Shown: positions 1 through 29,943 of the stretch, piece by piece
Position numbering within the stretch: position 1 is the first letter of the stretch
How the letters are laid out: the number at the start of each line of letters is the position of its first letter
Virus record (IMG/VR): IMGVR_UViG_2740892488_000007
DNA length: 29,943 nucleotides
Strand: one strand, 5' to 3'
DNA from: a virus
Lineage: Duplodnaviria > Heunggongvirae > Uroviricota > Caudoviricetes
Notes under the pieces: generated by a model
What the model saw: the letters and a program-made list of their open reading frames with translations, nothing else
The model's database searches: none
Told to the model about the DNA's origin: nothing
Made by a program: the position numbers and the translations under genes

Positions 1-1011
1 TTATAACGTCACTCCGCCTTTTAGTGGATTCAGAGCGACGGCATTTTGCAGATAGTCAGGCGCAAGGTGCGCATAGGCCATCGTCTGCTGAATGCTCGCA
101 TGTCCCAGAATCTGTTGCAGTGCGATTATATTGCCCCCGTTCATCATGAAATGGCTTGCGAATGTATGCCGCAGGATGTGGGTTGCCTGATTGGGTGGTA
201 TATCAGGTTTCACTCTGCGTAAAATCCCGCAAAATTTCTCATAATCAACTTTGAATAATTTGGCGCTGGCCTCCTCTTTAACTTTTTTCTCCAGTTCCTC
301 AGAAATCGGCACGGTTCGCTTTTTACCGTTTTTGGTTTTCAGGAAGGTAACCCTGCAATTTGTAATCTGTGCTGGTTTTAGCGTGGCAACTTCCGTCCAT
401 CTTCCTCCAGTGCTCAGACATAAAAGCGCGACAAGTAAGTCATCACCAGCCAAAACATTTAACAGTTTTTCGATTTCTGCTTTTTCCAGGAACGTCATTT
501 CAGGGTTGGCCTCCGCCAGTGGCGGCAGTCCGTGAATTGGGTGTTGCCCGGAAAATTCATCCAATTGAATTAATTTTGTGAACATGCCGGATAATCTGTA
601 CATGTCACGGTTTATCGTTGCGGCACTGATACCATCACGTAGTCGCATGGAACGATAATCCATCAAAGCCCTTTTGCTCATCCTGCTCACTGGTATATCA
701 CCTATGCCGCTGATGGTTTTGAGTAGATGATTAAACTCTTTTGTTCCATGCTCGTGGTTTTGCCCGTGATATTTCCACCAGATGTCCAGCAACTCACTCA
801 AAGTCCGGCGGTCTGCTCGCTGGCCTCCCCATTCTTTCTGACTGGCATTGGCGATTGTGTATCGCTCAAATGCTAGTGCTTCAGCTTTTCTTTCGAATTT
901 CCTGCGGATGCGTTTTCCGTCGCGACCGCGAGGTCTAATGTCCACTTCATAGCGACCATCATCGAGCTTCTTAATTGCCATAAGAAAGCCCTCCGGCGCT
1001 GTATTCACCAT
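1..1011 (-). CDS. int: P2-type tyrosine integrase
   Basis: 336-aa ORF with ATG at 1009-1011 and stop at 1-3. C-terminal region has tyrosine-recombinase-like residues (HILRHTFASHF ... LGHASIQQTMAYAHL). First gene of the int-C-cox arrangement. Confidence 0.9.
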   Translation of the reverse strand: MVNTAPEGFLMAIKKLDDGRYEVDIRPRGRDGKRIRRKFERKAEALAFERYTIANASQKEWGGQRADRRTLSELLDIWWKYHGQNHEHGTKEFNHLLKTISGIGDIPVSRMSKRALMDYRSMRLRDGISAATINRDMYRLSGMFTKLIQLDEFSGQHPIHGLPPLAEANPEMTFLEKAEIEKLLNVLAGDDLLVALLCLSTGGRWTEVATLKPAQITNCRVTFLKTKNGKKRTVPISEELEKKVKEEASAKLFKVDYEKFCGILRRVKPDIPPNQATHILRHTFASHFMMNGGNIIALQQILGHASIQQTMAYAHLAPDYLQNAVALNPLKGGVTL

Positions 1012-1050
1012 CTTGGTAGCAAATGGTGAAAATGTAATCTTTATATAGAG

Positions 1051-1344
1051 TTAGCCAATCCTTTTCGTGGAGTGGTTGGACTCTGTTGACTCTGGCCCAA
1101 TGTGCGCGAGAGCCGGTGCGATTTGTCCTGCGTCCGGCGCGGTTTTATCTGTCATAAGCCATAGAGCATATTTTTGGAATGTGGGATGCATAGTGATTTT
1201 TAGCAAAGCTGTGCCACCGGGTTCAAAGTTTCCTCCTTCATATTTTTTAAGTGTGCTTAGCGGTAACTCTATGATTTCACAGAATTTTGATTGGCTTAGC
1301 CCTTCAGCCTCACGCAAGGCCTTAATCTTTTCGCTTAATTTCAT
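1051..1344 (-). CDS. C: immunity repressor, P2 C-like
   Basis: 97-aa ORF immediately upstream of int on the same strand and divergent from cox; size and position match the P2 C repressor. ATG at 1342-1344. Confidence 0.75.
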   Translation of the reverse strand: MKLSEKIKALREAEGLSQSKFCEIIELPLSTLKKYEGGNFEPGGTALLKITMHPTFQKYALWLMTDKTAPDAGQIAPALAHIGPESTESNHSTKRIG

Positions 1345-1465
1345 TTGACATGGTGCCTATATAGGGACTAAATTCCCTCAAAACTGGAACCTATATAGGT
1401 TCCATTGATTTGAGAATAAACCAGCGTCTAAACGGTTTTGAGTGGTTTAGAAAGGGCTGGATCCT
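1345..1465. promoter_or_regulatory. early switch region between C and cox with two palindromic operator-like sites
   Basis: Palindromic 10-mer CCTATATAGG at 1356-1365 and a perfect 18-bp palindrome GGAACCTATATAGGTTCC at 1386-1403, centres about 34 bp apart. TTGACA at 1345-1350 abuts the C start codon. Position corresponds to the face-to-face Pe/Pc region of P2-like phages. Confidence 0.55.
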
Positions 1466-1753
1466 ATGAGGGTACCATATATGGACGCTGAAAATTATGT
1501 GATTCAGTATCCGCTTGATGCGGTTCATGTGGATAAATTTGCTGATTTATTAGGGAAGCCAAAGACAGCCGTCAGTGAAATGGTGAAGGCAAATAAATTA
1601 CCAATTATTGAATTGCGTGATCCTTGCAAACCGAAGGCTCGTGCCGGTGAAAAATGGGTTTTCATTCCTGAGTTTAATCGCGCTGTACGTGAGGCGTTTT
1701 ATAACCGACCGGTTGAACAGCGTGATGCATGGCTTTTGTGGATGGGGTTGTGA
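1466..1753 (+). CDS. cox: Cox-like excisionase / early regulator
   Basis: Small ORF, first gene of the rightward early operon, divergent from C. ATG at 1466 (alternative ATG at 1481), GGG-rich RBS. Length near the 91 aa of P2 Cox. Confidence 0.7.
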   Translation: MRVPYMDAENYVIQYPLDAVHVDKFADLLGKPKTAVSEMVKANKLPIIELRDPCKPKARAGEKWVFIPEFNRAVREAFYNRPVEQRDAWLLWMGL

Positions 1754-1755
1754 TT

Positions 1756-1926
1756 ATGAATGAGCCGCGTTGTATTGCTCAGTTATTGCGTAACGAAAGC
1801 CCCAGGGCGATTGACTTCACCATCACCCACGGGAAGGGTCGCAAGGGAATCATTATCCGCACCAAAAAACAGAGTCCGTTAAAAAAGGCTCTGACCTTTC
1901 TGAAAAGCCGGAGGGTCTGGAAATGA
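1756..1926 (+). CDS. hypothetical early protein
   Basis: ATG at 1756 overlaps the cox stop region; its stop overlaps the B start (ATGA at 1923-1926). Basic small protein. Confidence 0.45.
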   Translation: MNEPRCIAQLLRNESPRAIDFTITHGKGRKGIIIRTKKQSPLKKALTFLKSRRVWK

Positions 1927-2423
1927 CAGTGATGACGCTCAATCTCGTCGAAAAACAGCCAGCAGCTATGCGCCGGATAATTGGTAAGCATCTTGCCGTC
2001 CCTCGTTGGCAGGATACATGTGATTATTATAATCAGATGATGGAGCGCGAACGGCTAACAGTTTGCTTTCATGCGCAGTTAAAACAACGTCACGCAACGA
2101 TGCGTTTTGAAGAAATGAACGACGTCGAACGTGAACGGCTGGTTTGTGCAATTGATGAATTGCGTGGGGCATTCTCAAAACGCCGTCAGGTTGGCGCAAG
2201 TGAGTATGCATATATTAGTTTTTTAACAGTCAGTCAGCGTCGTACTTTATTTATGCATGCCGGATTGACTGAAAAAGAATTCAACCAGCCATACTGGCGA
2301 ATTAATGAAGAATCATGTTACTGGCGTGATGCTTTATTCCGTGCATTACGTGAACTATTCAGTCTGTTTGAGTATGCACCGACAATTCTGACGTCGGTAA
2401 AACCAGAGCAATATTTGCATTAA
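1923..2423 (+). CDS. B: replication protein B (P2 gpB-like)
   Basis: 166-aa ORF, the same length as P2 B, at the syntenic position between cox and A. Confidence 0.75.
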   Translation: MTVMTLNLVEKQPAAMRRIIGKHLAVPRWQDTCDYYNQMMERERLTVCFHAQLKQRHATMRFEEMNDVERERLVCAIDELRGAFSKRRQVGASEYAYISFLTVSQRRTLFMHAGLTEKEFNQPYWRINEESCYWRDALFRALRELFSLFEYAPTILTSVKPEQYLH

Positions 2424-2486
2424 ATAATTAACCAGAGTTTTTAACGCACTTAATCGTGCGGGGCTTCTTTTTGCCTGGAGAAAGTC

Positions 2487-2711
2487 ATGCATACAGTTTC
2501 TGAAAATCAGTGCGGTAAATACGCATTACTGCTGCAACAGGCCAGAACCGAAGCACAGGCCGACGCTGCGACGCGCTTTTCTTCTCATCTTGACGCCATG
2601 ATTCGCCATATCACAAAGGCGGAGTTATCCCGCGTGGAGATAGTCGAGCTGCTCAGTCAGGAGTCGGAAAAATTTCACAATATCGGATTGTCTCGCGGGG
2701 AGGTGCTTTGA
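2487..2711 (+). CDS. hypothetical early protein
   Basis: 74-aa ORF with GGAG RBS at 2477-2480 and ATG at 2487; in the B-A interval where P2 carries small unnamed ORFs. Confidence 0.5.
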
Positions 2712-3010
2712 TGTCCTGTTCTCATTCAGTTGTATTACTGAATAACGCCTTAAAAATCGCCGTTATGAAAAATGGCGATTTGTCTCTTATTCAACTTTGT
2801 CTTGATAAAGAAAAACGCGACATCACTGAATCTGTTATCGCGATTTATCAGAATGAATTAAACCTCCTGTCTGATGTGGTCAATTTACTTGTTAAACGCG
2901 CTGTATTCCACAAGCAAATTTCCTCCGTGGATGAACTGACAAAATTAACGACAGAACTTGCCAGTTATTGCGCTGATGTATCCAGGAAACTTAACGATAA
3001 AAGGAGCTGA
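2711..3010 (+). CDS. hypothetical early protein
   Basis: ATG at 2711 preceded by GGAGG at 2699-2703 (the track start at 2708 is TTG). About 99 aa. Confidence 0.5.
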   Translation: MSCSHSVVLLNNALKIAVMKNGDLSLIQLCLDKEKRDITESVIAIYQNELNLLSDVVNLLVKRAVFHKQISSVDELTKLTTELASYCADVSRKLNDKRS

Positions 3011-3012
3011 TA

Positions 3013-3237
3013 ATGCCGGACAACGTAGATTTTATTCAGGAACAACAGACTGAATTACTGGAGCGCCAGATTAACGCGGCAAGGGTAAAACATTGCGGTG
3101 CTTCTGCGCTGGTTTGCGAAGAGTGTGACGCGCCAATACCTGCTGCCCGTCGTGCGGCTTATCCGTCAGCCACGCGTTGTGTTTCCTGTCAGTCAGTCTT
3201 TGAAGCAAAAAACAAACATTACCGGAGAACGGCATGA
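3013..3237 (+). CDS. TraR/DksA-family C4 zinc-finger protein
   Basis: 74-aa ORF with AAGGAG RBS at 3001-3006. Four-cysteine motif CEECDAP...(17 aa)...CVSCQ is typical of TraR/DksA-type zinc fingers found in P2-like early operons. Confidence 0.7.
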   Translation: MPDNVDFIQEQQTELLERQINAARVKHCGASALVCEECDAPIPAARRAAYPSATRCVSCQSVFEAKNKHYRRTA

Positions 3238-3509
3238 GTATTCGTATTGAAATTGGCGAACGTTATGTCGTTACCAGTGACAGCTTTCAGTTTATTCTCC
3301 ACGAGAAAAAGAGAGCGGAAAGCGGTAAAAACGCCGGTCAGGAATGGCTGTCGGTGGTTGGTTATTACCCGAAATTAAGCCAGCTCGTTTCCGGCCTGAT
3401 GCATCACGATATTCTGACCGGAAGCGCAAAGTCTTTTGCTGATTTAAACGTGCAGGTTGAGCAACTCAGCAAGCGTTGTTCAGAGGCTTTTGGCTCATAT
3501 GGCCGTTAA
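3234..3509 (+). CDS. hypothetical early protein
   Basis: 91-aa ORF, ATG at 3234 with GGAG upstream; its 3' end overlaps the start of A. Confidence 0.5.
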   Translation: MSIRIEIGERYVVTSDSFQFILHEKKRAESGKNAGQEWLSVVGYYPKLSQLVSGLMHHDILTGSAKSFADLNVQVEQLSKRCSEAFGSYGR

Positions 3510-5775
3510 AGCCTCCGGGCGTTTTGTCCCTCCGTCAGCATTTGCCGCAGGCACCGGTAAGGCGTTTACCGGTGCTTATGCATGGAACGCGCCACGCGAG
3601 GCTGTCGGGCGCGAAAGACCCCTTACACGTGACGAGATGCGTCAGGTGCAAGGGGTTTTATCCACGATTAACCGCCTGCCTTACTTTTTGCGCTCGCTGT
3701 TTACTTCACGCTATGACTACATCCGGCGCAATAAAAGCCCGGTGCACGGGTTTTATTTTCTCACATCCACTTTTCAGCGTCGTTTATGGCCGCGCATTGA
3801 GCGTGTGAATCAGCGCCATGAAATGAACACCGACGCGTCGTTGCTGTTTCTGGCAGAGCGTGGCCATTATGCGCGTCTGCCGGGGATGAATGACAAGGAG
3901 CTGAAAAAGTTTGCCGCCCGTATCTCATCGCAGCTTTTCATGATGTATGAGGAACTCTGCGATGCCTGGGTGGATGCGCATGGCGAAAAAGAATCGCTGT
4001 TTACGGATGAGGCGCAGGCTCACCTCTATGGTCATGTTGCTGGTGCTGCACGTGCTTTCAATATTTCCCCTCTCTACTGGAAAAAATACCGTAAAGGGCA
4101 GATGACCACGAGGCAGGCATATTCTGCCATTGCCCGTCTGTTTAACGATGAGTGGTGGACCCATCAGCTTAAAGGCCAGCGTATGCGCTGGCATGAGGCG
4201 TTACTGATTGCTGTCGGGGAGGTCAATAAAGACCGTTCTCCTTATGCCAGTAAACATGCCATTCGTGATGTGCGTGCACGCCGCCAGGCAAATCTGGAAT
4301 TTCTTAAATCGTGTGATCTCGAAAACAGGGAAACCGGCGAGCGCATCGACCTTATCAGTAAGGTGATGGGCAGTATTTCTAATCCTGAAATTCGCCGGAT
4401 GGAGCTGATGAACACCATTGCCGGTATTGAGCGTTACGCCGCAGCAGAGGGTGATGTGGGGATGTTTATCACGCTGACCGCGCCGTCAAAGTATCACCCG
4501 ACACGTCAGGTCAGAAAAGGCGAAAGTAAAACCGTCCAGCTAAATCACGGCTGGAACGATGAGGCATTTAATCCAAAGGATGCGCAGCGTTATCTCTGCC
4601 GTATCTGGAGCCTGATGCGCACGGCATTCAAGGATAATGATTTACAGGTCTACGGTTTGCGTGTCGTCGAGCCACACCACGACGGAACGCCGCACTGGCA
4701 TATGATGCTTTTTTGTAATCCGCGCCAGCGTAACCAGATTATCGAAATCATGCGTCGCTATGCGCTCAAAGAGGATGGCGACGAAAGAGGAGCCGCGCGA
4801 AACCGTTTTCAGGCAAAACACCTTAACCGGGGCGGTGCTGCGGGGTATATCGCGAAATACATCTCAAAAAACATCGACGGCTATGCACTGGATGGTCAGC
4901 TCGATAACGATACCGGCAGGCCGCTGAAAGACACTGCTGCGGCTGTTACCGCATGGGCGTCAACGTGGCGCATCCCGCAATTTAAAACGGTTGGTCTGCC
5001 GACAATGGGGGCTTACCGTGAACTACGCAAATTGCCGCGCGGCGTCAGCATTGCTGATGAGTTTGACGAGCGCGTCGAGGCTGCACGCGCCGCCGCAGAC
5101 AGTGGTGATTTTGCGTTGTATATCAGCGCGCAGGGTGGGGCAAATGTCCCGCGCGATTGTCAGACTGTCAGGGTCGCCCGTAGCCCGTCGGATGACGTTA
5201 ACGAGTACGAGGAAGAGGTCGAGAGGGTGGTCGGCATTTACGCGCCGCATCTCGGCGCGCGTCATATTCATATCACCAGAACGACGGACTGGCGCATTGT
5301 GCCGAAAGTTCCGGTCGTTGAGCCTTTGACTTTAAAAAGCGGCATCGCCGCGCCTCGGAGTCCTGTCAATAACTGTGGAAAGCTCACCGGTGGTGATACT
5401 TCGTTACCGGCTCCCACACCTTCTGAGCACGCCGCAGCAGTGCTTAATCTGGTTGATGACGATGTTATCGAATGGAATGACCCGGAGGTCGTGAGGGCGC
5501 TCAGGGGCGCATTAAAACACGACCGGAGAACGCCAAACCGTCAGCAAAGAAACGGAAGCCCGTTAAAACCGCATGAAATTGCACCATCGGCCAGACTGAC
5601 CCGGTCGGAACGATTGCAAATTACCCGTATCCGCGTTGATCTCGCTCAGAACGGTATCAGGCCGCAACGATGGGAGCTTGAGGCGCTGGCGCGTGGCGCG
5701 ACCGTAAATTATGACGGGAAACCTTTCACTTATCAGGTCGCTGATGATTGGCCGGGATTTTTGTTACCCATTTGA
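3499..5775 (+). CDS. A: rolling-circle replication initiator (P2 gpA-like)
   Basis: Long ORF (758 aa from ATG at 3499; the track ORF opens at 3457). HUH-type motif PHWHMMLF and tyrosine pair GYIAKYISK. Length near the 761 aa of P2 A. Confidence 0.9.
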   Translation: MAVKASGRFVPPSAFAAGTGKAFTGAYAWNAPREAVGRERPLTRDEMRQVQGVLSTINRLPYFLRSLFTSRYDYIRRNKSPVHGFYFLTSTFQRRLWPRIERVNQRHEMNTDASLLFLAERGHYARLPGMNDKELKKFAARISSQLFMMYEELCDAWVDAHGEKESLFTDEAQAHLYGHVAGAARAFNISPLYWKKYRKGQMTTRQAYSAIARLFNDEWWTHQLKGQRMRWHEALLIAVGEVNKDRSPYASKHAIRDVRARRQANLEFLKSCDLENRETGERIDLISKVMGSISNPEIRRMELMNTIAGIERYAAAEGDVGMFITLTAPSKYHPTRQVRKGESKTVQLNHGWNDEAFNPKDAQRYLCRIWSLMRTAFKDNDLQVYGLRVVEPHHDGTPHWHMMLFCNPRQRNQIIEIMRRYALKEDGDERGAARNRFQAKHLNRGGAAGYIAKYISKNIDGYALDGQLDNDTGRPLKDTAAAVTAWASTWRIPQFKTVGLPTMGAYRELRKLPRGVSIADEFDERVEAARAAADSGDFALYISAQGGANVPRDCQTVRVARSPSDDVNEYEEEVERVVGIYAPHLGARHIHITRTTDWRIVPKVPVVEPLTLKSGIAAPRSPVNNCGKLTGGDTSLPAPTPSEHAAAVLNLVDDDVIEWNDPEVVRALRGALKHDRRTPNRQQRNGSPLKPHEIAPSARLTRSERLQITRIRVDLAQNGIRPQRWELEALARGATVNYDGKPFTYQVADDWPGFLLPI

Positions 5776-6035
5776 GTAAAAATACAGCGTGATTTTATAT
5801 GTCTTTGAATGGATTATGCGAAGCACCTCTAAGGTAGATGAGGAGCAATAGCGTGTTGAATCAGAAGGCTAAATTGTATTGAATCGTTAGCATGTAATTG
5901 AAGGCAGCTATTTGATTCGAGTCATAAAAGAGCATCTATTTCGGTTAATAAAACCATTGCGAGTGACTTTATGTCGAAGCATAATTCATCTCGAGCGAAG
6001 TCTTGCTAGTCTTTCATCGGATTGATGACGGGCGC

Positions 6036-6067
6036 AAAAAAAACCACCCTGGCAGGTGGTTTTTTTT
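6036..6067. terminator. bidirectional rho-independent terminator
   Basis: A8 (6036-6043), stem CCACC (6044-6048), loop CTGGCA, stem GGTGG (6055-6059), T8 (6060-6067). Works in both orientations; lies after gene A on + and 12 nt after the stop of the 37-aa ORF on -. Confidence 0.65.
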
Positions 6068-6079
6068 GTTTGAAGCATA

Positions 6080-6193
6080 CTAAAGAAAAATACTTACATG
6101 GATATTACTGACGTTTACTGACAAACCACTCGGACTACCATATGGATAGCCAAAGAGGGCCAGAACGAGAATGCAGTAATAGCACTTCTTCAT
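6080..6193 (-). CDS. 37-aa hydrophobic small protein (type I toxin-like peptide)
   Basis: ATG at 6193-6191 preceded by a perfect AGGAGG (reverse complement of 6197-6202), TAG stop at 6082-6080. Translation MKKCYYCILVLALFGYPYGSPSGLSVNVSNIHVSIFL: Lys-Lys N-terminus followed by a hydrophobic stretch. Terminator follows immediately. Too short to appear in the ORF track. Confidence 0.5.
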   Translation of the reverse strand: MKKCYYCILVLALFGYPYGSPSGLSVNVSNIHVSIFL

Positions 6194-6848
6194 ATCGCCT
6201 CCTGTAAGCAGAGGGCAATTTCCGCCGATATATGCGCTTCTAAGGCGGAGTGACTATTGAGCGAAGTCTTGCCCTGAAATAATGCTCTGTTTAAACGCAA
6301 AGTGATCTGGCATATCACCGAACAGAGGACCTGAACAACACAACATATAGTATGTCGTTGTTTCTGGTTGCATTTTATGTTGTGTAATACTGGTTTTGCA
6401 TCAAGGATGTTTGAGCTTTTTTTGATATAGCTCAAAGTAAAAAGCAGAGACTACGGATGATAAGGTCTTGAAAGCAATGTAAATTTTTTAAAGTTGTGAG
6501 TGGCTAGAAATGCACAGTTTCAATATGGCGGATTTAAACAAGTAATTAAAAATAGCGACATAAATTCCAATAAAATCATTAAGTTGCGTTTTCTGTGGAA
6601 ACTTCGGTGACTCTGAAATTTTCTTTTAGTGTCGCTGAGGTTTAACAACGCGCTGCGCAAGTAGTTAGTGTTTTTTTAACTCAATATTCTGATTTATAAG
6701 GTTTTTTATAAATCGTGGACTGGTTGCGCGTATTCATCTCGTGTTATCAGCAAAGATAAGCTCTATATGCAGAACGGAATGCATATATGATGTCGAAAAT
6801 GTTATGGGAAAACGTGGATTAGTGTTATAGTAATGGCTGAAAAACAGC

Positions 6849-6877
6849 CTTGACATAAAATAACAACTGTGATATGG
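6849..6877 (+). promoter_or_regulatory. putative sigma70-like promoter for the ImmA-like gene
   Basis: Perfect -35 TTGACA at 6849-6854, 17-bp spacer, weak -10 TATGGC at 6872-6877; about 40 bp upstream of the AGGAGG RBS at 6905-6910. Confidence 0.3.
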
Positions 6878-6915
6878 CTGTGCATACTTAACTTTTTTTA
6901 ACGTAGGAGGCAACC

Positions 6916-7401
6916 ATGAGCTATGCAGCTAAAAAACTGCTTGACCGCTATTGGGATCGCCGACTACCTGTCGATCCGTTTAAGCTTGCTAAAGCGTGGG
7001 GTGCTCGTGTTGAAGCACTTGAGGAATCGGCTTATAACAACGATGGGTTAAGCGGTCTGGCTGTCATCAAAAAGGGTGTCCATAGGATTTATTTTGATTC
7101 TAGTGAACATTCTAATCGTCAACGTTTTACTGTTGCACACGAGTTAGGTCATCATGTGCTGGGGCATACCCAGGACGGAGAGTACCATCGGGATAATGTC
7201 GGGAATTATTCAACAGGTGCTCGTGATTACCGTGAGGTTGAAGCAAACAAGTTTGCTGCTGAGTTGTTAATGCCTGAGTCTGCTATACGTCAATTGGTAT
7301 CCAGAGAAGGTATTGATAGCACTTTGAGATTAGCAAGCATCTTTAATGTATCAGAAGCCGCTATGCATTGGCGCTTAAAGAGCTTAGGAATGGCTTATTA
7401 A
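6916..7401 (+). CDS. ImmA/IrrE-family (HEXXH) zinc metallopeptidase, standalone
   Basis: 161-aa ORF with AGGAGG RBS and ATG at 6916. HEXXH motif HELGHHVLGH and downstream EVEANKFAAELLMPE, the signature of ImmA/IrrE-type peptidases. No HTH domain in this ORF. Confidence 0.7.
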   Translation: MSYAAKKLLDRYWDRRLPVDPFKLAKAWGARVEALEESAYNNDGLSGLAVIKKGVHRIYFDSSEHSNRQRFTVAHELGHHVLGHTQDGEYHRDNVGNYSTGARDYREVEANKFAAELLMPESAIRQLVSREGIDSTLRLASIFNVSEAAMHWRLKSLGMAY

Positions 7402-7430
7402 TTAGCCTTTAACTTTTAACCTGTTTAAAA

Positions 7431-7467
7431 TCACCTTTACGTTTGTACATGTAAGGGTGATTTTTTT
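7431..7467 (+). terminator. terminator-like hairpin / attenuator directly upstream of the membrane-protein gene
   Basis: Stem TCACCTTTA (7431-7439) pairs with TAAGGGTGA (7452-7460), with one G-U wobble; 12-nt loop; then T7 (7461-7467) running straight into the ATG at 7468. The only SD-like sequence (AAGGGTGA) is inside the 3' arm of the stem. Confidence 0.5.
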
Positions 7468-8067
7468 ATGGCTGATATTGATTTATCTGGACAGTCCCCA
7501 GAGCAAGGAACCACTCCTAAGGGCGATTCAGATCCTGATATCCTTATAAGGCGAGATAGACGGGATGGTATAGAGCGTAGAAGTATGCGATTAGTGCTCT
7601 CTGCCGTTGTGCTTTGTTTTGCTTGTACATTTCTATGGCAGGGGCTTAACTTTGCTTTGGCTGTTGGAAATGGCTTGCTGGAAGCGAAAAGCAGTATTGC
7701 CGCAGCGATAACACAAAAAGTAGATACACAAACTTGTGTTTCAGCAGAAAAATGTTCTGCTTTATCTTCGGATCCGAAGATGGCTGATGAGAGGATAACA
7801 CCATCTTCAGACACTAATAAAGTTAGAAAATCTATTTCTGGTTTATCCACCGATTGGTTATCGGCCAGTTCTCTAATAGCTATTGTTGCATTCATCCTTG
7901 GTGTGGGTTTAACTTTGCTTTTGACTCTTCTTAAATCAGCATTTCAACACCCGACAGATAAAGACTTTAGAACAAAGTCGACATCTAATACTATTGAGTT
8001 GGCCACGCCAATCAGTGAATTAATAATTGGTGTTCTGAATATAATTAAAGACAAACTATCTAAGTAA
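7468..8067 (+). CDS. small membrane protein with two predicted transmembrane helices
   Basis: 199-aa ORF. Charged N-terminus, hydrophobic segment LVLSAVVLCFACTFLWQGLNFALAV, polar middle, second hydrophobic segment LIAIVAFILGVGLTLLLTLL. AT-rich codon usage unlike the phage backbone. The start may instead be the internal Met at 7585. Confidence 0.55.
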   Translation: MADIDLSGQSPEQGTTPKGDSDPDILIRRDRRDGIERRSMRLVLSAVVLCFACTFLWQGLNFALAVGNGLLEAKSSIAAAITQKVDTQTCVSAEKCSALSSDPKMADERITPSSDTNKVRKSISGLSTDWLSASSLIAIVAFILGVGLTLLLTLLKSAFQHPTDKDFRTKSTSNTIELATPISELIIGVLNIIKDKLSK

Positions 8068-8109
8068 AGCATTAGTTGTGATTTTTTATTGGTTTTAGTG
8101 ATAATACAT

Positions 8110-8142
8110 CTCCAGTACTTATTGTTACTGGAGAGTATTTTT
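8110..8142 (+). terminator. rho-independent terminator after the peptidase / membrane-protein pair
   Basis: Perfect 8-bp stem CTCCAGTA (8110-8117) / TACTGGAG (8126-8133), 8-nt loop, followed by AGTATTTTT. Confidence 0.5.
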
Positions 8143-8351
8143 AGTCGTTTTATATTTTTAATGTTAGTGAATGATATTCACGAGAGTTCACGTTCGATGT
8201 GATGTAATCGGGGGCGTTAACACCAAGAATCGCAACGAGTAATCGGCAAATTAAAGCCTGCATTTGTTGTAATATGTCATCTCCATATTGATAATTGTTA
8301 ATAGTGGTAAAGCCAAGTGGTTGACCATGAAACATAGCTTCATGAAAGTTT

Positions 8352-9092
8352 TCATTGCGGATGTTTGTAATGTTTTTTTTTGCCTGTAACCCATGATGGT
8401 CGTGGTATTCCATAAGTTTTGCAGATCCACTTCAAGCGCCTGGAGTGATTTAGAGTCTTTTCTGTACACTTGTTCTTTTCTGCCCATGTTAAAGCAAAGC
8501 AACTATCCAGTGCCATATAAAGATACTGGAATTTTTCGAAGCTAAGGTATTGTGGGTTTTGGGATAAAAATAGTGCATGCACTATTGCTGCTATATTTAT
8601 TGGTGCGTGTTTGGTTTTTGTCTCGCTAGACATGTATTTGAGTGCTAATTCTATAACCTCTTTTTCAGAGCACTTGACCAGAATAAAGTCAGTTAATTTG
8701 CTGGGTTTTATTGGGGTTGCGTCTAAAAAACCGGCATCAGTAGTTGTTAATCTTATCCCTTTGAAAAAAGACAGACACCACACAGCAAAATTGAGAGTTT
8801 CTAGTGAAGATGTATTTTTTAATTTTAGTGAGTGTGTTTTGGGTAAGCCAAATACTCGTTGGCTAAAAGGCATTGTGGATATGCCTCCATTGAGGTTATA
8901 TACTTCTTGGTTTCCTGGGTATATCCAACCGTTAATAACATTTCTGTGATTGTTTATAAGATTTGTTTTTTCCGCTAGACCGGGTAAAGTAAGTAAAGAA
9001 AAATCATCAGTTTCAACGTTAACTTCTACTGGATAGTATCCAAACTCAGCTTCAATATCATTGGATTGCTGTTCGTCAACTTTACCTTGCAT
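8352..9092 (-). CDS. hypothetical protein (hotspot cargo); frame may continue to 8150 through an A9 tract
   Basis: 246-aa ORF with ATG at 9092-9090 and GGAG RBS. No motif I recognise. AT-rich. The C-terminus ...GKKKHYKHPQ runs through A9 on the coding strand (T9 at 8373-8381 on +); with A8 the frame would continue for 73 more codons to the stop at 8150. Confidence 0.5.
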   Translation of the reverse strand: MQGKVDEQQSNDIEAEFGYYPVEVNVETDDFSLLTLPGLAEKTNLINNHRNVINGWIYPGNQEVYNLNGGISTMPFSQRVFGLPKTHSLKLKNTSSLETLNFAVWCLSFFKGIRLTTTDAGFLDATPIKPSKLTDFILVKCSEKEVIELALKYMSSETKTKHAPINIAAIVHALFLSQNPQYLSFEKFQYLYMALDSCFALTWAEKNKCTEKTLNHSRRLKWICKTYGIPRPSWVTGKKKHYKHPQ

Positions 9093-9330
9093 ACATTGCT
9101 CCGGTCAAAAATAGGCTCGATAATTCTCGTAAGCCTATCATGTTCGCAAAGTATCCATACCTGTGGATTTTGTAAATTTAAGTTGATTTGTCATTAAATA
9201 AGCCGTTGCATGCAACAAGTGAATGTTTTTGCATGCGTCGGGGATGTCCGTTCAGGCTGCGTGCGGTCAGGACTGGTGCGGATCCATAGTATCTATGCAA
9301 CTGCATTAAAACCGCCCCATGAAGCGGGCG

Positions 9331-9349
9331 GGCGAGGCGGGGAAAGCAC
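9331..9349. other. cos site (19-nt cohesive-end sequence of P2-type phages)
   Basis: GGCGAGGCGGGGAAAGCAC matches the P2 cohesive-end sequence as I recall it; it lies about 170 bp beyond the 3' end of Q, as in P2. Confidence 0.65.
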
Positions 9350-9520
9350 TGCGCGCTGGCGGTGGTGCTGATTTTATTTTTTTCAGCGTCTGAGCGCGTC
9401 GTGATGGCGTTTAGATTGTTAGCCGGGGCGTTGGTGTGTCTGCGGGCTATTTTGTGCGGTGGTGAGCGTGTGAGGGCGTGATGGCGGGTTGTAAAAAAAG
9501 CCGCCCGCAGGCGGCGATAT

Positions 9521-10556
9521 TCAGCCGTTGTCAGTGTCCAGTGAGTAGTTTTTAAAGCGGATGACCTCCTGACCGAGCCAGCCGTTTATCTCGCGGATCC
9601 TGTCCTGTAGCGGGATAAGCTCATTGCGGACAAAGACCTTTGCCACTTTCTCAATATCACCCAGCGACCCGACGTTCTCCGGCTTGCCGCCCATCAACTG
9701 AAAGGGGATGCGGTGCGCGTCCAGCAGGTCAGCGGCGCTGGCTTTTTTTGATATTAAAAAATCGTCCTTCGTTGCCACTTCACTGAGCGGGATAATTTTG
9801 ATGCCGTCGGCTTTCCCCTGTGGGGCATAGAGAAACAGATTTTTAAAGTTGTTGCGGCCTTTCGACTTCACCATGTTTTCGCGGAGCATTTCGATATCGT
9901 TGCGATCCTGCACGGCATCGGTGACGTACATGATGTATCCGGCATGAGCACCGTTTTCGTAATACTTGCGGCGGAACAGCGTGGCTGATTCATTCAGCCA
10001 GGCAGAGTTAAGGGCGCTGAGATATTCCGGCAGGCCGTACAGCTCCTGATTAATATCCGGCTCCAGCAGGTGAAACACGGAACCGGGCGCGAAGGCTGTC
10101 GGTTCGTTGAAGGACGGCACCCACCAGTAAACATCCTCCTCCACGCCACGGCGGGTATATTTTGCCGGTGAGGTTTCCAGTCTGATGACCTTACCGGTGG
10201 TGCTGTAACGCTTTTCCAGAAACGCATTACCGAACACCAGAAAATCCAGCACAAAGCGGCTGAAATCCTGCTGGGACAGCCACGGATGCGGGATAAATGT
10301 CGAGGCCAGAATATTACGTTTGACGTAAATCGGTGAGCTGTGATGCACGGCAGCACGCAGGCTTTTTGCCAGACCAGTAAAGCTGACCGGTGGTTCATAC
10401 CATCTGCCGTTACTGATGCACTCGACGTAATCCAGAATGTCACGGCGGTCGAGTACCGGCACCGGCTCACCAAAGGTGAATGCTTCCATTTTCGGGGCGC
10501 TGGCGGTCATTTTTTTTTGCCGCAGGTTGCTGTGTTTTCCCTTTTTTCTTGCTCAT
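9521..10556 (-). CDS. Q: portal protein (P2 gpQ-like); N-terminal 15 codons out of frame at a T9 run
   Basis: 329-aa body ORF (9521-10510). An upstream ATG at 10556-10554 overlaps the P stop and has a GGAG RBS; it reads MSKKKGKTQQPAAKK and then falls out of frame at T9 (10510-10518). With T8 the protein would be 344 aa, the length I recall for P2 Q. Confidence 0.8.
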
Positions 10557-12328
10557 CAGTAAAACTCCAGAATGGTGGATGTCAGCGGGGTGCTGATACC
10601 GGCGGTGAGTGGCTCATTTAACAGGGCGTGCATGGTCGCCCAGGCGAGGTCGGCGTGGCTGGCTTCCTCGCTGCGGCTGGCCTCATAGGTGGCGCTGCGT
10701 CCGCTGCTGGTCATGGTCTTGCGGATAGCCATAAACGAGCTGGTGATGTCGGTGGCGCTGACGTCGTATTCCAGACAGCCACGGCGGATAACGTCTTTTG
10801 CCTTGAGCACCATTGCGGTTTTCATTTCCGGCGTGTAGCGGATATCACGCGCGGCGGGATAGAACGAGCGCACGAGCTGGAACACGCCGACACCGAGGCC
10901 GGTGGCATCAATTCCGATGTATTCGACGTTGTATTTTTCGGTGAGTTTGCGGATGGATTCAGCCTGGGTGGCAAAGTCCATGCCTTTCCACTGGTGACGC
11001 TCAAGTATTCTGAATTTGCCACCGGCCACCACCGGCGGTGCCAGCACCACGCATCCGGCGCTGTCGCCACGGTGTGACGGGTCGTAACCAATCCATACAG
11101 GGCGGGAGCCGAACGGATTGGCGGCAAACGGCGCATAGTCTTCCCATTCTTCCAGCGTATCGACCATGCAGCGTTGCAGCTCCTCGAACGGGAACACCGA
11201 CGCCTTGTCGTCAACAAATTCACACATGAACAGGTTTTTAAAATCGTCGGCGCTGTTTTCGCGTTTAAGCTGCTCAATGTCGAACAGCGTGCAGCCACCT
11301 TTCAGGGCGTCCTCAATGGTGACAATCTGCCGCCACTGGCCGTCCGCACAGAGAAGCCCACCGGCAAGGGCGTTATGACTGACGTCGATTTCCACACGTT
11401 CGGCGGCGCTGGCGCGTCCCCGGTTGAACAGTTCACCCGACCAGAACGGGTAGGCGTCGTGCGCCAGCGTGGATGGGGTGGAGAAATAGGTCGAACGCAG
11501 GTGACTCTGTGAGGCCATACCTGATGCCACCTTACGCAGTACCTGAAAATTCGGGATCCAGAAAATCTCATCGACGTACAGGTCGCCGTTATGGCTCTGT
11601 GCGGTGTTGGAGTTGGTGCCGAGAAAAATCAGTTTTGCGCCGTTATTGCCCAGGACAATCGGGTCACCGGTCAGGTCAACGTCAACCAGACGGGCAAAGG
11701 CGATGATGTATTCGCGGAACACATACGCCTGCGTTTTACTGGCCGACAGAAAAATCTGGTTATGACCGGTTTTCAGGGCGCGCAGCAGCGCCTCGCGGGA
11801 AAAATAAAACGTTGCGCCAATCTGGCGGGATTTCAGAATATCGCGGATGCGGTGCTCAAGCCCGGCGCGATACCAGTGCAGCTGATAGTCGAAAGACTGC
11901 TTAAAGAAAATCTGCTCCAGCTTTTCGATGGCCTCGTCACTGAAAAAATTCTTTTTCGGTTTGCGACGCCCGCCTTTGTTGCGGTTAGCGACGTTCGGAT
12001 TAAGGTCTGCCTCGTTGCCGGTCTGACTGTAGCGGTTGACCCGTGCCAGTCGTTCAATCTGGCGTCCGAGCAGGTCAATTTCCTTGAAGTCACCGCCGGT
12101 TTTCTGCGGTTTGATGATGAGCTGGGTCAGTCGCGCTTCCAGACTCATTTCGACACGGCTGATGGGGGCAACGCTGTCCCAGCCGTCGCGCTGTTTCCAG
12201 CTCTGCACCGTCGGGCGTTTCATCTGCAACATGGCGGCAATCTGCGGCACGGAAAACCCCTGCCAGTACAGCAGCGCCGCCTGACGACGCGGGTCGTGTA
12301 AAAGAGTGGTGTCTGTGGTGATGGTCAT
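10556..12328 (-). CDS. P: terminase large (ATPase) subunit (P2 gpP-like)
   Basis: 590 aa from ATG at 12328-12326 (the track ORF opens at a TTG at 12358). Divergent from O; length equals P2 P. Confidence 0.85.
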   Translation of the reverse strand: MTITTDTTLLHDPRRQAALLYWQGFSVPQIAAMLQMKRPTVQSWKQRDGWDSVAPISRVEMSLEARLTQLIIKPQKTGGDFKEIDLLGRQIERLARVNRYSQTGNEADLNPNVANRNKGGRRKPKKNFFSDEAIEKLEQIFFKQSFDYQLHWYRAGLEHRIRDILKSRQIGATFYFSREALLRALKTGHNQIFLSASKTQAYVFREYIIAFARLVDVDLTGDPIVLGNNGAKLIFLGTNSNTAQSHNGDLYVDEIFWIPNFQVLRKVASGMASQSHLRSTYFSTPSTLAHDAYPFWSGELFNRGRASAAERVEIDVSHNALAGGLLCADGQWRQIVTIEDALKGGCTLFDIEQLKRENSADDFKNLFMCEFVDDKASVFPFEELQRCMVDTLEEWEDYAPFAANPFGSRPVWIGYDPSHRGDSAGCVVLAPPVVAGGKFRILERHQWKGMDFATQAESIRKLTEKYNVEYIGIDATGLGVGVFQLVRSFYPAARDIRYTPEMKTAMVLKAKDVIRRGCLEYDVSATDITSSFMAIRKTMTSSGRSATYEASRSEEASHADLAWATMHALLNEPLTAGISTPLTSTILEFY

Positions 12329-12501
12329 GAATACCTCGCCGTGATGAATACACGGCAAGGCTACTGAGTCGCGCCCCGCGATTCGCTAAGGTGCTGTTGT
12401 GTCAGTGATAAGCCATCCGGGACTGATGGCGGAGGATGCGCATCGTCGGGAAACTGATGCCGACATGTGACTCCTCTAATCACTATTCAGGACTCCTGAC
12501 A

Positions 12502-13357
12502 ATGGCAAAAAAAAGTCTCAAAATTCTTTCGTATCGGCGTTGAGGGTGACACCTGTGACGGGCGTGTCATCAGTGCGCAGGATATTCAGGAAATGGCCGA
12601 AACCTTTGACCCGCGTGTCTATGGTTGCCGCATTAACCTGGAACATCTGCGCGGCATCCTGCCTGACGGCATCTTTAAACGTTATGGCGATGTGGTCGAA
12701 CTGAAGGCCGAAAAGATTGACGATGATTCGGCGCTGAAAGGCAAATGGGCGCTGTTTGCGAAAATCACCCCGACCGATGACCTTATCGCGATGAACAAGG
12801 CCGCGCAGAAGGTCTACACCTCAATGGAAATTCAGCCGAACTTTGCCAACACCGGCAAATGTTATCTGGTGGGGCTGGCCGTCACCGATGACCCGGCAAG
12901 CCTCGGCACGGAATACCTGGAATTCTGCCGCACGGCAAAACACAACCCCCTGAACCGCTTCAAATTAAGCCCTGAAAACCTGATTTCAGTGGCAACGCCC
13001 GTTGAGCTGGAATTTGAAGACCTGCCTGAAACCGTGTTCACCGCCCTGACCGAAAAGGTGAAATCCATTTTTGGCCGCAAACAGGCCAGCGATGACGCCC
13101 GTCTGAATGACGTGCATGAAGCGGTGACCGCTGTTGCTGAACATGTGCAGGAAAAACTGAGCGCCACTGAGCAGCGCCTCGCTGAGATGGAAACCGCCTT
13201 TTCCGCACTTAAGCAGGAGGTGACTGACAGGGCGGATGAAACCAGCCAGGCATTCACCCGCCTGAAAAACAGTCTCGACCACACCGAAAGTCTGACCCAG
13301 CAGCGCCGCAGCAAGGCCACCGGCGGTGGCGGTGACGCCCTGATGACGAACTGCTGA
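12502..13357 (+). CDS. O: capsid scaffold protein (P2 gpO-like); start region out of frame at an A8 run
   Basis: ATG at 12502 reads MAKK and then hits A8 (12507-12514) and stops after 13 codons. Removing one A gives a continuous 284-aa protein, the P2 O length. The body ORF is 12593-13357. Confidence 0.8.
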
Positions 13358-13415
13358 CCAGCGTCAGTCAGTCCGGGAAAACCTTCACGATTAACCCTTA
13401 ATTTCAGGAAAAACT

Positions 13416-14489
13416 ATGCGCCAGGAAACCCGCTTTAAATTTAATGCCTACCTGTCCCGTGTTGCCGAACTGAACGGCATCGACGCCGGTGATGTGTCGA
13501 AAAAATTCACCGTTGAACCGTCGGTCACCCAGACCCTGATGAACACCATGCAGGAGTCCTCTGACTTTCTGACCCGCATCAATATTGTGCCGGTCAGCGA
13601 AATGAAAGGGGAAAAAATTGGCATCGGTGTCACCGGCTCCATCGCCAGCACCACCGACACCGCCGGTGGCACCGAGCGTCAGCCGAAGGACTTCTCGAAG
13701 CTGGCGTCCAGTAAGTACGAATGCGACCAGATTAACTTCGATTTTTATATCCGCTACAAAACGCTTGACCTGTGGGCGCGTTATCAGGATTTCCAGCTCC
13801 GTGTCCGTAACGCCATTATCAAACGCCAGTCCCTTGATTTAATCATGGCCGGTTTTAACGGCGTGAAGCGTGCCGAAACCTCTGACCGCAGCAGCAATCC
13901 GATGCTGCAGGATGTGGCGGTCGGCTGGCTGCAGAAATACCGCAATGAAGCACCGGCGCGCGTGATGAGCAAGGTCACTGACGAGGAAGGGCACACCACC
14001 TCTGAGGTCATCCGCGTGGGTAAGGGCGGTGATTATGCCAGCCTCGATGCACTGGTGATGGATGCGACCAACAACCTGATTGAGCCGTGGTATCAGGAAG
14101 ACCCTGACCTTGTGGTGATTGTGGGGCGTCAGCTGCTGGCGGACAAATATTTCCCCATCGTCAACAAGGAGCAGGACAACAGCGAAATGCTGGCCGCTGA
14201 CGTCATCATCAGCCAGAAACGCATCGGCAACCTGCCAGCGGTACGCGTCCCGTACTTCCCGGCGGATGCGATGCTCATCACGAAGCTGGAAAACCTGTCC
14301 ATCTACTACATGGATGACAGCCATCGCCGCGTGATTGTGGAAAACCCGAAACTCGACCGCGTGGAGAACTACGAGTCAATGAACATTGATTACGTGGTGG
14401 AAGACTACGCCGCCGGTTGTCTGGTGGAAAAAATCAAGGTCGGTGATTTCTCCACACCGGCTAAGGCGACCGCAGAGCCGGGAGCGTAA
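13416..14489 (+). CDS. N: major capsid protein (P2 gpN-like)
   Basis: 357-aa ORF, same length as P2 N, in the O-N-M-L order. Confidence 0.85.
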   Translation: MRQETRFKFNAYLSRVAELNGIDAGDVSKKFTVEPSVTQTLMNTMQESSDFLTRINIVPVSEMKGEKIGIGVTGSIASTTDTAGGTERQPKDFSKLASSKYECDQINFDFYIRYKTLDLWARYQDFQLRVRNAIIKRQSLDLIMAGFNGVKRAETSDRSSNPMLQDVAVGWLQKYRNEAPARVMSKVTDEEGHTTSEVIRVGKGGDYASLDALVMDATNNLIEPWYQEDPDLVVIVGRQLLADKYFPIVNKEQDNSEMLAADVIISQKRIGNLPAVRVPYFPADAMLITKLENLSIYYMDDSHRRVIVENPKLDRVENYESMNIDYVVEDYAAGCLVEKIKVGDFSTPAKATAEPGA

Positions 14490-14492
14490 CCG

Positions 14493-15236
14493 ATGACGAG
14501 TCCCGCACAACGCCACATGATGCGGGTCTCGGCAGCGATAACCGCGCAGCGGGAGGCCGCCCCGCTGCGACATGCAACTGTCTATGAGCAGATGCTGGTT
14601 AAGCTCGCCGCAGACCAGCGCACACTGAAAGCGATTTATTCAAAAGAGCTGAAGGCCGCGAAAAAGCGCGAACTGCTGCCGTTCTGGTTGCCGTGGGTGA
14701 ACGGCGTGCTGGAGCAGGGCAAAGGTGCACAGGATGACATTCTGATGACAGTCATGCTGTGGCGTCTGGATACCGGCGATATTGCCGGTGCGCTGGAGAT
14801 TGCCCGTTATGCCCTGAAGTACGGTCTGACCATGCCGGGTAAACACCGCCGCACCCCGCCGTACATGTTCACCGAGGAGGTGGCGCTTGCGGCCATGCGC
14901 GCTCACGCTGCCGGTGAGTCTGTGGATCCCCGCCTGCTGACGGACACCCTCGAACTGACCGCCACGGCTGACATGCCTGATGAAGTGCGCGCAAAGCTGC
15001 ACAAAATCACCGGTCTGTTTCTGCGTGACGCTGGTGATGCCGCAGGGGCGCTGGCACACCTGCAACGTGCGACACAGCTCGACTGTCAGGCAGGCGTCAA
15101 AAAAGAGATTGAACGACTGGAGCGGGAGCTGAAACCGAAGCCGGAGCCGCAGCCCAAAGCGGCCACCCGCGCCCCGCGTAAGACCCGGAGCGTGACACCG
15201 GCAAAACGTGGACGCCCGAAAAAGAAAGCCAGTTAA
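14493..15236 (+). CDS. M: terminase small / endonuclease subunit (P2 gpM-like)
   Basis: 247-aa ORF following N, GGAG RBS; same length as P2 M. Confidence 0.8.
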   Translation: MTSPAQRHMMRVSAAITAQREAAPLRHATVYEQMLVKLAADQRTLKAIYSKELKAAKKRELLPFWLPWVNGVLEQGKGAQDDILMTVMLWRLDTGDIAGALEIARYALKYGLTMPGKHRRTPPYMFTEEVALAAMRAHAAGESVDPRLLTDTLELTATADMPDEVRAKLHKITGLFLRDAGDAAGALAHLQRATQLDCQAGVKKEIERLERELKPKPEPQPKAATRAPRKTRSVTPAKRGRPKKKAS

Positions 15237-15335
15237 CAACCGAATGCGCCCCGCGCCAGGGCGGCACGCCGGTCAGTGAGGGTGAATCACCTGACACTGC
15301 ACCGGCGTCCACCGCCCGACTTTTCAGAGGTGGTC

Positions 15336-15845
15336 ATGATGACGCTGATTATTCCGCGAAAGGAGGCTCCCGTGTCCGGTGAGGGTACGGTGGTCATCCC
15401 GCAACCGGCAGGCGACGAGCCGGTGATTAAAAACACGTTCTTTTTTCCCGATATCGACCCGAAGCGCGTCCGGGAACGTATGCGCCTTGAGCAGACCGTC
15501 GCCCCCGCCCGTCTGCGTGAGGCCATCAAGTCAGGTATGGCGGAGACGAATGCGGAGCTGTACGAGTACCGCGAACAGAAAATTGCCGCCGGTTTTACGC
15601 GTCTGGCGGACGTCCCGGCGGACGACATCGACGGTGAAAGCATCAAAGTTTTTTACTACGAGCGCGCCGTGTGTGCGATGGCGACCGCGTCGCTTTATGA
15701 GCGTTATCGCGGCGTGGATGCCAGTGCGAAAGGCGACAAGAAGGCTGACAGCATTGACAGCACCATTGATGAACTGTGGCGGGATATGCGCTGGGCGGTG
15801 GCGCGTATCCAGGACAAGCCGCGCTGCATCGTGAGTCAAATCTGA
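15336..15845 (+). CDS. L: head completion protein (P2 gpL-like)
   Basis: ATG at 15336 with AGAGG RBS gives 169 aa, the P2 L length (the track ORF opens further upstream). Confidence 0.75.
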   Translation: MMTLIIPRKEAPVSGEGTVVIPQPAGDEPVIKNTFFFPDIDPKRVRERMRLEQTVAPARLREAIKSGMAETNAELYEYREQKIAAGFTRLADVPADDIDGESIKVFYYERAVCAMATASLYERYRGVDASAKGDKKADSIDSTIDELWRDMRWAVARIQDKPRCIVSQI

Positions 15846-16048
15846 TGAAGACCTTTGCGCTACAGGGCGACACGCTCGACGCCATTTGTGTCCGGTATTA
15901 CGGGCGCACTGAGGGCGTGGTTGAGACCGTGCTCGCCGCAAATCCGGGACTGGCTGAACTGGGTGCGGTGCTGCCACACGGCACCGCCGTCGAACTGCCC
16001 GACGTTCAGACCGCGCCCGTGGCTGAAACTGTCAATCTGTGGGAGTAA
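15845..16048 (+). CDS. X: tail protein X (P2 gpX-like)
   Basis: 67-aa ORF whose ATG overlaps the L stop (TGATG); same length as P2 X. Confidence 0.7.
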   Translation: MKTFALQGDTLDAICVRYYGRTEGVVETVLAANPGLAELGAVLPHGTAVELPDVQTAPVAETVNLWE

Positions 16049-16051
16049 CGC

Positions 16052-16333
16052 ATGACAGCAGAAGAAAAAAGCGTCCTGTCGCTTTTCATGATTGGGGTGC
16101 TGATTGTTGTCGGCAAGGTGCTTGCCGGTGGTGAACCCATCACCCCGCGTCTGTTTATCGGGCGCATGTTGCTCGGTGGTTTTGTCTCGATGGTTGCCGG
16201 TGTTGTTCTGGTGCAGTTTCCTGACCTGTCACTGCCTGCGGTGTGCGGCATCGGCTCCATGCTGGGTATCGCTGGTTATCAGGTGATTGAGATTGCCATT
16301 CAGCGCCGCTTTAAGTGCAGGGGGAAACCGTAA
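16052..16333 (+). CDS. Y: holin (P2 gpY-like)
   Basis: 93-aa ORF with hydrophobic helices (LSLFMIGVLIVVGKVLAGG, LLGGFVSMVAGVVLVQF) and a charged C-terminus, directly upstream of the endolysin. Confidence 0.8.
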   Translation: MTAEEKSVLSLFMIGVLIVVGKVLAGGEPITPRLFIGRMLLGGFVSMVAGVVLVQFPDLSLPAVCGIGSMLGIAGYQVIEIAIQRRFKCRGKP

Positions 16334-16830
16334 TGCCGGTAATTAACACGCATCAGAATATCGCTGCCTTTCTCGACATGCTGGCCGTGTCCGAAGGGAC
16401 GGCGAATCATCCGCTGACGAAAAACCGGGGCTATGACGTGATAGTCACCGGAGTGGACGGGAAGCCGGAAATCTTCACCGACTACAGTGACCACCCGTTC
16501 GCACATGGCCGACCGGCGAAGGTGTTTAACCGTCGCGGTGAAAAATCCACGGCCTCCGGTCGCTATCAGCAGCTTTACCTGTTCTGGCCGCACTACCGCA
16601 AACAGCTTGCCCTGCCGGATTTCAGTCCGTTGTCGCAGGACAGACTCGCCATTCAGTTGATCCGCGAACGCGGTGCACTGGATGACATCCGGGCGGGACG
16701 CATTGAGCGCGCCATTTCACGCTGTCGCAATATCTGGGCGTCCCTGCCGGGTGCCGGTTACGGTCAGCGTGAGCATTCACTGGAAAAACTGGTCACCGTC
16801 TGGCGTACCGCTGGCGGCGTACCGGCTTAA
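16333..16830 (+). CDS. K: endolysin (P2 gpK-like)
   Basis: 165 aa from the ATG overlapping the Y stop; position between holin and LysA. Confidence 0.8.
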   Translation: MPVINTHQNIAAFLDMLAVSEGTANHPLTKNRGYDVIVTGVDGKPEIFTDYSDHPFAHGRPAKVFNRRGEKSTASGRYQQLYLFWPHYRKQLALPDFSPLSQDRLAIQLIRERGALDDIRAGRIERAISRCRNIWASLPGAGYGQREHSLEKLVTVWRTAGGVPA

Positions 16831-16844
16831 ACGGAGTAAACACC

Positions 16845-17270
16845 ATGAAGAAATTATCCCTTTCACTGATGCTGAACGTGTCGCTGGCGCTGATGCTGGC
16901 ACTGTCCCTGATTTACCCGCAGAGCGTGGCCGTCAGTTTTGTCGCCGCCTGGGCGATTCTGGCGACGGTTATCTGTGTGGTTGCCGGTGGTGTCGGCGTG
17001 TATGCCACAGAGTATGTGCTGGAACGCTACGGGCGGGAGCTGCCGCCGGAATCGCTGGCCGTGAAGATTGTCACGTCGCTGTTTTTGCAGCCGGTGCCGT
17101 GGCGCAGACGGGCGGTGGCTCTGGTGGTGATGGTGGCGACGTTTATCTCGCTGGTCGCTGCCGGGTGGATTTTTACTGCGCTGATTTACCTCGTGGCGTC
17201 GGTGTTCTTCCGGCTGATACGTACGGCCTGCCGTCAGCGTTTTGAGGGGCGGGAACCATGTCAAAGCTGA
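16845..17270 (+). CDS. lysA: lysis-timing membrane protein LysA
   Basis: 141-aa multi-helix hydrophobic protein following K; same length as P2 LysA. Confidence 0.7.
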   Translation: MKKLSLSLMLNVSLALMLALSLIYPQSVAVSFVAAWAILATVICVVAGGVGVYATEYVLERYGRELPPESLAVKIVTSLFLQPVPWRRRAVALVVMVATFISLVAAGWIFTALIYLVASVFFRLIRTACRQRFEGREPCQS

Positions 17271-17683
17271 TGATTGTGCTGGTTGTGTTGTTATCACTGG
17301 CGGTGGCCGGTCTGTTTCTGGTGAAACACAAAAATGCCAGCCTGCGCGCCTCGCTGGACAGGGCGAACAACGTCGCCAGCGGGCAGCAGACGACCATCAC
17401 CGTGCTGAAAAATCAGCTTCATGTTGCCCTCACCAGGGCAGACAAAAACGAGCTGGCGCAGGTGGCACTGCGTCAGGAACTGGAAAACGCCGCGAAGCGT
17501 GAAGCACAGCGCGAGAAAACCATCACGAGGTTACTCAATGAAAACGAAGATTTTCGCCGCTGGTACGGCGCTGACCTGCCTGATGCTGTGCGCCGGTTGC
17601 ACCAGCGCCCCGCCTGCACTGACGCCAGTGATTGTCGCCAACGCCTGCCCGAAAGTGAGTCTTTGCCCGATGCCGGGCAGTGA
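17258..17683 (+). CDS. lysB: inner-membrane spanin (LysB, Rz-like)
   Basis: 141-aa ORF with an N-terminal TM helix (LMIVLVVLLSLAVAGLFLV) and a coiled-coil-like remainder. Confidence 0.75.
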   Translation: MSKLMIVLVVLLSLAVAGLFLVKHKNASLRASLDRANNVASGQQTTITVLKNQLHVALTRADKNELAQVALRQELENAAKREAQREKTITRLLNENEDFRRWYGADLPDAVRRLHQRPACTDASDCRQRLPESESLPDAGQ

Positions 17684-17828
17684 CCCGGAGACGAACGGCG
17701 ATTTAAGTGCCGATATCCGGCAGCTTGAGAACGCGCTGGCACGCTGTGCCAGCCAGGTAAAAATGATTAAACACTGTCAGGACGAAAACGATGCTCAAAC
17801 CCGACAGCCTGCGCAGGGCACTGACTGA
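17538..17828 (+). CDS. lysC: outer-membrane lipoprotein spanin (LysC, Rz1-like), overlapping lysB in another frame
   Basis: ATG at 17538 inside lysB in a different frame. 96 aa with a signal peptide and lipobox-like LCAGC, Pro-rich mature region. Confidence 0.7.
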   Translation: MKTKIFAAGTALTCLMLCAGCTSAPPALTPVIVANACPKVSLCPMPGSDPETNGDLSADIRQLENALARCASQVKMIKHCQDENDAQTRQPAQGTD

Positions 17829-18258
17829 TGCCGTCACGGTACTGAAAACCAGCCCCGAGATGCTGCGGATATTCGTGGATAACGGGAGTATTGCCTCCAC
17901 ACTGGCGACGTCGCTGTCATTCGAAAAGCGTTACACGCTCAATGTCATTGTGACCGACTTTACCGGTGATTTTGACCTGCTCATCGTGCCGGTGCTGGCG
18001 TGGCTGCGGAAAAATCAGCCCGACATCATGACCACCGACGAAGGCCAGAAAAAGGGCTTCACGTTTTATGCAGACATCAACAATGACAGCAGCTTTGATA
18101 TCAGCATCAGCCTGATGCTGACCGAGCGCACGCTGGTCAGTGAGGTTGACGGCGCACTGCATGTGAAGAATATCCCGGAACCTCCGCCGCCAGAGCCGGT
18201 CACCCGCCCGATGGAGCTTTATATCAATGGCGAACTGGTGAGCAAGTGGGATGAATGA
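17791..18258 (+). CDS. R: tail completion protein R
   Basis: 155-aa ORF, same length as P2 R, in R-S-V-W order. Confidence 0.8.
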   Translation: MLKPDSLRRALTDAVTVLKTSPEMLRIFVDNGSIASTLATSLSFEKRYTLNVIVTDFTGDFDLLIVPVLAWLRKNQPDIMTTDEGQKKGFTFYADINNDSSFDISISLMLTERTLVSEVDGALHVKNIPEPPPPEPVTRPMELYINGELVSKWDE

Positions 18259-18704
18259 GTTTAAGCGTTTTGAAGACCGGCTGACCGGACTTATTGAGTC
18301 GCTGTCACCGTCAGGGCGTCGGCGACTGAGTGCCGAACTGGCGAAACGCCTGCGGCAGAGTCAGCAGCGTCGGGTGATGGCACAGAAAGCTCCGGACGGC
18401 ACACCCTATGCGCCACGCCAGCAGCAGAGCGCCAGAAAAAAGACCGGTCGCGTTAAGCGAAAAATGTTTGCGAAACTTATCACCAGTCGTTTTTTTGCAT
18501 ATCCGCGCCAGCCCTGAACAGGCATCAATGGAGTTTTACGGCGGGAAGTCACCGAAAATCGCCAGTGTGCATCAGTTTGGTCTGTCGGAAGAAACCCGGA
18601 AAGACGGTAAGAAAATTGATTATCCTGCGCGTCCTCTGCTCGGCTTTACCGGTGAGGATGTGCAGATGATTGAAGAGATTATCCTGGCTCACCTTGAGCG
18701 TTAG
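18251..18704 (+). CDS. S: tail completion protein S; frame broken at a T7 run
   Basis: Two overlapping ORFs (18251-18517 and 18408-18704). T7 at 18490-18496; with T6 the reading is ...KLITSRFLHIRASPEQASMEFYGG... giving a continuous 150-aa protein, the P2 S length. Confidence 0.8.
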
Positions 18705-18770
18705 TTGTGCCATTCCCGACACCTCATCGTCACATTGCCGCCGGTATGACCCGGCGGCATCCTTCCCGTT

Positions 18771-19406
18771 ATGAACACTCTCGCAAATATTCAGGAACTC
18801 GCGCGCGCACTGCGCAACATGATTCGCACCGGCGTTATCGTCGAAACCGACCTTAACGCCGGTCTCTGCCGTGTGCAGACCGGCGGCATGTGTACCGACT
18901 GGCTGCAGTGGCTGACCCATCGCGCCGGTCGTTCGCGCACATGGTGGGCACCTTCCGTGGGGGAACAGGTGCTGATTCTGTCCGTGGGCGGTGAACTCGA
19001 CACGGCGTTTGTTCTGCCGGGGATTTATTCCGGCGATAATCCCGCACCGTCTGCGTCGGCGGATGCCCTGCATATCCGTTTCCCTGACGGGGCGGTGATT
19101 GAGTATGAACCCGAAACCAGTGCGCTCACGGTAAGCGGAATTAAAACGGCCAGTGTGACGGCTTCTGATTCTGTTACTGCCACGGTGCCGGTGGTCATGG
19201 TGAAAGCGTCAAACCGCATCACCCTGGACACACCGGAGGTGGTCTGCACCAACAGGCTGATTACCGGCACGCTGGAAGTGCAGAAGGGCGGGACGATGCG
19301 CGGCAACATTGAACACACCGGCGGTGAACTCTCATCAAACGGTAAGGTACTGCATACCCATAAACACCCCGGCGACAGCGGCGGCACAACCGGGAGTCCT
19401 TTATGA
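18771..19406 (+). CDS. V: baseplate spike protein V
   Basis: 211-aa ORF, same length as P2 V, with a Gly-rich C-terminal tip (HTHKHPGDSGGTTGSPL). Confidence 0.85.
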   Translation: MNTLANIQELARALRNMIRTGVIVETDLNAGLCRVQTGGMCTDWLQWLTHRAGRSRTWWAPSVGEQVLILSVGGELDTAFVLPGIYSGDNPAPSASADALHIRFPDGAVIEYEPETSALTVSGIKTASVTASDSVTATVPVVMVKASNRITLDTPEVVCTNRLITGTLEVQKGGTMRGNIEHTGGELSSNGKVLHTHKHPGDSGGTTGSPL

Positions 19407-19750
19407 CAGCGCGTTATCTCGGAATGAATCGCAGTGATGGCCTGACTGTCACTGACCTTGAGCATATCAGCCAGAGTATCGGCGATATCCTGCGCACACC
19501 GGTCGGCTCACGGGTGATGCGTCGTGATTACGGCTCGTTGCTGGCGTCAATGATTGACCAGCCGCAGACCCCGGCGCTTGAGTTGCAGATTAAGGTCGCC
19601 TGTTACATGGCGGTGCTGAAATGGGAACCCCGCGTCACCCTGTCATCCGTCACCACTGAGCGCAGTTTTGACGGGCGAATGACGGTCACGTTAACCGGCC
19701 AGCACAACGACACCGGCCAGCCACTTTCGTTAACCATCCCTGTGAGTTGA
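19403..19750 (+). CDS. W: baseplate wedge protein W (gp25-like)
   Basis: 115-aa ORF overlapping the V stop; same length as P2 W. Confidence 0.85.
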   Translation: MTARYLGMNRSDGLTVTDLEHISQSIGDILRTPVGSRVMRRDYGSLLASMIDQPQTPALELQIKVACYMAVLKWEPRVTLSSVTTERSFDGRMTVTLTGQHNDTGQPLSLTIPVS

Positions 19751-19754
19751 AACC

Positions 19755-20663
19755 ATGCCGATTATCGACCTGAACCAGCTACCCGCACCGGATGTGGTCG
19801 AGGAGCTGGACTTTGAAACCATTCTTGCCGAACGCAAGGCGACACTGATTTCCCTTTACCCGGAAGACCAGCAGGAGGCGGTCGCCCGTACCCTGACACT
19901 GGAATCTGAGCCTCTCGTCAAACTGCTGGAGGAAAATGCTTATCGTGAGCTTATCTGGCGTCAGCGTGTGAATGAGGCCGCACGGGCGGTGATGCTGGCC
20001 TGTGCCGCCGGTAATGACCTTGATGTGATTGGTGCCAATTACAACACCACGCGCCTGATTATCACCCCGGCAGATGATTCGACCATCCCGCCGACACCGG
20101 CAGTGATGGAATCTGACACCGATTATCGTCTGCGTATTCAGCAGGCGTTTGAAGGTTTAAGCGTCGCCGGGTCGGTGGGTGCCTATCAGTATCATGGACG
20201 CAGTGCTGACGGGCGTGTCGCGGATATCTCTGTCACCAGTCCGTCTCCGGCCTGTGTCACCATCTCTGTGCTGTCACGTGAAAATAACGGTGTCGCTTCC
20301 GAAGACCTGCTGGCGGTGGTGCGTAACGCCCTTAATGGTGAGGACGTCAGGCCGGTGGCCGACCGCGTGACCGTGCAGTCTGCCGCCATCGTTGAATACC
20401 AGATAAACGCCACGCTTTACCTTTACCCTGGTCCCGAAAGCGAACCCATCCGCGCTGCTGCCGTGAAAAAACTGGAAGCGTACATCACGGCACAGCACCG
20501 GCTGGGGCGCGACATCCGTCTGTCTGCCATTTATGCCGCTTTGCATGTGGAAGGCGTGCAGCGTGTCGAACTGGCTGCACCACTGGCCGACATCGTGCTC
20601 AACAATACGCAGGCGTCTTTCTGTACCGAATACCGCGTTGTGACCGGAGGCTCGGATGAGTGA
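19755..20663 (+). CDS. J: baseplate protein J
   Basis: 302-aa ORF, same length as P2 J. Confidence 0.85.
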   Translation: MPIIDLNQLPAPDVVEELDFETILAERKATLISLYPEDQQEAVARTLTLESEPLVKLLEENAYRELIWRQRVNEAARAVMLACAAGNDLDVIGANYNTTRLIITPADDSTIPPTPAVMESDTDYRLRIQQAFEGLSVAGSVGAYQYHGRSADGRVADISVTSPSPACVTISVLSRENNGVASEDLLAVVRNALNGEDVRPVADRVTVQSAAIVEYQINATLYLYPGPESEPIRAAAVKKLEAYITAQHRLGRDIRLSAIYAALHVEGVQRVELAAPLADIVLNNTQASFCTEYRVVTGGSDE

Positions 20664-21187
20664 TTCGCGCCTGCTGCCGACCGGCTCATCACCGCTTGAG
20701 GTCGCCGCCGCAAAAGCCTGTGCGGAAATTGAAAAAAACGCCGGTCAGTATTCGTGAGCTGTGGAACCCGGACACCTGCCCGGCAAATCTGCTGCCGTGG
20801 CTGGCGTGGGCGTTTTCGGTCGACAGGTGGGATGAAAAGTGGCCGGAAGCGACAAAACGCGCCGTTATCCGCGATGCCTATTTCATCCACTGTCATAAAG
20901 GCACTATCGGCGCAATCCGGCGTGTGGTGGAGCCGCTCGGCTATCTCATTAACGTAAAGGAATGGTGGGAGACAAACGACCCGCCCGGAACCTTTCGCCT
21001 TGATATCGGTGTGCTGGAAAGCGGCATCACGGAGGAGATGTATCTGGAAATGGAACGGCTGATTGCCGATGCCAAACCCGCAAGTCGCCACCTTATCGGT
21101 CTGAACATTATCCAGGACATTCCCGGCTATCTGTATACAGGCGGTGTGGTCTGTGATGGTGATGTTATTACTGTTTATCCCGGATAA
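20656..21187 (+). CDS. I: baseplate protein I; frame broken at an A7 run
   Basis: ATG at 20656 (GGAGG RBS, overlaps the J stop) reads MSDSRLLPTGSSPLEVAAAKACAEIEK, then A7 at 20732-20738 leads to a stop. With A6 the frame joins ...TPVSIRELWNPDT... to give 176 aa, the P2 I length. Confidence 0.8.
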
Positions 21188-21197
21188 GTGAGAAACA

Positions 21198-23817
21198 ATG
21201 AGCACGAAATTTAAAACCGTTATCACTACTGCCGGAGCCGCGAAGCTGGCAGCCGCTACTGTTCCCGGCGGGAAAAAAGTAAACCTGTCTGCAATGGCTG
21301 TGGGTGACGGTAATGGCCAATTGCCGGTGCCGGATGCCGGTCAGACGAAACTGGTGCATGAAGTCTGGCGTCACGCTCTGAATAAAGTCAGTGTGGATAA
21401 CAAGAATAAAAACTATATCGTGGCTGAACTGGTTGTTCCGCCAGAAGTGGGCGGCTTCTGGATGCGTGAGCTTGGTCTGTATGATGATGCCGGAACACTG
21501 ATTGCGGTATCCAACATGGCAGAAAGCTATAAGCCAGAACTGGCTGAAGGCTCCGGACGTGCGCAGACCTGCCGCATGGTTATTATTCTCAGTAACGTGG
21601 CGTCCGTTGAGCTGAGTATTGATGCCAGCACAGTGATGGCGACGCAGGATTACGTCGATGACAAAATCGCAGAGCATGAGCAGTCCCGCCGCCATCCTGA
21701 CGCCACACTGACAGAAAAAGGTTTTACTCAGTTAAGCAGTGCAACAAACAGCACCAGTGAGTCATTGGCGGCAACGCCAAAAGCGGTCAAGGCAGCAAAT
21801 GACAACGCAAATTCACGTCTGGCGAAAAATCAGAATGGTGCAGATATCCAGAATAAATCAGCTTTTCTGGAAAATGTTGGCGTTACCAGCCTGACGTTTA
21901 TGAAAAACAATGGCGAAATGCCGCTTGATGCTGATCTGAATACATTTGGTCCTGTTAAGGCTTATTCAGGTATCTGGTCTAAAGCAACATCCACCAACGC
22001 AACACTGGAGAAAAATTTCCCTGAAGACGGTGCAGTCGGTGTGCTTGAGGTATTCAATGGCGGTAATTTTGCAGGAATGCAGCGTTATACCACCAGAACA
22101 GGCAATGTTTATATGCGCAACCTTTCTGGCACCTGGAATGGCTCAGACGGTCCGTGGAGCTACTGGCGTCAGATTCAGTCAGCAACACGCCCCCTGAGTA
22201 CAACCATTGACCTGAACACGCTCGGAGGCGCAGAGCATCTTGGCTTATGGCGAAACAGTAGTGGCTCTATCGCTTCATTTGACCGCAACTATCCGGAAGA
22301 AGGAAGTTATGGTCAGGGACTCCTTGAAGTTCTTGAAGGTGGTGGGTACTCACGCATGCAACGCTACACGACCCGCCGTGGGGATGTATATGTTCGCTGC
22401 CTTTCTGCTACATGGAATGCAGAGAATCCACAGTGGGAACCGTGGTTAAGAGTCGGTCATCAGTCAGAGAGTCGTTATTACGACGGGGATTTGAATGATG
22501 TGACTTCACCAGGTATTTACAGCGTTACAGGTAAAGCGACCAACGGTCCAATACTGGACGGAAACGGCGTGACAGTCCTCGGGATTCTGGAAGTGTTGAG
22601 GCGCTTTGATGGTGTTAACGTATGGCAGCGTTATACAACTGCCGGAACAGGTGCAACCCTTAAAGGTCGCACGTTTGAGCGCGTCTATACCGGCAGCTCG
22701 TGGAGCGAATGGCGGGAAGTCTACACCTCGTATTCACTTCCCCTGAATCTGGGTATCGGCGGTGCTGTGGCAAAGCTCACCAGCATGGACTGGCAGACCT
22801 ACGACTTTGTGCCGGGCAGTCTGATAACCGTTCGGCTTGATAACATGACCAACATTCCCGACGGTATGGACTGGGGCGTCATTGATGGCAACCTGATAAA
22901 CATCGCAGTGGGTCCGAGTGATGATTCCGGTACGGGGCGCTCAATGCATGTATGGCGCAGCACCGTAAGTAAAGCGAACTACCGCTTTTTTTATGGTGCG
23001 TATTTCAGGAAATCCGGGAAGTCGCACGATCACCACAAGACGTGTGCCAATCATTGACGAAGCCCAGACATGGGCGGCGAAACAAACCTTCAGCGCCGGT
23101 CTTTCAGGCGAACTGTCCGGCAATGCTGCTACAGCAACAAAGCTGAAAACGGCAAGGACAATTAACGGCGTAAAATTTGACGGCTCGGCAAATATTGAAG
23201 CGTTTCCGCCAGGTGTTCCGCTGCCGTGGCCATCAGATACACCACCTGCAGGCTATGCAATTATGCAGGGGCAGACGTTTGATAAGGCTGCATATCCGAA
23301 ACTGGCTATTGCCTATCCTTCTGGTGTTATTCCAGATATGCGCGGCTGGACAATCAAGGGCAAACCCGCCAGTGGGCGTGCCGTATTGTCACAGGAACAG
23401 GACGGGATTAAATCGCATACTCACAGCGCCAGTGCGTCAAATACGGATTTAGGGACGAAAACGACCAGTTCATTTGATTACGGCACGAAGACAGTCAGTA
23501 CGTTTAACTACGGAACAAAAACCACTAATACCACAGGTAACCATACACATACCATTTACAGAGGGAATGCCAATACTAATGGTGAAACCGGTAAAACAGG
23601 CTTTGACAACCCATCGTTTAATGGCACATCAGGAGCTGCCGGGAATCATGCCCACACGGTAGATATTGGCGCACATAATCATACGGTTGGTATTGGTGCA
23701 CATTCACACACGGTTGCTATTGGCTCACACGGGCACTCTATTACCGTTAATGCTACAGGTAATACCGAAAACACCGTCAAAAACATCGCATTTAACTATA
23801 TTGTGAGGCTTGCATAA
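21198..23817 (+). CDS. H: tail fibre protein H; frame broken near a T7 run
   Basis: ORF 21198-23057 (619 aa) and ORF 22993-23817 (274 aa) overlap in different frames. The second frame opens only after a stop at 22966-22968, so the shift lies between 22969 and 23057; T7 at 22986-22992 is the likely site. Fusion gives about 872 aa. The C-terminal part is His-rich with HxH repeats. Confidence 0.75.
23656..23736 (+). repeat. 3 x 27-bp tandem repeat encoding TV(D/G/A)IG(A/S)HxH units in the tail-fibre tip
   Basis: Units at 23656-23682, 23683-23709 and 23710-23736 (ACGGTAGATATTGGCGCACATAATCAT / ACGGTTGGTATTGGTGCACATTCACAC / ACGGTTGCTATTGGCTCACACGGGCAC). Confidence 0.7.
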
Positions 23818-24396
23818 TGGCTTTCAGAATGAGTGCAGAAGCACAAACTATCCACGTATTTAATTTACTTGATGGAACCAATGAATTTATTGGGGAAAGT
23901 GACGCATATATCCCACCGTACACTGGCCTGCCTGCAAACAGTACAGATATTGCACCACCTGATATTCCAGCTGGTTATGCAGCCGTTTTCAATGCAGACG
24001 AAATGAAATGGGAACTGATGGAAGACCATCGCGGAAAGACTGTCTACGAAACGAAAACGGGAGCAGCCATTTATATTTCTGAACTTGGCGTATTACCTCC
24101 AGACGTGACAGCCATTTCCCCGGATGGGGATTATCAGAAATGGAACGGCAATGCGTGGGTGAATGATGAGAATGCAGAGCGTGATGCGCTTGTCAGAGCG
24201 GCGGAGTCTCAGAAGAAAGAGCAGATTGCATATGCAGGTGAAATCATTGCCACGCTGCAGGATGCTGTCGATTTAGATATGGCTACCGAGGAAGAAAAGT
24301 TAAGTCTGACACACTGGAAAAAAATACCGTGTGTTACTGAATCGCGTTCAGCCGGAAAATGCCCCGGATATTGAATGGCCGGAACTACCGCAATAA
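23817..24396 (+). CDS. G: tail fibre assembly protein (Tfa, gpG-like); C-terminus out of frame at an A7 run
   Basis: As written the ORF ends at 24374 with ...[20 protein letters not shown]. With A6 instead of A7 (24318-24324) the end reads ...[26 protein letters not shown], the conserved Tfa C-terminal pattern as I recall it, stopping at 24394-24396. Confidence 0.75.
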
Positions 24397-24528
24397 ACAC
24401 AGGCGGGCTGATTGCCCGCCTTTTCTTTACCGGTGGTTGTGCTGTTGATTAGCCAACCGGGACAAATAGCCTGACATCTCCGGCACAACTGAAAATACCA
24501 CTCACCCATTAACCACGGAGTTAAACGG

Positions 24529-25720
24529 ATGAGTGATTATCATCACGGCGTGCAGGTGCTGGAGATTAACGACGGCACCCGCGTCATTTCCACCGTATCA
24601 ACCGCCATTGTCGGCATGGTCTGCACAGCCAGCGATGCGGATGCGGAAACCTTCCCCCTCAATAAACCGGTGCTGATTACCAATGTGCAGAGCGCAATTG
24701 CAAAGGCCGGTAAAAAAAGGCACGCTGGCGGCGTCGTTGCAGGCCATCGCTGACCAGTCCAAACCGGTCACCGTTGTCGTGCGTGTTGAAGACGGCACAG
24801 GCGACGACGAAGAAACGAAACTCGCGCAGACCGTTTCCAATATCATCGGCACCACCGACGAAAACGGTCAGTACACCGGACTGAAAGCCCTGATGGGGGC
24901 TGAGTCGGTTACCGGCGTTAAACCGCGCATTCTTGGTGTGCCGGGGCTGGACACCAAAGAGGTTGCCGTCGCACTGGCATCGGTATGCCAGGAACTGAAT
25001 GCATTCGGGTATATCAGCGCATGGGGCTGTAAAACCATTTCCGAGGTGAAAGCCTACCGCCAGAATTTCAGCCAGCGTGAGCTGATGGTTATCTGGCCGG
25101 ATTTCCTCGCATGGGATACGGTCACCAGTACCACCGCCACCGCGTATGCCACCGCCCGTGCGCTGGGGCTGCGCGCTAAAATCGACCAGGAGCAGGGCTG
25201 GCATAAAACGCTGTCCAATGTCGGGGTAAACGGTGTTACCGGCATCAGTGCATCTGTATTCTGGGATTTGCAGAAGTCTGGCACTGATGCTGACCTGCTG
25301 AACGAGGCAGGCGTCACAACGCTGGTTCGCCGCGACGGTTTCCGTTTCTGGGGTAACCGTACCTGCTCCGATGACCCACTGTTCCTCTTTGAAAGCTACA
25401 CACGCACTGCGCAGGTACTGGCCGACACGATGGCTGAGGCGCACATGTGGGCTATTGATAAGCCCATCACCGCAACGCTGATTCGCGACATCATTGACGG
25501 CATCAATGCCAAATTCCGCGAACTGAAAAACAACGGTTATATCGTGGATGGCACATGCTGGTTCAGTGAAGAATCCAACGATGCGGAAACCCTCAAGGCC
25601 GGAAAACTGTATATCGACTACGACTATACCCCGGTGCCTCCCCTCGAAAACCTGACCCTGCGCCAGCGTATTACTTCAAGATACCTGGCAAGTCTGGTCA
25701 CCTCGGTTAACAGCAATTAA
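24529..25720 (+). CDS. FI: tail sheath protein FI; frame broken at an A7 run
   Basis: ORFs 24529-24753 and 24683-25720 overlap in different frames. A7 at 24712-24718; with A6 the reading is ...[21 protein letters not shown]... giving a continuous 396-aa protein, the P2 FI length. Confidence 0.8.
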
Positions 25721-25732
25721 GGAGCCTGACCG

Positions 25733-26251
25733 ATGGCAATGCCGCGCAAACTCAAGTTAATGAACGTCTTTCTGAACGGCTACAGCTATCAGGGCGTTGC
25801 AAAGTCCGTCACGCTGCCAAAACTGACCCGTAAGCTCGAAAACTATCGCGGTGCGGGGATGAACGGCAGCGCACCGGTAGACCTCGGCCTTGATGACGAT
25901 GCGCTGTCAATGGAGTGGTCGCTCGGTGGCTTCCCGGATTCGGTTATCTGGGAGCTTTACGCCGCAACCGGCGTGGATGCCGTGCCGATTCGTTTTGCAG
26001 GCTCTTACCAGCGTGACGATACCGGCGAAACGGTGGCCGTCGAAGTGGTCATGCGTGGCCGTCAGAAAGAAATCGACACCGGCGAGGGGAAACAGGGAGA
26101 AGACACCGAGTCGAAAATCTCCGTGGTCTGCACCTATTTCCGGCTGACGATGGACGGTAAGGAGCTGGTCGAAATTGACACCATCAACATGATTGAGAAG
26201 GTGAACGGCGTCGACCGGCTGGAGCAACACCGCCGCAATATCGGCCTGTGA
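25733..26251 (+). CDS. FII: tail tube protein FII
   Basis: 172-aa ORF with AAGGAG RBS; same length as P2 FII, directly after the sheath gene. Confidence 0.85.
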   Translation: MAMPRKLKLMNVFLNGYSYQGVAKSVTLPKLTRKLENYRGAGMNGSAPVDLGLDDDALSMEWSLGGFPDSVIWELYAATGVDAVPIRFAGSYQRDDTGETVAVEVVMRGRQKEIDTGEGKQGEDTESKISVVCTYFRLTMDGKELVEIDTINMIEKVNGVDRLEQHRRNIGL

Positions 26252-26307
26252 TTTTCATCCGGTCAGCCTGGCTGACCGGTTAACCCTGATTCAGAAGTGA
26301 GAAAACC

Positions 26308-26583
26308 ATGAACAAAGAAAATGTGATTACCCTGGACAATCCGGTCAAGCGTGGTGAGCAGGTTATCAAACAGGTCACGCTGATGAAACCTAATGCCGGG
26401 ACGCTTCGCGGTGTCAGTCTGGCTTCGGTCGCACACTCCGAAGTCGATGCACTTATTAAGGTGCTGCCGCGCATGACGGCACCGATGCTGACCGAGCAGG
26501 AAGTCGCCGCGCTGGAACTGCCTGACCTTGTGGAACTGGCCGGTAAGGTGGTCGGTTTTTTGTCGCCGAACTCGGTGCAGTGA
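26308..26583 (+). CDS. E: tail assembly chaperone E (with -1 frameshift extension E' to 26735)
   Basis: 91-aa ORF. Slippery heptamer T TTT TTG at 26556-26562 near its 3' end; the -1 frame stays open to a TAA at 26733-26735. Confidence 0.8.
   Translation: MNKENVITLDNPVKRGEQVIKQVTLMKPNAGTLRGVSLASVAHSEVDALIKVLPRMTAPMLTEQEVAALELPDLVELAGKVVGFLSPNSVQ
26556..26562 (+). other. programmed -1 ribosomal frameshift slippery site (E / E+E')
   Basis: TTTTTTG in X XXY YYZ register relative to the E frame (codons GGT TTT TTG). The -1 frame encodes a further 57 codons ending just before the T start codon. Confidence 0.65.
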
Positions 26584-26727
26584 CGTTTCCGAAAAATCTG
26601 TCGGTAGATGACCTGATGGCGGATGTGGCAGTGATATTTCACTGGCCGCCATCAGAACTGTATCCCATGAGCCTGACCGAACTCATCACATGGCGCGAAA
26701 AGGCGCTCCAGCGAAGCGGAAACACGA

Positions 26728-26838
26728 ATGAGTAACAATGTAAAATTACAGGTATTGCTCAGGGCTGTTGACCAGGCATCCCGCCCGTTTAAATCCATCC
26801 GCACAGCGAGTGCGTATTACCGTGAAGGAGATCGGTGA
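26728..26838 (+). pseudogene. T: tape-measure gene T, 5' fragment only (truncated by IS insertion)
   Basis: ATG at 26728 overlaps the E' stop region, where the tape-measure gene is expected. The ORF stops after 36 codons at 26836-26838, inside the terminal-repeat region of the adjacent IS. No tape-measure-sized ORF follows. Confidence 0.6.
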
Positions 26839-26895
26839 GTAACATCGATGGAGATCGGTTCGTGTCACTTTCACAGAACCGTTTTTAAATTACCT

Positions 26896-27645
26896 TCACT
26901 GATCTCCTTCGGTCAACGGAGATTGTATTTTCCGCATTGATTCTCCTTTAAGTTCGATCTTGATACTGCCATGAACCAGTCGATCTAGGATGGCATCCGC
27001 ATGTGTGGAGTCTCCGATCATTTTGTACCAGTTTTCCACCGGCAACTGGCTCACTACGATGATTGAGCCTCGTTGGTACATCAGATCCACTATTTCCAGC
27101 AGGTCGCTACGCTGTTCTGATGAGAGAGGTTCCAGCCCCCAGTCATCCAGAAGCAGCAGATCGCTATTATTCAGCCTGGTCAAAAGTTTGCTGTATCTTC
27201 CATCAGCATGCCCCTGATAGCACTGTTCCATCAGCGCTTTAAGGCGATAATAGTAGACCTTGTATCCCTGTCGGCAGGCATTATGACCAAGTGCACATGC
27301 CAGGAACGTTTTACCGCTGCCGGTGGCCCCGGTCAGTAAAATATTTTGTTTCAGGGTTAACCAGTTTCCCTGACTGAGTGAACGGATGAGGGCCCTGTCC
27401 AGCCCTCTATTGTTACGATAATCCAGCTTTGATAACTCAGCATTAAGTCTGAACCGTGCATGTTTGATCAGACGCTCTGCCTTCCTGTTTTCACGGCAGG
27501 TTAGTTCTTCTGCTGTCAGTAATGACAGGCGTTCTTCGAAGCCCAGCTCCTGGTATGTGCCCGGTTGAGCAAGTTGCTTTTTAAGCGCATCACGGAAGCC
27601 GGTGAGTTTAAGTGCGGTCAGTTGTTCGTAAAGATGATTCATCAT
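26896..27645 (-). CDS. istB: IS21-family helper ATPase IstB
   Basis: 249 aa with Walker A (LLTGATGSGKTF) and Walker B (LLLLDDWG); immediately downstream of the transposase gene. Confidence 0.85.
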   Translation of the reverse strand: MMNHLYEQLTALKLTGFRDALKKQLAQPGTYQELGFEERLSLLTAEELTCRENRKAERLIKHARFRLNAELSKLDYRNNRGLDRALIRSLSQGNWLTLKQNILLTGATGSGKTFLACALGHNACRQGYKVYYYRLKALMEQCYQGHADGRYSKLLTRLNNSDLLLLDDWGLEPLSSEQRSDLLEIVDLMYQRGSIIVVSQLPVENWYKMIGDSTHADAILDRLVHGSIKIELKGESMRKIQSPLTEGDQ

Positions 27646-27656
27646 TGGATCCCGTA

Positions 27657-29198
27657 TCAGTGGTAATACTCACTGCCGCGTACGTTTTCGTGTTCCATCG
27701 TGGATAACAGATCTGGTTTTGGATCCTGAACAGGTTGTTTATCCAGACCTTTTTCCAGGATCGATTTAATACCTGACAGACGCCATACCTTTGTTTTCAG
27801 AGCTCTTGCACATGCTGCATTAAGTCTGGCTTTACTGTATTTTTTATGAAGGTTCAGGAGTCCAAGGCAGAAGCGATAGCTTTGTTCCGGATGTGGACGA
27901 GAGTTCAGTATATGAAGCACATAACTATGAGTTTCACTGCCTATGTGCCCCGCCCATTCCAGAAGACGCTCTGGCGTCCAGGTGGCATGCTGTCGATGAG
28001 CTTCAGGCATGTGCTCGTTGCGGGTACTGTAGCCATAAGTACGCTTGCGCGGGTGCACAGCAACCTCCTGCCCCTGATTGAAGAGTCTTACCAGTTCTCC
28101 GGAGATCCATGCTTCCAGTTGCTGGCCTAACAGCGAACATGGAACCGAGTAGTAATGTTTGTCGATTTCCACGTGGTAATCGGCATGAACTCTGACTTTC
28201 TTCACCAGGGTGTAACTGTAACTGGCTTCAGGAAGAGGCTTCAGTGCGGGTTTATCAAGCTGGATGAAGAGTTCTGCACGTGAATAACCCAACTTCTGCA
28301 TTATTTTGTTATTCAGTCTTTCCAGCAACTCCCGAATGCGCTGATTAAGCGATGCAAGGCTGTAGAAGATCTCATGCCTGATTCGGGCCATGATCCAGCG
28401 TTCAACAACCTGAACGCCAACTTCAGCTTTGGCTTTATCTTTCGGTTTACGTGGCCGCGCAGGCAAAACTGCGACATTATAATGCTCAAGCATCTGCTGG
28501 TAGGTAGGGTTAACGTCAGGATCATACTTACATGCCCTGGATGTGGCGCTTTTCAGATTGTCCGGAACAACAAGTTCAGGAACGCCACCCAACCACTGGA
28601 AGCAGCGAACATGACTCATCACCCAGTCTTCAAGCTGCTGAGACCAGGTGGCCTCTGCCCATGTGTAACTTGATGCCCCGAGAACAGCTACGATGACCTG
28701 AGCAGTTCTTATTTCTCCGGTCTCAGGGTCGGTAACGCCAACGGTAGGTCCACAGTAATCAACGAAAAGTTTTTCGCCAGCTTTATGTACCTGACGCATT
28801 GATGGTGAAGTGGTTTTGAGCCATTCACGGTACATCCGGCAGTAATGGTTATAGCTGTAAAAACCGCCTGGATTACGCTCACAGTATTCTTCCCAGAGTA
28901 GCTGCAGCGTCACGCATTTATTACGCAGTTCCCGGTGTACTGTAGCCCAGTCAGGCAGAGAGTGCTTCTTCATCTTAACCTGGGTCTGAAGGAACGCATG
29001 TTTTAGTTTTGTATCATCCCATCCTGTAGGTAAGGGCCACTGCTTTATGCCAAGTTGAGCCGCCCGATTAGCATATCTGGATACAACGGAAGGGGAGATT
29101 GCAAGACTACGACCAATTTGTCGATGGCTGAGTCCAACACCGTATTTAAGCCTAAGAATTTCTTTAAGTTTTCTCATAGAAATTGGAACTGTTGGCAT
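27657..29198 (-). CDS. istA: IS21-family transposase IstA
   Basis: 513-aa ORF with an N-terminal HTH-like region (LSHRQIGRSLAISPSVVSRY), upstream of and co-oriented with istB; ATG at 29198-29196. Confidence 0.8.
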   Translation of the reverse strand: MPTVPISMRKLKEILRLKYGVGLSHRQIGRSLAISPSVVSRYANRAAQLGIKQWPLPTGWDDTKLKHAFLQTQVKMKKHSLPDWATVHRELRNKCVTLQLLWEEYCERNPGGFYSYNHYCRMYREWLKTTSPSMRQVHKAGEKLFVDYCGPTVGVTDPETGEIRTAQVIVAVLGASSYTWAEATWSQQLEDWVMSHVRCFQWLGGVPELVVPDNLKSATSRACKYDPDVNPTYQQMLEHYNVAVLPARPRKPKDKAKAEVGVQVVERWIMARIRHEIFYSLASLNQRIRELLERLNNKIMQKLGYSRAELFIQLDKPALKPLPEASYSYTLVKKVRVHADYHVEIDKHYYSVPCSLLGQQLEAWISGELVRLFNQGQEVAVHPRKRTYGYSTRNEHMPEAHRQHATWTPERLLEWAGHIGSETHSYVLHILNSRPHPEQSYRFCLGLLNLHKKYSKARLNAACARALKTKVWRLSGIKSILEKGLDKQPVQDPKPDLLSTMEHENVRGSEYYH

Positions 29199-29643
29199 AG
29201 GTATCCTTTACCGGAATGGCAAAAGATACAGATCAACACACCTGTGAAGTTCCAATAACATTGATGGAGATCACTGAATAACAAAATGAGTCAAAAGTGA
29301 TCTCCATCGATGTTATTCAGCGATCTGTTCAAATGTTATTACCCGATCTCGATGGAAGTTATTGAGTGATCTCCTTTCATGAAAATACGCACTGAATTGC
29401 GTAACCTTGCAGTAGCTCGAGTATTACACTGCATAGTGTGCAGGGTTATCTCCCATCGAGAAAATATCGGCGCCAGCGAATAACGTCACCTTAGATGTAG
29501 CAGTTGCCAAATAGTGACTCAAGGGCGGGCTTACCGCATACACTGACACTTAGCGGATCGACAGAATATTATTAGCAGATCATCACTGAACGCTACGTAA
29601 TTATCGTAATAAAGGCTTTTTCTGGCTACCAGGAAGACCTGAC

Positions 29644-29943
29644 ATGGCTCTGCTCTGGAACCAGGCCGCAGGAAGCATCAATCTGGAGTTTATCAGCTAC
29701 TGGAATTCCGGTGTATTGGCAGCCCCTGATAATCACCTGACCCACGAAGAGCGCTCTGCTTTGCAGAAACTCTGGGGCGGTTTGGAGACAGGAGATGTAA
29801 CGATTATAGGACGTTCTGATGAAGTCCATGATTTTACCTCCGCCTTAATTAACTGTTTTCTTTCTGAAGAAGAAATTGTCTGGTGGCAATCAGGTGGCAT
29901 TTTCCCGGATCCCTGGCCCGCTAATATATCCCGGCTGAACTGA
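29644..29943 (+). CDS. hypothetical protein (not of P2 tail-module origin)
   Basis: 99-aa ORF with AGGAAG RBS at 29631-29636 and ATG at 29644; ends with TGA at the window edge. No motif I recognise. Confidence 0.4.
   Translation: MALLWNQAAGSINLEFISYWNSGVLAAPDNHLTHEERSALQKLWGGLETGDVTIIGRSDEVHDFTSALINCFLSEEEIVWWQSGGIFPDPWPANISRLN

Follow-up and report, generated by a model that had tools for sequence, protein, structure and literature searches.

The window, as we call the whole 29,943-nucleotide stretch of phage DNA that was analysed, contains a conserved block of about 580 bp beside the replication gene of a P2-like prophage. The block, hereafter the module, combines a predicted small RNA (sRNA) gene on the plus strand with a convergent peptide gene on the minus strand, a terminator shared by the two, a long leader in front of the peptide gene and an nrdD-type promoter (Table 1). 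It is not annotated at this site. RefSeq shows no annotation in the 1.1-kb gap that holds the module, none of the plasmid records listed annotates it, and a literature search found no paper naming its sequences.

Table 1. Features of the module, in window coordinates.
Feature	Position	Strand	Details
Whole conserved module	5912-6490		sRNA gene, shared terminator, peptide gene, leader, nrdD-type promoter
Predicted sigma-70 promoter of sRNA	5957-5985	+	-35 TTGCGA 5957-5962, 17-bp spacer, -10 CATAAT 5980-5985; promoter scan
Predicted antisense sRNA, ~75-84 nt	5992-6075	+	5' recognition segment 5992-6008, variable hairpin 6009-6033, terminator hairpin and U tail 6035-6075
Repeat copy 1, GAGCGAAGTCTTGC	5993-6006	+	5' end of predicted sRNA, begins at predicted +1; segment 84% conserved across family
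Bidirectional intrinsic terminator common to both transcripts	6035-6068		loop CUGGCA on sRNA, UGCCAG on mRNA
37-codon peptide gene (candidate toxin)	6080-6193	-	encodes MKKCYYCILVLALFGYPYGSPSGLSVNVSNIHVSIFL
Anti-SD hairpin holding the SD	6197-6216	-	GCCCUCUG-CUUA-CAGGAGGC; fold prediction
Shine-Dalgarno sequence (SD) AGGAGG	6198-6203	-	4 nt before ATG
Leader hairpin H2	6221-6249	-	compensatory changes in 4/7 pairs
Predicted sRNA target site in leader	6258-6274	-	holds repeat copy 2 (6259-6272); 65-81 nt upstream of AUG; 90% conserved across family
Leader hairpin H1	6285-6327	-	changes on both sides in 6/12 pairs
Predicted transcription start of peptide mRNA	6364-6365	-	5' UTR ~172 nt, mRNA ~330 nt; register with mapped E. 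coli nrdDG promoter
-10 TAAAAT (6372-6377) and two NrdR-box-like 16-mers	6338-6385	-	6338-6353, 14/16 to consensus; 6370-6385, 12/16; 16 bp apart
FNR site 1 TTGATGCAAAACCA (6391-6404) and FNR site 2 TTGAGCTATATCAA (6422-6435)	6391-6435	-	31 bp centre to centre

The module is about 95% identical to phage P2DC1, with flanks that are 65-80% identical, and positions 5912-6486 matched 387 plasmids at about 72% identity in a BLAST search. Among 5426 complete E. coli genomes, 163 carry it in P2-like prophages; E. coli W (NC_017664, around 2,327,756-2,328,174) and E24377A are two such strains. Other carriers are about 400 Klebsiella IncF plasmids, Salmonella plasmids, Kluyvera, Leclercia, Enterobacter and IMG/VR phage contigs. 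On conjugative plasmids of Klebsiella and Salmonella, the module is bordered by differing genes and IS elements. Matching E. coli records span both the sRNA and the ORF regions in 152 of 164 cases, and no locus with the ORF but without a matching sRNA was seen among those found. Comparison of these carriers indicates that the module moves between phages and plasmids as one unit. It forms the inner edge of the P2 cargo hotspot and is worth masking or annotating when defence islands are mined.

A search of other P2-like hotspots for the peptide and for a 14-nt direct repeat had been suggested in an earlier note on this DNA, and both proved to be conserved across the module homologues. Part of the family was gathered by searching for the terminator core together with GCATAAT, so that the invariance of these two elements is by construction there; the terminator also shows no differences among the three subfamilies that BLAST recovered or in the phage contigs anchored on repeat copy 2. 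A genome scan with the terminator core returned 37 matches, most of them without the peptide, and only three (L027, L028 and L029) were family members. Unrelated phyla contributed many of the matches, as short contigs of about 2.5 kb. The hairpin core also adjoins a ColE1-type origin in small plasmids, and the hairpin does so in L015, one terminator-core match that was inspected.

The peptide gene and its nrdD-type promoter

The earlier note had proposed a hidden small-protein gene, a 37-aa minus-strand ORF preceded by a perfect AGGAGG, and both elements are present. The ORF is intact in 20 of 20 distinct variants, with 37-39 codons and the stop at the same place. Its dN/dS amounts to 0.21-0.33 against relatives at dS 0.7-1.2, and extra states at the three codon positions number 44, 27 and 66, third positions varying most. 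Of ten versions examined, nine retain both SD and ATG; L027 has only AGGA. An untranslated frame would not be expected to show so low a dN/dS, a constant length and SD conservation. By this comparison the ORF is coding and under purifying selection, and the proposal of a hidden gene is borne out to that extent.

In the family alignment, the peptide consists of a basic N-terminus, a hydrophobic core of 13-16 residues and a polar uncharged tail. The hydrophobic stretch is shorter than a standard transmembrane helix. A single-sequence AlphaFold model was of modest confidence (pLDDT 68). Searches of Pfam and NCBIfam with the peptides gave no family match; at E <= 10 in NCBIfam, all eight family members searched, including the window peptide, were without a match, and TimP controls scored 87 and 48 bits. 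When 1.84 billion representatives were searched with phmmer, eight matches were obtained, of which the six that were fetched belong to the peptide family and the other two are proteins of about 500 aa. The peptide family thus appears narrow and without a named relative in the phmmer search.

The promoter region of the peptide gene matched the treC-nrdD intergenic region in a BLAST search (E = 2e-19), and homology to PnrdD extends throughout the family (69-88% over 72 bp). The stretch holding the FNR sites is identical in 43 of 44 bases to the published K-12 nrdDG promoter fragment (PMC10425943), and the mapped E. coli nrdDG promoter has its FNR sites centred at -33.5 and -64.5 (PMC10425943). 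The 31-bp FNR spacing, the TAAAAT register and the NrdR-box-like palindromes are common to the module and the nrdDG (anaerobic ribonucleotide reductase) promoters of E. coli and Salmonella (PMC10425943; PMC12176259), but in the module this promoter stands on mobile DNA and is followed by a 37-codon ORF, not by nrdDG. On the scale used in Table 1, the K-12 nrdDG NrdR boxes reach 13/16. In the window, NrdR box 1 is degenerate at its canonical position, the better-scoring boxes lying about 11 bp away from where nrdD has them; a stronger, near-canonical box 1, CACTATATATAGAAC, is found in other family members (L054, L078 and L013). We saw no LexA box by eye in leader or promoter. Taken by its sequence, the peptide-mRNA promoter is a homologue of PnrdD with both FNR boxes. 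The earlier note, which looked for an mRNA start upstream of 6272, needs correcting in that the predicted start lies about 93 nt upstream of that position, at the nrdD-type promoter.

A predicted convergent small RNA and its probable pairing with the leader

The 14-nt repeat has two matches in the window, at 5993-6006 and 6259-6272, and these remain the sole matches when one mismatch is allowed. Chance expectation is 0.02, and none of 100 shuffles gave two matches; the repeat is far beyond chance. Both copies persist even in homologues whose overall identity is just 50-70%. In nine of the ten loci examined the copies keep fixed positions: about 50 nt separate one from the terminator core, which follows it, and about 64 nt separate the other from the ATG. 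The exception is L027, where an insertion has displaced the sRNA copy to a distance of 1.1 kb; even there, this copy has its own terminator copy and still matches the target.

Across the family the two copies change together, from GAGCGAAGTCTTGC to GAGCAAAGCCTTAC; subfamily C has G5A, T9C and G13A in both copies and L078 has C to T in both, a covariation that may reflect as few as two evolutionary events. Where only one copy differs, four of five differences are G·U-compatible for an sRNA read from the plus strand and an mRNA read from the minus strand (copy 1 T with copy 2 C in three lineages, copy 1 G with copy 2 A in one lineage), and neither of the two disruptive transition types was found among the one-sided differences. 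By this comparison the two copies are kept complementary.

A plus-strand RNA with its own conserved promoter and a +1 at the start of the repeat is predicted. Its -35 element reads TTGCG(A/G/T) in 16 of 19 distinct variants and TTGCCT or TTGTCT in the other three, and it never served as a search criterion; both promoters of the module are conserved across the family. The predicted fold of the sRNA has an energy of -32.8 kcal/mol (z = -4.3). Most of the ten representatives folded have the same three-part architecture, with a middle hairpin that is only 42% identical. The bidirectional terminator described close to the ORF was confirmed: its arms (6035-6048 and 6055-6068) are 14 nt long and 100% complementary, A and T runs lie on both sides, and it ends 11 nt from the stop codon. 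Rfam searches of the whole window at gathering thresholds gave no match. At E <= 10 we obtained only sub-threshold matches (RNAI, Phe leader and OrzO-P) centred on the terminator hairpin; those to ColE1 RNA I (RF00106) scored 26.8 and 21 bits against a gathering threshold of 47, and their alignments likewise centre on this hairpin.

We calculated pairing as the site-specific duplex energy plus the opening energies, since whole-molecule RNAduplex runs gave over-extended, uninformative duplexes little better than shuffles. In the window the predicted sRNA-target duplex comprises 14 Watson-Crick pairs and one U·G and has an energy of -28.9 kcal/mol, or -16.6 kcal/mol net of opening costs. Other family members have 16-18 nt of pairing, and for five subfamily representatives we obtained net energies between -16 and -25 kcal/mol.

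The earlier note had envisaged a plus-strand RNA antisense to the leader over 14+8 nt. For the 14-mer, complementarity of the leader to a short convergent plus-strand RNA is supported by covarying copies, strand-correct wobbles and a conserved promoter. The 8-mer GAGTGACT does occur at 5961-5968 and 6248-6255, but it is not conserved; Klebsiella-plasmid homologues have GGGTCTAT at the site of copy 1 and GAACGACT at that of copy 2. In the window, copy 1 falls on the -35 hexamer and the spacer of the promoter predicted for the sRNA. It would therefore lie outside the sRNA, and the complementarity would not extend to 14+8.

The minus-strand leader is a conserved structured RNA in its own right. 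In the leader alignment, 93% of cells are paired compared with 40-50% for slid controls; ten pairs have changes on both sides, and 0 of 500 shuffles reached the observed covariation score. The UGCCA loop of H1 (6308-6312) is invariant in 16 of 16 aligned leaders and complementary to the terminator loop of the sRNA. The anti-SD hairpin and a long-range helix, H4, were assessed per sequence, since helices shift register between subfamilies. By prediction, each representative would need 6-16 kcal/mol to open the region from SD to AUG. With the target blocked, the predicted SD opening cost rises in nine of ten full-length mRNAs. The predicted effect of pairing on SD accessibility is modest (-0.1 to +4.6 kcal/mol), and the site is far from the ribosome-binding site.

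Relation to known type I systems

Two general features of type I toxin-antitoxin (TA) systems recur in the module: a gene for a small (<60 aa) hydrophobic peptide, here of 37-39 aa with a core of 13-16 residues, and a predicted sRNA that would be complementary to the candidate-toxin mRNA over 14-18 covarying nucleotides. The layout had been compared with those of zorO/orzO and tisB/istR. However, these pairs are divergent with the sRNA upstream, whereas the genes here are convergent and share a terminator, as in par/Fst, so that the comparison of layouts was abandoned.

In par/Fst-RNA II of Enterococcus faecalis pAD1 and its Gram-positive relatives, promoters converge on a shared bidirectional terminator, complementary loops are present in both RNAs, and direct repeats transcribed in opposite directions form a second pairing region (PMC7472228); the module is alike in each respect. 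The two are also alike in sequestering the SD in an intramolecular stem-loop, in a peptide length of about 33-37 aa and in residing on mobile elements (PMC7472228). In par/Fst, contact begins as kissing of the terminator loops with a YUNR U-turn. The predicted sRNA loop here, CUGGCA, includes the YUNR-compatible CUGG and is complementary to the mRNA terminator loop as well as to the H1 loop UGCCA, so that a similar contact may occur. The module peptide shows no similarity to Fst, with neither a PXXXG motif nor a charged C-terminal tail. The repeats of par/Fst overlap the translation initiation region, whereas the module repeat lies 65-81 nt upstream of the AUG, similarly in all members; par/Fst has two repeats and an sRNA of about 40 nt, compared with one functional repeat and about 75 nt here. 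Finally, par/Fst hosts are Gram-positive and the module host is enterobacterial. In T1TAdb, an antisense RNA on the 3' side is listed only for Gram-positive families (PMC8594479).

The peptide itself is most reminiscent of TimP, from timP/timR (ryfA) of Salmonella and E. coli, which has 38-41 aa, a basic N-terminus, a core that starts with C-x-C-I-[VL] and a polar N/S-rich tail, as here. The timP 5' UTR is 144 nt long compared with 172 nt, and the 5' end of timR pairs in the leader well upstream of the SD, as is predicted for the module sRNA. Translation of timP is controlled through a long-range interaction by which a hairpin sequestering the SD is opened (PMC7667032; PMC13000454), which resembles the predicted arrangement of H4 and anti-SD hairpin in the module leader. 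In contrast, timR is divergent and upstream with a different promoter, whereas the module sRNA is convergent, downstream and shares the terminator. We also considered kinship of the peptide with TimP and rejected it: the N-terminal resemblance is visible, but there was no match to NF040796 (toxic_TimP) and the hhalign probability was 6%. TimP is treated here as an analogue, not a relative, and Rfam RF00126 (ryfA) gave no match even at E <= 10.

The systems zorO/orzO, tisB/istR-1, dinQ/agrB and shoB/ohsC likewise have 14-18 nt of complementarity derived from a DNA direct repeat, an sRNA site that is remote from the SD within a long 5' UTR, and a toxin mRNA that is translationally inert as made. 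In families of the zorO/orzO type the sRNA gene lies upstream without mRNA overlap (PMC8594479). OrzO-P (RF02083) reached 17.2 bits against a gathering threshold of 60, on minus-strand positions 6036-6103 (terminator and ORF 3' end) and not on the sRNA strand. The promoters of tisB and dinQ are of the LexA type, whereas that of the module is of the nrdD type.

Proposed mechanism, alternative readings and implications

From the comparisons above, we consider it likely that the module is a self-contained type I TA-like system of a previously undescribed enterobacterial family. Weighing against this reading are the short hydrophobic stretch, the modest confidence of the peptide model, the lack of a peptide match to any toxin family in Pfam or NCBIfam, the distance of the pairing site from the ribosome-binding site and the modest predicted effect on SD accessibility. 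The minus-strand mRNA (about 330 nt, starting near 6364) would be made from the nrdD-type promoter, activated by FNR and possibly repressed by NrdR, and would comprise a structured leader of 172 nt, an SD buried in a local hairpin, the 37-codon ORF and the terminator. A plus-strand sRNA of about 75 nt would arise from a constitutive-looking promoter, start at 5992/5993 and end at the common terminator. Its first 15-17 nt would pair with leader nucleotides 92-108, perhaps after kissing of the terminator loop CUGGCA with the H1 loop UGCCA, and peptide synthesis would be blocked. Pairing might act by breaking the long-range helix between the 5' half of the target and the segment preceding the anti-SD, which would let the hairpin around the SD close fully, or by way of duplex cleavage. 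We infer the two transcripts, toxicity or membrane targeting of the peptide, repression by the sRNA and control by FNR/NrdR. The biological role may be stabilisation of the element or a growth arrest triggered by stress or infection.

The most serious alternative, which we nevertheless regard as unlikely, is that the module encodes a regulated small membrane protein with a repressor sRNA and is not a TA system. The peptide would then act in anaerobiosis or nucleotide stress, maybe by modulating a membrane protein as numerous small proteins do, and the sRNA would set the threshold of expression. An nrdD-type promoter suggests condition-specific expression over post-segregational killing, the hydrophobic segment is short, and for TimP, the closest analogue, cells deleted for timR can still grow when the peptide is expressed at its native level (PMC7667032). 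However, residence on mobile elements in many unrelated contexts is as for addiction or defence modules; toxic peptides are contained as a rule by burial of the SD, a tight terminator and an antisense RNA of their own, all of which the module combines; and the joint occurrence of sRNA and ORF described above also argues against this alternative.

Far less probable is that the plus strand serves chiefly as the terminator of the gpA early operon and the minus strand chiefly as a regulatory or noncoding RNA, with the ORF untranslated or a leader peptide. The hairpin is indeed the first intrinsic terminator downstream of gpA, and the leader is conserved as a structure, but the module also occurs on plasmids without gpA upstream. 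The selection on the ORF, its fixed length and its conserved SD speak against an untranslated frame, and a leader peptide would have nothing to regulate beyond the terminator, which comes straight after the stop codon. Least credible of all is that the repeats are scars of insertion or recombination (a target-site duplication or hotspot joint, or the ends of an inserted cassette as the earlier note had offered) with an incidental ORF and terminator: in L012, a P2-like prophage with different cargo, homology to the window does end inside copy 1, at about 6001, so that a recombination joint can fall there, but both copies are internal to a module that recurs in unrelated plasmid contexts and extends beyond copy 1 by at least 45 nt on the left and beyond copy 2 by at least 200 nt on the right, the repeat covaries with strand-specific wobbles as its mismatches and persists with its halves 1.1 kb apart in L027, and the ORF is under purifying selection, so that we rejected scars as the main explanation.

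Returning to the TA-like reading, we offer a more specific version tentatively, as an idea with perhaps a minority chance of being right in full. The module could be an enterobacterial par-like TA system in which toxin transcription reports the loss of oxygen (through FNR) and a fall in dATP (through NrdR release), with the constitutive sRNA setting a threshold. Such a system, residing at the defence hotspot of P2 and on IncF plasmids of Klebsiella, could serve as a growth-arrest device triggered by nucleotide-pool changes or anaerobiosis, or as an abortive-infection or addiction device. Type I systems usually respond to LexA or stress sigma factors, and to our knowledge an FNR/NrdR input has not been described for any of them. 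The link to the nrdD promoter predicts induction by anaerobiosis, hydroxyurea or dNTP depletion, and loss of this induction in an fnr mutant.

If confirmed, the module would represent a new type I TA-like family missed by annotation, one carried by about 3% of complete E. coli genomes and by hundreds of clinical Klebsiella plasmids. It would connect a gene for a toxic peptide with the nrdD control region on which FNR and NrdR act, and it would extend the par/Fst design, with its convergent genes, shared terminator and direct repeats, beyond Gram-positive bacteria.

The small ORF and its genomic distribution

The window is a P2-like (Peduovirus) prophage in which the 1140 bp between the gpA and peptidase genes hold no RefSeq feature; the 37-aa ORF located there is annotated as hypothetical in one phage record. 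Both this minus-strand ORF and its AGGAGG Shine-Dalgarno (SD) sequence, described in the earlier note, are present at the positions it gave, as is a bidirectional terminator within 12 nt of the ORF, whose hairpin lies 11 nt from the stop codon.

Features of the module and its flanks in the window
Feature	Position	Strand	Remark
gpA, replication endonuclease gene	ends 5775		RefSeq annotation
Predicted sRNA promoter, TTGCGA-17-CATAAT	5957-5985	+	promoter scan
8-mer GAGTGACT	5961 and 6248		
14-nt direct repeat GAGCGAAGTCTTGC	starts 5993 and 6259		chance expectation 0.02
Terminator hairpin	arms 6035-6048 and 6055-6068		14 nt each, perfectly complementary, flanked by A and T runs
Small ORF	6080-6193	-	encodes MKKCYYCILVLALFGYPYGSPSGLSVNVSNIHVSIFL
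SD, AGGAGG	6198-6203	-	4 nt before ATG
-10 of peptide mRNA promoter, TAAAAT	6372-6377	-	same register as nrdDG
ImmA/IrrE-type peptidase gene, next annotated after gpA	starts 6916	+	

The peptide conservation that the earlier note had left to be checked was found across related loci: all 20 distinct ORF sequences are open over 37-39 codons with a constant stop position and an SD (mostly GGAGG) a few nt before the ATG. The dN/dS ratio is 0.21-0.33 (versus relatives at dS 0.7-1.2), and variability per codon position is 44/27/66. On these sequence grounds, the small ORF is a gene. Throughout the family, the peptide is basic at its N-terminus (MKK, MNR or MNRR), followed by a hydrophobic core that contains Cys (C-x-C-I-L-V-L-x-L-F-G-Y-P, or its equivalent in subfamily C, one branch of the family), then a G-x-x-S-x-W/L turn and finally a polar tail with alternating polar and aliphatic residues. 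Single-sequence AlphaFold predicted, with modest confidence (pLDDT 68), two helices separated by a Gly/Pro-rich turn. Pfam and NCBIfam searches with the peptides returned no family match, and exhaustive phmmer against 1.84 billion representatives found eight proteins, six of which were retrieved and belong to the module's peptide family, the other two being ~500-aa proteins.

The block at ~5876-6500 is ~95% identical to the related phage P2DC1, while the flanks on either side drop to 65-80%. It was found in 163 of 5426 complete E. coli genomes, in ~24 IMG/VR P2-like contigs and, at ~72% identity over window 5912-6486, on 387 PLSDB plasmids, almost all of them Klebsiella IncFIB/IncFII conjugative plasmids, where unrelated genes and IS elements flank it. 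Salmonella Newport IncF plasmids carry a third, more distant version, and more members occur in Kluyvera, Leclercia, one Enterobacter MAG and metagenomes; the comparison set comprised 30 distinct modules with 50-100% identity to the window. We read the region as a mobile module and not as residual intergenic sequence.

Several observations concern its surroundings. In the P2-like prophage of E. coli MFDS1001074 (L012 2394-2500), which has other hotspot cargo, similarity covers the sRNA promoter and continues for ~9 nt into the repeat before the sequences diverge, which places a recombination joint within the first repeat copy; the module thus forms the inner edge of the variable region. The ~400 bp from the module to the peptidase gene (6500-6915) are AT-rich and weakly conserved (~65-80% to P2DC1) except for the final ~120 bp; a weak Rfam match to mir-644 there (27 bits; gathering score 96) is almost certainly due to chance. 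The first cargo gene (6916-7401, +) encodes a CapP-like M78 (ImmA/IrrE) peptidase (PADLOC capP 1e-30; Pfam PF06114), and no adjoining HTH partner was found. The next two (7468-8067, +, and 8352-9092, -) gave no Pfam or PADLOC match; the latter may be disrupted in the window, since its longest ORF is 246 aa versus 313 aa in strain 1916D18. On the Klebsiella-type virulence plasmid pHvKP51-Vir-P15 (L004 5466-5603), ~1.2 kb separate the module from a gene annotated as the type I toxin DinQ, so that two type I-like loci are clustered.

The predicted sRNA and the direct repeat

With the predicted sRNA promoter, +1 falls on 5992/5993, where the repeat begins; in every subfamily, the repeat starts at the predicted +1. 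Its -35 element, never a search criterion, is TTGCG(A/G/T) in 16 of 19 distinct variants and TTGCCT or TTGTCT in three subfamily C members. The sRNA would measure 72-76 nt to the U tail (fold z-score -4.3) and consist of an open or weakly folded 17-nt 5' segment, a hairpin and the terminator. Identity across the family is 84% in the 5' segment and 96% in the terminator, with the proviso that members found via the terminator core or GCATAAT carry those elements by construction; an identical terminator nevertheless occurs in all of the three BLAST-found subfamilies and the phage contigs anchored on the leader copy of the repeat. The middle hairpin has 42% identity, yet a discrete hairpin was predicted in 8 of 10 representatives folded.

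The terminator core AAACCACCCTGGCAGGTGGTTT, sometimes in tandem, also adjoins a ColE1-type origin (GGATCTCAAGAAGATCC) in a 17.5-kb Klebsiella plasmid (L015 4049-4106), and it recurs in L043 and on many short contigs of ~2.5 kb (among L016-L051) in assemblies from unrelated phyla; these contigs are probably plasmid contamination. Rfam RNAI gave sub-threshold matches on the window hairpin.

The 14-nt direct repeat reported in the earlier note has just two matches in the window, even at one mismatch. Copy 1, at the predicted sRNA 5' end, lies ~50 nt before the terminator core, and copy 2, in the peptide mRNA leader, ~64 nt before the ATG in nine of ten loci examined. In the tenth (L027, an uncultured Enterobacter MAG; 4540-4650 and 5550-5800), the sRNA copy is displaced by a ~0.9 kb insertion between the two genes; the sRNA gene there retains its promoter, its own copy of the terminator, which thus occurs twice in the locus, and a 5' segment that matches the target exactly. 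Both copies are retained in related loci and change in concert between subfamilies, from GAGCGAAGTCTTGC in the window to TGAGCGAAGTCTTGCCA in Klebsiella, TGAGCGAAGTCTTGTCAC in L078 and TGAGCAAAGCCTTACC in subfamily C, where three substitutions each appear in both copies. One-sided changes were copy 1-T/copy 2-C (three lineages) and copy 1-G/copy 2-A (Kluyvera), exactly both transition combinations that yield G·U between copy 1 plus-strand RNA and copy 2 minus-strand RNA; neither disruptive transition combination was seen among the one-sided differences, and the sole exception is a G/T at the extreme edge of the 14-mer in one E. coli lineage. On this comparative evidence, the repeat is kept for RNA pairing. 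The alternative that the repeats mark the ends of an inserted cassette is wrong. The accompanying 8-mer is present, as the earlier note had it, but is not conserved, and its first copy falls within the sRNA promoter.

Leader structure and the nrdD-type promoter

Alignment of 16 distinct leaders supported two hairpins well (93% of cells paired versus 40-50% with slid partners); ten pairs changed on both sides, and none of 500 shuffles attained the covariation score observed. In hairpin H1 (6285-6327), the stems covary around an invariant loop, UGCCA (6308-6312), complementary to the sRNA terminator loop CUGGCA (6052-6057), which contains the YUNR-like CUGG. H1 with its 3' flank (stem-UGCCAG-stem-UUUGCG) resembles a degenerate terminator copy, so this part of the leader may descend from an ancient duplication of the sRNA gene. 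The SD lies within a local anti-SD hairpin, and opening the SD-to-AUG region is predicted to cost 6-16 kcal/mol in every representative. A long-range helix, H4, is predicted in 6 of 10 representatives between the target's 5' half and the stretch immediately preceding the anti-SD, and it shows compensatory differences between subfamilies. With the target blocked, the predicted SD opening cost rose in 9 of 10 full-length mRNAs (by 0.6 to 4.6 kcal/mol), and the sRNA-target duplex was predicted at -29 to -34 kcal/mol, or -16 to -25 kcal/mol net of opening costs.

Upstream, window 6345-6495 shares homology (E = 2e-19) with the intergenic region between treC and nrdD in E. coli and Salmonella. That region serves as promoter for the anaerobic ribonucleotide reductase operon and is oriented like the small ORF. 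Along minus strand 6439-6396, 43 of 44 positions are identical to a published K-12 nrdDG fragment that carries FNR sites 2 and 1, centred at -64.5 and -33.5 (PMC10425943). The register of the -10 element predicts an mRNA start at ~6364/6365, flanked by two NrdR-box-like palindromes (14/16 and 12/16, 16 bp apart); K-12 NrdR boxes score 13/16 on the same scale (PMC12176259). Across the family, PnrdD homology is 69-88% over 72 bp, several members have a near-canonical NrdR box 1, and every representative has a predicted 5' UTR of 155-179 nt. The E. coli phage version is nearer E. coli PnrdD (85% vs 76%), and most other members are nearer the Salmonella type (window 6345-6495, minus strand; L009 1380-1690; L010); there are hints that the module promoter was exchanged with, or tracks in parallel, that of the host.

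Proposed mechanism and relation to known systems

In our working model, the peptide mRNA would be transcribed conditionally and be closed to translation. A constitutive ~75-nt sRNA would pair by its 5' end with the leader of this mRNA, possibly after a loop-loop contact, and would hold the SD shut and/or mark the duplex for cleavage. The peptide would be made once mRNA synthesis exceeds the sRNA, or after loss of the element, as the shorter-lived RNA decays, and would then act on the membrane. The sequence-level steps were observed in the loci; we infer the transcripts, the repression, the toxicity and the control by FNR and NrdR.

The functionally closest system appears to be timP/timR, which shares peptide size and shape, a long leader, an sRNA that pairs far upstream through its 5' end, and a long-range SD switch (PMC7667032; PMC13000454); the module nevertheless failed the TimP HMM, the ryfA covariance model and profile comparison. 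With par/Fst it shares convergent promoters, a common bidirectional terminator, direct repeats read oppositely and an SD-sequestering stem-loop (PMC7472228), but membership is ruled out by the unrelated peptide and by a repeat that lies outside the initiation region. In T1TAdb, only Gram-positive families are listed with the asRNA on the 3' side; enterobacterial trans-type families are listed with it on the 5' side and no overlap (PMC8594479). Neither the 14-mer nor the peptide core was found in the literature searched. The type I toxin-antitoxin-like interpretation of the earlier note is right in substance. The most fitting description of the locus is a new family that varies the type I theme and is unusual in two ways: its layout is of Gram-positive style, and its control region is borrowed from nrdD.

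Follow-up and report, generated by a model that had tools for sequence, protein, structure and literature searches.

The cargo in the A-to-cos slot of the window (the whole stretch of viral DNA analysed here, 29 943 nt) is two modules, not one. Module 1 (∼6796–8140) is a gene pair encoding an M78 peptidase (g1) and an inner-membrane protein with two transmembrane helices (g2, the 2-TM protein); module 2 (8150–9207) is a single gene, ORF313, for a protein with a HEPN domain. By analogy, both look like known general kinds of anti-phage ‘suicide’ systems, of no described family. We consider it an even call whether both modules act as autonomous abortive-infection-type defences expressed from the prophage, the defence role itself being what the comparisons below suggest.

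The initial annotation had described these genes as uncharacterised cargo in the P2 A-to-cos hotspot. The location held on inspection, with three apparent ORFs: 6916–7401 (+, 161 aa), 7468–8067 (+, 199 aa) and 8352–9092 (−, 246 aa). The cos site was matched at 9331–9349, and P2 backbone homology picks up again at 9208. The slot is AT-rich as claimed (GC 0.33–0.44 versus 0.52–0.59 for the flanks), and an OLD-type ATPase is indeed absent from 5776–9520; the A-to-Q ORFs examined included none of such size or family (an ABC ATPase plus TOPRIM protein). The region from A to Q is a validated defence hotspot (PMC9122126, PMC9519451). The word ‘uncharacterised’ stands in part: the searchable libraries and papers held neither a characterisation nor a record of an experiment on either module, but the locus had already been catalogued (Rousset 2022, Table S). 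Two 2025 modularity-based discovery preprints mention neither ImmA nor M78, and a peptide-string search of the DefensePredictor supplements with all three proteins gave no occurrence. Profile searches of the slot were informative for the peptidase, whose domain was matched in Pfam and PADLOC; g2 and ORF313 had no PADLOC model. An Rfam scan of 5600–9600 returned no credible RNA family. The 1.1 kb upstream of g1 was considered as part of the cassette and rejected, as homology to other cassette-bearing loci begins at 6796 and the 5876–6475 block precedes unrelated cargo too.

Table 1. Features of the two modules in the A-to-cos slot (window coordinates)
Feature	Coordinates	Strand	Basis
Predicted promoter of the peptidase/2-TM cassette	6835..6885	+	Read from sequence
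g1, 161-aa standalone M78 (ImmA/IrrE/CapP-type) zinc peptidase	6916..7401	+	Pfam, PADLOC and PDB matches
Intercistronic stem-loop followed by U-run, ending 3 nt before the g2 ATG	7427..7464	+	Folding versus shuffles
g2, 199-aa inner-membrane protein, phrog_8096 (function not given)	7468..8067	+	Hydropathy, alignment, AF2 model
Bidirectional terminator-like hairpin between convergent g2 and ORF313	8109..8134	both	Terminator scan
ORF313, 313 aa, N-terminal alpha/beta domain and C-terminal HEPN domain	8150..9092	−	Relatives (WP_001161722.1)
HEPN motif R245-N-E-N-F-H250, then E251	8342..8359	−	35 homologues
ORF313 upstream region, travels with the gene	9093..9207	−	Junctions in loci with versus without ORF313

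Comparison of prophages shows that the three genes do not form a single unit: the pair and ORF313 are each found without the other in many of them. The pair was seen without ORF313 in loci L008–L011, L027–L029, L031 and L032, as well as in all non-P2 contexts. Conversely, 35 of 44 viral loci and ∼52 E. coli genomes had ORF313 but not the pair; in four loci (L073, L074, L076 and L077) ORF313 was the only cargo between A and Q. One could think of a three-component system, e.g. a protease/membrane pair regulating a HEPN nuclease. Indeed, the IMG/VR contig 3300009092_000028 carries a diverged copy of the whole layout (M78 88%, 2-TM 62%, ORF313 49% identity), and among complete E. coli genomes the window-type pair and the window-type ORF313 are present in 47 genomes each. 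Such a system is, however, very improbable given the independent occurrence of its parts, the convergent orientation of the genes and the bidirectional terminator in between.

The g1 gene is preceded by a Shine–Dalgarno sequence AGGAGG (6905–6910). Its product consists of a peptidase domain and a helical linker, with neither an N-terminal HTH nor a C-terminal GAF sensor domain. Peptidase_M78 (PF06114) is its sole Pfam match (75.6 bits versus a cut-off of 22, E = 3.8e-21, residues 54–155), in keeping with the earlier description of a standalone peptidase without HTH. The absence of a repressor partner was borne out as well: there is no HTH gene in 5776–9520, and none lies consistently near 35 other loci. 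The HEXXH zinc site (H75-E76-x-x-H79) and the E107..AN.FA..LLMP motif, which holds the downstream Glu ligand, are invariant across 34 relatives; individually invariant residues are H75, E76, H79, E107, A110, N111, F113 and P120. The best PADLOC match was capP (E = 1.1e-30, profile positions 8–153 of 242), the PADLOC RmrA models matched the peptidase part only (E from 6e-17 to 5e-7), and the best PDB matches were CapP 7t5t (E = 7.6e-7) and IrrE.

Pairing of the two genes is strict. All 16 viral loci retrieved with the 2-TM query had the M78 gene directly upstream of the 2-TM gene, as did all four loci looked up in addition; the pairing recurred on a Serratia chromosome, on an Enterobacter plasmid and in a Vibrio island. 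Starting from the protease, 37 of 41 viral-contig M78 relatives (identity at least 39%) had a 2-TM ORF directly downstream, versus 24 of 555 controls (4%); the downstream partner was defined as a 95–270-aa ORF with exactly two TM-like segments, located −17 to +68 nt from the M78 gene. This architecture was also seen in P. aeruginosa, Klebsiella, Maridesulfovibrio and Cupriavidus, and outside the enteric and Vibrio versions checked most lineages have the two genes overlapping by 1–17 nt. Upstream neighbours of the pair are heterogeneous, with S24 repressors in only 2 of 35 cases; thus, the pair behaves like a free-standing moron. One P. aeruginosa lambdoid prophage has it directly behind the repressor gene, and in Serratia it adjoins a RosmerTA-like pair. 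Plasmids with the cassette are rare (3 of 72 556), which argues against a simple addiction module, but a classical toxin–antitoxin (TA) pair, too, would be expected more often on plasmids.

The initial count of two TM helices in g2 agrees with hydrophobic segments at ∼42–60 and ∼136–154 (TM counts here come from a hydropathy rule, not a trained predictor). An acidic low-complexity N-tail and a basic patch precede TM1, a ∼65-aa periplasmic loop with two Cys leads to TM2 (motif AFILGVGLTLLLTLLK), and a linker and a C-terminal amphipathic basic helix follow. The AF2 model has helices at 23–89, 116–159 and 180–198, with an only moderate pLDDT of 66. The N-tail is net negative, residues preceding TM1 are net +2 and the C-tail is net positive; therefore, both tails are expected to be cytoplasmic, on the same side as the protease. 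In the alignment of relatives TM2 is the most conserved part; the periplasmic loop evolves fastest, with the two Cys conserved in the enteric clade, and is only ∼18 aa long in most relatives. Between the same loci the 2-TM protein is 55–63% identical, versus 84–90% for the protease.

Searches of Pfam, NCBIfam and PADLOC assigned g2 to no family, and homology to known toxins was not detectable. PHROGs matches were limited to phrog 8096 and 5937, both families of unknown function. A profile search of 1.84 billion representatives with the 2-TM family returned 58 clusters only; the sequence family is thus narrow, and the wider set of partners can be recognised only by architecture. A genome-contig profile scan with the 2-TM alignment gave no confirmed locus.

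The predicted promoter of module 1 starts with an inverted repeat, GGCTG-N5-CAGCC (6835–6849), occurring once in the whole window, followed by a perfect −35 box TTGACA (6852–6857) and a TG-extended weak −10 box. A consensus promoter scan did not call this promoter; the block is nonetheless kept in all cassette-bearing P2-type loci, while the sequence farther upstream diverges. The hairpin between g1 and g2 has an MFE of −18.4 kcal/mol (z −5.6, equalled by none of 200 shuffles), and the only Shine–Dalgarno-like sequence for g2 (GGUGA) sits in its 3′ arm. Equivalent hairpins with changed stems exist in six other loci, L108 not being counted (z −3.5 to −7.6), the stem sequences being unrelated in Vibrio, L034 and Klebsiella; a terminator hairpin burying the g2 ribosome site was seen in the enteric and Vibrio loci checked. 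We read this hairpin as a putative terminator/attenuator holding g2 output low.

By analogy, module 1 is best read as a TA-like abortive-infection pair, closest to RosmerTA. A likeness to ImmA-protease TA defence had been suggested earlier, and it is supported by the match of g1 to the RmrA peptidase; one RosmerTA pair, with a membrane-depolarising toxin, has been validated (PMC10440598). In RosmerTA, too, an M78/ImmA-type protease gene adjoins an unrelated partner of variable family. The phage-encoded RmrT of Gordonia phage Kita localises to the membrane, depolarises the cell and confers a narrow defence against phages; proteins with an ImmA domain are validated antitoxins, and the domain acts as a hub antitoxin of TA networks (PMC10440598). 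In the strict sense, however, the locus is no RosmerTA member. The RmrA profiles have 357–400 positions and g1 aligns to ∼146–292 only, the Xre HTH part being absent; no RmrT model matched g2 in PADLOC at E up to 1. As RmrT families are heterogeneous, a new RmrT-like toxin stays compatible with this result. Module 1 also differs in its fixed order, protease first, and in the intercistronic terminator hairpin (enteric and Vibrio loci checked).

With CapH/CapP, IrrE/DdrO and ImmA/ImmR the g1 protein shares peptidase fold and motifs. Proteases of this type are latent and stress-activated, and cut the cognate partner near its C-terminal oligomerisation region. Unlike CapP, g1 has no GAF domain, as it ends at residue 161; unlike CapH/CapP, module 1 has no HTH substrate gene and no CBASS or other downstream operon, and the partner is a membrane protein. 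Lambda RexAB is another cytoplasmic plus membrane protein pair, expressed in the lysogen and depolarising the membrane upon infection. The location of the P. aeruginosa module 1 right behind the repressor gene is like that of rexAB; RexA, though, is not a protease, RexB has four TM helices, and homology would not be expected.

We infer that the 2-TM protein is the toxic effector, which may oligomerise through the highly conserved TM2 and depolarise or permeabilise the inner membrane. The cytoplasmic M78 protease would control it, in a neutralising or an activating direction, by binding or cleaving one of the two cytoplasmic tails; going by the analogy of ImmA/ImmR, IrrE/DdrO and CapP/CapH, the linker at about residues 160–179, before the C-terminal amphipathic helix, would be the most probable target. 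As g1 has neither the HTH part of RmrA nor the GAF domain of CapP/IrrE, it would be partnered directly by the membrane protein rather than by a repressor. In those enteric and Vibrio versions that were checked, the hairpin with the buried ribosome-binding site would hold the membrane protein at a lower level than the protease. In PD-lambda-2 the M78-containing protein is itself the toxic part (PMC9519451); therefore, the roles of toxin and control in module 1 could be reversed.

Several other functions could be proposed for the pair. Small 2-TM prophage proteins can be superinfection-exclusion factors; g2 would then block DNA entry or an envelope step without cell death, with the protease only maturing it or turning it over. 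A small inner-membrane protein on a prophage-borne free-standing moron fits this picture, as do the fast-evolving loop with its two Cys conserved in the enteric clade and the divergence of the 2-TM protein, faster than that of the protease, as expected of a surface meeting phage proteins. Still, we find superinfection exclusion rather unlikely: it leaves unexplained the strict co-inheritance of a cytoplasmic protease with intact active site, the gene overlap, and the throttling of membrane-protein expression by a terminator and an occluded Shine–Dalgarno sequence; moreover, the loop is short in most relatives, and the most conserved helix, TM2, is not an exposed surface. The pair could also be a selfish addiction module with no anti-phage role, ORF313 being kept likewise or for RNA processing. 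Its TA-like layout (protease first, second gene overlapping or attenuated), the place of ImmA domains as a hub in TA networks and the presence of the modules on many kinds of mobile element would agree with addiction. This option is unlikely, as the cassette is almost absent from plasmids, where addiction modules thrive, and resides in validated defence hotspots or beside defence genes. No candidate antitoxin adjoins ORF313, which several prophages carry as their only cargo in the slot and which DefensePredictor scores well above its cut-off.

Yet another option is that the M78 protein works like ImmA, as an anti-repressor or regulator. It would cleave a transcription factor whose gene lies elsewhere, be it the C repressor of the prophage, a repressor from another resident element or a host factor, with the 2-TM protein as a membrane sensor or anchor gating the protease. 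All characterised M78 relatives (ImmA, IrrE, CapP) cleave HTH repressors, and capP is the best PADLOC match of g1; the inverted repeat at the promoter suggests regulation by some DNA-binding protein, and an S24 repressor gene directly precedes the module in 2 of 35 prophages. We judge this option quite unlikely: an HTH gene is absent from the slot and not consistently near the 35 other loci, and the cassette is also found outside prophages (Serratia chromosome, Enterobacter plasmid, Vibrio island). A distant element-specific substrate would not travel with a freely relocating cassette; the 2-TM partner always does.

The convergent gene of module 2 had been given as 246–310 aa; this was a fair estimate, but all close relatives are 313 aa long. 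In the window the gene is broken by one extra T in a T-run ending at 8373, which splits it into the 246-aa apparent ORF and a second one at 8150–8413. Compared with E. coli S65EC, single bases are inserted at 13 places in the window, nine of them within A/T runs of 7 or more; therefore, the frameshift is probably a sequencing error rather than the mark of a pseudogene. The HEPN motif lies just downstream of the frameshift, so that the 246-aa reading is without it. R245, N246, H250 and E251 are invariant in 35 homologues (44–100% identity). The protein has the Rx4-6H motif of the HEPN superfamily (typically R[NHD]xxxH) and the four-helix HEPN fold, and the earlier label of an orphan with no recognised motif does not apply. 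Nor is it Tin-like, a question left open earlier (BLASTP E = 1.5 and hhalign probability 0.07% against P2 Tin). A predicted promoter, ATGACA-16-CAAAAT, was found by promoter scan at 9194–9167.

ORF313 is probably a single-protein RNase defence, judging from its motif and fold. Its DefensePredictor log-odds of 9.7 mark it as a predicted novel defence gene. In a P. aeruginosa island a solitary gene of this type has an OLD-family ATPase as its neighbour, and another is a moron in an Acinetobacter prophage; one homologue bears the UniRef name ‘Apea-like HEPN’. No match was obtained with any PADLOC system, with Pfam (E up to 1, four family members) or with NCBIfam, and Foldseek against PDB gave no whole-chain match. 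Two candidate identities, the Rousset ‘Putative HEPN’ pFR103 and DefensePredictor DS-40 (of similar length), were rejected, being different proteins. Before infection, the N-terminal domain would keep the RNxxxH nuclease at the C-terminus switched off; the released nuclease may then cleave tRNA or mRNA, so that translation stops.

Among known systems, ApeA likewise has regulatory domains at the N-terminus and a HEPN nuclease at the C-terminus of one polypeptide, and acts by abortive infection via tRNA cleavage (bioRxiv 10.64898/2026.01.26.701840). ApeA, however, has ∼580 aa in three mostly helical domains, versus 313 aa with an alpha/beta N-domain in ORF313, and the Pfam HEPN_Apea model was among those with no match. 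DARNA/PD-T7-3 is an E. coli single-gene HEPN RNase defence that cuts host tRNAs once activated (bioRxiv 10.64898/2026.02.22.705581); ORF313, as predicted from sequence, is also a single-gene HEPN protein, but DARNA is a 55-kDa monomer with HEPN at the N-terminus (R117x4H122) and not at the C-terminus. P2 A-to-Q cargo with remote HEPN motifs was reported by Vassallo 2022 (PMC9519451). With old and tin of P2, ORF313 shares the slot, its position on the cos side and transcription toward A, though neither sequence nor profile similarity to Tin.

Taken jointly, the modules suggest a reading which we put forward tentatively, as possible and on the doubtful side: the M78/2-TM pair would be a widespread unnamed prophage immune family (Gamma-, Beta- and Deltaproteobacteria) and ORF313 would represent a new family of compact HEPN defences whose N-terminal sensor fold is novel. 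A minimal ImmA-type protease that has lost both its DNA-binding and its ligand-sensing domains would have a membrane pore-former as its direct target instead of a repressor, and infection would be signalled by proteolysis of the cytoplasmic tail of the effector. If the pair is a defence, the ImmA/IrrE/CapP switch extends from cutting repressors to cutting or holding a membrane effector, with a faster, transcription-independent output, and a module that dozens of prophage lineages carry gets a name. The conserved hairpin with its occluded ribosome site offers a handle on dosage control of a putatively toxic membrane protein. ORF313, if the prediction is true, joins the few single-protein RNase defences as a HEPN nuclease of 313 aa whose sensor domain is of no recognised type; its size suits structural and trigger-finding work. 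One or both modules are present in about 1–2% of complete E. coli genomes, ST131 isolates included, and could therefore affect host range in phage therapy.

The window is a P2-like prophage, and its slot between replication gene A and cos is AT-rich (GC 0.33-0.44 versus 0.52-0.59 in the flanks). P2's own cargo in the slot is orf91, tin and old, with old-tin transcription running leftward from the cos side; two experimental studies regard the slot as a hotspot of anti-phage systems (PMC9122126, PMC9519451), and in a 2026 survey 19% of P2-like phages carried solely unknown genes at the main defence locus. The coordinates of the three ORFs in the initial annotation were confirmed, and its general reading of the cargo, real as a finding and reasonable, was resolved further. 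From sequence we infer two candidate defence modules of known general kinds, each a new variant: a protease-linked toxin-antitoxin or abortive-infection (TA/Abi) pair (module 1) and a single-protein HEPN RNase (module 2, ORF313); all functional statements on both modules are to be taken in this sense.

Features of the slot and its surroundings in the window
Feature	Position	Strand	Remark
Single-base insertions	3619-15249		e.g. 6036, 6060, 6893, 8373, 9377, 9493, 9743, 10513, 12507
Replication gene A	end at 5775
600-bp block	5876-6475		within 1 kb before 6796; better conserved than cassette genes
Bidirectional terminator	6035-6066		inside the 600-bp block
37-aa hydrophobic ORF	6080-6193	-	AGGAGG Shine-Dalgarno; one amino-acid change in L008
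g1 (M78 peptidase)	6916-7401	+	module 1
g2 (2-TM protein)	7468-8067	+	module 1
Bidirectional hairpin	8109-8134	both	separates convergent modules 1 and 2
ORF313	8150-9092	-	module 2
P2 cos sequence	9331-9349
Portal gene Q	9521-10510	-	terminase gene P also on this side of the slot

The exact genotype, 'Peptidase_M78 + hypothetical + hypothetical' (WP_000119270 + WP_001161722 + WP_001389947), was listed by Rousset et al. among P2 hotspot loci; it does not appear among the additional tested systems in the accessible part of their Table S2B. DefensePredictor gave WP_001161722.1 as a predicted novel defence gene (log-odds 9.7); in the accessible parts of its supplement, this protein is absent from the validated (DS-named) systems of Table S6, and peptides of none of the three proteins occur. 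What is new here is the demonstration of a conserved pair of wide distribution, made up of an M78 protease free of a helix-turn-helix (HTH) domain and a 2-TM protein, together with a conserved attenuator hairpin in module 1, the HEPN assignment of ORF313 and the modular dissection of the slot.

The pairing is the strongest result of the analysis. With the 2-TM protein as query, its gene directly followed an M78 gene in 16 of 16 viral loci, and the same order was seen in a Serratia chromosome, an Enterobacter plasmid and a Vibrio island. The 199-aa g2 product does have the two hydrophobic helices noticed initially; its only family assignment is one PHROG of unknown function. At sequence level the 2-TM family is narrow, with 58 clusters in a set of 1.84 billion representatives. 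The short M78 proteins form a broad family; downstream of those in P. aeruginosa, Klebsiella, Maridesulfovibrio and Cupriavidus comes, in each case, a protein without Pfam match that is built like g2: acidic N-terminal tail, TM1, loop, TM2 and a C-terminal amphipathic basic helix. Such a partner accompanied 37 of 41 M78 relatives on viral contigs (≥39% identity), while only 24 of 555 other ORFs of the same size in these loci had two predicted TM helices. Gaps between the two genes were mostly -17 to +13 nt, most commonly -4 (full range -17 to +68). The charge distribution of the partner would put both its tails in the cytoplasm, on the side of the protease. The enteric clade of the 2-TM alignment shares two conserved cysteines in the periplasmic loop of g2 (C..P.KC; 7735-7755, residues ∼90-96); the remaining loop and the N-terminal tail consist of low-complexity, fast-varying sequence.

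More distant M78 relatives pair with other partners too, which points to a hub-like exchange of partners of the kind described for RmrA. Among short relatives with ≤37% identity (L147-L175) we saw ∼350-aa non-membrane partners (L151, L153, L156, L164, L171, L172) as well as distinct membrane partners with 1-2 predicted TM helices and a C-terminal ...KYLF (L147, L149, L150, L158, L165).

The g1 product proved to be a Peptidase_M78 domain alone (Pfam E 3.8e-21), an ImmA/IrrE-type peptidase lacking an HTH domain as first described; a search of the slot found no HTH gene, in agreement with the missing repressor partner. Its HEXXH site is intact and, with a downstream E..AN.FA..LLMP motif, invariant in 34 relatives. 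The best match was the CBASS regulator CapP (PADLOC E 1.1e-30, covering only positions 8-153 of the 242-position capP profile; PDB 7t5t E 7.6e-7), followed by RmrA models, aligned in their peptidase part only, and IrrE. In CapP and IrrE a linker joins the peptidase domain to a GAF sensor domain, and CapP, activated by single-stranded DNA, cleaves its HTH partner near the C-terminus; g1 has neither GAF nor HTH.

A spacer of 66-74 nt separates the two genes in the enteric and Vibrio loci that were checked. It contains a stable stem-loop and U-run ending 3-7 nt upstream of the ATG, and the sole Shine-Dalgarno-like sequence lies inside the 3' arm of the stem-loop. Seven such hairpins gave folding z-scores of -3.5 to -7.6; their stems vary by compensatory changes, with unrelated stem sequences in Vibrio, L034 and Klebsiella. 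As judged from sequence, most transcripts should end at the hairpin, behind the protease gene, with limited translation of those that read through; such a bias in dosage against the membrane protein is, in our view, an indirect sign of its harmfulness. The predicted promoter of the cassette has an inverted repeat, GGCTG-N5-CAGCC (6835-6849), beside its -35 hexamer. The repeat occurs once in the window, is conserved among P2-type loci and may serve as operator for a regulator encoded outside the slot.

The closest validated precedent for module 1 is RosmerTA, in which ImmA-domain proteins are antitoxins; the toxin of Gordonia phage Kita resides in the membrane, causes depolarisation of E. coli and gives protection from some BASEL phages (PMC10440598). 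By this analogy we favour a toxin-antitoxin-like abortive-infection pair, with the 2-TM protein as putative effector and the M78 protease as its controller, although strict RosmerTA membership fails on the HTH domain and on the RmrT models. The protease may either neutralise or activate its partner; in PD-lambda-2 the toxic component is the one that contains M78 (PMC9519451). Superinfection exclusion and an anti-repressor role of the protease are possible too, as is a pure addiction pair; the last is countered by near-absence of the cassette from plasmids (3 of 72,556).

The cassette was present in 50 of 5,426 complete E. coli genomes. Diverse genes lie upstream of it (gpD, integrases, lambda P, nucleases; S24 repressors in only 2 of 35), so the pair behaves as a free-standing moron rather than as part of an immunity region. 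In a P. aeruginosa prophage (L088, 2507-4434) the pair is directly 3' of an S24 (CI-type) repressor gene on the same strand, the position of lambda rexAB, which implies expression in the lysogen. In the Serratia chromosome (L012) genes for a 223-aa protein and a 371-aa HTH_3 + Peptidase_M78 protein (6463-8246), a RosmerTA-like pair, lie ∼1.8 kb downstream of the cassette; thus two M78-based modules stand side by side.

The third ORF, put initially at about 246-310 aa, is 246 aa long in the window; intact relatives encode 313 aa (WP_001161722.1, 'ORF313' of P2-EC67), and only the first 240 of 312 positions of its PHROG profile were matched. Compared with E. coli S65EC and Salmonella phage MET_P1_103_31, the T-run that ends at 8373 is longer by one base in the window, and the resulting frameshift lies just upstream of the HEPN catalytic motif. 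Over 15.5 kb against S65EC we counted 13 single-base insertions, nine of them in A/T runs of at least 7, a set that looks like systematic homopolymer sequencing error; another, at 10513, falls at the start of gene Q. The ORF313 frameshift is therefore treated as a probable sequencing artefact; if real, it leaves this copy dead.

In 35 homologues of ORF313 (44-100% identity) R245-N-x-x-x-H250-E251 is invariant. In the AlphaFold model (pLDDT 84) the N-terminal half is alpha/beta and the C-terminal half helical; Foldseek against PDB gave no whole-chain match, and Pfam and PADLOC gave none. A Tin-like identity was rejected, as ORF313 has no similarity to Tin. In single-protein HEPN defences such as ApeA and DARNA, triggering of a sensor domain leads to cleavage of host tRNAs; ORF313 may follow the same logic, but is smaller and differently built. 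Its homologues are solitary genes in mobile contexts: one adjoins an OLD-family ATPase in a P. aeruginosa island, and an Acinetobacter prophage has one between its portal and capsid genes; 99 of 5,426 complete E. coli genomes carry it.

The cargo is modular. The pair occurs without ORF313 (L008-L011, L027-L029, L031, L032) and ORF313 without the pair (35 of 44 viral loci), being the sole gene between A and Q in L073, L074, L076 and L077. A second, diverged trio in the same arrangement (L030/L075, IMGVR_UViG_3300009092_000028) is 88% (M78), 62% (2-TM) and 49% (ORF313) identical to the window; we do not think that this one contig outweighs module independence at the other loci. Homology to other pair-bearing prophages starts at 6796; backbone homology returns at 9208 in prophages lacking ORF313.

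The 600-bp block was ruled out as part of the cassette, since it also precedes unrelated cargo: it was found in 150 of 5,426 complete E. coli genomes, in >80 of them with other cargo after it, such as an AAA ATPase and a hypothetical protein in E. coli LY180. It is 92-100% identical to the L008 prophage, versus only 62-90% for the adjoining sequence and the M78 gene. Pfam and Rfam gave no match for the block, which might constitute a separate small-protein or RNA module.

Follow-up and report, generated by a model that had tools for sequence, protein, structure and literature searches.

A terminator-like hairpin that contains the Shine-Dalgarno sequence of a 2-TM protein gene in a peptidase module of a P2-like prophage

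The peptidase and 2-TM protein genes and their start signals

The window, that is, the whole stretch of 29,943 nt that was analyzed, is a P2-like prophage. It carries in the P2 hotspot a mobile two-gene module, which consists of the genes for an M78 peptidase of the ImmA/IrrE type and a 2-TM protein (also called the effector below), and the hairpin described here lies within this module (Table 1). The same pair of genes, with a gap of 64-74 nt, is found in P2 hotspots, a P1-like phage and plasmid-like contigs, and also in Serratia, Pectobacterium and Vibrio islands; in Vibrio, the module adjoins serine-recombinase genes. No description of the module or its hairpin was found in a literature search.

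Table 1 Features of the module and sequence classes of the hairpin
Feature	Positions	Strand	Remarks
Probable module promoter, extended -10 TGtTATAGT	6823-6831	+	Read from the sequence only
Conserved TTGACA	6850-6855		Follows TGtTATAGT
Canonical SD AGGAGG of the peptidase gene	6905-6910	+	5 nt before ATG 6916
ImmA/IrrE (Peptidase_M78) gene	6916-7401	+	161 aa, no HTH domain; Pfam PF06114, 3.8e-21; stop TAA ends at 7401
-10-like hexamer TAAAAT	7426-7431	+	At the foot of the 5' arm; belongs to the A-tract pairing with the U-tract
Hairpin, 5' arm	7427-7442	+	AUCACCUUUA resembles the 16S 3' end (anti-SD mimic)
Hairpin, loop	7443-7448	+	6 nt; not conserved, 4-13 nt and of varying sequence among loci
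Hairpin, 3' arm	7449-7464	+	Carries SD-like AAGGGUGA(U) at 7453-7461
SD-like AAGGGTGA	7453-7460		Inside the 3' arm
U-tract T7	7461-7467	+	Doubles as putative terminator tail and SD-AUG spacer
ATG of the 2-TM protein gene	7468-7470		Abuts T7
2-TM protein gene	7468-8067	+	199 aa; phrog_8096 (PHROG match 7e-125)
Bidirectional terminator-like hairpin	8109-8134	both	Between the 2-TM gene and a convergent minus-strand gene
Hairpin class A			TCACC…GGTGA-U6-8-AUG
Hairpin class B			GCCACC…GGTGGC-U6-7-AUG
Hairpin class C			GCCCTCA…TGAGGGC-U5A-AUG

The peptidase, which bears the RefSeq name 'ImmA/IrrE family metallo-endopeptidase', is matched by PADLOC capP (1.1e-30), by RmrA profiles, of which only the peptidase part matches (down to 6e-17), and by CapP in the PDB (7t5t, 7.6e-7). 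Its SD sequence forms a duplex with the anti-SD of -10.2 kcal/mol and belongs to a block, gtAGGAGGc(a/t)accATG, that is conserved across hairpin class A, with cgaAGGAGGctaccATG in L025. Farther upstream, TGnTATA(G/T)T together with TTGACA is kept in class A1 loci and L022. Conservation of this promoter-like pair is confined to the region before the peptidase gene. The 2-TM protein, which has 52 homologs, has no match in Pfam, PADLOC or NCBIfam, and searches of genome contigs with the protein and with an alignment gave no matches. Its AlphaFold model, of low confidence (pLDDT 64, pTM 0.38), consists of two long helices and a C-terminal helix.

In codons 1-38 of the 2-TM gene, differences are biased toward the third position and synonymous changes are in excess; comparison of close class A1 homologs gives counts per codon position such as 11/5/24, with synonymous changes outnumbering non-synonymous ones. 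Furthermore, the ORF in homologs always opens at the ATG following the U-tract. Judging from these patterns, translation of the 2-TM gene starts at 7468, not at the internal Met codon at 7585. The preliminary description had named a start at 7585 as an outcome that would speak against its reading, and the coding N-terminal tail contradicts such a start. As a sole start, Met 7585 was rejected also because the residue is Thr in L025 and no consistent SD precedes the position. A Met at this position ("Met40") is nonetheless retained by all but one of the 20 homologs in classes A and B. A GTG start within the 3' arm, as in gene calls beginning with MVIFFM…, was likewise rejected, being in frame only with a run of T8.

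Structure and conservation of the hairpin

According to RNAfold, the segment between the two genes forms a stem of 16 consecutive base pairs, including two G·U pairs, with a free energy of -18.4 kcal/mol. Shuffled controls give -5.0 ± 2.2 kcal/mol, and 0 of 200 dinucleotide shuffles match the stability of the hairpin. The four outermost pairs join A7427-7430 to the first four residues of the U-tract; without them, a core stem of 12 bp remains (7431-7460), with -14.1 kcal/mol. The hairpin ranks within the top three or four of 1,982 low-GC segments of the 29.9-kb window, when 46-nt segments with GC <= 0.35 on both strands are compared. The preliminary description had proposed a terminator-like stem of 9 bp. 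The terminator-like character holds, with z = -6.2 against the shuffled controls and a d'Aubenton-Carafa-type score of +19.4 for the core stem (above 0 is terminator-like; the score is an approximate re-implementation with current energy parameters), whereas the length has to be revised to the 16 bp given above.

A stable stem with a short loop is thus present on the transcribed strand about 26 nt after the peptidase stop, and a U-rich tract follows it directly on the 3' side, as expected for an intrinsic terminator. The hairpin was not listed by a simple terminator scan of the window, probably because the maximal stem takes up part of the U-tract. The stem is AU-rich, with about 5 G-C pairs in 16, and the predicted termination may therefore be inefficient. 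When an alternative fold was sought, both the MFE and the centroid structures retained the hairpin and no antiterminator pairing appeared; an Rfam search of the region gave no family at E <= 1. A leader peptide, an antiterminator and a riboswitch were rejected on these two observations, together with the short distance from stop to stem and the in-frame stops after the peptidase stop.

The preliminary description had also placed the peptidase stop at 7401 and the ATG at 7468, with T7 directly in front of it, in agreement with Table 1, and had assigned the sole SD-like sequence to the 3' arm. Indeed, among possible pairings with the 16S 3' end within the 25 nt before the ATG, the strongest falls in this arm (-8.9 kcal/mol), its end lying 5 nt from the AUG. 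The predicted energy for opening this SD in the read-through transcript is 15.6 kcal/mol, compared with 6.9 kcal/mol for the peptidase SD, and falls to 3.4 kcal/mol if the transcript starts at 7439 and the 5' arm is absent. The SD of the genuine start is paired in a stable, conserved and covarying helix, as in hairpins that sequester an RBS. The combination of a strong, accessible peptidase SD and a hidden effector SD would fit a low level of the downstream protein.

The architecture as originally described is borne out by comparison, being found in about 22 distinct homologous loci that fall into three classes unrelated in sequence and exhibiting compensatory changes. The geometry common to the classes is a stem, then U5-8, then AUG with a spacer of 0-1 nt. 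The T-run is TTTTTA in class C and 6-8 T long in the other two classes, and SD-like GGUGA, GGUGG or GAGGG is always on the 3' arm. In classes B and C, the short GC-rich stem with U5-7 has the canonical form of a terminator. The terminator score is above 0 in about 20 of 24 loci; in L019, where the U-tract is poor, it is below 0. The stretch from the peptidase stop to the stem is 25-35 nt in these loci and is unconserved.

In class A, 88.8% of the cells are paired, compared with at most 67.6% once the partners are shifted against each other. In four pairs both bases have changed, and the covariation score is 0.130 versus 0.066 in shuffled alignments, none of 500 of which reach the observed value. 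AUCACC in the 5' arm and GGUGAU are invariant in the 14 class A sequences, while inner stem positions co-vary. Between classes, pairs change on both sides from U-A to G-C, from A-U to C-G and from C-G to U-A. A C·A mismatch occurs at the apical end in L014, where the minus strand would have a G·U pair. The class A covariance model matches class B weakly (E 0.09-1.6) and class C not at all, and it also matches unrelated terminators, for which reason its alignment A3 was left out of the pair counts. By these comparative measures, the terminator-like hairpin with the SD in its 3' arm and the U-tract abutting the AUG is under selection. The 27%-identical homologs L028 and L042, with a gap of 30 nt, have neither a terminator nor any SD, and in L059, whose peptidase is 43% identical, the peptidase gene overlaps its TM-protein gene, so not all members of the wider family require the hairpin. 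The more distant M78 peptidases (<= 43% identity) have other neighbors and no such hairpin.

Proposed working of the hairpin and other explanations

With moderate confidence, we take the hairpin to be a constitutive intra-operon attenuator, in which an intrinsic terminator has the effector SD as its 3' arm and keeps the effector low relative to the peptidase; we infer this function, including termination, translational repression and the harmfulness of the 2-TM protein. RNA polymerase that starts at the probable module promoter ahead of the peptidase gene would reach a Rho-independent terminator made up of the stem 7431-7460, lengthened to 7427-7464 by A:U pairs, and the following U7. Terminated transcripts would end at about 7467-7469, with the peptidase ORF present and the effector start codon absent. 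In read-through transcripts, the effector SD at the base of the 3' arm would be paired to the anti-SD-like AUCACC. The AUG would be just 7 nt past the stem, and the hairpin could therefore fold before the start site leaves the polymerase, so that binding of the 30S subunit would be strongly disfavored. Together with the strong and more accessible AGGAGG of the peptidase gene, the hairpin would give a high ratio of peptidase to membrane protein, and such a peptidase excess would resemble the antitoxin excess in toxin-antitoxin operons.

The attenuator model leaves one conserved element unexplained, the -10-like hexamer at the base of the stem. The hexamer would be accounted for if the hairpin silenced the effector on read-through RNA only and a weak or factor-dependent promoter gave a short, hairpin-free mRNA starting at about 7437-7440. 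This mRNA, with its free SD, would be the real source of the effector, possibly only in special situations, for example during phage infection. Classes A1, B and C, three of the four subclasses, have a TAnnnT hexamer at a distance of 0-4 nt from the core stem (TAAAAT and TAGAAT in A1; TACAAT, TAGAAT and TAATAT in B; TATCCT in C; the A2 counterpart is TATAAA). A start 7 nt downstream of the hexamer falls within the 5' arm in every class, the opening cost of the SD is lowered for the 7439 transcript as given above, and T4 homing-endonuclease genes are known to be controlled in this way (PMC2988022). However, matches to the -35 element amount to at most 4 of 6 and are not conserved, there is no TGn extension, and a promoter scan is empty at the hairpin. 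A 3-4-nt deletion in the window shifts the spacing to the sole conserved upstream block, CTTTAAC, and it is the peptidase gene that is preceded by a good, conserved promoter-like element. An A/T-rich flank would be expected anyway to supply the A-tract that pairs with the U-tract. A T4 late promoter (TATAAATA) or a MotA box at the stem was rejected: T4-late-like TATAAAT(C/T) is absent from the window and is found only in L041 and most of class A2 (not in L027). Taken together, a switch between two transcripts is unlikely. The related idea that the hairpin is an infection-responsive gate of an abortive-infection-type toxin is rather more doubtful; the effector would be silent on operon transcripts and be made via the short transcript, antitermination or cleavage of the hairpin, triggered when the phage has altered the machinery of transcription or RNA processing. 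If so, a cis-element, not a protein sensor, would decide the timing of the membrane protein.

The hairpin may instead be a plain terminator or 3'-end stabilizer of the peptidase gene, with the RBS overlap as a by-product of compactness and the effector level set by read-through alone. Nearly all loci have a terminator-like shape and score, and, given that the U-tract abuts the AUG, an SD located 5-9 nt upstream must geometrically fall in the 3' arm. The abutment itself, however, is not forced by compaction, because 25-35 unconserved nt lie between the stop and the stem, and it is retained at 0-1 nt in three unrelated classes. Moreover, the purine-rich, SD-like arm is the 3' arm in all three classes, and GGUGAU/AUCACC is invariant while the remaining stem co-varies, which makes a mere by-product quite improbable. 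The hairpin could also act as a translational operator only, with occlusion of the SD and no appreciable termination, the U-run being a spacer and an S1 or standby site. The roughly 5 G-C pairs of class A stems, the partial pairing of the U-tract to the A-tract and the high predicted cost of opening the SD are consistent with this explanation; the canonical GC-rich terminators of classes B and C, the scores above 0 in most loci and the conserved runs of U6-8, which exceed what an SD spacer needs, are not, and we consider it very improbable.

An element working at the DNA level, either an operator to which a dimeric protein binds or a terminator for an antisense RNA on the minus strand, is to be regarded as highly implausible, and these readings were rejected. 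Class A keeps its ATCACC…GGTGAT half-sites without any change, the symmetry of the A-tract and U-tract looks bidirectional, the minus-strand fold is equally stable in several loci, and the covariance model matches the minus strand too. Nevertheless, the half-sites are wholly different from class to class, whereas the pairing, the U-tract and the place of the AUG stay the same. The module has no HTH or other DNA-binding gene, the peptidase being M78 only. The G·U pairs favor the plus-strand RNA and weaken the minus-strand version in the window (-17.9 versus -11.5) and in L041 (-11.6 versus -7.7). In addition, the minus-strand tails have only 2-4 U, and no minus-strand promoter-like site is present in 7468-7600.

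Comparison with known systems

The hairpin resembles intra-operon Rho-independent attenuators in that a stem-loop and a U-tract occur soon after the upstream stop in the same orientation, with a terminator score and a predicted dependence of downstream expression on read-through. It differs from them in that the U-tract is the SD-AUG spacer, the 3' arm is the SD and the start codon is at the predicted release point. Riboswitch and leader-peptide platforms are alike in that a single helix can affect both elongation and translation initiation, but the hairpin here has no aptamer, leader ORF or antiterminator pairing, and it appears to be unregulated in cis.

Parallels in which an RBS is sequestered are provided by T4 e, soc and 49 and by fold-back inhibition in IS10. 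RBS-sequestering hairpins are described for T4 I-TevI, I-TevII, I-TevIII, segB and mobE (PMC2988022). As may be the case here, a stable hairpin in these genes pairs the SD of a potentially harmful gene, and read-through transcripts are poorly translated (PMC2988022). Unlike the hairpin here, the T4 hairpins have no U-tract abutting the AUG. In the T4 and IS10 systems, a promoter mapped inside or behind the 5' arm gives a translatable short mRNA, whereas only a weak -10-like hexamer is present here.

At the protein level, the module is similar to RosmerTA and CapH/CapP in having an ImmA/IrrE-type Zn-peptidase beside a variable partner on mobile elements and in defense hotspots. ImmA-type peptidase domains act as antitoxins in RosmerTA defense systems (PMC10440598). 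The peptidase shares the ImmA-type Zn-peptidase domain of RmrA, judging from PF06114 and the RmrA profiles. However, RmrA has about 360-400 aa with an N-terminal HTH, whereas the peptidase here has 161 aa and M78 only, and the matches begin at about position 140-215 of RmrA profiles that are 357-400 long. The 2-TM partner, in the place of the RosmerTA toxin RmrT, matches no PADLOC model, and a toxin role is putative. Neither a CapH-like HTH gene nor CBASS genes were found in the island or in other contexts of the module.

The kind of regulation proposed is well known and the gene pair is uncharacterized; the locus is useful as an example and as a lead rather than for any new principle. It is a compact case in which the 3' arm and U-tract of a putative terminator are the RBS of the next gene, and natural compensatory variants exist in three sequence classes. 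The minimal module of an ImmA-type peptidase and a 2-TM protein, widely mobile and located in a P2 defense hotspot, is a candidate for a toxin-antitoxin or anti-phage system; the ratio of its two products would then be hard-wired in the RNA. The start of the phrog_8096 proteins is also fixed by the comparison, several public records beginning at an internal Met or at a GTG within the hairpin.

Downstream of the 2-TM gene, a second terminator-like hairpin (8109-8134) is also among the most stable low-GC structures of the window.

Structure and conservation of the hairpin

The preliminary description placed a terminator-like hairpin over the ribosome-binding site of the 2-TM protein gene (the effector gene), an observation that is borne out and extends to three hairpin classes among homologous loci. 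The peptidase stop, the T7 run and the ATG lie as it had them. The stem is present, but its length of 9 bp was understated: the arms form an uninterrupted 16-bp helix with two G·U pairs and a 6-nt loop, in which the outer four pairs join an A-tract to the first four U of the U-tract. The hairpin energy is -18.4 kcal/mol (core stem, -14.1 kcal/mol); dinucleotide shuffles give -5.0 ± 2.2 kcal/mol (z = -6.2), and none of 200 folds as well. An inverted-repeat finder gives identical arms (I3), and the hairpin is one of the three or four highest-ranking structures among 46-nt windows with GC <= 0.35 on both strands. A consensus terminator scan of the window does not list it, probably because the maximal stem takes in part of the U-tract; using the core stem, the d'Aubenton-Carafa-type score is +19.4. 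The location of the Shine-Dalgarno (SD) sequence within the 3' arm also held: within the 25 nt preceding the AUG, it is the 3'-arm sequence that pairs most strongly with the 16S 3' end (-8.9 kcal/mol), in a duplex that stops 5 nt short of the start codon. The 5' arm, AUCACCUUUA, accordingly nearly duplicates the 16S 3' end.

Coordinates of features in the window
Feature	Position	Strand	Remark
Replication gene A	3457-5775	+	PF05840
14-bp hairpin after gene A	6035-6068		perfect, A8/T8-flanked
37-aa ORF	6080-6193	-	MKKCYYCILVLALFG…
Extended -10-like	6823-6831		TGtTATAGT
TTGACA	6850-6855
ImmA/IrrE metallo-endopeptidase gene	6916-7401	+	RefSeq annotation of island; stop ends at 7401
Hexamer at stem base	7426-7431		TAAAAT
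Hairpin	7427-7464		7427-7442 with 7449-7464
Core stem	7431-7460
SD in 3' arm	7453-7460		AAGGGTGA
T7	7461-7467
2-TM protein gene	7468-8067	+	hypothetical protein in RefSeq annotation of island
Internal Met	7585-7587		before TM1
Third island gene (convergent)	8150-9092	-	hypothetical protein in RefSeq annotation; phrog_5937
Extra homopolymer base	8373
Portal gene	9521-10510	-
Large terminase gene	10556-12358	-

Loci were compared over the 95 nt that precede the effector ATG.

Hairpin classes upstream of the effector gene
Class	Found in	Arrangement
A	Enterobacterales, window included	AAAUCACC-(inner stem)-loop-(inner stem)-GGUGAUUUUUU(U)(U)-AUG
B	homologs of 24-30% identity	AAAGCCACC-loop-GGUGGCUUUUUU(U)-AUG
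C	Vibrio	AAGCC(C/U)UCA-loop-UGAGGGCUUUUUA-AUG

In all classes, 0-1 nt separates the end of the U-run from the AUG, and the 3' arm is a purine-rich, SD-like strand (GGUGA, GGUGG or GAGGG). The terminator-type score is positive in all classes except for locus L019 and two cases in which the trimming rule failed. The loops are not conserved, and an Rfam search gave no match. Among the 14 distinct class A sequences, 88.8% of cells pair, versus at most 67.6% with slid partners; four pairs are altered on both sides (e.g., U-A to C-G in six sequences), and the covariation score is 0.130 versus 0.066 ± 0.014 for shuffles (0/500 reach it) and at most 0.058 for slid controls. The window inner stem (UUUACGU / ACAUGUAAG) is unlike all others, with pairing kept. 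From the stem base, the pairs in classes A/B/C are U-A/G-C/G-C, C-G throughout, A-U/C-G/C-G and C-G/A-U/C-G, and these differences read as repeated double changes. The evidence on the strand is mixed: G·U pairs favor the plus-strand RNA (-17.9 versus -11.5 kcal/mol in the window, -11.6 versus -7.7 kcal/mol in locus L041), whereas in the class A locus L014 an apical C·A mismatch points to the opposite strand.

Two loci of 27% identity (L028 and L042; 30-nt gap, 2971-3000) have neither a terminator nor any SD, and beside a 43%-identical peptidase (L059) a different TM-protein gene overlaps the peptidase stop by 11 nt (1955-1965). These distant versions of the module, which lack the hairpin, may be other routes to weak or coupled downstream translation. 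The T-run between stem and ATG is 6, 7 or 8 long among otherwise close relatives (the window, L029, L013, L015, L025 and L032); L029 encodes a 99% identical protein, yet has T6. A T-run of different length would affect the SD-AUG spacing as well as the terminator tail.

Start codon of the 2-TM protein gene

A true start at the internal Met, which the preliminary description had considered, is contradicted by codon positions and homologs. Over codons 1-38, pairwise differences from six aligned homologs of subclass A1 are distributed by codon position as, e.g., 11/5/24, 13/6/23 and 15/5/28; synonymous changes exceed non-synonymous ones by ~1.3- to 2-fold in close A1 homologs, and the ratio evens out or reverses at the more distant loci of subclass A2. 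The N-tails, 39 to 100 residues long across homologs, are in frame throughout. Of 20 homologs in classes A and B, 19 keep the internal Met, just before TM1 ((E/D)RRxMR), and L025 has Thr there. A GTG in the 3' arm, chosen by some gene callers ('MVIFFM…'), is in frame only with an eight-long T-run. The codon-position bias, the in-frame N-tails, this Thr and the GTG frame together argue that translation begins at the ATG abutting the U-tract. No consistent SD precedes the internal Met in class A and B homologs; this Met could be a second start yielding an isoform without the N-tail, or merely a conserved residue.

Public gene calls disagree on the start, placing it either at the internal Met or at the GTG inside the hairpin (homologous proteins P0010, P0012, P0016, P0018, P0022 and P0026). 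In phage P2DC1 (OU784750; L003), the gene is annotated from the internal Met (3333), and the DNA encodes MAEIDLSGQSP… directly 3' of its own hairpin; comparative evidence favors the ATG after the U-tract (3189).

Proposed regulation and alternatives

The most economical reading of these sequences is attenuation. The element would be an intrinsic terminator whose 3' arm serves as the SD of the downstream gene and whose U-tract serves as the SD-AUG spacer. Terminated transcripts would stop at the effector start codon; in read-through transcripts, the SD would pair before the AUG leaves the polymerase, since the AUG is only 7 nt past the stem. The stem should not be melted by ribosomes ending the peptidase ORF, which would halt 26 nt upstream of it. 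The peptidase would thereby be kept in hard-wired excess over the membrane protein, which fits a toxin-antitoxin-like logic; here we infer termination, translational repression and toxicity of the 2-TM protein. This kind of element is already known, and what is new is a well-conserved example in an uncharacterized module.

The signals of the peptidase gene fit one operon promoter ahead of it. Its ribosome-binding site in class A is gtAGGAGGc(a/t)accATG (cgaAGGAGGctaccATG in L025; duplex energy, -10.2 kcal/mol), and its SD in classes B and C is GGGAGG or AAGGAG. The predicted cost of opening the SD is ~6.9 kcal/mol for the peptidase versus 15.6 kcal/mol for the effector on the read-through transcript. 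Class A1 loci and L022 share an extended -10-like TGnTATA(G/T)T and, downstream of it, TTGACA, both conserved ahead of the peptidase gene. A promoter scan of the window made no call at 6823-6855, which is likely the module promoter region.

A promoter at the stem base, giving a short transcript with a free effector SD as in the T4 endonuclease genes (PMC2988022), is an unlikely alternative. At the base of the 5' arm, separated from the core stem by 0-4 nt, there is a -10-like hexamer; it fits TAnnnT in three of four hairpin subclasses (that of the window, TACAAT/TAGAAT in class B and TATCCT in class C) and reads TATAAA in class A2. Transcription starting 7 nt downstream would begin within the 5' arm and leave the SD free (opening energy, 3.4 kcal/mol). 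However, the -35 matches are weak and vary among loci, the hexamer has no TGn extension, the window departs from the usual distance to the conserved upstream block, and a terminator with an A-tract would have an A/T-rich 5' flank anyway. The hexamer, equivalents in L003-L041 included, is either an internal promoter or such a flank. Two partial versions of the attenuation model are slightly less probable still: a plain terminator of the peptidase gene and, a shade behind it, a hairpin acting on translation only. A DNA operator or an antisense terminator is very improbable, because the module has no DNA-binding gene, the half-sites are unrelated between classes, the minus-strand U-tracts are weak, and a minus-strand promoter-like site was searched for and not found.

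The two-gene module and its island

The 2-TM protein (phrog_8096) has 52 homologs, in Enterobacterales and Vibrio, and no match in Pfam, PADLOC or NCBIfam. A 161-164-aa Peptidase_M78 gene precedes its gene at every locus with DNA retrieved, with a stop-to-ATG gap of 64-74 nt in all subgroups but one. The module occurs in P2 hotspots, a P1-like phage, plasmid-like contigs, Serratia and Pectobacterium islands and Vibrio islands. The Vibrio copies adjoin small serine recombinase (Resolvase) genes (L026, 1357-1932; L040, 358-927), which have been proposed as defence-locus markers in a study that mentions no peptidase-containing system (2026 PLoS Biol, PMC13552941). ImmA-type peptidase domains are antitoxins in RosmerTA systems (PMC10440598), and the PADLOC RmrA and capP profiles match the module peptidase. 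However, the module belongs to neither the RosmerTA nor the CapH/CapP family, because the peptidase lacks the HTH of RmrA, the 2-TM partner matches no known RmrT, and no CapH or CBASS gene accompanies it.

The E. coli prophage that makes up the window is P2-like (Peduovirus). A low-GC island (~33-44% GC versus ~53-58% in the flanks) separates gene A from the portal gene, at the P2 tin/old hotspot, a known home of anti-phage systems (bioRxiv 10.1101/2021.01.21.427644). Forty-six (46) complete E. coli genomes and one Salmonella phage record carry the entire island at ~99.8% identity. The third, minus-strand island gene does not accompany the module elsewhere. The hairpin after gene A has a bidirectional terminator shape; the 37-aa ORF adjoining it is annotated in the Salmonella phage record, and the ~700 nt from there to the peptidase gene contain no convincing ORF. 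One additional base in a homopolymer run, either a frameshift or a sequencing error, interrupts the third island gene (313 aa) in the window; strain S65EC and other genomes carry this gene intact. Conversely, gene A is annotated as frameshifted in S65EC (L001, 725-3000) and is intact in the window.

Follow-up and report, generated by a model that had tools for sequence, protein, structure and literature searches.

A probable homopolymer-length error splits a putative HEPN-like cargo gene in the hotspot of a P2-like prophage

Gene content and hotspot setting

The stretch of DNA analysed here (hereafter the window) comprises the 29,943 nucleotides of IMG/VR virus record IMGVR_UViG_2740892488_000007 and is a P2-like (Peduovirus) prophage. 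Its left side carries the integrase, C/cox, B and replication gene A (gpA, 3457–5775, plus strand), and its right side carries portal gene Q (9521–10510, minus strand), terminase P, scaffold O, capsid N and the tail genes. The gene under study lies between gpA and gpQ in a cos-proximal position, and annotated relatives share this layout. Phage P2 has tin and old at the same position, and the region is a hotspot for anti-phage cargo (Rousset et al. 2022, PMC9122126). The G+C content of the hotspot region in the window is 36–41%, compared with 55–60% in the structural genes. The gene belongs to the accessory cargo that P2-like prophages carry in this hotspot between genes A and Q.

Two other genes occupy the hotspot, both on the plus strand and both intact. 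One encodes an ImmA/IrrE (Peptidase_M78) protein (6916–7401; PADLOC capP at 1e-30, RmrA-like) and the other a predicted membrane protein of 199 aa (7468–8067; phrog_8096). The pair (6916–8067) converges on the gene under study, has no evident HTH partner and may form a two-gene module in its own right within the hotspot, with a role in defence or regulation. Rousset et al. 2022 (PMC9122126) list the arrangement as “Peptidase_M78 + hypothetical + hypothetical” in their Table S5A. The Rst_3HP system (“three hypothetical proteins”) of the same authors is an unlikely identity for the three hotspot genes, one of which is clearly a Peptidase_M78 gene. Further to the left, 3' of gpA, an inverted repeat at 6030–6075 (A-run-CCACC...GGTGG-T-run) resembles a bidirectional intrinsic terminator; both of its flanking runs are one base longer in the window than in relatives.

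The split gene and its A tract

Read directly from the sequence, a T9 run at 8373–8381 on the plus strand is an A9 run on the coding minus strand (8381–8373), with the minus-strand context GTT ACA GGC AAAAAAAAA CAT TAC, in which the nine A's occupy 8381–8373. The gene is divided at this tract. Its 5' part is a 246-aa open reading frame (ORF) in the ORF list (8352–9092, minus strand) that ends in WVTGKKKHYKHPQ (KKKHYKHPQ) followed by a premature TGA at 8354–8352, seven codons past GKK. Its 3' part lies in another frame (8150–8374, minus strand), encodes N240 to I313 followed by a TAA at 8152–8150, and has a C-terminus identical to that of RefSeq protein WP_001161722.1. An 87-aa ORF (8150–8413, minus strand) contains this 3' part as its tail, and no stop interrupts the frame between the tract and the TAA at 8152–8150. 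These readings agree with the preliminary description of the locus, which had reported an A9 tract at 8373–8381 with a stop seven codons on at 8352 and, for a tract of eight, a frame open to 8150 over 73 codons. That count is right to within one codon: the alternative frame adds 73 codons after the tract and 74 when the tract-overlapping AAC is included.

Deletion of a single A joins the two parts into one 942-nt coding sequence (CDS) for a 313-aa protein, and both parts are then identical to WP_001161722.1. The tract as read is A9 and its likely true length is A8 (8373–8381, minus strand), in which case it would supply codons K238 and K239 and the first two bases of N240 (GGC AAA AAA AAC). 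Residues 1–239 of the 246-aa ORF represent the true N-terminal part of the protein according to the ORF list and the AlphaFold2 model described below, that is, a beta-rich domain at about 13–140 and the first HEPN-like helices. Beyond the tract, codons R245-N246-E-N-F-H250-E251 form an RNxxxHE motif (8339–8359, minus strand; coordinates from the sequence) whose lettered residues fall in invariant alignment columns. The TGA that ends the A9 frame shares bases with the codons for R245 and N246, and the 246-aa product consequently lacks the motif.

The intact gene is already known. It is represented by RefSeq WP_001161722.1 and in Table S5A of Rousset et al., and a relative is present in GenBank AM157369; all are named only as “hypothetical”. 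WP_001161722.1 occurs in P2-like prophages of E. coli and Salmonella, and the window protein is identical to it once one A is removed. ORF313 of P2-EC67 (AM157369, CAJ43160.1) has about 79% DNA identity and occupies the same gpA–gpQ position. The window differs from both in having A9 where they have A8, which splits its CDS into ORFs of 246 and 87 aa. A literature search for WP_001161722, ORF313 and P2-EC67 returned nothing relevant and no report of an anti-phage test of the gene, and PMC13586616 makes no mention of frameshifts or homopolymers at this hotspot gene.

Protein family and predicted function

The gene had been described as an orphan. A protein search with the 313-aa query instead recovers 603 homologues, nearly all of 305–330 aa with 95–100% query coverage, from Gammaproteobacteria that include Enterobacteriaceae, Aeromonas, Acinetobacter, Pseudomonas, Stenotrophomonas and others. 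In an alignment of 30 sequences with 45–79% identity, the segment after the tract is the best conserved part, and R245, N246, H250, E251, F254, P258, L259, G260, F261, R283, L289 and Y296 are invariant within it. The downstream frame is conserved far beyond chance because it constitutes the most conserved stretch of a family of about 600 proteins. The 73-codon extension is thus present throughout the family. Homologues that end at the equivalent of position 8352, which would have spoken against a longer protein, were looked for and the roughly 600 homologues proved to be full length. The conserved end probably has a catalytic role.

The HEPN signature is Rx4-6H in which the arginine is followed by a polar residue (N, D or H) (PMC3710099). 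The family conforms to this pattern, with R245, N246 and H250 present in 30/30 homologues. An AlphaFold2 model built on the 30-sequence alignment (mean pLDDT 81, pTM 0.83) has a beta-rich N-terminal domain at about 13–140 and a helical C-terminal domain at 143–300; model confidence is low at residues 248–258, around the motif, and HEPN structures are often non-helical around Rx4-6H (PMC3710099). The figures listed beside the model for comparison structures are 7.3 for Csm6, 7.2 for AbiA, 7.0 for 4nqf, 6.7 for the sacsin HEPN, 6.5 and 6.2 for HEPN-MNT toxins, 5.0 for AbiV and 4.7 for HepS. An assignment of the C-terminal helical domain, which carries the RNxxxH motif, as HEPN-like is only moderately supported.

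Profile and structure searches give this assignment no support. The 313-aa protein and the 30 homologues have no Pfam match at E up to 1 and no match in NCBIfam or PADLOC; a match to a curated HEPN family profile, such as Pfam HEPN_Apea, is therefore among those that did not appear, and a Foldseek search of the model against the PDB gave nothing significant. In these respects the protein differs from HepS of Gifsy-1, AbiV, the AbiA HEPN domain and the Csm6 HEPN. The only Apea-like HEPN mention is in the UniRef name of one homologue (P0063), and the full-length PHROGs family, phrog_5937, is of unknown function. Weak family-profile matches of 40 residues to the N-terminus of ribonucleotide reductase R2 among PDB sequences (E about 0.01) are taken as chance.

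The best inference is that the protein is a stand-alone HEPN-like defence or abortive-infection RNase with a logic comparable to that of HepS, a prophage-encoded single-protein HEPN system (PMC13043305). By analogy with HepS-type single-protein systems, the N-terminal domain would sense infection. The neighbourhoods of distant homologues are consistent with a defence role for the family. Homologues with 45–46% identity occur in P. aeruginosa (L037–L039) in islands that adjoin Gabija-like OLD-TOPRIM and UvrD genes with DUF932/ParB_N, and in Acinetobacter seifertii (L040) beside a DUF4238 gene; DUF4238 is a validated P2-hotspot defence gene (PMC9122126). An uncharacterised HEPN-like family of about 600 members in defence hotspots is a reasonable anti-phage candidate, independent of the finding on the A tract.

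Tract length in relatives

Region 8100–9150 of the window was compared by megablast with 5,426 complete E. coli genomes, among which 47 genomes match at ≥99% identity. The matches listed all span 1050 bases against the 1051-base query. An 81-base probe with A9, centred on the tract, matches 47/47 of these genomes over 80 bases with one gap and none of the 47 at 100%. Alignment places the gap inside the tract, with A8 in E. coli 1916D18, Salmonella phage MET_P1_103_31 and ORF313 of P2-EC67, in all of which a single 942-nt CDS for 313 aa is annotated (WP_001161722.1, WFG40936.1 and CAJ43160.1, respectively). Phage OQ383618 (L004) has A8 and one CDS. Apart from the tract difference, the window gene is identical to the A8 allele in at least 22 complete genomes.

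The same tract length prevails beyond this allele. A degenerate pattern scan of IMG/VR found A8 in 23/23 contigs, which represent at least five flank alleles and in which the frame is open for about 240 codons before the tract and for 76–77 after it. An exact-pattern scan for the tract in a set of genome contigs gave 0 loci and is uninformative. A8 is kept in at least five enterobacterial alleles with 74–100% identity, and 71 of 72 complete E. coli genomes have A8, with one off-length. The proposal that the full protein is the longer form is therefore strongly supported, since all clean relatives combine A8 with one CDS for a protein of about 313 aa and the extension is conserved family-wide; the length of about 310 aa given for it was slightly short of the true 313 aa.

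Homopolymer differences across the window

Phage OQ383618 and the E. coli S65EC prophage (L005, NZ_CP036245.1) served as references for an alignment of the whole window. Nearly all single-base indels in well-aligned sequence are an extra base in an A/T run of at least six. The proportion of runs with one extra base rises with length, from 7–8 of 36–37 runs of six, through 3 of 7 runs of seven (plus one run with a missing base), to the single run of eight; among about 700 A/T runs of 3–5 there are 0–1 such cases, and G/C runs are essentially unaffected. Substitutions are rare by comparison: over its first 9.3 kb, the window has 4 substitutions and 5 indels relative to OQ383618.

Besides the tract, the window has about 14 differences of one extra base relative to near-identical prophages, all in A/T runs of at least six. 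The discrepant runs, one of which is a base shorter, lie at 6043, 6067, 6899, 9383, 9499, 9749/9755, 10512–10518, 12514, 18496, 20738, 22992, 24324 and 24718. Those at 6043, 6067, 6899, 9383 and 9499 are non-coding. Six essential genes (Q, O, S, I, H and FI) are broken in the window and intact in near-identical prophages. A +1/−1 pair at 9749/9755 and a change at 10512–10518 leave portal gpQ with 329 aa compared with 344; an extra base at 12514 leaves scaffold gpO with 254 aa compared with 284; tail fibre H is split at 22992, sheath FI is hit at 24718, and gpS and gpI are also frameshifted. A/T runs of at least eight number seven in the window compared with 2.4 expected, a count reached in 3 of 100 shuffles, and this enrichment is itself partly due to over-calling.

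The reference sequences are not free of such features. The S65EC prophage is itself annotated with a frameshifted replication endonuclease (gpA, locus 23372–25647) and a frameshifted tail fibre assembly gene. It also has C3/G3 runs at places where C4/G4 is present in the window, L004, L006 and L035 (the last two introduced below), which implies that run-length differences occur in references as well.

Origin of the ninth A

The favoured explanation, to which we assign a probability of roughly 85%, is that the ninth A is a homopolymer-length error of sequencing or assembly and that the true sequence has A8 and an intact 313-aa gene, with the HEPN-like cargo interpretation included. The A9 is most likely an over-call because about 14 other extra bases all fall in A/T runs of at least six, six of them breaking essential phage genes. 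The earlier suggestion that the ninth A fits a one-extra-base pattern seen in the phage genes is thus borne out. The resemblance to homopolymer errors of draft assemblies is close: indels in the window occur only in A/T runs of at least six, become more frequent with length and are almost all +1, coding and non-coding sequences are both hit, and assemblies of near-identical DNA carry different sets. The tract departs from ordinary draft errors in one respect, which is that it also has rare genuine-looking alleles in clean assemblies. Under the error explanation, the gene would be one uninterrupted 942-nt CDS for a 313-aa protein, split by one spurious base, and the “two alternative ends” of the preliminary description would be those of one split gene and not of two biological isoforms. 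Taken literally, the A9 frame would give a 246-aa product that lacks the putative catalytic motif and would be a null allele.

A mutator (mismatch-repair-deficient) strain is rejected as the source of the indels, which outnumber substitutions, alter about 20–40% of runs of 6–7 and form different sets in assemblies of the same DNA; changes in 20–40% of runs with near-zero substitutions correspond to no real mutational process.

A second explanation, which we consider unlikely, is that A9 is a real heritable +1 mutation produced by replication slippage, so that the hotspot gene would be a pseudogene with a 246-aa product devoid of RNxxxH. Such a mutation could reflect neutral decay, or a costly or toxic effector could have been selected against. 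A public protein collection does contain the exact 246-aa product (HGJ2839357.1), on five contigs, which at first sight favours a heritable allele. Of these five, L006 (GCA_011957465.1) and L007 (DRR191002) were examined, and A9 is present in both. L006 also has extra homopolymer bases at window positions 6423 and 6677, with gpM split, and L007 has extra homopolymer bases at window positions 6677 and 6936. That each has its own, different set of extra bases indicates platform error and not shared descent. The window, L006 and L007 thus all hold many other, non-shared homopolymer +1 differences, which counts against a genuine mutation.

Stronger evidence that the A8 run mutates in nature comes from cleaner sequences. 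Contigs L035 and L036 (E. coli GCA_030346215.1 and ERR2987469) have A9 and are 100% identical over 11 kb; over 16 kb compared with the S65EC prophage, they have zero other A/T homopolymer indels, and none of their phage genes is broken. Their A9 alleles look genuine on this comparison. A sister allele with 74–79% identity, which sits in 186-like prophages, varies in a similar way. L008, L009 and E. coli N56 (complete genome; L041, NZ_CM165908.1, 827–1570) carry it with A9, L010 carries it with A7 (280 aa), and L011 and a further 24 complete genomes carry it with A8. RefSeq treats the A9 copy in N56 as a normal CDS of 247 aa, and the A9 sister allele of N56, L008 and L009 is probably a genuine frameshifted allele missed by pseudogene flagging. 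Likewise, phrog_34836 is a family of 111 positions that matches residues 238–313 only, and it probably derives from split gene copies as their C-terminal ORF. The tract is a real indel hotspot because genuine-looking A9 and A7 alleles occur in these cleaner assemblies; judged from the alleles compared, its mutation is of low frequency, with 1/72 complete E. coli genomes off-length.

These alleles establish precedent for a real A9, and the particulars of the window weigh against it nonetheless. Mis-calling is most to be expected at the longest run, the window gene matches the A8 allele of complete genomes everywhere except at the tract, and 47/47 clean carriers of this allele have A8, which sets the prior for a real A9 at a few percent at most.

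Slippage and phase variation

Because its A9 tract seemed long enough for slippage, the preliminary description had allowed for a protein of variable length in vivo. This is not supported for a true tract of A8, which is accompanied by no stimulatory RNA structure and is not conserved beyond the enterobacterial subgroup. Two functional readings of the tract nevertheless merit comparison with the error explanation.

The first is that the A8 run upstream of RNxxxH could be a contingency on/off switch for a costly HEPN-type abortive-infection effector of P2- and 186-like prophages. If so, A9 and A7 alleles, possibly including that of the window, would represent “off” settings that can be reversed, as opposed to errors or dead ends. 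We regard this as very improbable. Off-length variants do recur across several lineages, but with one off-length copy in 72 complete E. coli genomes the tract is far less variable than true contingency loci. Frequent tract polymorphism, the mark of a phase-variable locus, was sought among the E. coli genomes and viral contigs, and A8 was found in 71/72 and 23/23 of them, respectively.

The second, broader reading, likewise very improbable, is that the tract is a functional switch of some kind, whether by programmed transcriptional slippage or a −1 frameshift on A_AAA_AAC that would yield products of both 313 and 246 aa, or as a phase-variable toxic-effector locus. Programmed slippage at A-runs is exemplified by A_AAA_AAG in E. 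coli dnaX and by transcriptional slippage in IS elements and at A9 in Thermus dnaX. Under the slippery heptamer rule, the in-frame A_AAA_AAC has the appropriate form, and the outcome of a −1 shift, or of an extra A in the mRNA, would be precisely the 246-aa product. As in dnaX and IS genes, an A-run lies inside the CDS and a one-base shift leads to a shorter product; the maintenance of A8 in at least five enterobacterial alleles at 74–100% identity could also be taken to favour function. The differences are more telling. Bacterial transcriptional slippage is generally efficient only on runs of about nine or more, and the tract here is A8. Stimulatory RNA structure downstream of the tract does not exceed that of shuffled controls (z = −0.54, −0.81 and +0.67), and the nearest and sole hairpin begins 27 nt beyond the tract, compared with the 5–9 nt of a stimulatory structure. 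Conservation of the tract does not extend across the family, in that KK(N) occurs only in the enterobacterial subgroup and distant homologues have GRTC, EKKSE and similar sequences in its place; codon usage by itself would lead one to expect AAA AAA at Lys-Lys. The shifted-frame tail is just seven codons, and the truncated product lacks the conserved motif. Nothing supports programmed slippage, and the features of the tract appear to reflect only ordinary homopolymer mutability.

Implications for annotation of the window

With the ninth A treated as a spurious base, the window should be annotated with one 313-aa CDS in place of a 246-aa gene and an 87-aa ORF. About 14 other A/T runs need the same correction ahead of any gene-level conclusion in the window. 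A second nine-base run lies at 10510–10518 (minus strand), at the start of the portal ORF. Relatives have ATTGTTTTT at this position, and the T9 of the window amounts to a G>T change plus an extra T; the run may represent a real SNP that created T8 and was later over-called.

Follow-up and report, generated by a model that had tools for sequence, protein, structure and literature searches.

A/T homopolymer frameshifts in a P2-like prophage of Escherichia coli RCE10 and their very probable origin as Ion Torrent consensus errors

Eight genes of one P2-like prophage, each split by a single extra base in a run of A or T, raise the question of whether a bacterium really carries such a set of frameshifts or whether its DNA has been misread. 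The stretch of DNA analyzed (the window) is 29,943 nt long. A sequence-only reading of it had proposed over-called homopolymers as the first interpretation of the eight breaks, and a cryptic element inactivated by slippage as the fallback.

A P2-like prophage with eight split genes

The underlying element is an ordinary P2-like (Peduovirus) prophage at the cpxP-fieF site. Peduovirus genomes match it at 95-97% identity across about 75% of the query, and both its gene order (int-C-cox-B-A, Q-P-O-N-M-L...FI-FII-E) and its product names are those of P2. (Over 29,000 blocks of the collection encode its integrase protein.) The eight A/T runs named by the sequence-only reading have exactly the coordinates and lengths it gave them, and each splits an open reading frame (Table 1). 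Its claim that removal of a single base restores a continuous protein is confirmed at all eight sites by comparison with the intact proteins of a near-identical prophage in strain 21964 (GCF_060215785.1): the repaired orphan hotspot protein (313 aa), O (284), S (150), I (176), H (872), G (192) and FI (396) match with no mismatches, and repaired Q (344 aa) differs at three residues. The P2 annotation bears out the P2 lengths it cited for Q, O, S, I and FI, and its statement that there are no nonsense codons elsewhere holds as well; the lone substitution in 29.4 kb, at 15269, is intergenic.

The extra base at 8373-8381 cuts the orphan hotspot gene into ORFs of 246 and 87 aa, while the source annotation represents Q by a 329-aa remnant that starts at Met16. 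Among recorded proteins, none was found for the products that would arise only through the frameshifts in FI (74 and 345 aa), H (619 aa) and G (185 aa), and it is likely that the source annotation treats these genes as pseudogenes. Scans against Pfam and PADLOC gave no matches for the 313-aa orphan protein or for a 199-aa protein.

The tape-measure gene T is interrupted by ISEc12, an insertion that is absent from the sequence-only reading. L001 shows its 7-bp duplication (CAGCGAG), gene T is uninterrupted in L023 (815 aa), and strain 21964 has the same ISEc12 insertion with every late gene intact. The insertion is probably the genuine inactivating lesion of this prophage lineage, and the lineage itself is probably defective. 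Since ISEc12 in T should already block the formation of functional tails, induction with mitomycin C would be uninformative about the homopolymers.

Table 1. Altered A/T tracts and the ISEc12 insertion, in window coordinates
Feature	Position	Strand	Length at other loci	Location and effect
A8	6036-6043		7 at 7/7	Intergenic (L001 annotation), downstream of replication gene A
T8	6060-6067		7 at 7/7	Intergenic (L001 annotation), downstream of replication gene A
T7	6893-6899		T6 at 8/8	Intergenic, ~17 nt upstream of M78-peptidase gene start (6916)
T9	8373-8381	-	T8 in relatives	Orphan hotspot gene (8150-9092), split
T7	9377-9383		T6 at 88/90; T7 in L095, L114	Intergenic, orphan gene / Q interval
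A7	9493-9499		A6 at 78/78	Intergenic, adjoining terminator-like hairpin downstream of Q
T7 (+1) and A6 (-1)	9743-9749 and 9756-9761	-	T6 and A7 at 95/95 and in P2	Q, compensated pair (9743-9761)
T9	10510-10518	-	T8 at 54/54	Portal gene Q (9521-10556), broken at codon 16
A8	12507-12514	+	A7 at 133/133 and in P2	Scaffold gene O (12502-13357), broken at codons 3-4
T7	18490-18496	+	T6 at 129/129	Tail-completion gene S (18251-18704), broken
A7	20732-20738	+	A6 at 80/80	Baseplate gene I (20656-21187), broken
T7	22986-22992	+	T6 at 31/31	Tail-fibre gene H (21198-23817), broken
A7	24318-24324	+	A6 at 18/18	Tail-fibre assembly gene G (23817-24396), broken
A7	24712-24718	+	A6 at 58/58	Tail-sheath gene FI (24529-25720), broken
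ISEc12 (IS21 family, 2579 bp)	26811-29389	-		~80 nt into tape-measure gene T
istB of ISEc12	26896-27645			
istA of ISEc12	27657-29198			

Source of the window and spectrum of its changes

Only one contig on record encodes the 329-aa Q remnant, LAXA01000001.1 of GCA_001630975.1; this contig matches positions 1-20510 of the window at 100% identity, and the window originates from E. coli RCE10. The RCE10 genome (LAXA00000000) is a MIRA 4.0 assembly of reads from an Ion Torrent PGM run on the 318 chip (PMC5517970), and the contig match together with this description establishes a flow-based origin for the window. The authors of the RCE10 genome themselves ascribe "artificial frame shifts" to homopolymer errors, some of them still remaining, and their tool HomoHomo lowers such errors only about 2.5-fold (PMC5517970).

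Comparison with the strain 21964 prophage over 29,391 nt yields 15 single-base indels (14 gains and 1 loss) and one substitution, so that the earlier list of eight sites, all of them confirmed, is incomplete. Five further gains are intergenic, and two of these (A8 at 6036 and T8 at 6060) flank a GC-rich hairpin (CCACC...GGTGG). The remaining two changes form a compensated pair within Q. The T run at 9743-9749, which had been cited as an unaffected in-frame run, is itself one base too long, and the A run at 9756-9761, 6 nt downstream, is one base short; the net frame is kept, with residues 267-269 changed from FNI to LIS. The assertion that all changes are +1 and none -1 is therefore right for the eight breaks but not for the window.

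All 15 indels fall in A/T runs of at least 6, which make up 1.04% of bases, a coincidence far beyond chance. None of the A/T runs of 3 (583 runs), 4 (215) or 5 (82) is altered, 0 of 880 together, as against 9 of 40 runs of 6, 4 of 7 runs of 7, and both runs of 8. The 479 G/C runs, the longest of which is 5, are all unaltered. Altered tracts are found in coding (10 of 36) and non-coding DNA (5 of 13) alike (Fisher p = 0.50). Near-pure homopolymer indels, commoner with longer runs, are what a consensus artefact should leave behind. In pseudogenes made by real slippage, substitutions should be no rarer than indels, and the window has 1 against 15 (1:17 if the host flank is included). Even mismatch-repair (MMR)-deficient E. 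coli, in which 30,061 substitutions were recorded to 5,324 indels, accumulates about 5.6 substitutions per indel (PMC8510543); under that spectrum, the probability of at least 15 indels among 16 changes is 6e-12.

The same pattern continues into the chromosome. The 480 nt of host DNA that adjoin the window in the same source contig contain no substitutions and two gains, one in cpxP (T7, contig positions about 93,995-94,001) and one in an intergenic spacer (A9, about 94,258-94,266), which brings the altered sites to 17. The gene cpxP, just outside the prophage, is frameshifted by its gain (AEKMANEQ becomes AEKNGE*). With cpxP and a spacer both altered, the changes respect neither coding status nor the boundary between prophage and host, as expected of an artefact; the lesions of a cryptic prophage should be limited to the element under relaxed selection, and these are not.

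Tract lengths in relatives and in other datasets

At 13 of the 15 sites, the tract length found in the window is carried by none of the 7-133 other loci available per site. In the comparison with intact P2-like phages that had been suggested as a check, P2 has the short tracts, and at these 13 sites the long ones occur in no relative. Homologues sharing both the long tracts and the split ORFs, which would speak against an artefact, were looked for among 18-133 relatives per site and none shares the late-gene breaks; related strains have not inherited these lesions, as they might from a cryptic prophage. The converse possibility, that the strain 21964 sequence is under-called, was rejected given the agreement on short tracts of the 7-133 other loci per site, P2, and the intact ORFs.

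Two sites show the long form elsewhere. The T7 at 9377 occurs in L095 and L114, both IMG/VR contigs, whose other tracts are normal. The T9 at 8373 is found in 0 of 47 complete E. coli genomes in its exact form, and the 40 matches listed from a search with this site all span 150 of 151 query bases, that is, T8. The only other T9 carriers are two Salmonella datasets, Salmonella Infantis BLQI01 (GCA_011957465.1) and DRR191002. These were considered as independent support for a real polymorphism and rejected, as both were produced on the Ion GeneStudio S5, an Ion Torrent instrument, and BLQI01 has further differences of the same sort: compared with its near-identical relative L007 it shows 3 gaps, all +1 in A runs. 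The aberrant length is thus reproduced in Ion S5 datasets only, and not in assemblies from accurate platforms.

Origin of the extra bases

We are highly confident that the extra A/T bases arose as consensus errors in the Ion Torrent assembly and are not mutations; in the bacterium itself, the eight genes are almost certainly intact. The over-call artefact that the sequence-only reading put first is supported by circumstantial evidence that converges from several sides: the source is an Ion Torrent PGM and MIRA assembly whose authors admit residual artificial frameshifts; the spectrum of 15 indels to 1 substitution depends on run length and is blind to coding status; the host gene cpxP has the same defect outside the prophage; the long tracts are missing from relatives and P2; and the sole shared long break, T9 at 8373, recurs solely in other Ion Torrent data.

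On Ion Torrent instruments, a homopolymer is recorded as one analogue signal and converted to a count, with accuracy falling as the run lengthens. In the MIRA 4.0 assembly of RCE10, A/T runs of at least 6 were very probably often called one base too long, which would produce the artificial +1 frameshifts in eight prophage genes and the five changed intergenic tracts; miscalls would likewise produce the compensated pair in Q and the broken neighbouring cpxP. The authors' reference-guided correction cleared only part of such errors, and the reads themselves are presumably ambiguous or biased at the altered sites. Known flow-based errors (Ion Torrent, 454) resemble the changes seen here in being homopolymer-only indels that rise steeply with run length, in affecting A/T flows worst, in being blind to gene content, and in creating artificial frameshifts while substitutions are called accurately (PMC3623719, PMC5517970). 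High-frequency indel errors of the PGM are mostly A/T insertions (PMC3623719). In one respect the likeness fails: raw PGM reads mostly under-call long homopolymers (PMC3623719), whereas the window consensus is over-called 14:1, so that 14 of the 15 changes run against the expectation from raw reads. Empirically, the +1 direction is a property of such consensus sequences, since the Ion S5 Salmonella assembly is also +1.

That the changes are instead real slippage mutations, +1 events in A/T tracts that inactivated eight late genes of a cryptic prophage under relaxed selection, is highly improbable. With ISEc12 in T the lineage was probably already defective, so selection on its late genes could be relaxed, and the indel rate does depend on homopolymer run length (PMC8510543). 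Pseudogenes formed by replication slippage, in MMR-deficient lineages or decaying prophages, also share with the window their single-base indels in mononucleotide runs (PMC8510543). They are nevertheless dominated by substitutions even without MMR, and neutral decay would have added substitutions here, not one against 15 indels. Furthermore, the strain 21964 prophage keeps its late genes in frame despite the same ISEc12, the late-gene breaks are common to no relative, cpxP and the host spacer are changed alike, and the platform and pipeline are known for exactly such an artefact. The fallback reading of a slippage-inactivated element is therefore not supported, and any defect of the prophage comes from ISEc12 in T. 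Extending slippage to the whole chromosome, with RCE10 as a true hypermutator (e.g. mismatch-repair deficient) whose insertion-biased expansions are real throughout, would accommodate the changes in host DNA, and loss of MMR does raise homopolymer indel rates (PMC8510543). Such lines remain substitution-rich, however, at odds with the ratio of 1:15, and the 14:1 bias of gains over losses would be left unexplained, as would the recurrence of the T8 to T9 change in Salmonella data that are unrelated but come from the same platform. Moreover, with about 22% of A/T 6-mers, 57% of 7-mers and all 8-mers altered, the per-tract rates would extrapolate to a 5-Mb genome with some 3,000 tracts altered, the majority inside genes; such a load would not be credible for a viable, culturable isolate, and this counts for the artefact. 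We consider a hypermutator exceedingly improbable.

A mixed case, with mostly artefactual changes but true length variation, within the population or between strains, in one or a few of the longest tracts (T8/T9 at 8373 or 10510, or T6/T7 at 9377), is very unlikely. Tracts of 8-9 nt are established as the most prone to slippage in vivo, and the two IMG/VR contigs with T7 at 9377 and otherwise normal tracts would fit it. The T9 at 8373, however, is confined to Ion Torrent datasets, the T9 at 10510 is seen at none of 54 loci, and nothing points to a functional role. That a minority of the longest tracts vary in vivo to switch the hotspot cargo gene or the portal gene stochastically on and off, the consensus having caught the "off" state, is very unlikely. 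In principle, expression might be switched by homopolymers close to the 5' end of a gene, as in Q and O, in the manner of phase-variable contingency loci, but phase variation was rejected at these sites, where 54-133 relatives show no tract-length polymorphism; in addition, a host gene and tracts between genes are altered to the same degree, and tracts of 6-8 nt are ordinary here. Programmed frameshifting and transcriptional slippage were likewise rejected, as the eight sites are in frame in P2 and in every other relative. The prophage does contain a T-rich slippery run, GGTTTTTTG at 26554-26562, which is annotated in P2 as the programmed -1 ribosomal frameshift site of E/E+E'. Unlike the eight sites, this run does not differ between the window, strain 21964 and P2, and both frames are conserved.

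The frameshifts are a data artefact and bring no new biology. Had they been real, they would represent an unprecedented, insertion-only mutational process, against which every test argues. As over-calls, they indicate that GCA_001630975.1 and similar Ion Torrent drafts contain many artificial frameshifts in A/T runs, at roughly 0.5 per kb, affecting on this evidence about one in four 6-mers and the majority of runs of at least 7. The truncated products of such assemblies pass into protein databases and gene-content comparisons, into counts of pseudogenes and into claims of "cryptic prophages", and two from this prophage, the 329-aa fragment of Q and the 246-aa fragment of the orphan gene, are already on record as proteins.

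The deposited sequence and its frame breaks

The window holds a P2-like (Peduovirus) prophage ordered int, C/cox/B/A, a cargo "hotspot" and Q-P (minus strand), followed on the plus strand by O-N-M-L-X-Y-K-lysABC-R-S-V-W-J-I-H-G-FI-FII-E/E'. Identity to sequenced Peduovirus genomes is 95-97%, spanning about three quarters of the region. Identity to a prophage of E. coli strain 21964 (NZ_CM190142.1, L001), located between cpxP and fieF with all its genes annotated as intact, is 99.95%.

Features of the window and the eight gene-breaking tracts
Feature	Position	Strand	Remark
Integrase gene	1-981	-	window begins exactly at its stop codon
capP-like M78 (ImmA/IrrE) peptidase gene	6916-7401		PADLOC capP, E = 1e-30
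199-aa protein gene	7468-8067		hotspot cargo
313-aa orphan gene	8150-9092	-	hotspot cargo
T9, orphan gene	8373-8381		repaired protein 313 aa
T9, Q	10510-10518		repaired protein 344 aa
A8, O	12507-12514		repaired protein 284 aa
T7, S	18490-18496		repaired protein 150 aa
A7, I	20732-20738		repaired protein 176 aa
T7, H	22986-22992		repaired protein 872 aa
A7, G	24318-24324		repaired protein 192 aa
A7, FI	24712-24718		repaired protein 396 aa
P2 E/E+E' programmed -1 frameshift site GGTTTTTTG	26554-26562		genuine; contains T6 run
ISEc12	26811-29389	-	IS21 family, 2579 bp; istB + istA; about 80 nt into tape-measure gene T

In the sequence as deposited, the broken genes are real. All eight homopolymers have the positions and lengths claimed in the sequence-only reading, a split ORF coincides with each, and deleting one base per site restores a continuous protein, in seven of eight cases with 0 mismatches to the intact strain 21964 protein; repaired Q differs from its strain 21964 counterpart at three residues. 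The claim that Q, O, S, I and FI regain exactly their P2 lengths is correct, while H and G do not match P2 (669 aa and 175 aa), as expected of tail-fibre genes.

Compared base by base with L001 over 29,391 aligned bases, the window is one base longer at 14 places, one base shorter at one, and shows a single substitution (an intergenic C/T at 15269), 16 differences altogether. A/T homopolymers hold all 15 indels. The eight breaks stand, but the pattern first described was incomplete, missing five intergenic gains (6036, 6060, 6893, 9377 and 9493) and a compensated pair in Q. The T7 at 9743-9749, cited as a run that escaped the problem, also exceeds its L001 counterpart by one base and is followed 6 nt later by a one-base loss in the A run at 9756-9761, the pair altering Q residues 267-269 from FNI to LIS.

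Changes from L001 affect 0/583 A/T runs of length 3, 0/82 of length 5, 9/40 of length 6, 4/7 of length 7 and 2/2 of length 8, and 0/479 G/C runs (longest, 5). For length 4 we adopt 0/215, although the run-length table flags one changed run; runs of 6, 7 and 8 account for all 15 indels, so the flag is taken to be a double count under the one-base adjacency rule. A/T runs of at least 6 make up 1.04% of bases and hold every indel, and changed tracts are as common in coding (10/36) as in non-coding sequence (5/13; Fisher p = 0.50). The process is therefore length-dependent and blind to gene content. The T6 within GGTTTTTTG is a 6-mer that was not miscalled, since it is the same in the window, strain 21964 and P2. 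At 6036-6067, downstream of gene A, A8-CCACCCTGGCAGGTGG-T8 resembles a bidirectional rho-independent terminator in shape; its A8 and T8 are each one base longer than in relatives.

Source of the sequence and the adjoining host DNA

Among 153 billion gene positions, a 329-aa Q remnant with the T9 break as well as the LIS variant is recorded in a single contig (LAXA01000001.1, GCA_001630975.1), which matches window 1-20510 at 100% identity. LAXA00000000 is E. coli RCE10, which belongs to phylogroup B2 and was isolated from a patient with Crohn's disease (PMC5517970; BMC Genomics 2017;18:544). Its reads came from an Ion Torrent PGM (318 chip, 200-bp kit), and MIRA 4.0 was the assembler. The authors state that homopolymer errors cause artificial frameshifts and that their correction tool, HomoHomo, lowers these only about 2.5-fold, so on their own account a substantial fraction persists (PMC5517970). 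The source annotation gives O as a 274-aa remnant (L004, the source-contig locus, 7154-7978 = window 12533-13357) starting at window 12533, an Ile codon of native ...FFRIGVEG... rather than ATG, GTG or TTG. The case illustrates the strange gene models and truncated database entries that artefactual frameshifts produce.

Changes confined to the prophage, as a cryptic element would have them, are not what the contig contains. The 480 nt of host DNA left of the window differ from strain 21964 by 0 substitutions and 2 single-base gains, one in the cpxP-int spacer (A8 to A9) and one inside conserved cpxP (A6 to A7 on the coding strand, T6 to T7 on the other), which truncates CpxP from …AEKMANEQ… to …AEKNGE*. 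This stretch has three A/T runs of at least 6, and two are changed, matching the rates within the prophage.

Tract lengths in relatives and the rival readings

The sequence-only reading had proposed comparing tract lengths with intact P2-like phages. P2 is short at every locatable site. Among 173 other loci, comprising IMG/VR P2-like contigs plus further loci and not all independent (some share one contig), the window's tract length is found in none at 13 of 15 sites (7, 7, 8, 78, 95, 95, 54, 133, 129, 80, 31, 18 and 58 loci per site). One exception is the intergenic T7 at 9377, present in 2/90 loci whose tracts are otherwise normal. The other is the T9 at 8373, shared with two Salmonella Infantis loci, L002 (SI19A061, BLQI01) and L003 (Logan assembly of run DRR191002, SI23A178). 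Both strains were sequenced on the Ion GeneStudio S5, BLQI01 being assembled with CLC (PMC7378023). At first sight this T9 looks like the refuting case named in the sequence-only reading, a homologue whose tract is equally long and whose ORF is split alike. That was rejected: its other carriers are both Ion S5 sequences, and it occurs in 0/47 complete E. coli genomes carrying the orphan gene. Finding the same over-call in the same tract with the same chemistry, from another laboratory, species and assembler, is instead positive evidence for systematic platform error. One substitution separates L002 from its relative L007 (99.97% identical), along with three gaps, each a one-base gain in an A run (A8 to A9 at one, A7 to A8 at two), and L003 shows one additional T-run length difference from L002.

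Terminase small-subunit gene M is split in L002 (3860-4604, GCA_011957465.1) into 163-aa and 81-aa ORFs, a break absent from the window that fits assembly-specific random errors. In L011 (AP022360.1, GCA_010725135.1), evidently an error-rich "complete" genome, host cpxA, sodA, rhaT, kdgT and others are split into several short ORFs, as are prophage genes A, B and P.

The extra bases are almost certainly a homopolymer over-call artefact and not a biological feature, as the sequence-only reading first supposed; the Ion Torrent source, the indel spectrum, the hit in host cpxP and the short tracts of relatives all support this. Indel rates also climb with run length in vivo (PMC8510543), so real slippage under relaxed selection on a cryptic prophage warrants a quantitative test, for which mismatch-repair (MMR) deficiency was chosen as the realistic state richest in indels. 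Pooled mutation-accumulation lines of MMR-deficient E. coli yielded 30,061 substitutions and 5,324 small indels (PMC8510543); under that spectrum, at least 15 indels among 16 changes has P = 6e-12, and adding the host flank (17/18 indels) gives P = 1.6e-13. Relaxed selection would not explain the pattern either, since it would not remove substitutions and would not reach host cpxP, and strain 21964 has the same IS insertion yet intact genes. A genome-wide mutator fails, contradicted by the mutation spectrum, by the 14:1 bias towards gains and by viability: extrapolating per-tract rates over the tract density of sampled E. coli host DNA predicts about 0.6 changes/kb, roughly 3,000 per genome, which would break a large share of genes, essential ones included, in a routinely cultured strain. 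Programmed frameshifting and phase variation were rejected, every relative being in frame and without tract-length polymorphism.

Raw PGM reads tend to give short homopolymers too many bases and long ones too few, with 6-mer accuracy of about 68% and A/T flows the most error-prone; "high-frequency indel" errors are mostly A/T insertions and lead to assembly frameshifts (Bragg et al., PMC3623719). Because early-kit raw reads under-call long runs, the near-exclusive gains in the window consensus are not as predicted. The bias may come from the base-caller version, MIRA consensus rules or asymmetric HomoHomo correction. The independent Ion S5 assembly (L002) shares the window's direction, so this caveat bears on how the bias arises and not on the diagnosis of over-calling. 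In practice, the result flags the RCE10 assembly and comparable Ion Torrent drafts, together with the truncated proteins they have put into databases.

ISEc12, the right end and the hotspot cargo

The ISEc12 insertion is a genuine, inherited lesion; with it, this prophage lineage is probably tail-defective whatever the homopolymers. It is flanked in L001 by a 7-bp duplication (CAGCGAG) and annotated under the match in 15/15 of the best-matching complete E. coli genomes listed (H16-H30); in a relative, L023, gene T is an uninterrupted 815-aa ORF. Beyond the element, 29390-29943 is not gene T but a "GTP-binding protein" pseudogene remnant adjoining papX in a pap pathogenicity island, and the 7 bp beside ISEc12 there (CACTGAA) are unlike the duplication. 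This junction may reflect a real ISEc12-ISEc12 rearrangement or, just as plausibly, a chimeric join across a collapsed multi-copy 2.5-kb repeat, which 200-bp reads are too short to span.

The three-gene cargo (6916-9092) occupies the position of the P2 old/tin hotspot and is possibly an uncharacterised defence cassette. Pfam and PADLOC scans gave no match for the 199-aa protein or the orphan protein. Near-identical cargo is present in the cpxP-site prophage of Salmonella Infantis (L002, L007).

Follow-up and report, generated by a model that had tools for sequence, protein, structure and literature searches.

A P2-type tail-fibre gene with a T4 gp37/lambda Stf-type receptor-binding tip in an Escherichia coli prophage, apparently split at a homopolymer

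The receptor-binding tips of T4 gp37 and lambda Stf belong to a described family of ~215 aa that is present in more than 200 phages, is accompanied by an adjacent gp38/Tfa chaperone gene, and has its divergence centred on a specificity segment (Magaziner & Salmond 2022, PMC9659904). According to summaries of the gp37 structure (PMC6116203, PMC11705849), its six-stranded needle has iron ions in the core, and each ion is coordinated octahedrally by an HxH motif contributed once by every one of the three chains. The R-type pyocin fibre carries one HxH iron site (PMC6116203). Both Ur-lambda Stf and T4 gp37 bind OmpC, and in lambda PaPa the stf gene is seen as two ORFs by virtue of a one-base frameshift (PMC12617516). 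Here we describe a tail-fibre gene in a P2-like prophage that carries a tip and chaperone of this family and that likewise appears as two ORFs.

The DNA analyzed, referred to here as the window, is a stretch of 29,943 nucleotides (IMG/VR record IMGVR_UViG_2740892488_000007) containing a prophage with the gene order J-I-H-tfa-FI. The tail-fibre gene H and the tfa gene are flanked by gene I (baseplate) and gene FI (sheath), and this synteny is shared with P2, where the genes for gpH and gpG also follow J and I and precede FI. In related genomes the prophage is integrated between cpxP and fieF. Within the window H is represented by two overlapping ORFs on the plus strand, one of 619 aa (21198–23057) and one of 274 aa in the +1 frame, which starts with an ATG at 22993 and ends at 23817; the first frame closes at 23057 and the second is open from 22969. 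Deletion of one T at position 22986 generates an ORF of 2619 nt encoding 872 aa, and this corrected H has no mismatches to WP_032221693.1 (‘phage tail protein’), which strains 21964 and S14 of E. coli both encode intact as a single 2619-nt CDS, followed in each by a 579-nt tail-fibre assembly gene. An orthologue of 874 aa, also a single CDS, is present in the cultured phage Peduovirus P24A7b. The two ORFs are thus one tail-fibre gene, the equivalent of gpH, of a P2-like (Peduovirus) E. coli prophage; the preliminary description of this DNA, which read the two frames as a fused H of about 872 aa, was right in this respect, and homologous phages and prophages annotate one CDS of 872–874 aa rather than an independent 274-aa gene.

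The same description placed the break only within 22969–23057. It does lie in this interval, and it can now be narrowed to a run of seven T residues (T7) that is T6 at the same spot in both near-identical reference genomes when these are compared base by base with the window. The T7 allele was not found elsewhere: a 120-nt query covering the T-run finds the region in 331 E. coli genomes, in none of them with 100% identity, and the best 60 of the 331 all align over 119 nt and therefore have T6. The features of the region are listed in Table 1.

Table 1. Coordinates in the window of the features of the H-tfa region
Feature	Coordinates	Strand	Basis
H, frame 0 part (aa 1–596)	21198..22985	+	Pfam, P2 H comparison, internal repeats, AF2/Foldseek
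PF12571, ‘phage tail-collar fibre protein, N-terminal’ (aa 1–151)	21198..21650	+	Pfam, 2.4e-57
PF03406, phage fibre repeat (aa 170–211)	21705..21830	+	Pfam, 5.9e-21
Three tandem ~90-aa repeats (aa ~240–515)	about 21915..22739	+	Alignment of the repeats with each other
Fourth beta-rich domain	from about 22740	+	
T7 homopolymer, apparent frameshift site; T6 in all relatives examined	22985..22991	+	Comparison with two 99.9%-identical genomes
H, frame +1 part (aa 597–872 and stop); the 274-aa ORF is its in-frame remnant	22986..23817	+	ORF list, corrected ORF
gp37/Stf-type receptor-binding tip (aa 653–872)	23155..23814	+	phmmer match to 2XGF, PF07484, alignment with gp37 and Stf
Module junction (aa ~656–668, within a 22-residue segment)	23165..23200	+	blastn HSP boundaries, protein comparisons
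PF07484, Collar (aa 672–719)	23212..23355	+	Pfam, E=2.2e-10, 40.8 bits against a cut-off of 24
HTH (aa 740–742)	23416..23424	+	Alignment with gp37 and Stf
HTH (aa 782–784)	23542..23550	+	Alignment with gp37 and Stf
Variable head segment (aa ~785–816)	about 23551..23646	+	Alignment with gp37 and Stf
HAH (aa 817–819)	23647..23655	+	Alignment with gp37 and Stf
HNH (aa 826–828)	23674..23682	+	Alignment with gp37 and Stf
HSH (aa 835–837)	23701..23709	+	Alignment with gp37 and Stf
HGH (aa 844–846)	23728..23736	+	Alignment with gp37 and Stf
Three tandem 27-bp units, 76–83% identity, encoding HxHTV(D/G/A)IG(A/S)	23647..23729	+	TRF, repeat search
Tail-fibre assembly chaperone, lambda Tfa type, 192 aa once corrected	23817..24396	+	PF02413, lambda Tfa identity

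The N-terminal part of H is closely related to that of P2. Corrected H shares 83% aa identity with P2 H (669 aa) over aa 1–207 only (BLASTP), and the domain content of this segment, PF12571 and PF03406, is common to the two proteins. Beyond aa 207 there is no significant BLASTP match to P2 H, including its C-terminal receptor-binding region (aa ~208–669). The length of 669 aa that had been given for P2 H is correct, and H is indeed some 200 aa longer (872 vs 669 aa), but the view that this results from an extra C-terminal portion needs revision, since only aa 1–207 are P2 H-like and the remainder has been replaced. With only these residues aligning and two-thirds of H different, H is not P2 H plus 200 additional residues; the additional length is accounted for by three repeats, predicted to be pyocin-knob-like domains, together with a swapped tip, and is not an appendage on P2 H.

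The shaft contains three tandem repeats of ~90 aa that align with each other (DLN...G-LEV...QRYTT...W--W), followed by a further beta-rich domain. There is no Pfam model for aa 212–671, a scan of the full H protein gives no NCBIfam family match, and a PDB sequence search returns nothing for aa 234–650. An AF2 model of aa 225–595 (mean pLDDT 70) has the R1 pyocin fibre 6CL5 as its top Foldseek match (E=1.5e-6, with a TM of only 0.21), followed by staphylococcal phage receptor-binding proteins, and homologues are named ‘pyocin knob domain-containing protein’ by NCBI. We therefore predict, with medium confidence, that the shaft consists of three tandem pyocin-knob-like domains and one more beta domain. 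In the monomer model the tandem knobs of the R-type pyocin fibre (6CL5/6CL6) are the best structural match to the shaft repeats, although the pyocin fibre has two knobs and a lectin-like foot rather than three predicted knobs and a gp37-type tip, and sequence similarity between the two is undetectable.

The C-terminal segment of H, aa 653–872, matches the T4 gp37 receptor-binding tip (PDB 2XGF, residues 785–1026 of the distal long tail fibre subunit) with E=3e-76 (phmmer against PDB). In alignments the tip shares 71% aa identity with T4 gp37 (59–71% over 220 aa) and 68% with lambda Stf, comparisons that were among those suggested as a check. The collar, which is also recognized by Pfam, is nearly invariant across H, gp37 and Stf, and conservation among the three extends to the ascending strand (a segment of 25 residues), the descending strand (segments of 26 and 18 residues) and an 11-residue C-terminal segment. 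Six HxH motifs are present, all between aa 740 and 846, with none elsewhere in the 872-aa protein, and all six fall in alignment columns in which His is invariant in T4 gp37 and lambda Stf. Three of the motifs lie in a 27-bp tandem repeat (TRF 23653–23729, period 27, 2.9 copies, score 91), and its three units specify consecutive 9-aa rungs in the descending strand. These units are also conserved in both T4 gp37 and lambda Stf, and the 27-bp repeat is therefore an old structural repeat and not a recent duplication. These observations agree with what was first noted from the letters of the DNA, namely C-terminal HxH motifs, three tandem 27-bp repeats encoding TV(D/G/A)IG(A/S)HxH, and a tip of the metal-binding T4 gp37 kind, the last of these being strongly supported by the 2XGF match, the six aligned HxH motifs and PF07484. 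By homology with gp37, the H tip may bind metal at each of its six sites.

Divergence within the tip is concentrated between the HTHT at 782 and the HAHT at 817, where the head segment cannot be aligned and varies in length. T4 gp37 and H have in common the collar, the needle strands lined with HxH, a C-terminal segment (19 residues) and a gp38/Tfa-family chaperone gene directly downstream of the fibre gene. They differ in that T4 gp37 has seven HxH motifs against six in H, that the head in H is shorter and unrelated in sequence, and that the ascending strand in H has one extra ‘GTKT...(F)(D/N)Y’ unit; in addition, gp37 is a protein of 1026 aa, whereas here the tip is carried on a P2-type fibre of 872 aa. 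Lambda shares both the tip family (68% identity) and the chaperone type (65%), but its Stf differs in having eight HxH motifs, a far longer insert in the head, and an N-terminus that attaches to a siphovirus tail and not to a myovirus baseplate. Because the head is shorter than in T4 and lambda and one HxH rung is missing, the receptor specificity of H may differ from OmpC. A broader proposal, which we regard as unlikely, is that the six-rung needle and minimal ~32-aa head define a distinct gp37/Stf specificity class, perhaps with a receptor other than OmpC, and that three possibly sugar-binding knobs would make the fibre bivalent; a variant in which slippage in the T-run acts as a switch that turns the tip off is much less likely still.

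The start codon of the downstream chaperone gene overlaps the H stop codon at 23817. The product contains PF02413 (Caudo_TAP; Pfam, 6.6e-40) and is related over its full length to lambda Tfa (65% aa identity), more distantly to T4 gp38 (29%, E=4e-19), and to P2 G through its C-terminal 99 aa only (39%). The locus departs from P2 gpH/gpG in both genes, with no detectable similarity in the fibre past aa 207 and with a chaperone that shares only its C-terminal ~99 aa with gpG. This lambda Tfa-type chaperone belongs to the same cassette as the tip. Its gene is interrupted in the window, where the A-run at 24318–24324 contains one additional A.

The boundary of this cassette within H can be defined closely. 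DNA homology to peduoviruses with a P2-type tip (569R9, 94%; P2SIDE7, 90%) covers 21198 to 23165 and then stops, and homology to lambda stf begins at 23200 and to T4 gene 37 at 23212 (blastn); the shaft and tip modules join in a conserved 13-residue linker. Phages 569R9 and P2SIDE7 have the same first ~656 aa as H, and their fibres, 911 and 919 aa long, terminate in the P2-type tip. WP_032221693.1 is identical to corrected H, and the P24A7b fibre (YP_009877362.1, 874 aa) has the same architecture and a 100% identical gp37-type tip, but it has a diverged knob shaft and an overall identity of 80%. Since 569R9 and P2SIDE7 share the shaft but have another tip, and P24A7b shares the tip but has a diverged shaft, the shaft and the tip plus chaperone are independently exchanged modules. 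The suggestion that the receptor-binding module has been swapped is strongly supported by these module boundaries, with related peduoviruses carrying the same first ~656 aa and a P2-type tip. A junction pinned to 23165–23200 is a splice point of the kind used to engineer P2 and pyocin fibres with new host ranges.

The nature of the T7 run is best considered together with the indel pattern across the window. Two E. coli chromosomes, those of strains 21964 (NZ_CM190142.1) and S14 (NZ_CP107114.1), are 99.9% identical to the window over H-tfa (megablast against complete E. coli genomes), and the region is 3201 nt long in each against 3203 nt in the window query. Base-by-base comparison over 29.4 kb with 21964 and 25.6 kb with S14 reveals 15 indels and only 1–3 substitutions. 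All 15 indels sit in A/T runs of at least six; in 14 of them the window has one base more than the references, and in the remaining one it has a base fewer. The fraction affected depends on the length of the run in the reference, rising from 0/94 for runs of five through 9/40 for six and 4/7 for seven to 2/2 for eight. Intergenic runs are affected as well as several genes, among them those for the portal, gpS (18490), gpI (20732), H, Tfa (24318) and the sheath (24712). That these named genes are essential and are all hit at once was counted towards an artefact. A mismatch-repair-deficient mutator was considered as the origin of the indels and rejected, as numerous transitions, along with indels of both signs, would then be expected and not 14 additions of one base with 1–3 substitutions. 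From the 15:1 ratio of indels to substitutions, the way in which the affected fraction strictly follows run length and the 14:1 excess of +1 changes, we conclude that the split in H is very probably due to a T6 run called one base too long, as one among 15 homopolymer errors in the window, and not a biological frameshift. This differs from lambda PaPa, in which the stf frameshift arose as a true mutation in the laboratory; the one in H looks like a sequencing error.

A genuine frameshift nonetheless has some attraction, because an ISEc12 element lies inside the tape-measure gene T. The prophage is already defective through this insertion, selection against frameshifts would be relaxed, and H, like other genes of a decaying, IS-disrupted prophage, could be a pseudogene that leaves no functional fibre; homopolymers are also natural slippage hotspots. 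Strain 21964, however, has the same IS insertion and yet keeps all 15 homopolymers intact, and neutral decay should yield mostly substitutions and indels of both signs, not 15 indels against the one substitution seen relative to 21964. The run-length dependence and the bias to +1 are typical of base-calling error, and such a density genome-wide would amount to thousands of frameshifts, so we consider decay of H quite improbable. The position of the T7 run inside the coding sequence, just upstream of a swappable tip, together with the programmed −1 frameshift that P2-like phages have elsewhere (E/E', from annotation), raises the idea of a functional slippery site, used either in programmed slippage of ribosome or transcription, or for phase-variable on/off switching of the receptor-binding tip. 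All relatives have T6 and a continuous ORF, though, similar +1 changes occur in 13 other A/T runs, including intergenic ones, and the 619-aa product would be left without any receptor-binding tip; a role of this type is very improbable.

Least probable of all is that the 274-aa ORF is a gene in its own right, encoding an adhesin or tip protein that sits on a 619-aa fibre in the manner of the gp38 adhesins on T2-type gp37. The ATG at 22993, the chaperone gene that follows directly, and the separate orf314 of lambda PaPa are compatible with such a gene, but the 274-aa part is never separate in relatives, the in-frame sequence across the break (12 residues) is kept in 569R9 and P24A7b, and orf314 is known to be what remains of a frameshifted stf (PMC12617516). 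Given that the window carries systematic homopolymer errors, none of its apparent frameshifts and pseudogenes, which include gpI, H, Tfa, sheath and portal, should be taken at face value.

The overall reading that we prefer, to which we assign a probability of roughly 0.88, is of a single H gene encoding a three-part mosaic fibre with a gp37/Stf-type tip and Tfa cassette, split in the window by a homopolymer miscall. In such a fibre, aa 1–207, of P2 H type, would dock a homotrimer on the baseplate, from which aa ~225–650 would project as a knob-studded shaft. A collar-needle-head tip of the T4 gp37/lambda Stf family would follow from aa ~656–668. The trimeric architecture, receptor class and chaperone dependence of the tip are predicted from its homologues: by homology with the gp37 structure three chains would form a six-stranded beta needle, the core of which would be stapled by iron ions, with three copies of one HxH providing the octahedral coordination of each ion, in six rungs compared with seven in T4. 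The short head (aa ~785–816), between the ascending and descending strands, would contact the receptor, for which a porin of the outer membrane, for example OmpC, and the LPS core are the likeliest candidates, and the Tfa-type chaperone presumably drives trimerization of the tip.

H is a member of a tip-plus-chaperone family that is already described and catalogued, and it adds one more case, of little scientific weight, to the long-known exchange of modular tips and chaperones among P2-, lambda- and T4-type phages. The tip is found by tblastn in 629 phage records, which include T4-like, lambda-like, P2-like and other phages, with T4, lambda and their relatives at 1e-61 to 1e-81. The H-tfa pair is present over at least 80% of its length in 97 complete E. 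coli genomes, and the tip, likewise over at least 80%, in about 343 of 5426. The StfR/TfaR- and StfQ/TfaQ-type genes of E. coli prophages group with lambda Stf and Tfa in the same tip family, and most E. coli genomes (3586) contain stfR/stfQ-type genes that match the final ~140 nt of the tip with ~85% DNA identity.

The middle part of the tail-fibre protein H, the knob shaft (three tandem pyocin-knob-like domains, assigned with medium confidence, and a further beta domain), matches the 'large distal tail fiber subunit' (P0025) of the T4-like Shigella phage JK23 at 61% identity along the whole length of the shaft, and in other E. coli prophages it carries quite different tips (Pfam PF12604, PF21446, PF13884 and PF03335). 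Together, these relationships indicate that the shaft, too, is a module common to P2-like and T-even phages. In the ascending strand of the gp37-type H tip there are three 'GTKT...(F)(D/N)Y' units whereas T4 gp37 has two, and the extra unit occupies the place of an additional HxH rung in T4.

Features of the window, with coordinates
Feature	Window	Location or details
Cargo region	~6916-9092 (L003 8340-10515)	Between replication gene A and portal gene
Knob shaft	21870-22983	H aa 225-595
Three 'GTKT...(F)(D/N)Y' units	23452-23523	Tip ascending strand; 10 aa each (aa 752, 762, 772)
ISEc12 (IS21-family, istA/istB)	~26812-29391	Inserted 84 bp into tape-measure gene T
Island segment unrelated to T	29392-29943	Right of ISEc12
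Single-base indels	6036, 6060, 6893, 8373, 9377, 9493, 9743, 9755, 10510, 12507, 18490, 20732, 22986, 24318, 24712

The ISEc12 insertion in T is present also in E. coli strain 21964 (NZ_CM190142.1) and absent from strain S14 (NZ_CP107114.1), and the interruption of this gene makes the prophage defective whatever the status of the homopolymer indels. The segment to the right of the element is not the remainder of T but an unrelated piece of an island; it lies under or beside a 'GTP-binding protein' gene, and many ExPEC genomes carry it with 100% identity. The junction arose either in this isolate, through a rearrangement mediated by the IS, or during assembly, through a chimeric join at a repeated IS.

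Base-by-base comparison with these two genomes, which are 99.9% identical, identifies 15 single-base indels in the window, all of them in A/T runs of at least six and all except one being +1 (14/15). They cut or shorten the portal gene, gpS, gpI, H, the gene for its assembly chaperone Tfa, the sheath gene FI and one cargo ORF, and the indel at 12507 (position approximate) lies close to the scaffold gene's 5' end. The pattern suggests systematic homopolymer errors, and the entire window should be treated as affected.

The interval between gene A and the portal gene is a known variable hotspot in P2. Two of its ORFs here (199 and 313 aa) have no match in Pfam or PADLOC, and a further one encodes a CapP-like ImmA/IrrE M78 metallopeptidase (PADLOC capP, 1e-30; PF06114). 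The region may serve as a module for defence or regulation.

Follow-up and report, generated by a model that had tools for sequence, protein, structure and literature searches.

The window, a stretch of 29,943 nucleotides analysed as a whole, carries the left arm of a P2-type prophage whose tape-measure gene T is cut by a complete ISEc12 element, and the far end of that element is joined to pathogenicity island DNA. Judged by its two flanks, this ISEc12 copy is evidently a hybrid junction of two loci. Its best explanation is an inversion of about 374 kb between two inverted ISEc12 copies, which would have relocated the tail arm of the prophage; we regard this explanation as evenly poised between right and wrong.

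Results

Identity and limits of the insertion element

The element (26811 to 29391, minus strand) is 2581 bp long. It is complete, with 100% identity to the copies at three other loci (L002, L003, and L006), and 2581 of its 2581 positions agree with copies that RefSeq/PGAP labels 'IS21-like element ISEc12 family', the labels on which the name rests. As is characteristic of the IS21 family, it has two genes, istA and then istB, which are consecutive on the minus strand with 11 nt between them in the list of open reading frames (ORFs). The istA gene (27657 to 29198, minus strand) encodes a DDE transposase of 513 aa, in which Pfam recognized the domains rve (2.7e-10) and Mu-transpos_C_2 (2.6e-16) and a weak N-terminal HTH; its DNA equals that of annotated copies encoding WP_001298859.1. 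The istB gene (26896 to 27645, minus strand) encodes an AAA+ helper ATPase with the Pfam domain IstB_IS21 (2.2e-67), and its DNA equals that of annotated copies encoding WP_001016257.1; the protein has 249 aa when counted from the first ATG, while RefSeq places the start one codon later, at 27642. Both genes are intact and the element is unmutated. In the window its ends read 5'-TGCGTATT...AATACGCA-3' and are of the TG...CA type. The termini, TGCGTATTACCGTGAAGGAGATC and, reverse-complemented, TGCGTATTTTCATGAAAGGAGATC, form imperfect terminal inverted repeats of the kind found in IS21 elements, and several repeats of a GGAGATC-type motif lie near both ends (26825-26910 and 29254-29381).

A megablast search with positions 26700-29943 matched 3113 of 5426 complete E. 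coli genomes, and the features annotated under the matches were 'IS21-like element ISEc12 family transposase' and 'helper ATPase IstB'. The copy number of ISEc12 in E. coli has a median of two per genome and reaches 17; strain 21964 has six matching places. On this sequence identity, the element is evidently ISEc12 itself, which is well known in E. coli, and gene disruption by ISEc12 is likewise already known.

The limits of the element were set by local BLAST against six fetched loci, among which the three independent copies named above all stop at 26811 and 29391. A previous sequence-only reading of the window had rightly recognized an istA-istB element of the IS21 family, but its interval of 26728-29475 was too wide on both sides, because 26728-26810 belongs to a phage gene and 29392-29475 is flanking DNA. 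A right boundary at 29475 is ruled out, as independent ISEc12 copies all end at the equivalent of 29391 and 29392-29943 is contiguous island DNA. A weak inverted match between 29347-61 and 29447-61 was probably the source of that boundary.

The remnant of the tape-measure gene

To the left of the element lies the 5' remnant of a P2-type tape-measure gene T (26728 to 26810, plus strand). It comprises 27 codons plus 2 nt, and all 83 nt agree with the beginning of T in strain S14, where the same prophage has the gene intact at 2448 bp; they give 28 residues identical to the start of the 815-aa S14 tape-measure protein, so that 28 of 815 residues are present. Identification as T rests both on this identity to an annotated tape-measure gene and on position, directly after E/E+E' in the FI-FII-E-T-U-D-ogr arm. 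Peduovirus genomes match the window up to about 26811 with 97-99% DNA identity and diverge beyond. The ORF that begins with T (26728 to 26838, plus strand) has 36 codons, of which those after the T part are read from the IS end. The sequence-only reading was correct on the 36 codons and on the truncation of T by an IS21-family element; the end of the ORF, which it had put at the edge of the IS, lies inside the IS.

Nothing similar to U, D, ogr(K), or the remainder of T was detected to the right of the IS or elsewhere in the window by blastn, tblastx, or tblastn, and tblastn of the intact T protein against the window returned residues 1-28 only. When the IS was removed computationally together with 0-8 bp, T was restored in no case; the resulting ORFs did not exceed 57 aa and were not similar to T. 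Within the window, these results uphold the previous statement that no tail genes follow the IS. They also agree with the description of the prophage as structurally defective, which holds for the copy in the window, where T is cut at nt 83 and is not restored by excision. The outcome that the same reading had named as counting against it, a T gene made continuous by in-silico removal of the IS together with a target duplication, did not occur. The prophage is already T-defective from the ISEc12 insertion alone.

The right flank

The istA-proximal end of the IS is joined directly to a papX-proximal segment of a tRNA-Phe (pheU-type) pathogenicity island (29392 to 29943, plus strand), which had no match when compared with phage genomes. 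All 552 of its 552 positions are identical to strain 21964, running there from 598136 down to 597585 and hence in reverse orientation relative to the prophage. Its neighbours in that strain are papX on one side and, on the other, genes for hypothetical proteins, an OMP and a phosphoethanolamine transferase, followed by int and tRNA-Phe. The island site in strain 21964 is empty, with no ISEc12, and lies 374 kb downstream of the prophage. The segment occurs in 658 of the 5426 complete E. coli genomes. In 21964 and a few hundred other E. coli, including UTI89, NU14, and many ST131 genomes, the sequence is uninterrupted and matches it at 100%. In these genomes 29392-29475 is contiguous with 29476-29943 and is not IS, and the uninterrupted island sequence at the junction reads ...gtaaagaCTGAAttgcg. 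A 99-aa ORF with no Pfam match (29644 to 29943, plus strand) ends exactly at the end of the window; its annotation in relatives is either a hypothetical protein or a fragment of a GTP-binding/CobW-like pseudogene. In other strains, ISEc12 copies cluster in the pheU island.

Comparison with strain 21964 and sequence quality

The nearest relative of the window is strain 21964 (NZ_CM190142.1), whose positions 194927-224304 align end to end with positions 1-29391 of the window. Over these 29.4 kb the two differ by one SNP and 15 single-base indels. All 15 indels lie in A/T runs of at least six, 14 of them with the extra base in the window, and their frequency rises with run length: roughly one in four of the true 6-mers, roughly one in two of the 7-mers, and both 8-mers are affected. 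The rate of homopolymer indels in the window is about one per 2 kb, and to go by this pattern the frameshifts of the prophage are evidently sequencing errors and not pseudogenising mutations. The IS itself has a single run of six or more, too few for its homopolymer errors to betray collapse or patching of the repeat.

In strain 21964 the prophage is located between cpxP and fieF, and ISEc12 is found at the same T base with GCGAG on both sides; beyond it T continues, and U, D, ogrK, and fieF come next. T also resumes after the IS, as in a simple insertion, in strains 463 and FDAARGOS_1286. The insertion of ISEc12 into T is recent, since T is uninterrupted in the same prophage of strain S14. 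The 21964 allele is like that of the window in the prophage itself (one SNP), in the insertion point after T nt 83, and in the orientation of the IS. What differs is the sequence after the element: strain 21964 continues with GCGAG and the remainder of T, and the window with island DNA.

Target-site duplications and the two junctions

The two flanks of ISEc12 in the window do not match. On the left, the element is preceded by GCGAG (26806 to 26810), the left one of the two 5-bp target repeats generated by the insertion of ISEc12 into T; the window does not contain the right one. On the right it is followed by CTGAA (29392 to 29396), presumably a copy of the target site at which ISEc12 was inserted, or transferred a strand, into the island. 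The window copy thus lacks the target-site duplication of 4-8 bp that is characteristic of IS21 elements, whereas six other ISEc12 copies have perfect duplications of 5-8 bp (TGAAG, CTCAG, TACCAG, GCGAG, CAGTAGCT, and GAGGT). A 5-bp ISEc12 duplication has also been reported for the tssM insertion of ST131 clade C (PMC10711316). The missing duplication reflects a later rearrangement or a mis-join and is not evidence against membership in the IS21 family.

The junction on the istB side is that of a simple insertion into T, and the one on the istA side adjoins the papX-proximal island. It is because the flanks GCGAG and CTGAA differ, strain 21964 shows a simple insertion into T, and the island site is 374 kb away and inverted that we take the window to contain a hybrid junction.

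The exact right junction (IS|CTGAA) occurred in none of the 5426 complete E. coli genomes. Contigs from genome, metagenome, and viral collections, scanned for exact matches to this junction and to the predicted island|IS junction, contained neither. No genome with ISEc12 at exactly this island site was found among the complete E. coli genomes or in the contig scans, and exact look-ups of three window-specific proteins gave no match. SNPs separating ISEc12 copies, sought as a means of exposing a recombinant, were absent, the copies being identical. Strains 1EC187 and K71-77 were considered as the parent of the right junction and rejected, since their IS lies 18-26 bp further right and has its own 8-bp duplication, which marks a different event. 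The ST131-type genomes that cover 97% of the query likewise represent a different event, with the IS at 29627-32 and the duplication TACCAG.

Discussion

Proposed formation of the junction by inversion

For the inversion, the layout of the source genome, its orientations, and its distances are assumed to be those of the relative 21964. A 21964-like layout can be written as A-IS-B ... rev(D)|rev(C), in which A is the left arm of the prophage, B comprises the rest of T, U, D, and ogr, segment D is the papX side of the island site, and segment C is its tRNA side. An inversion from this layout gives A-IS-D together with the reciprocal C-IS-B, and A-IS-D is the order observed in the window. In this scheme, a second ISEc12 would have entered the island at the CTGAA site, inverted relative to the T copy, and homologous recombination between the inverted copies would then have inverted the interval of about 374 kb. 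The same topology would also result from the T copy alone, by intramolecular strand transfer in one step. A second copy at the island site is plausible because other strains have independent ISEc12 insertions in that stretch, at 18-26 bp (1EC187, K71-77) and about 240 bp (ST131-type) from the island junction of the window.

The product would read from the prophage (int...FI-FII-E-T') through ISEc12 into the island (...papX, pap operon). At the reciprocal junction, about 374 kb away, the tRNA-Phe-proximal island would be joined through ISEc12 to the remainder of T and then U, D, ogrK, and fieF. On the T side of that junction we would expect the ISEc12 end ...AATACGCA followed by GCGAGTAAGTCGCTGTCGGG, and on the island side GAACGGCAGTAAAGACTGAA followed by TGCGTATTACC. 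The prophage would be split and could neither excise nor be packaged as one unit, its right arm having been moved and not deleted.

Several considerations weigh against the inversion. The window holds only 552 bp to the right of the IS, with the reciprocal junction and the second IS copy outside its view. Neither the exact right junction nor an ISEc12 at exactly this island site was found in the complete E. coli genomes or the contig scans. The source assembly is error-prone, which makes a false join at a repeat a real prospect. Moreover, the inversion would lie within one replichore. The 374-kb interval in strain 21964 holds an rrn operon, tuf, secE-nusG, rplKAJL, rpoBC, murB, murI, and birA, and inversion would turn rrn, tuf, rplKAJL, and rpoBC head-on to replication. 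Engineered inversions have shown that such a head-on arrangement is costly but viable in E. coli, and this lowers the prior probability of the event. The fuller claim is that a clinical ExPEC lineage has undergone an intra-replichore inversion of about 374 kb, of which the junction is a true endpoint, bounded by ISEc12 copies in a P2 prophage tail gene and in the pheU pap island, with an rrn operon, tuf, rplKAJL, and rpoBC head-on and half a prophage beside the pap operon. We advance it tentatively and believe it somewhat less than we doubt it.

Other possible origins of the junction

The requirement for an unusual intra-replichore inversion of rrn and rpoBC is itself a point in favour of an assembly chimera, in which the source genome would carry an ordinary ISEc12 insertion at each site (T'-IS-rest of T and island-IS-island) and the wrong flanks would have been joined across the 2.6-kb repeat, either by the assembler or during scaffolding or gap closure. 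ISEc12 is multicopy with copies that are 100% identical, the consensus quality is low (about one homopolymer indel per 2 kb), and the junction is unique across all collections searched. Yet the contig crosses the whole IS, as it would with reads longer than the repeat, which should normally resolve 2.6 kb. We read the source as a long-read or finished assembly because the window crosses a 2.6-kb multicopy repeat and has length-dependent homopolymer errors, and reads in such an assembly usually span a repeat of this size. In addition, both halves of the window match strain 21964 at or near 100%, so that they do not come from a two-strain mixture. We consider a chimera unlikely, though a serious contender. 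A hybrid junction without a shared target duplication is equally what would be predicted if an ISEc12-bounded piece of the pheU island had been translocated or duplicated into the T copy. An excised circle might have entered by homologous recombination, or the route might have led through an IS21-type tandem or cointegrate; the arrangement would be T'-IS-island segment-IS-rest of T, with the right arm just past the segment. In the IS21 family, cointegration is driven by the reactive junctions of tandem elements, and the clustering of ISEc12 in the island could supply the bounding copies. This route, however, requires at least two more ISEc12 copies in the island, the closest relative has none at these sites, and no example was found in complete genomes; we consider it improbable.

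The sequence-only reading had offered an IS-mediated deletion or an IS-bounded rearrangement, and it is the rearrangement that fits the flanks and the layout. An adjacent deletion classically leaves a lone IS that lacks a target duplication and lies between sequences from separate places; here it would have run from the T copy to the island site and removed the rest of T, U, D, and ogr, and the window is without the remaining tail genes. The island flank in strain 21964 has the opposite orientation, however, and a deletion cannot yield the observed junction from it. Such a deletion would also remove the 374 kb that contain rrn, tuf, secE, nusG, rplKAJL, rpoBC, murB, murI, and birA, genes that are essential. 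To account for the junction, a deletion would need a prior, unobserved rearrangement or a second copy of the island module directly downstream. We consider a deletion more improbable still. Finally, a simple insertion with T resuming after the element, although it is the arrangement of strains 21964, 463, and FDAARGOS_1286, has a negligible probability in the window, where it is ruled out by the unmatched flanks (GCGAG against CTGAA) by the failed in-silico excision, whose ORFs of no more than 57 aa lack T similarity, and by the tblastn match confined to residues 1-28.

Whichever of the inversion, the IS-flanked translocation, or the assembly mis-join applies, the tail arm is kept elsewhere in the genome. 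The previous conclusion that the T/U/D/ogr arm had been lost is thus not supported, given that in strain 21964 T resumes beyond the IS, with U, D, and ogrK behind it, and that the right flank of the window lies 374 kb off and inverted in that strain. The fate of the arm cannot be read from the window itself, because the window ends 552 bp past the IS.

Implications and comparison with known systems

For annotation, our findings suggest that the prophage be reported as interrupted by ISEc12 at 26811-29391 and split at a rearrangement or mis-assembly breakpoint, and not as a case of tail-arm loss. If the inversion is true, an E. coli pathogen would have acquired head-on rrn and rpoBC naturally, in parallel to the engineered rrn inversions with which conflicts between replication and transcription are studied. 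The inversion would also be a further example of ISEc12 reshaping ExPEC genomes, beside tssM.

The gene order of the prophage follows the late arm of P2 and other Peduovirus genomes (FI-FII-E-E'-T-U-D-ogr) up to T, but T of the window stops after 83 nt and the window is without U, D, and ogr. The IS-bounded inversions described between inverted IS copies in E. coli, Shigella, and Yersinia genomes resemble the present case in their hybrid IS copies without matching duplications and in having endpoints in a prophage and a genomic island. They differ in that one endpoint is seen here, and in that the inversion proposed for the window would be intra-replichore and include rrn and rpoBC, which is less usual than an inversion symmetric about ori or ter. 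The element itself shares its istA and istB, its TG...CA ends, and the knockout of a gene by insertion with ISEc12 as annotated in RefSeq E. coli genomes and with the insertion that inactivates the type VI secretion gene tssM in ST131 clade C (PMC10711316). Whereas ISEc12 elsewhere is bounded by duplications of 5-8 bp, the copy in the window has no matching pair, and its flanks come from loci that are 374 kb apart in the nearest relative. The window thus combines a known element with a known kind of event.

Homopolymer indels and the gpE+E′ frameshift site

Alignment of the window with its nearest relative, strain 21964 (NZ_CM190142.1), revealed 15 single-base indels (6036, 6060, 6893, 8373, 9377, 9493, 9749, 9755, 10510, 12507, 18490, 20732, 22986, 24318, and 24712) and one SNP (15269), with no other differences. 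Every indel falls within an A/T run of at least six bases, the frequency of indels rises with the length of the run, and all but one of the 15 are insertions in the window relative to 21964. Among the genes that they break are the sheath, tail-fibre, and tail-fibre-assembly genes. The indels look like sequencing errors rather than decay of the prophage. Although such homopolymer errors occur elsewhere, the T6G slippery site at 26556-26562 is intact and the same as in 21964. This site serves the programmed -1 frameshift that yields gpE+E′ from E (26308-26583) and the E′ frame, which runs to 26735.

Distribution of ISEc12 insertions

P2-type tape-measure (T) genes contain three distinct, independent insertion sites of the IS21-family element ISEc12, two of them separated by only 48 bp, and a sheath gene contains one further independent insertion. 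In the papX-proximal stretch of the pheU island, three distinct ISEc12 junctions, including the window's own, lie inside 240 bp (29392-29396, 29410-29417, and 29627-29632). The remaining positions are 26758-26762 and 26806-26810 in window coordinates, 7913 in L001, and 8000 in L006, the last two being loci fetched from other E. coli genomes. Several of the target duplications end in AG. ISEc12 may thus have a target preference, either regional or by sequence. The pheU island of 21964 also carries an orphan 33-bp ISEc12 end (585755-585787; 10755-10787 of the fetched locus L010), identical to the first 33 nt of the istB side and adjoined by a partial transposase gene. This orphan end is a scar left in the island by earlier ISEc12 activity.

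Window boundaries and cargo genes

Base 1 of the window is the exact end of the integrase CDS, and base 29943 is the exact end of the stop codon of a 99-aa ORF. Given these two ends, the window looks like a prophage prediction trimmed at gene boundaries; attL and the sequence past the island ORF were removed by extraction, a contig end not necessarily being the cause.

In the window, non-P2 cargo (6916-9092) separates replication gene A from the portal gene and comprises an ImmA/IrrE M78 metallopeptidase (6916-7401; CapP-like in PADLOC, 1e-30), a 199-aa ORF (7468-8067), and a minus-strand 313-aa ORF frameshifted in the window at 8373. Neither of the latter two has a match in Pfam or PADLOC. 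The cargo, which occupies the usual variable locus of P2, may represent a module of defence or regulation that is as yet uncharacterised.
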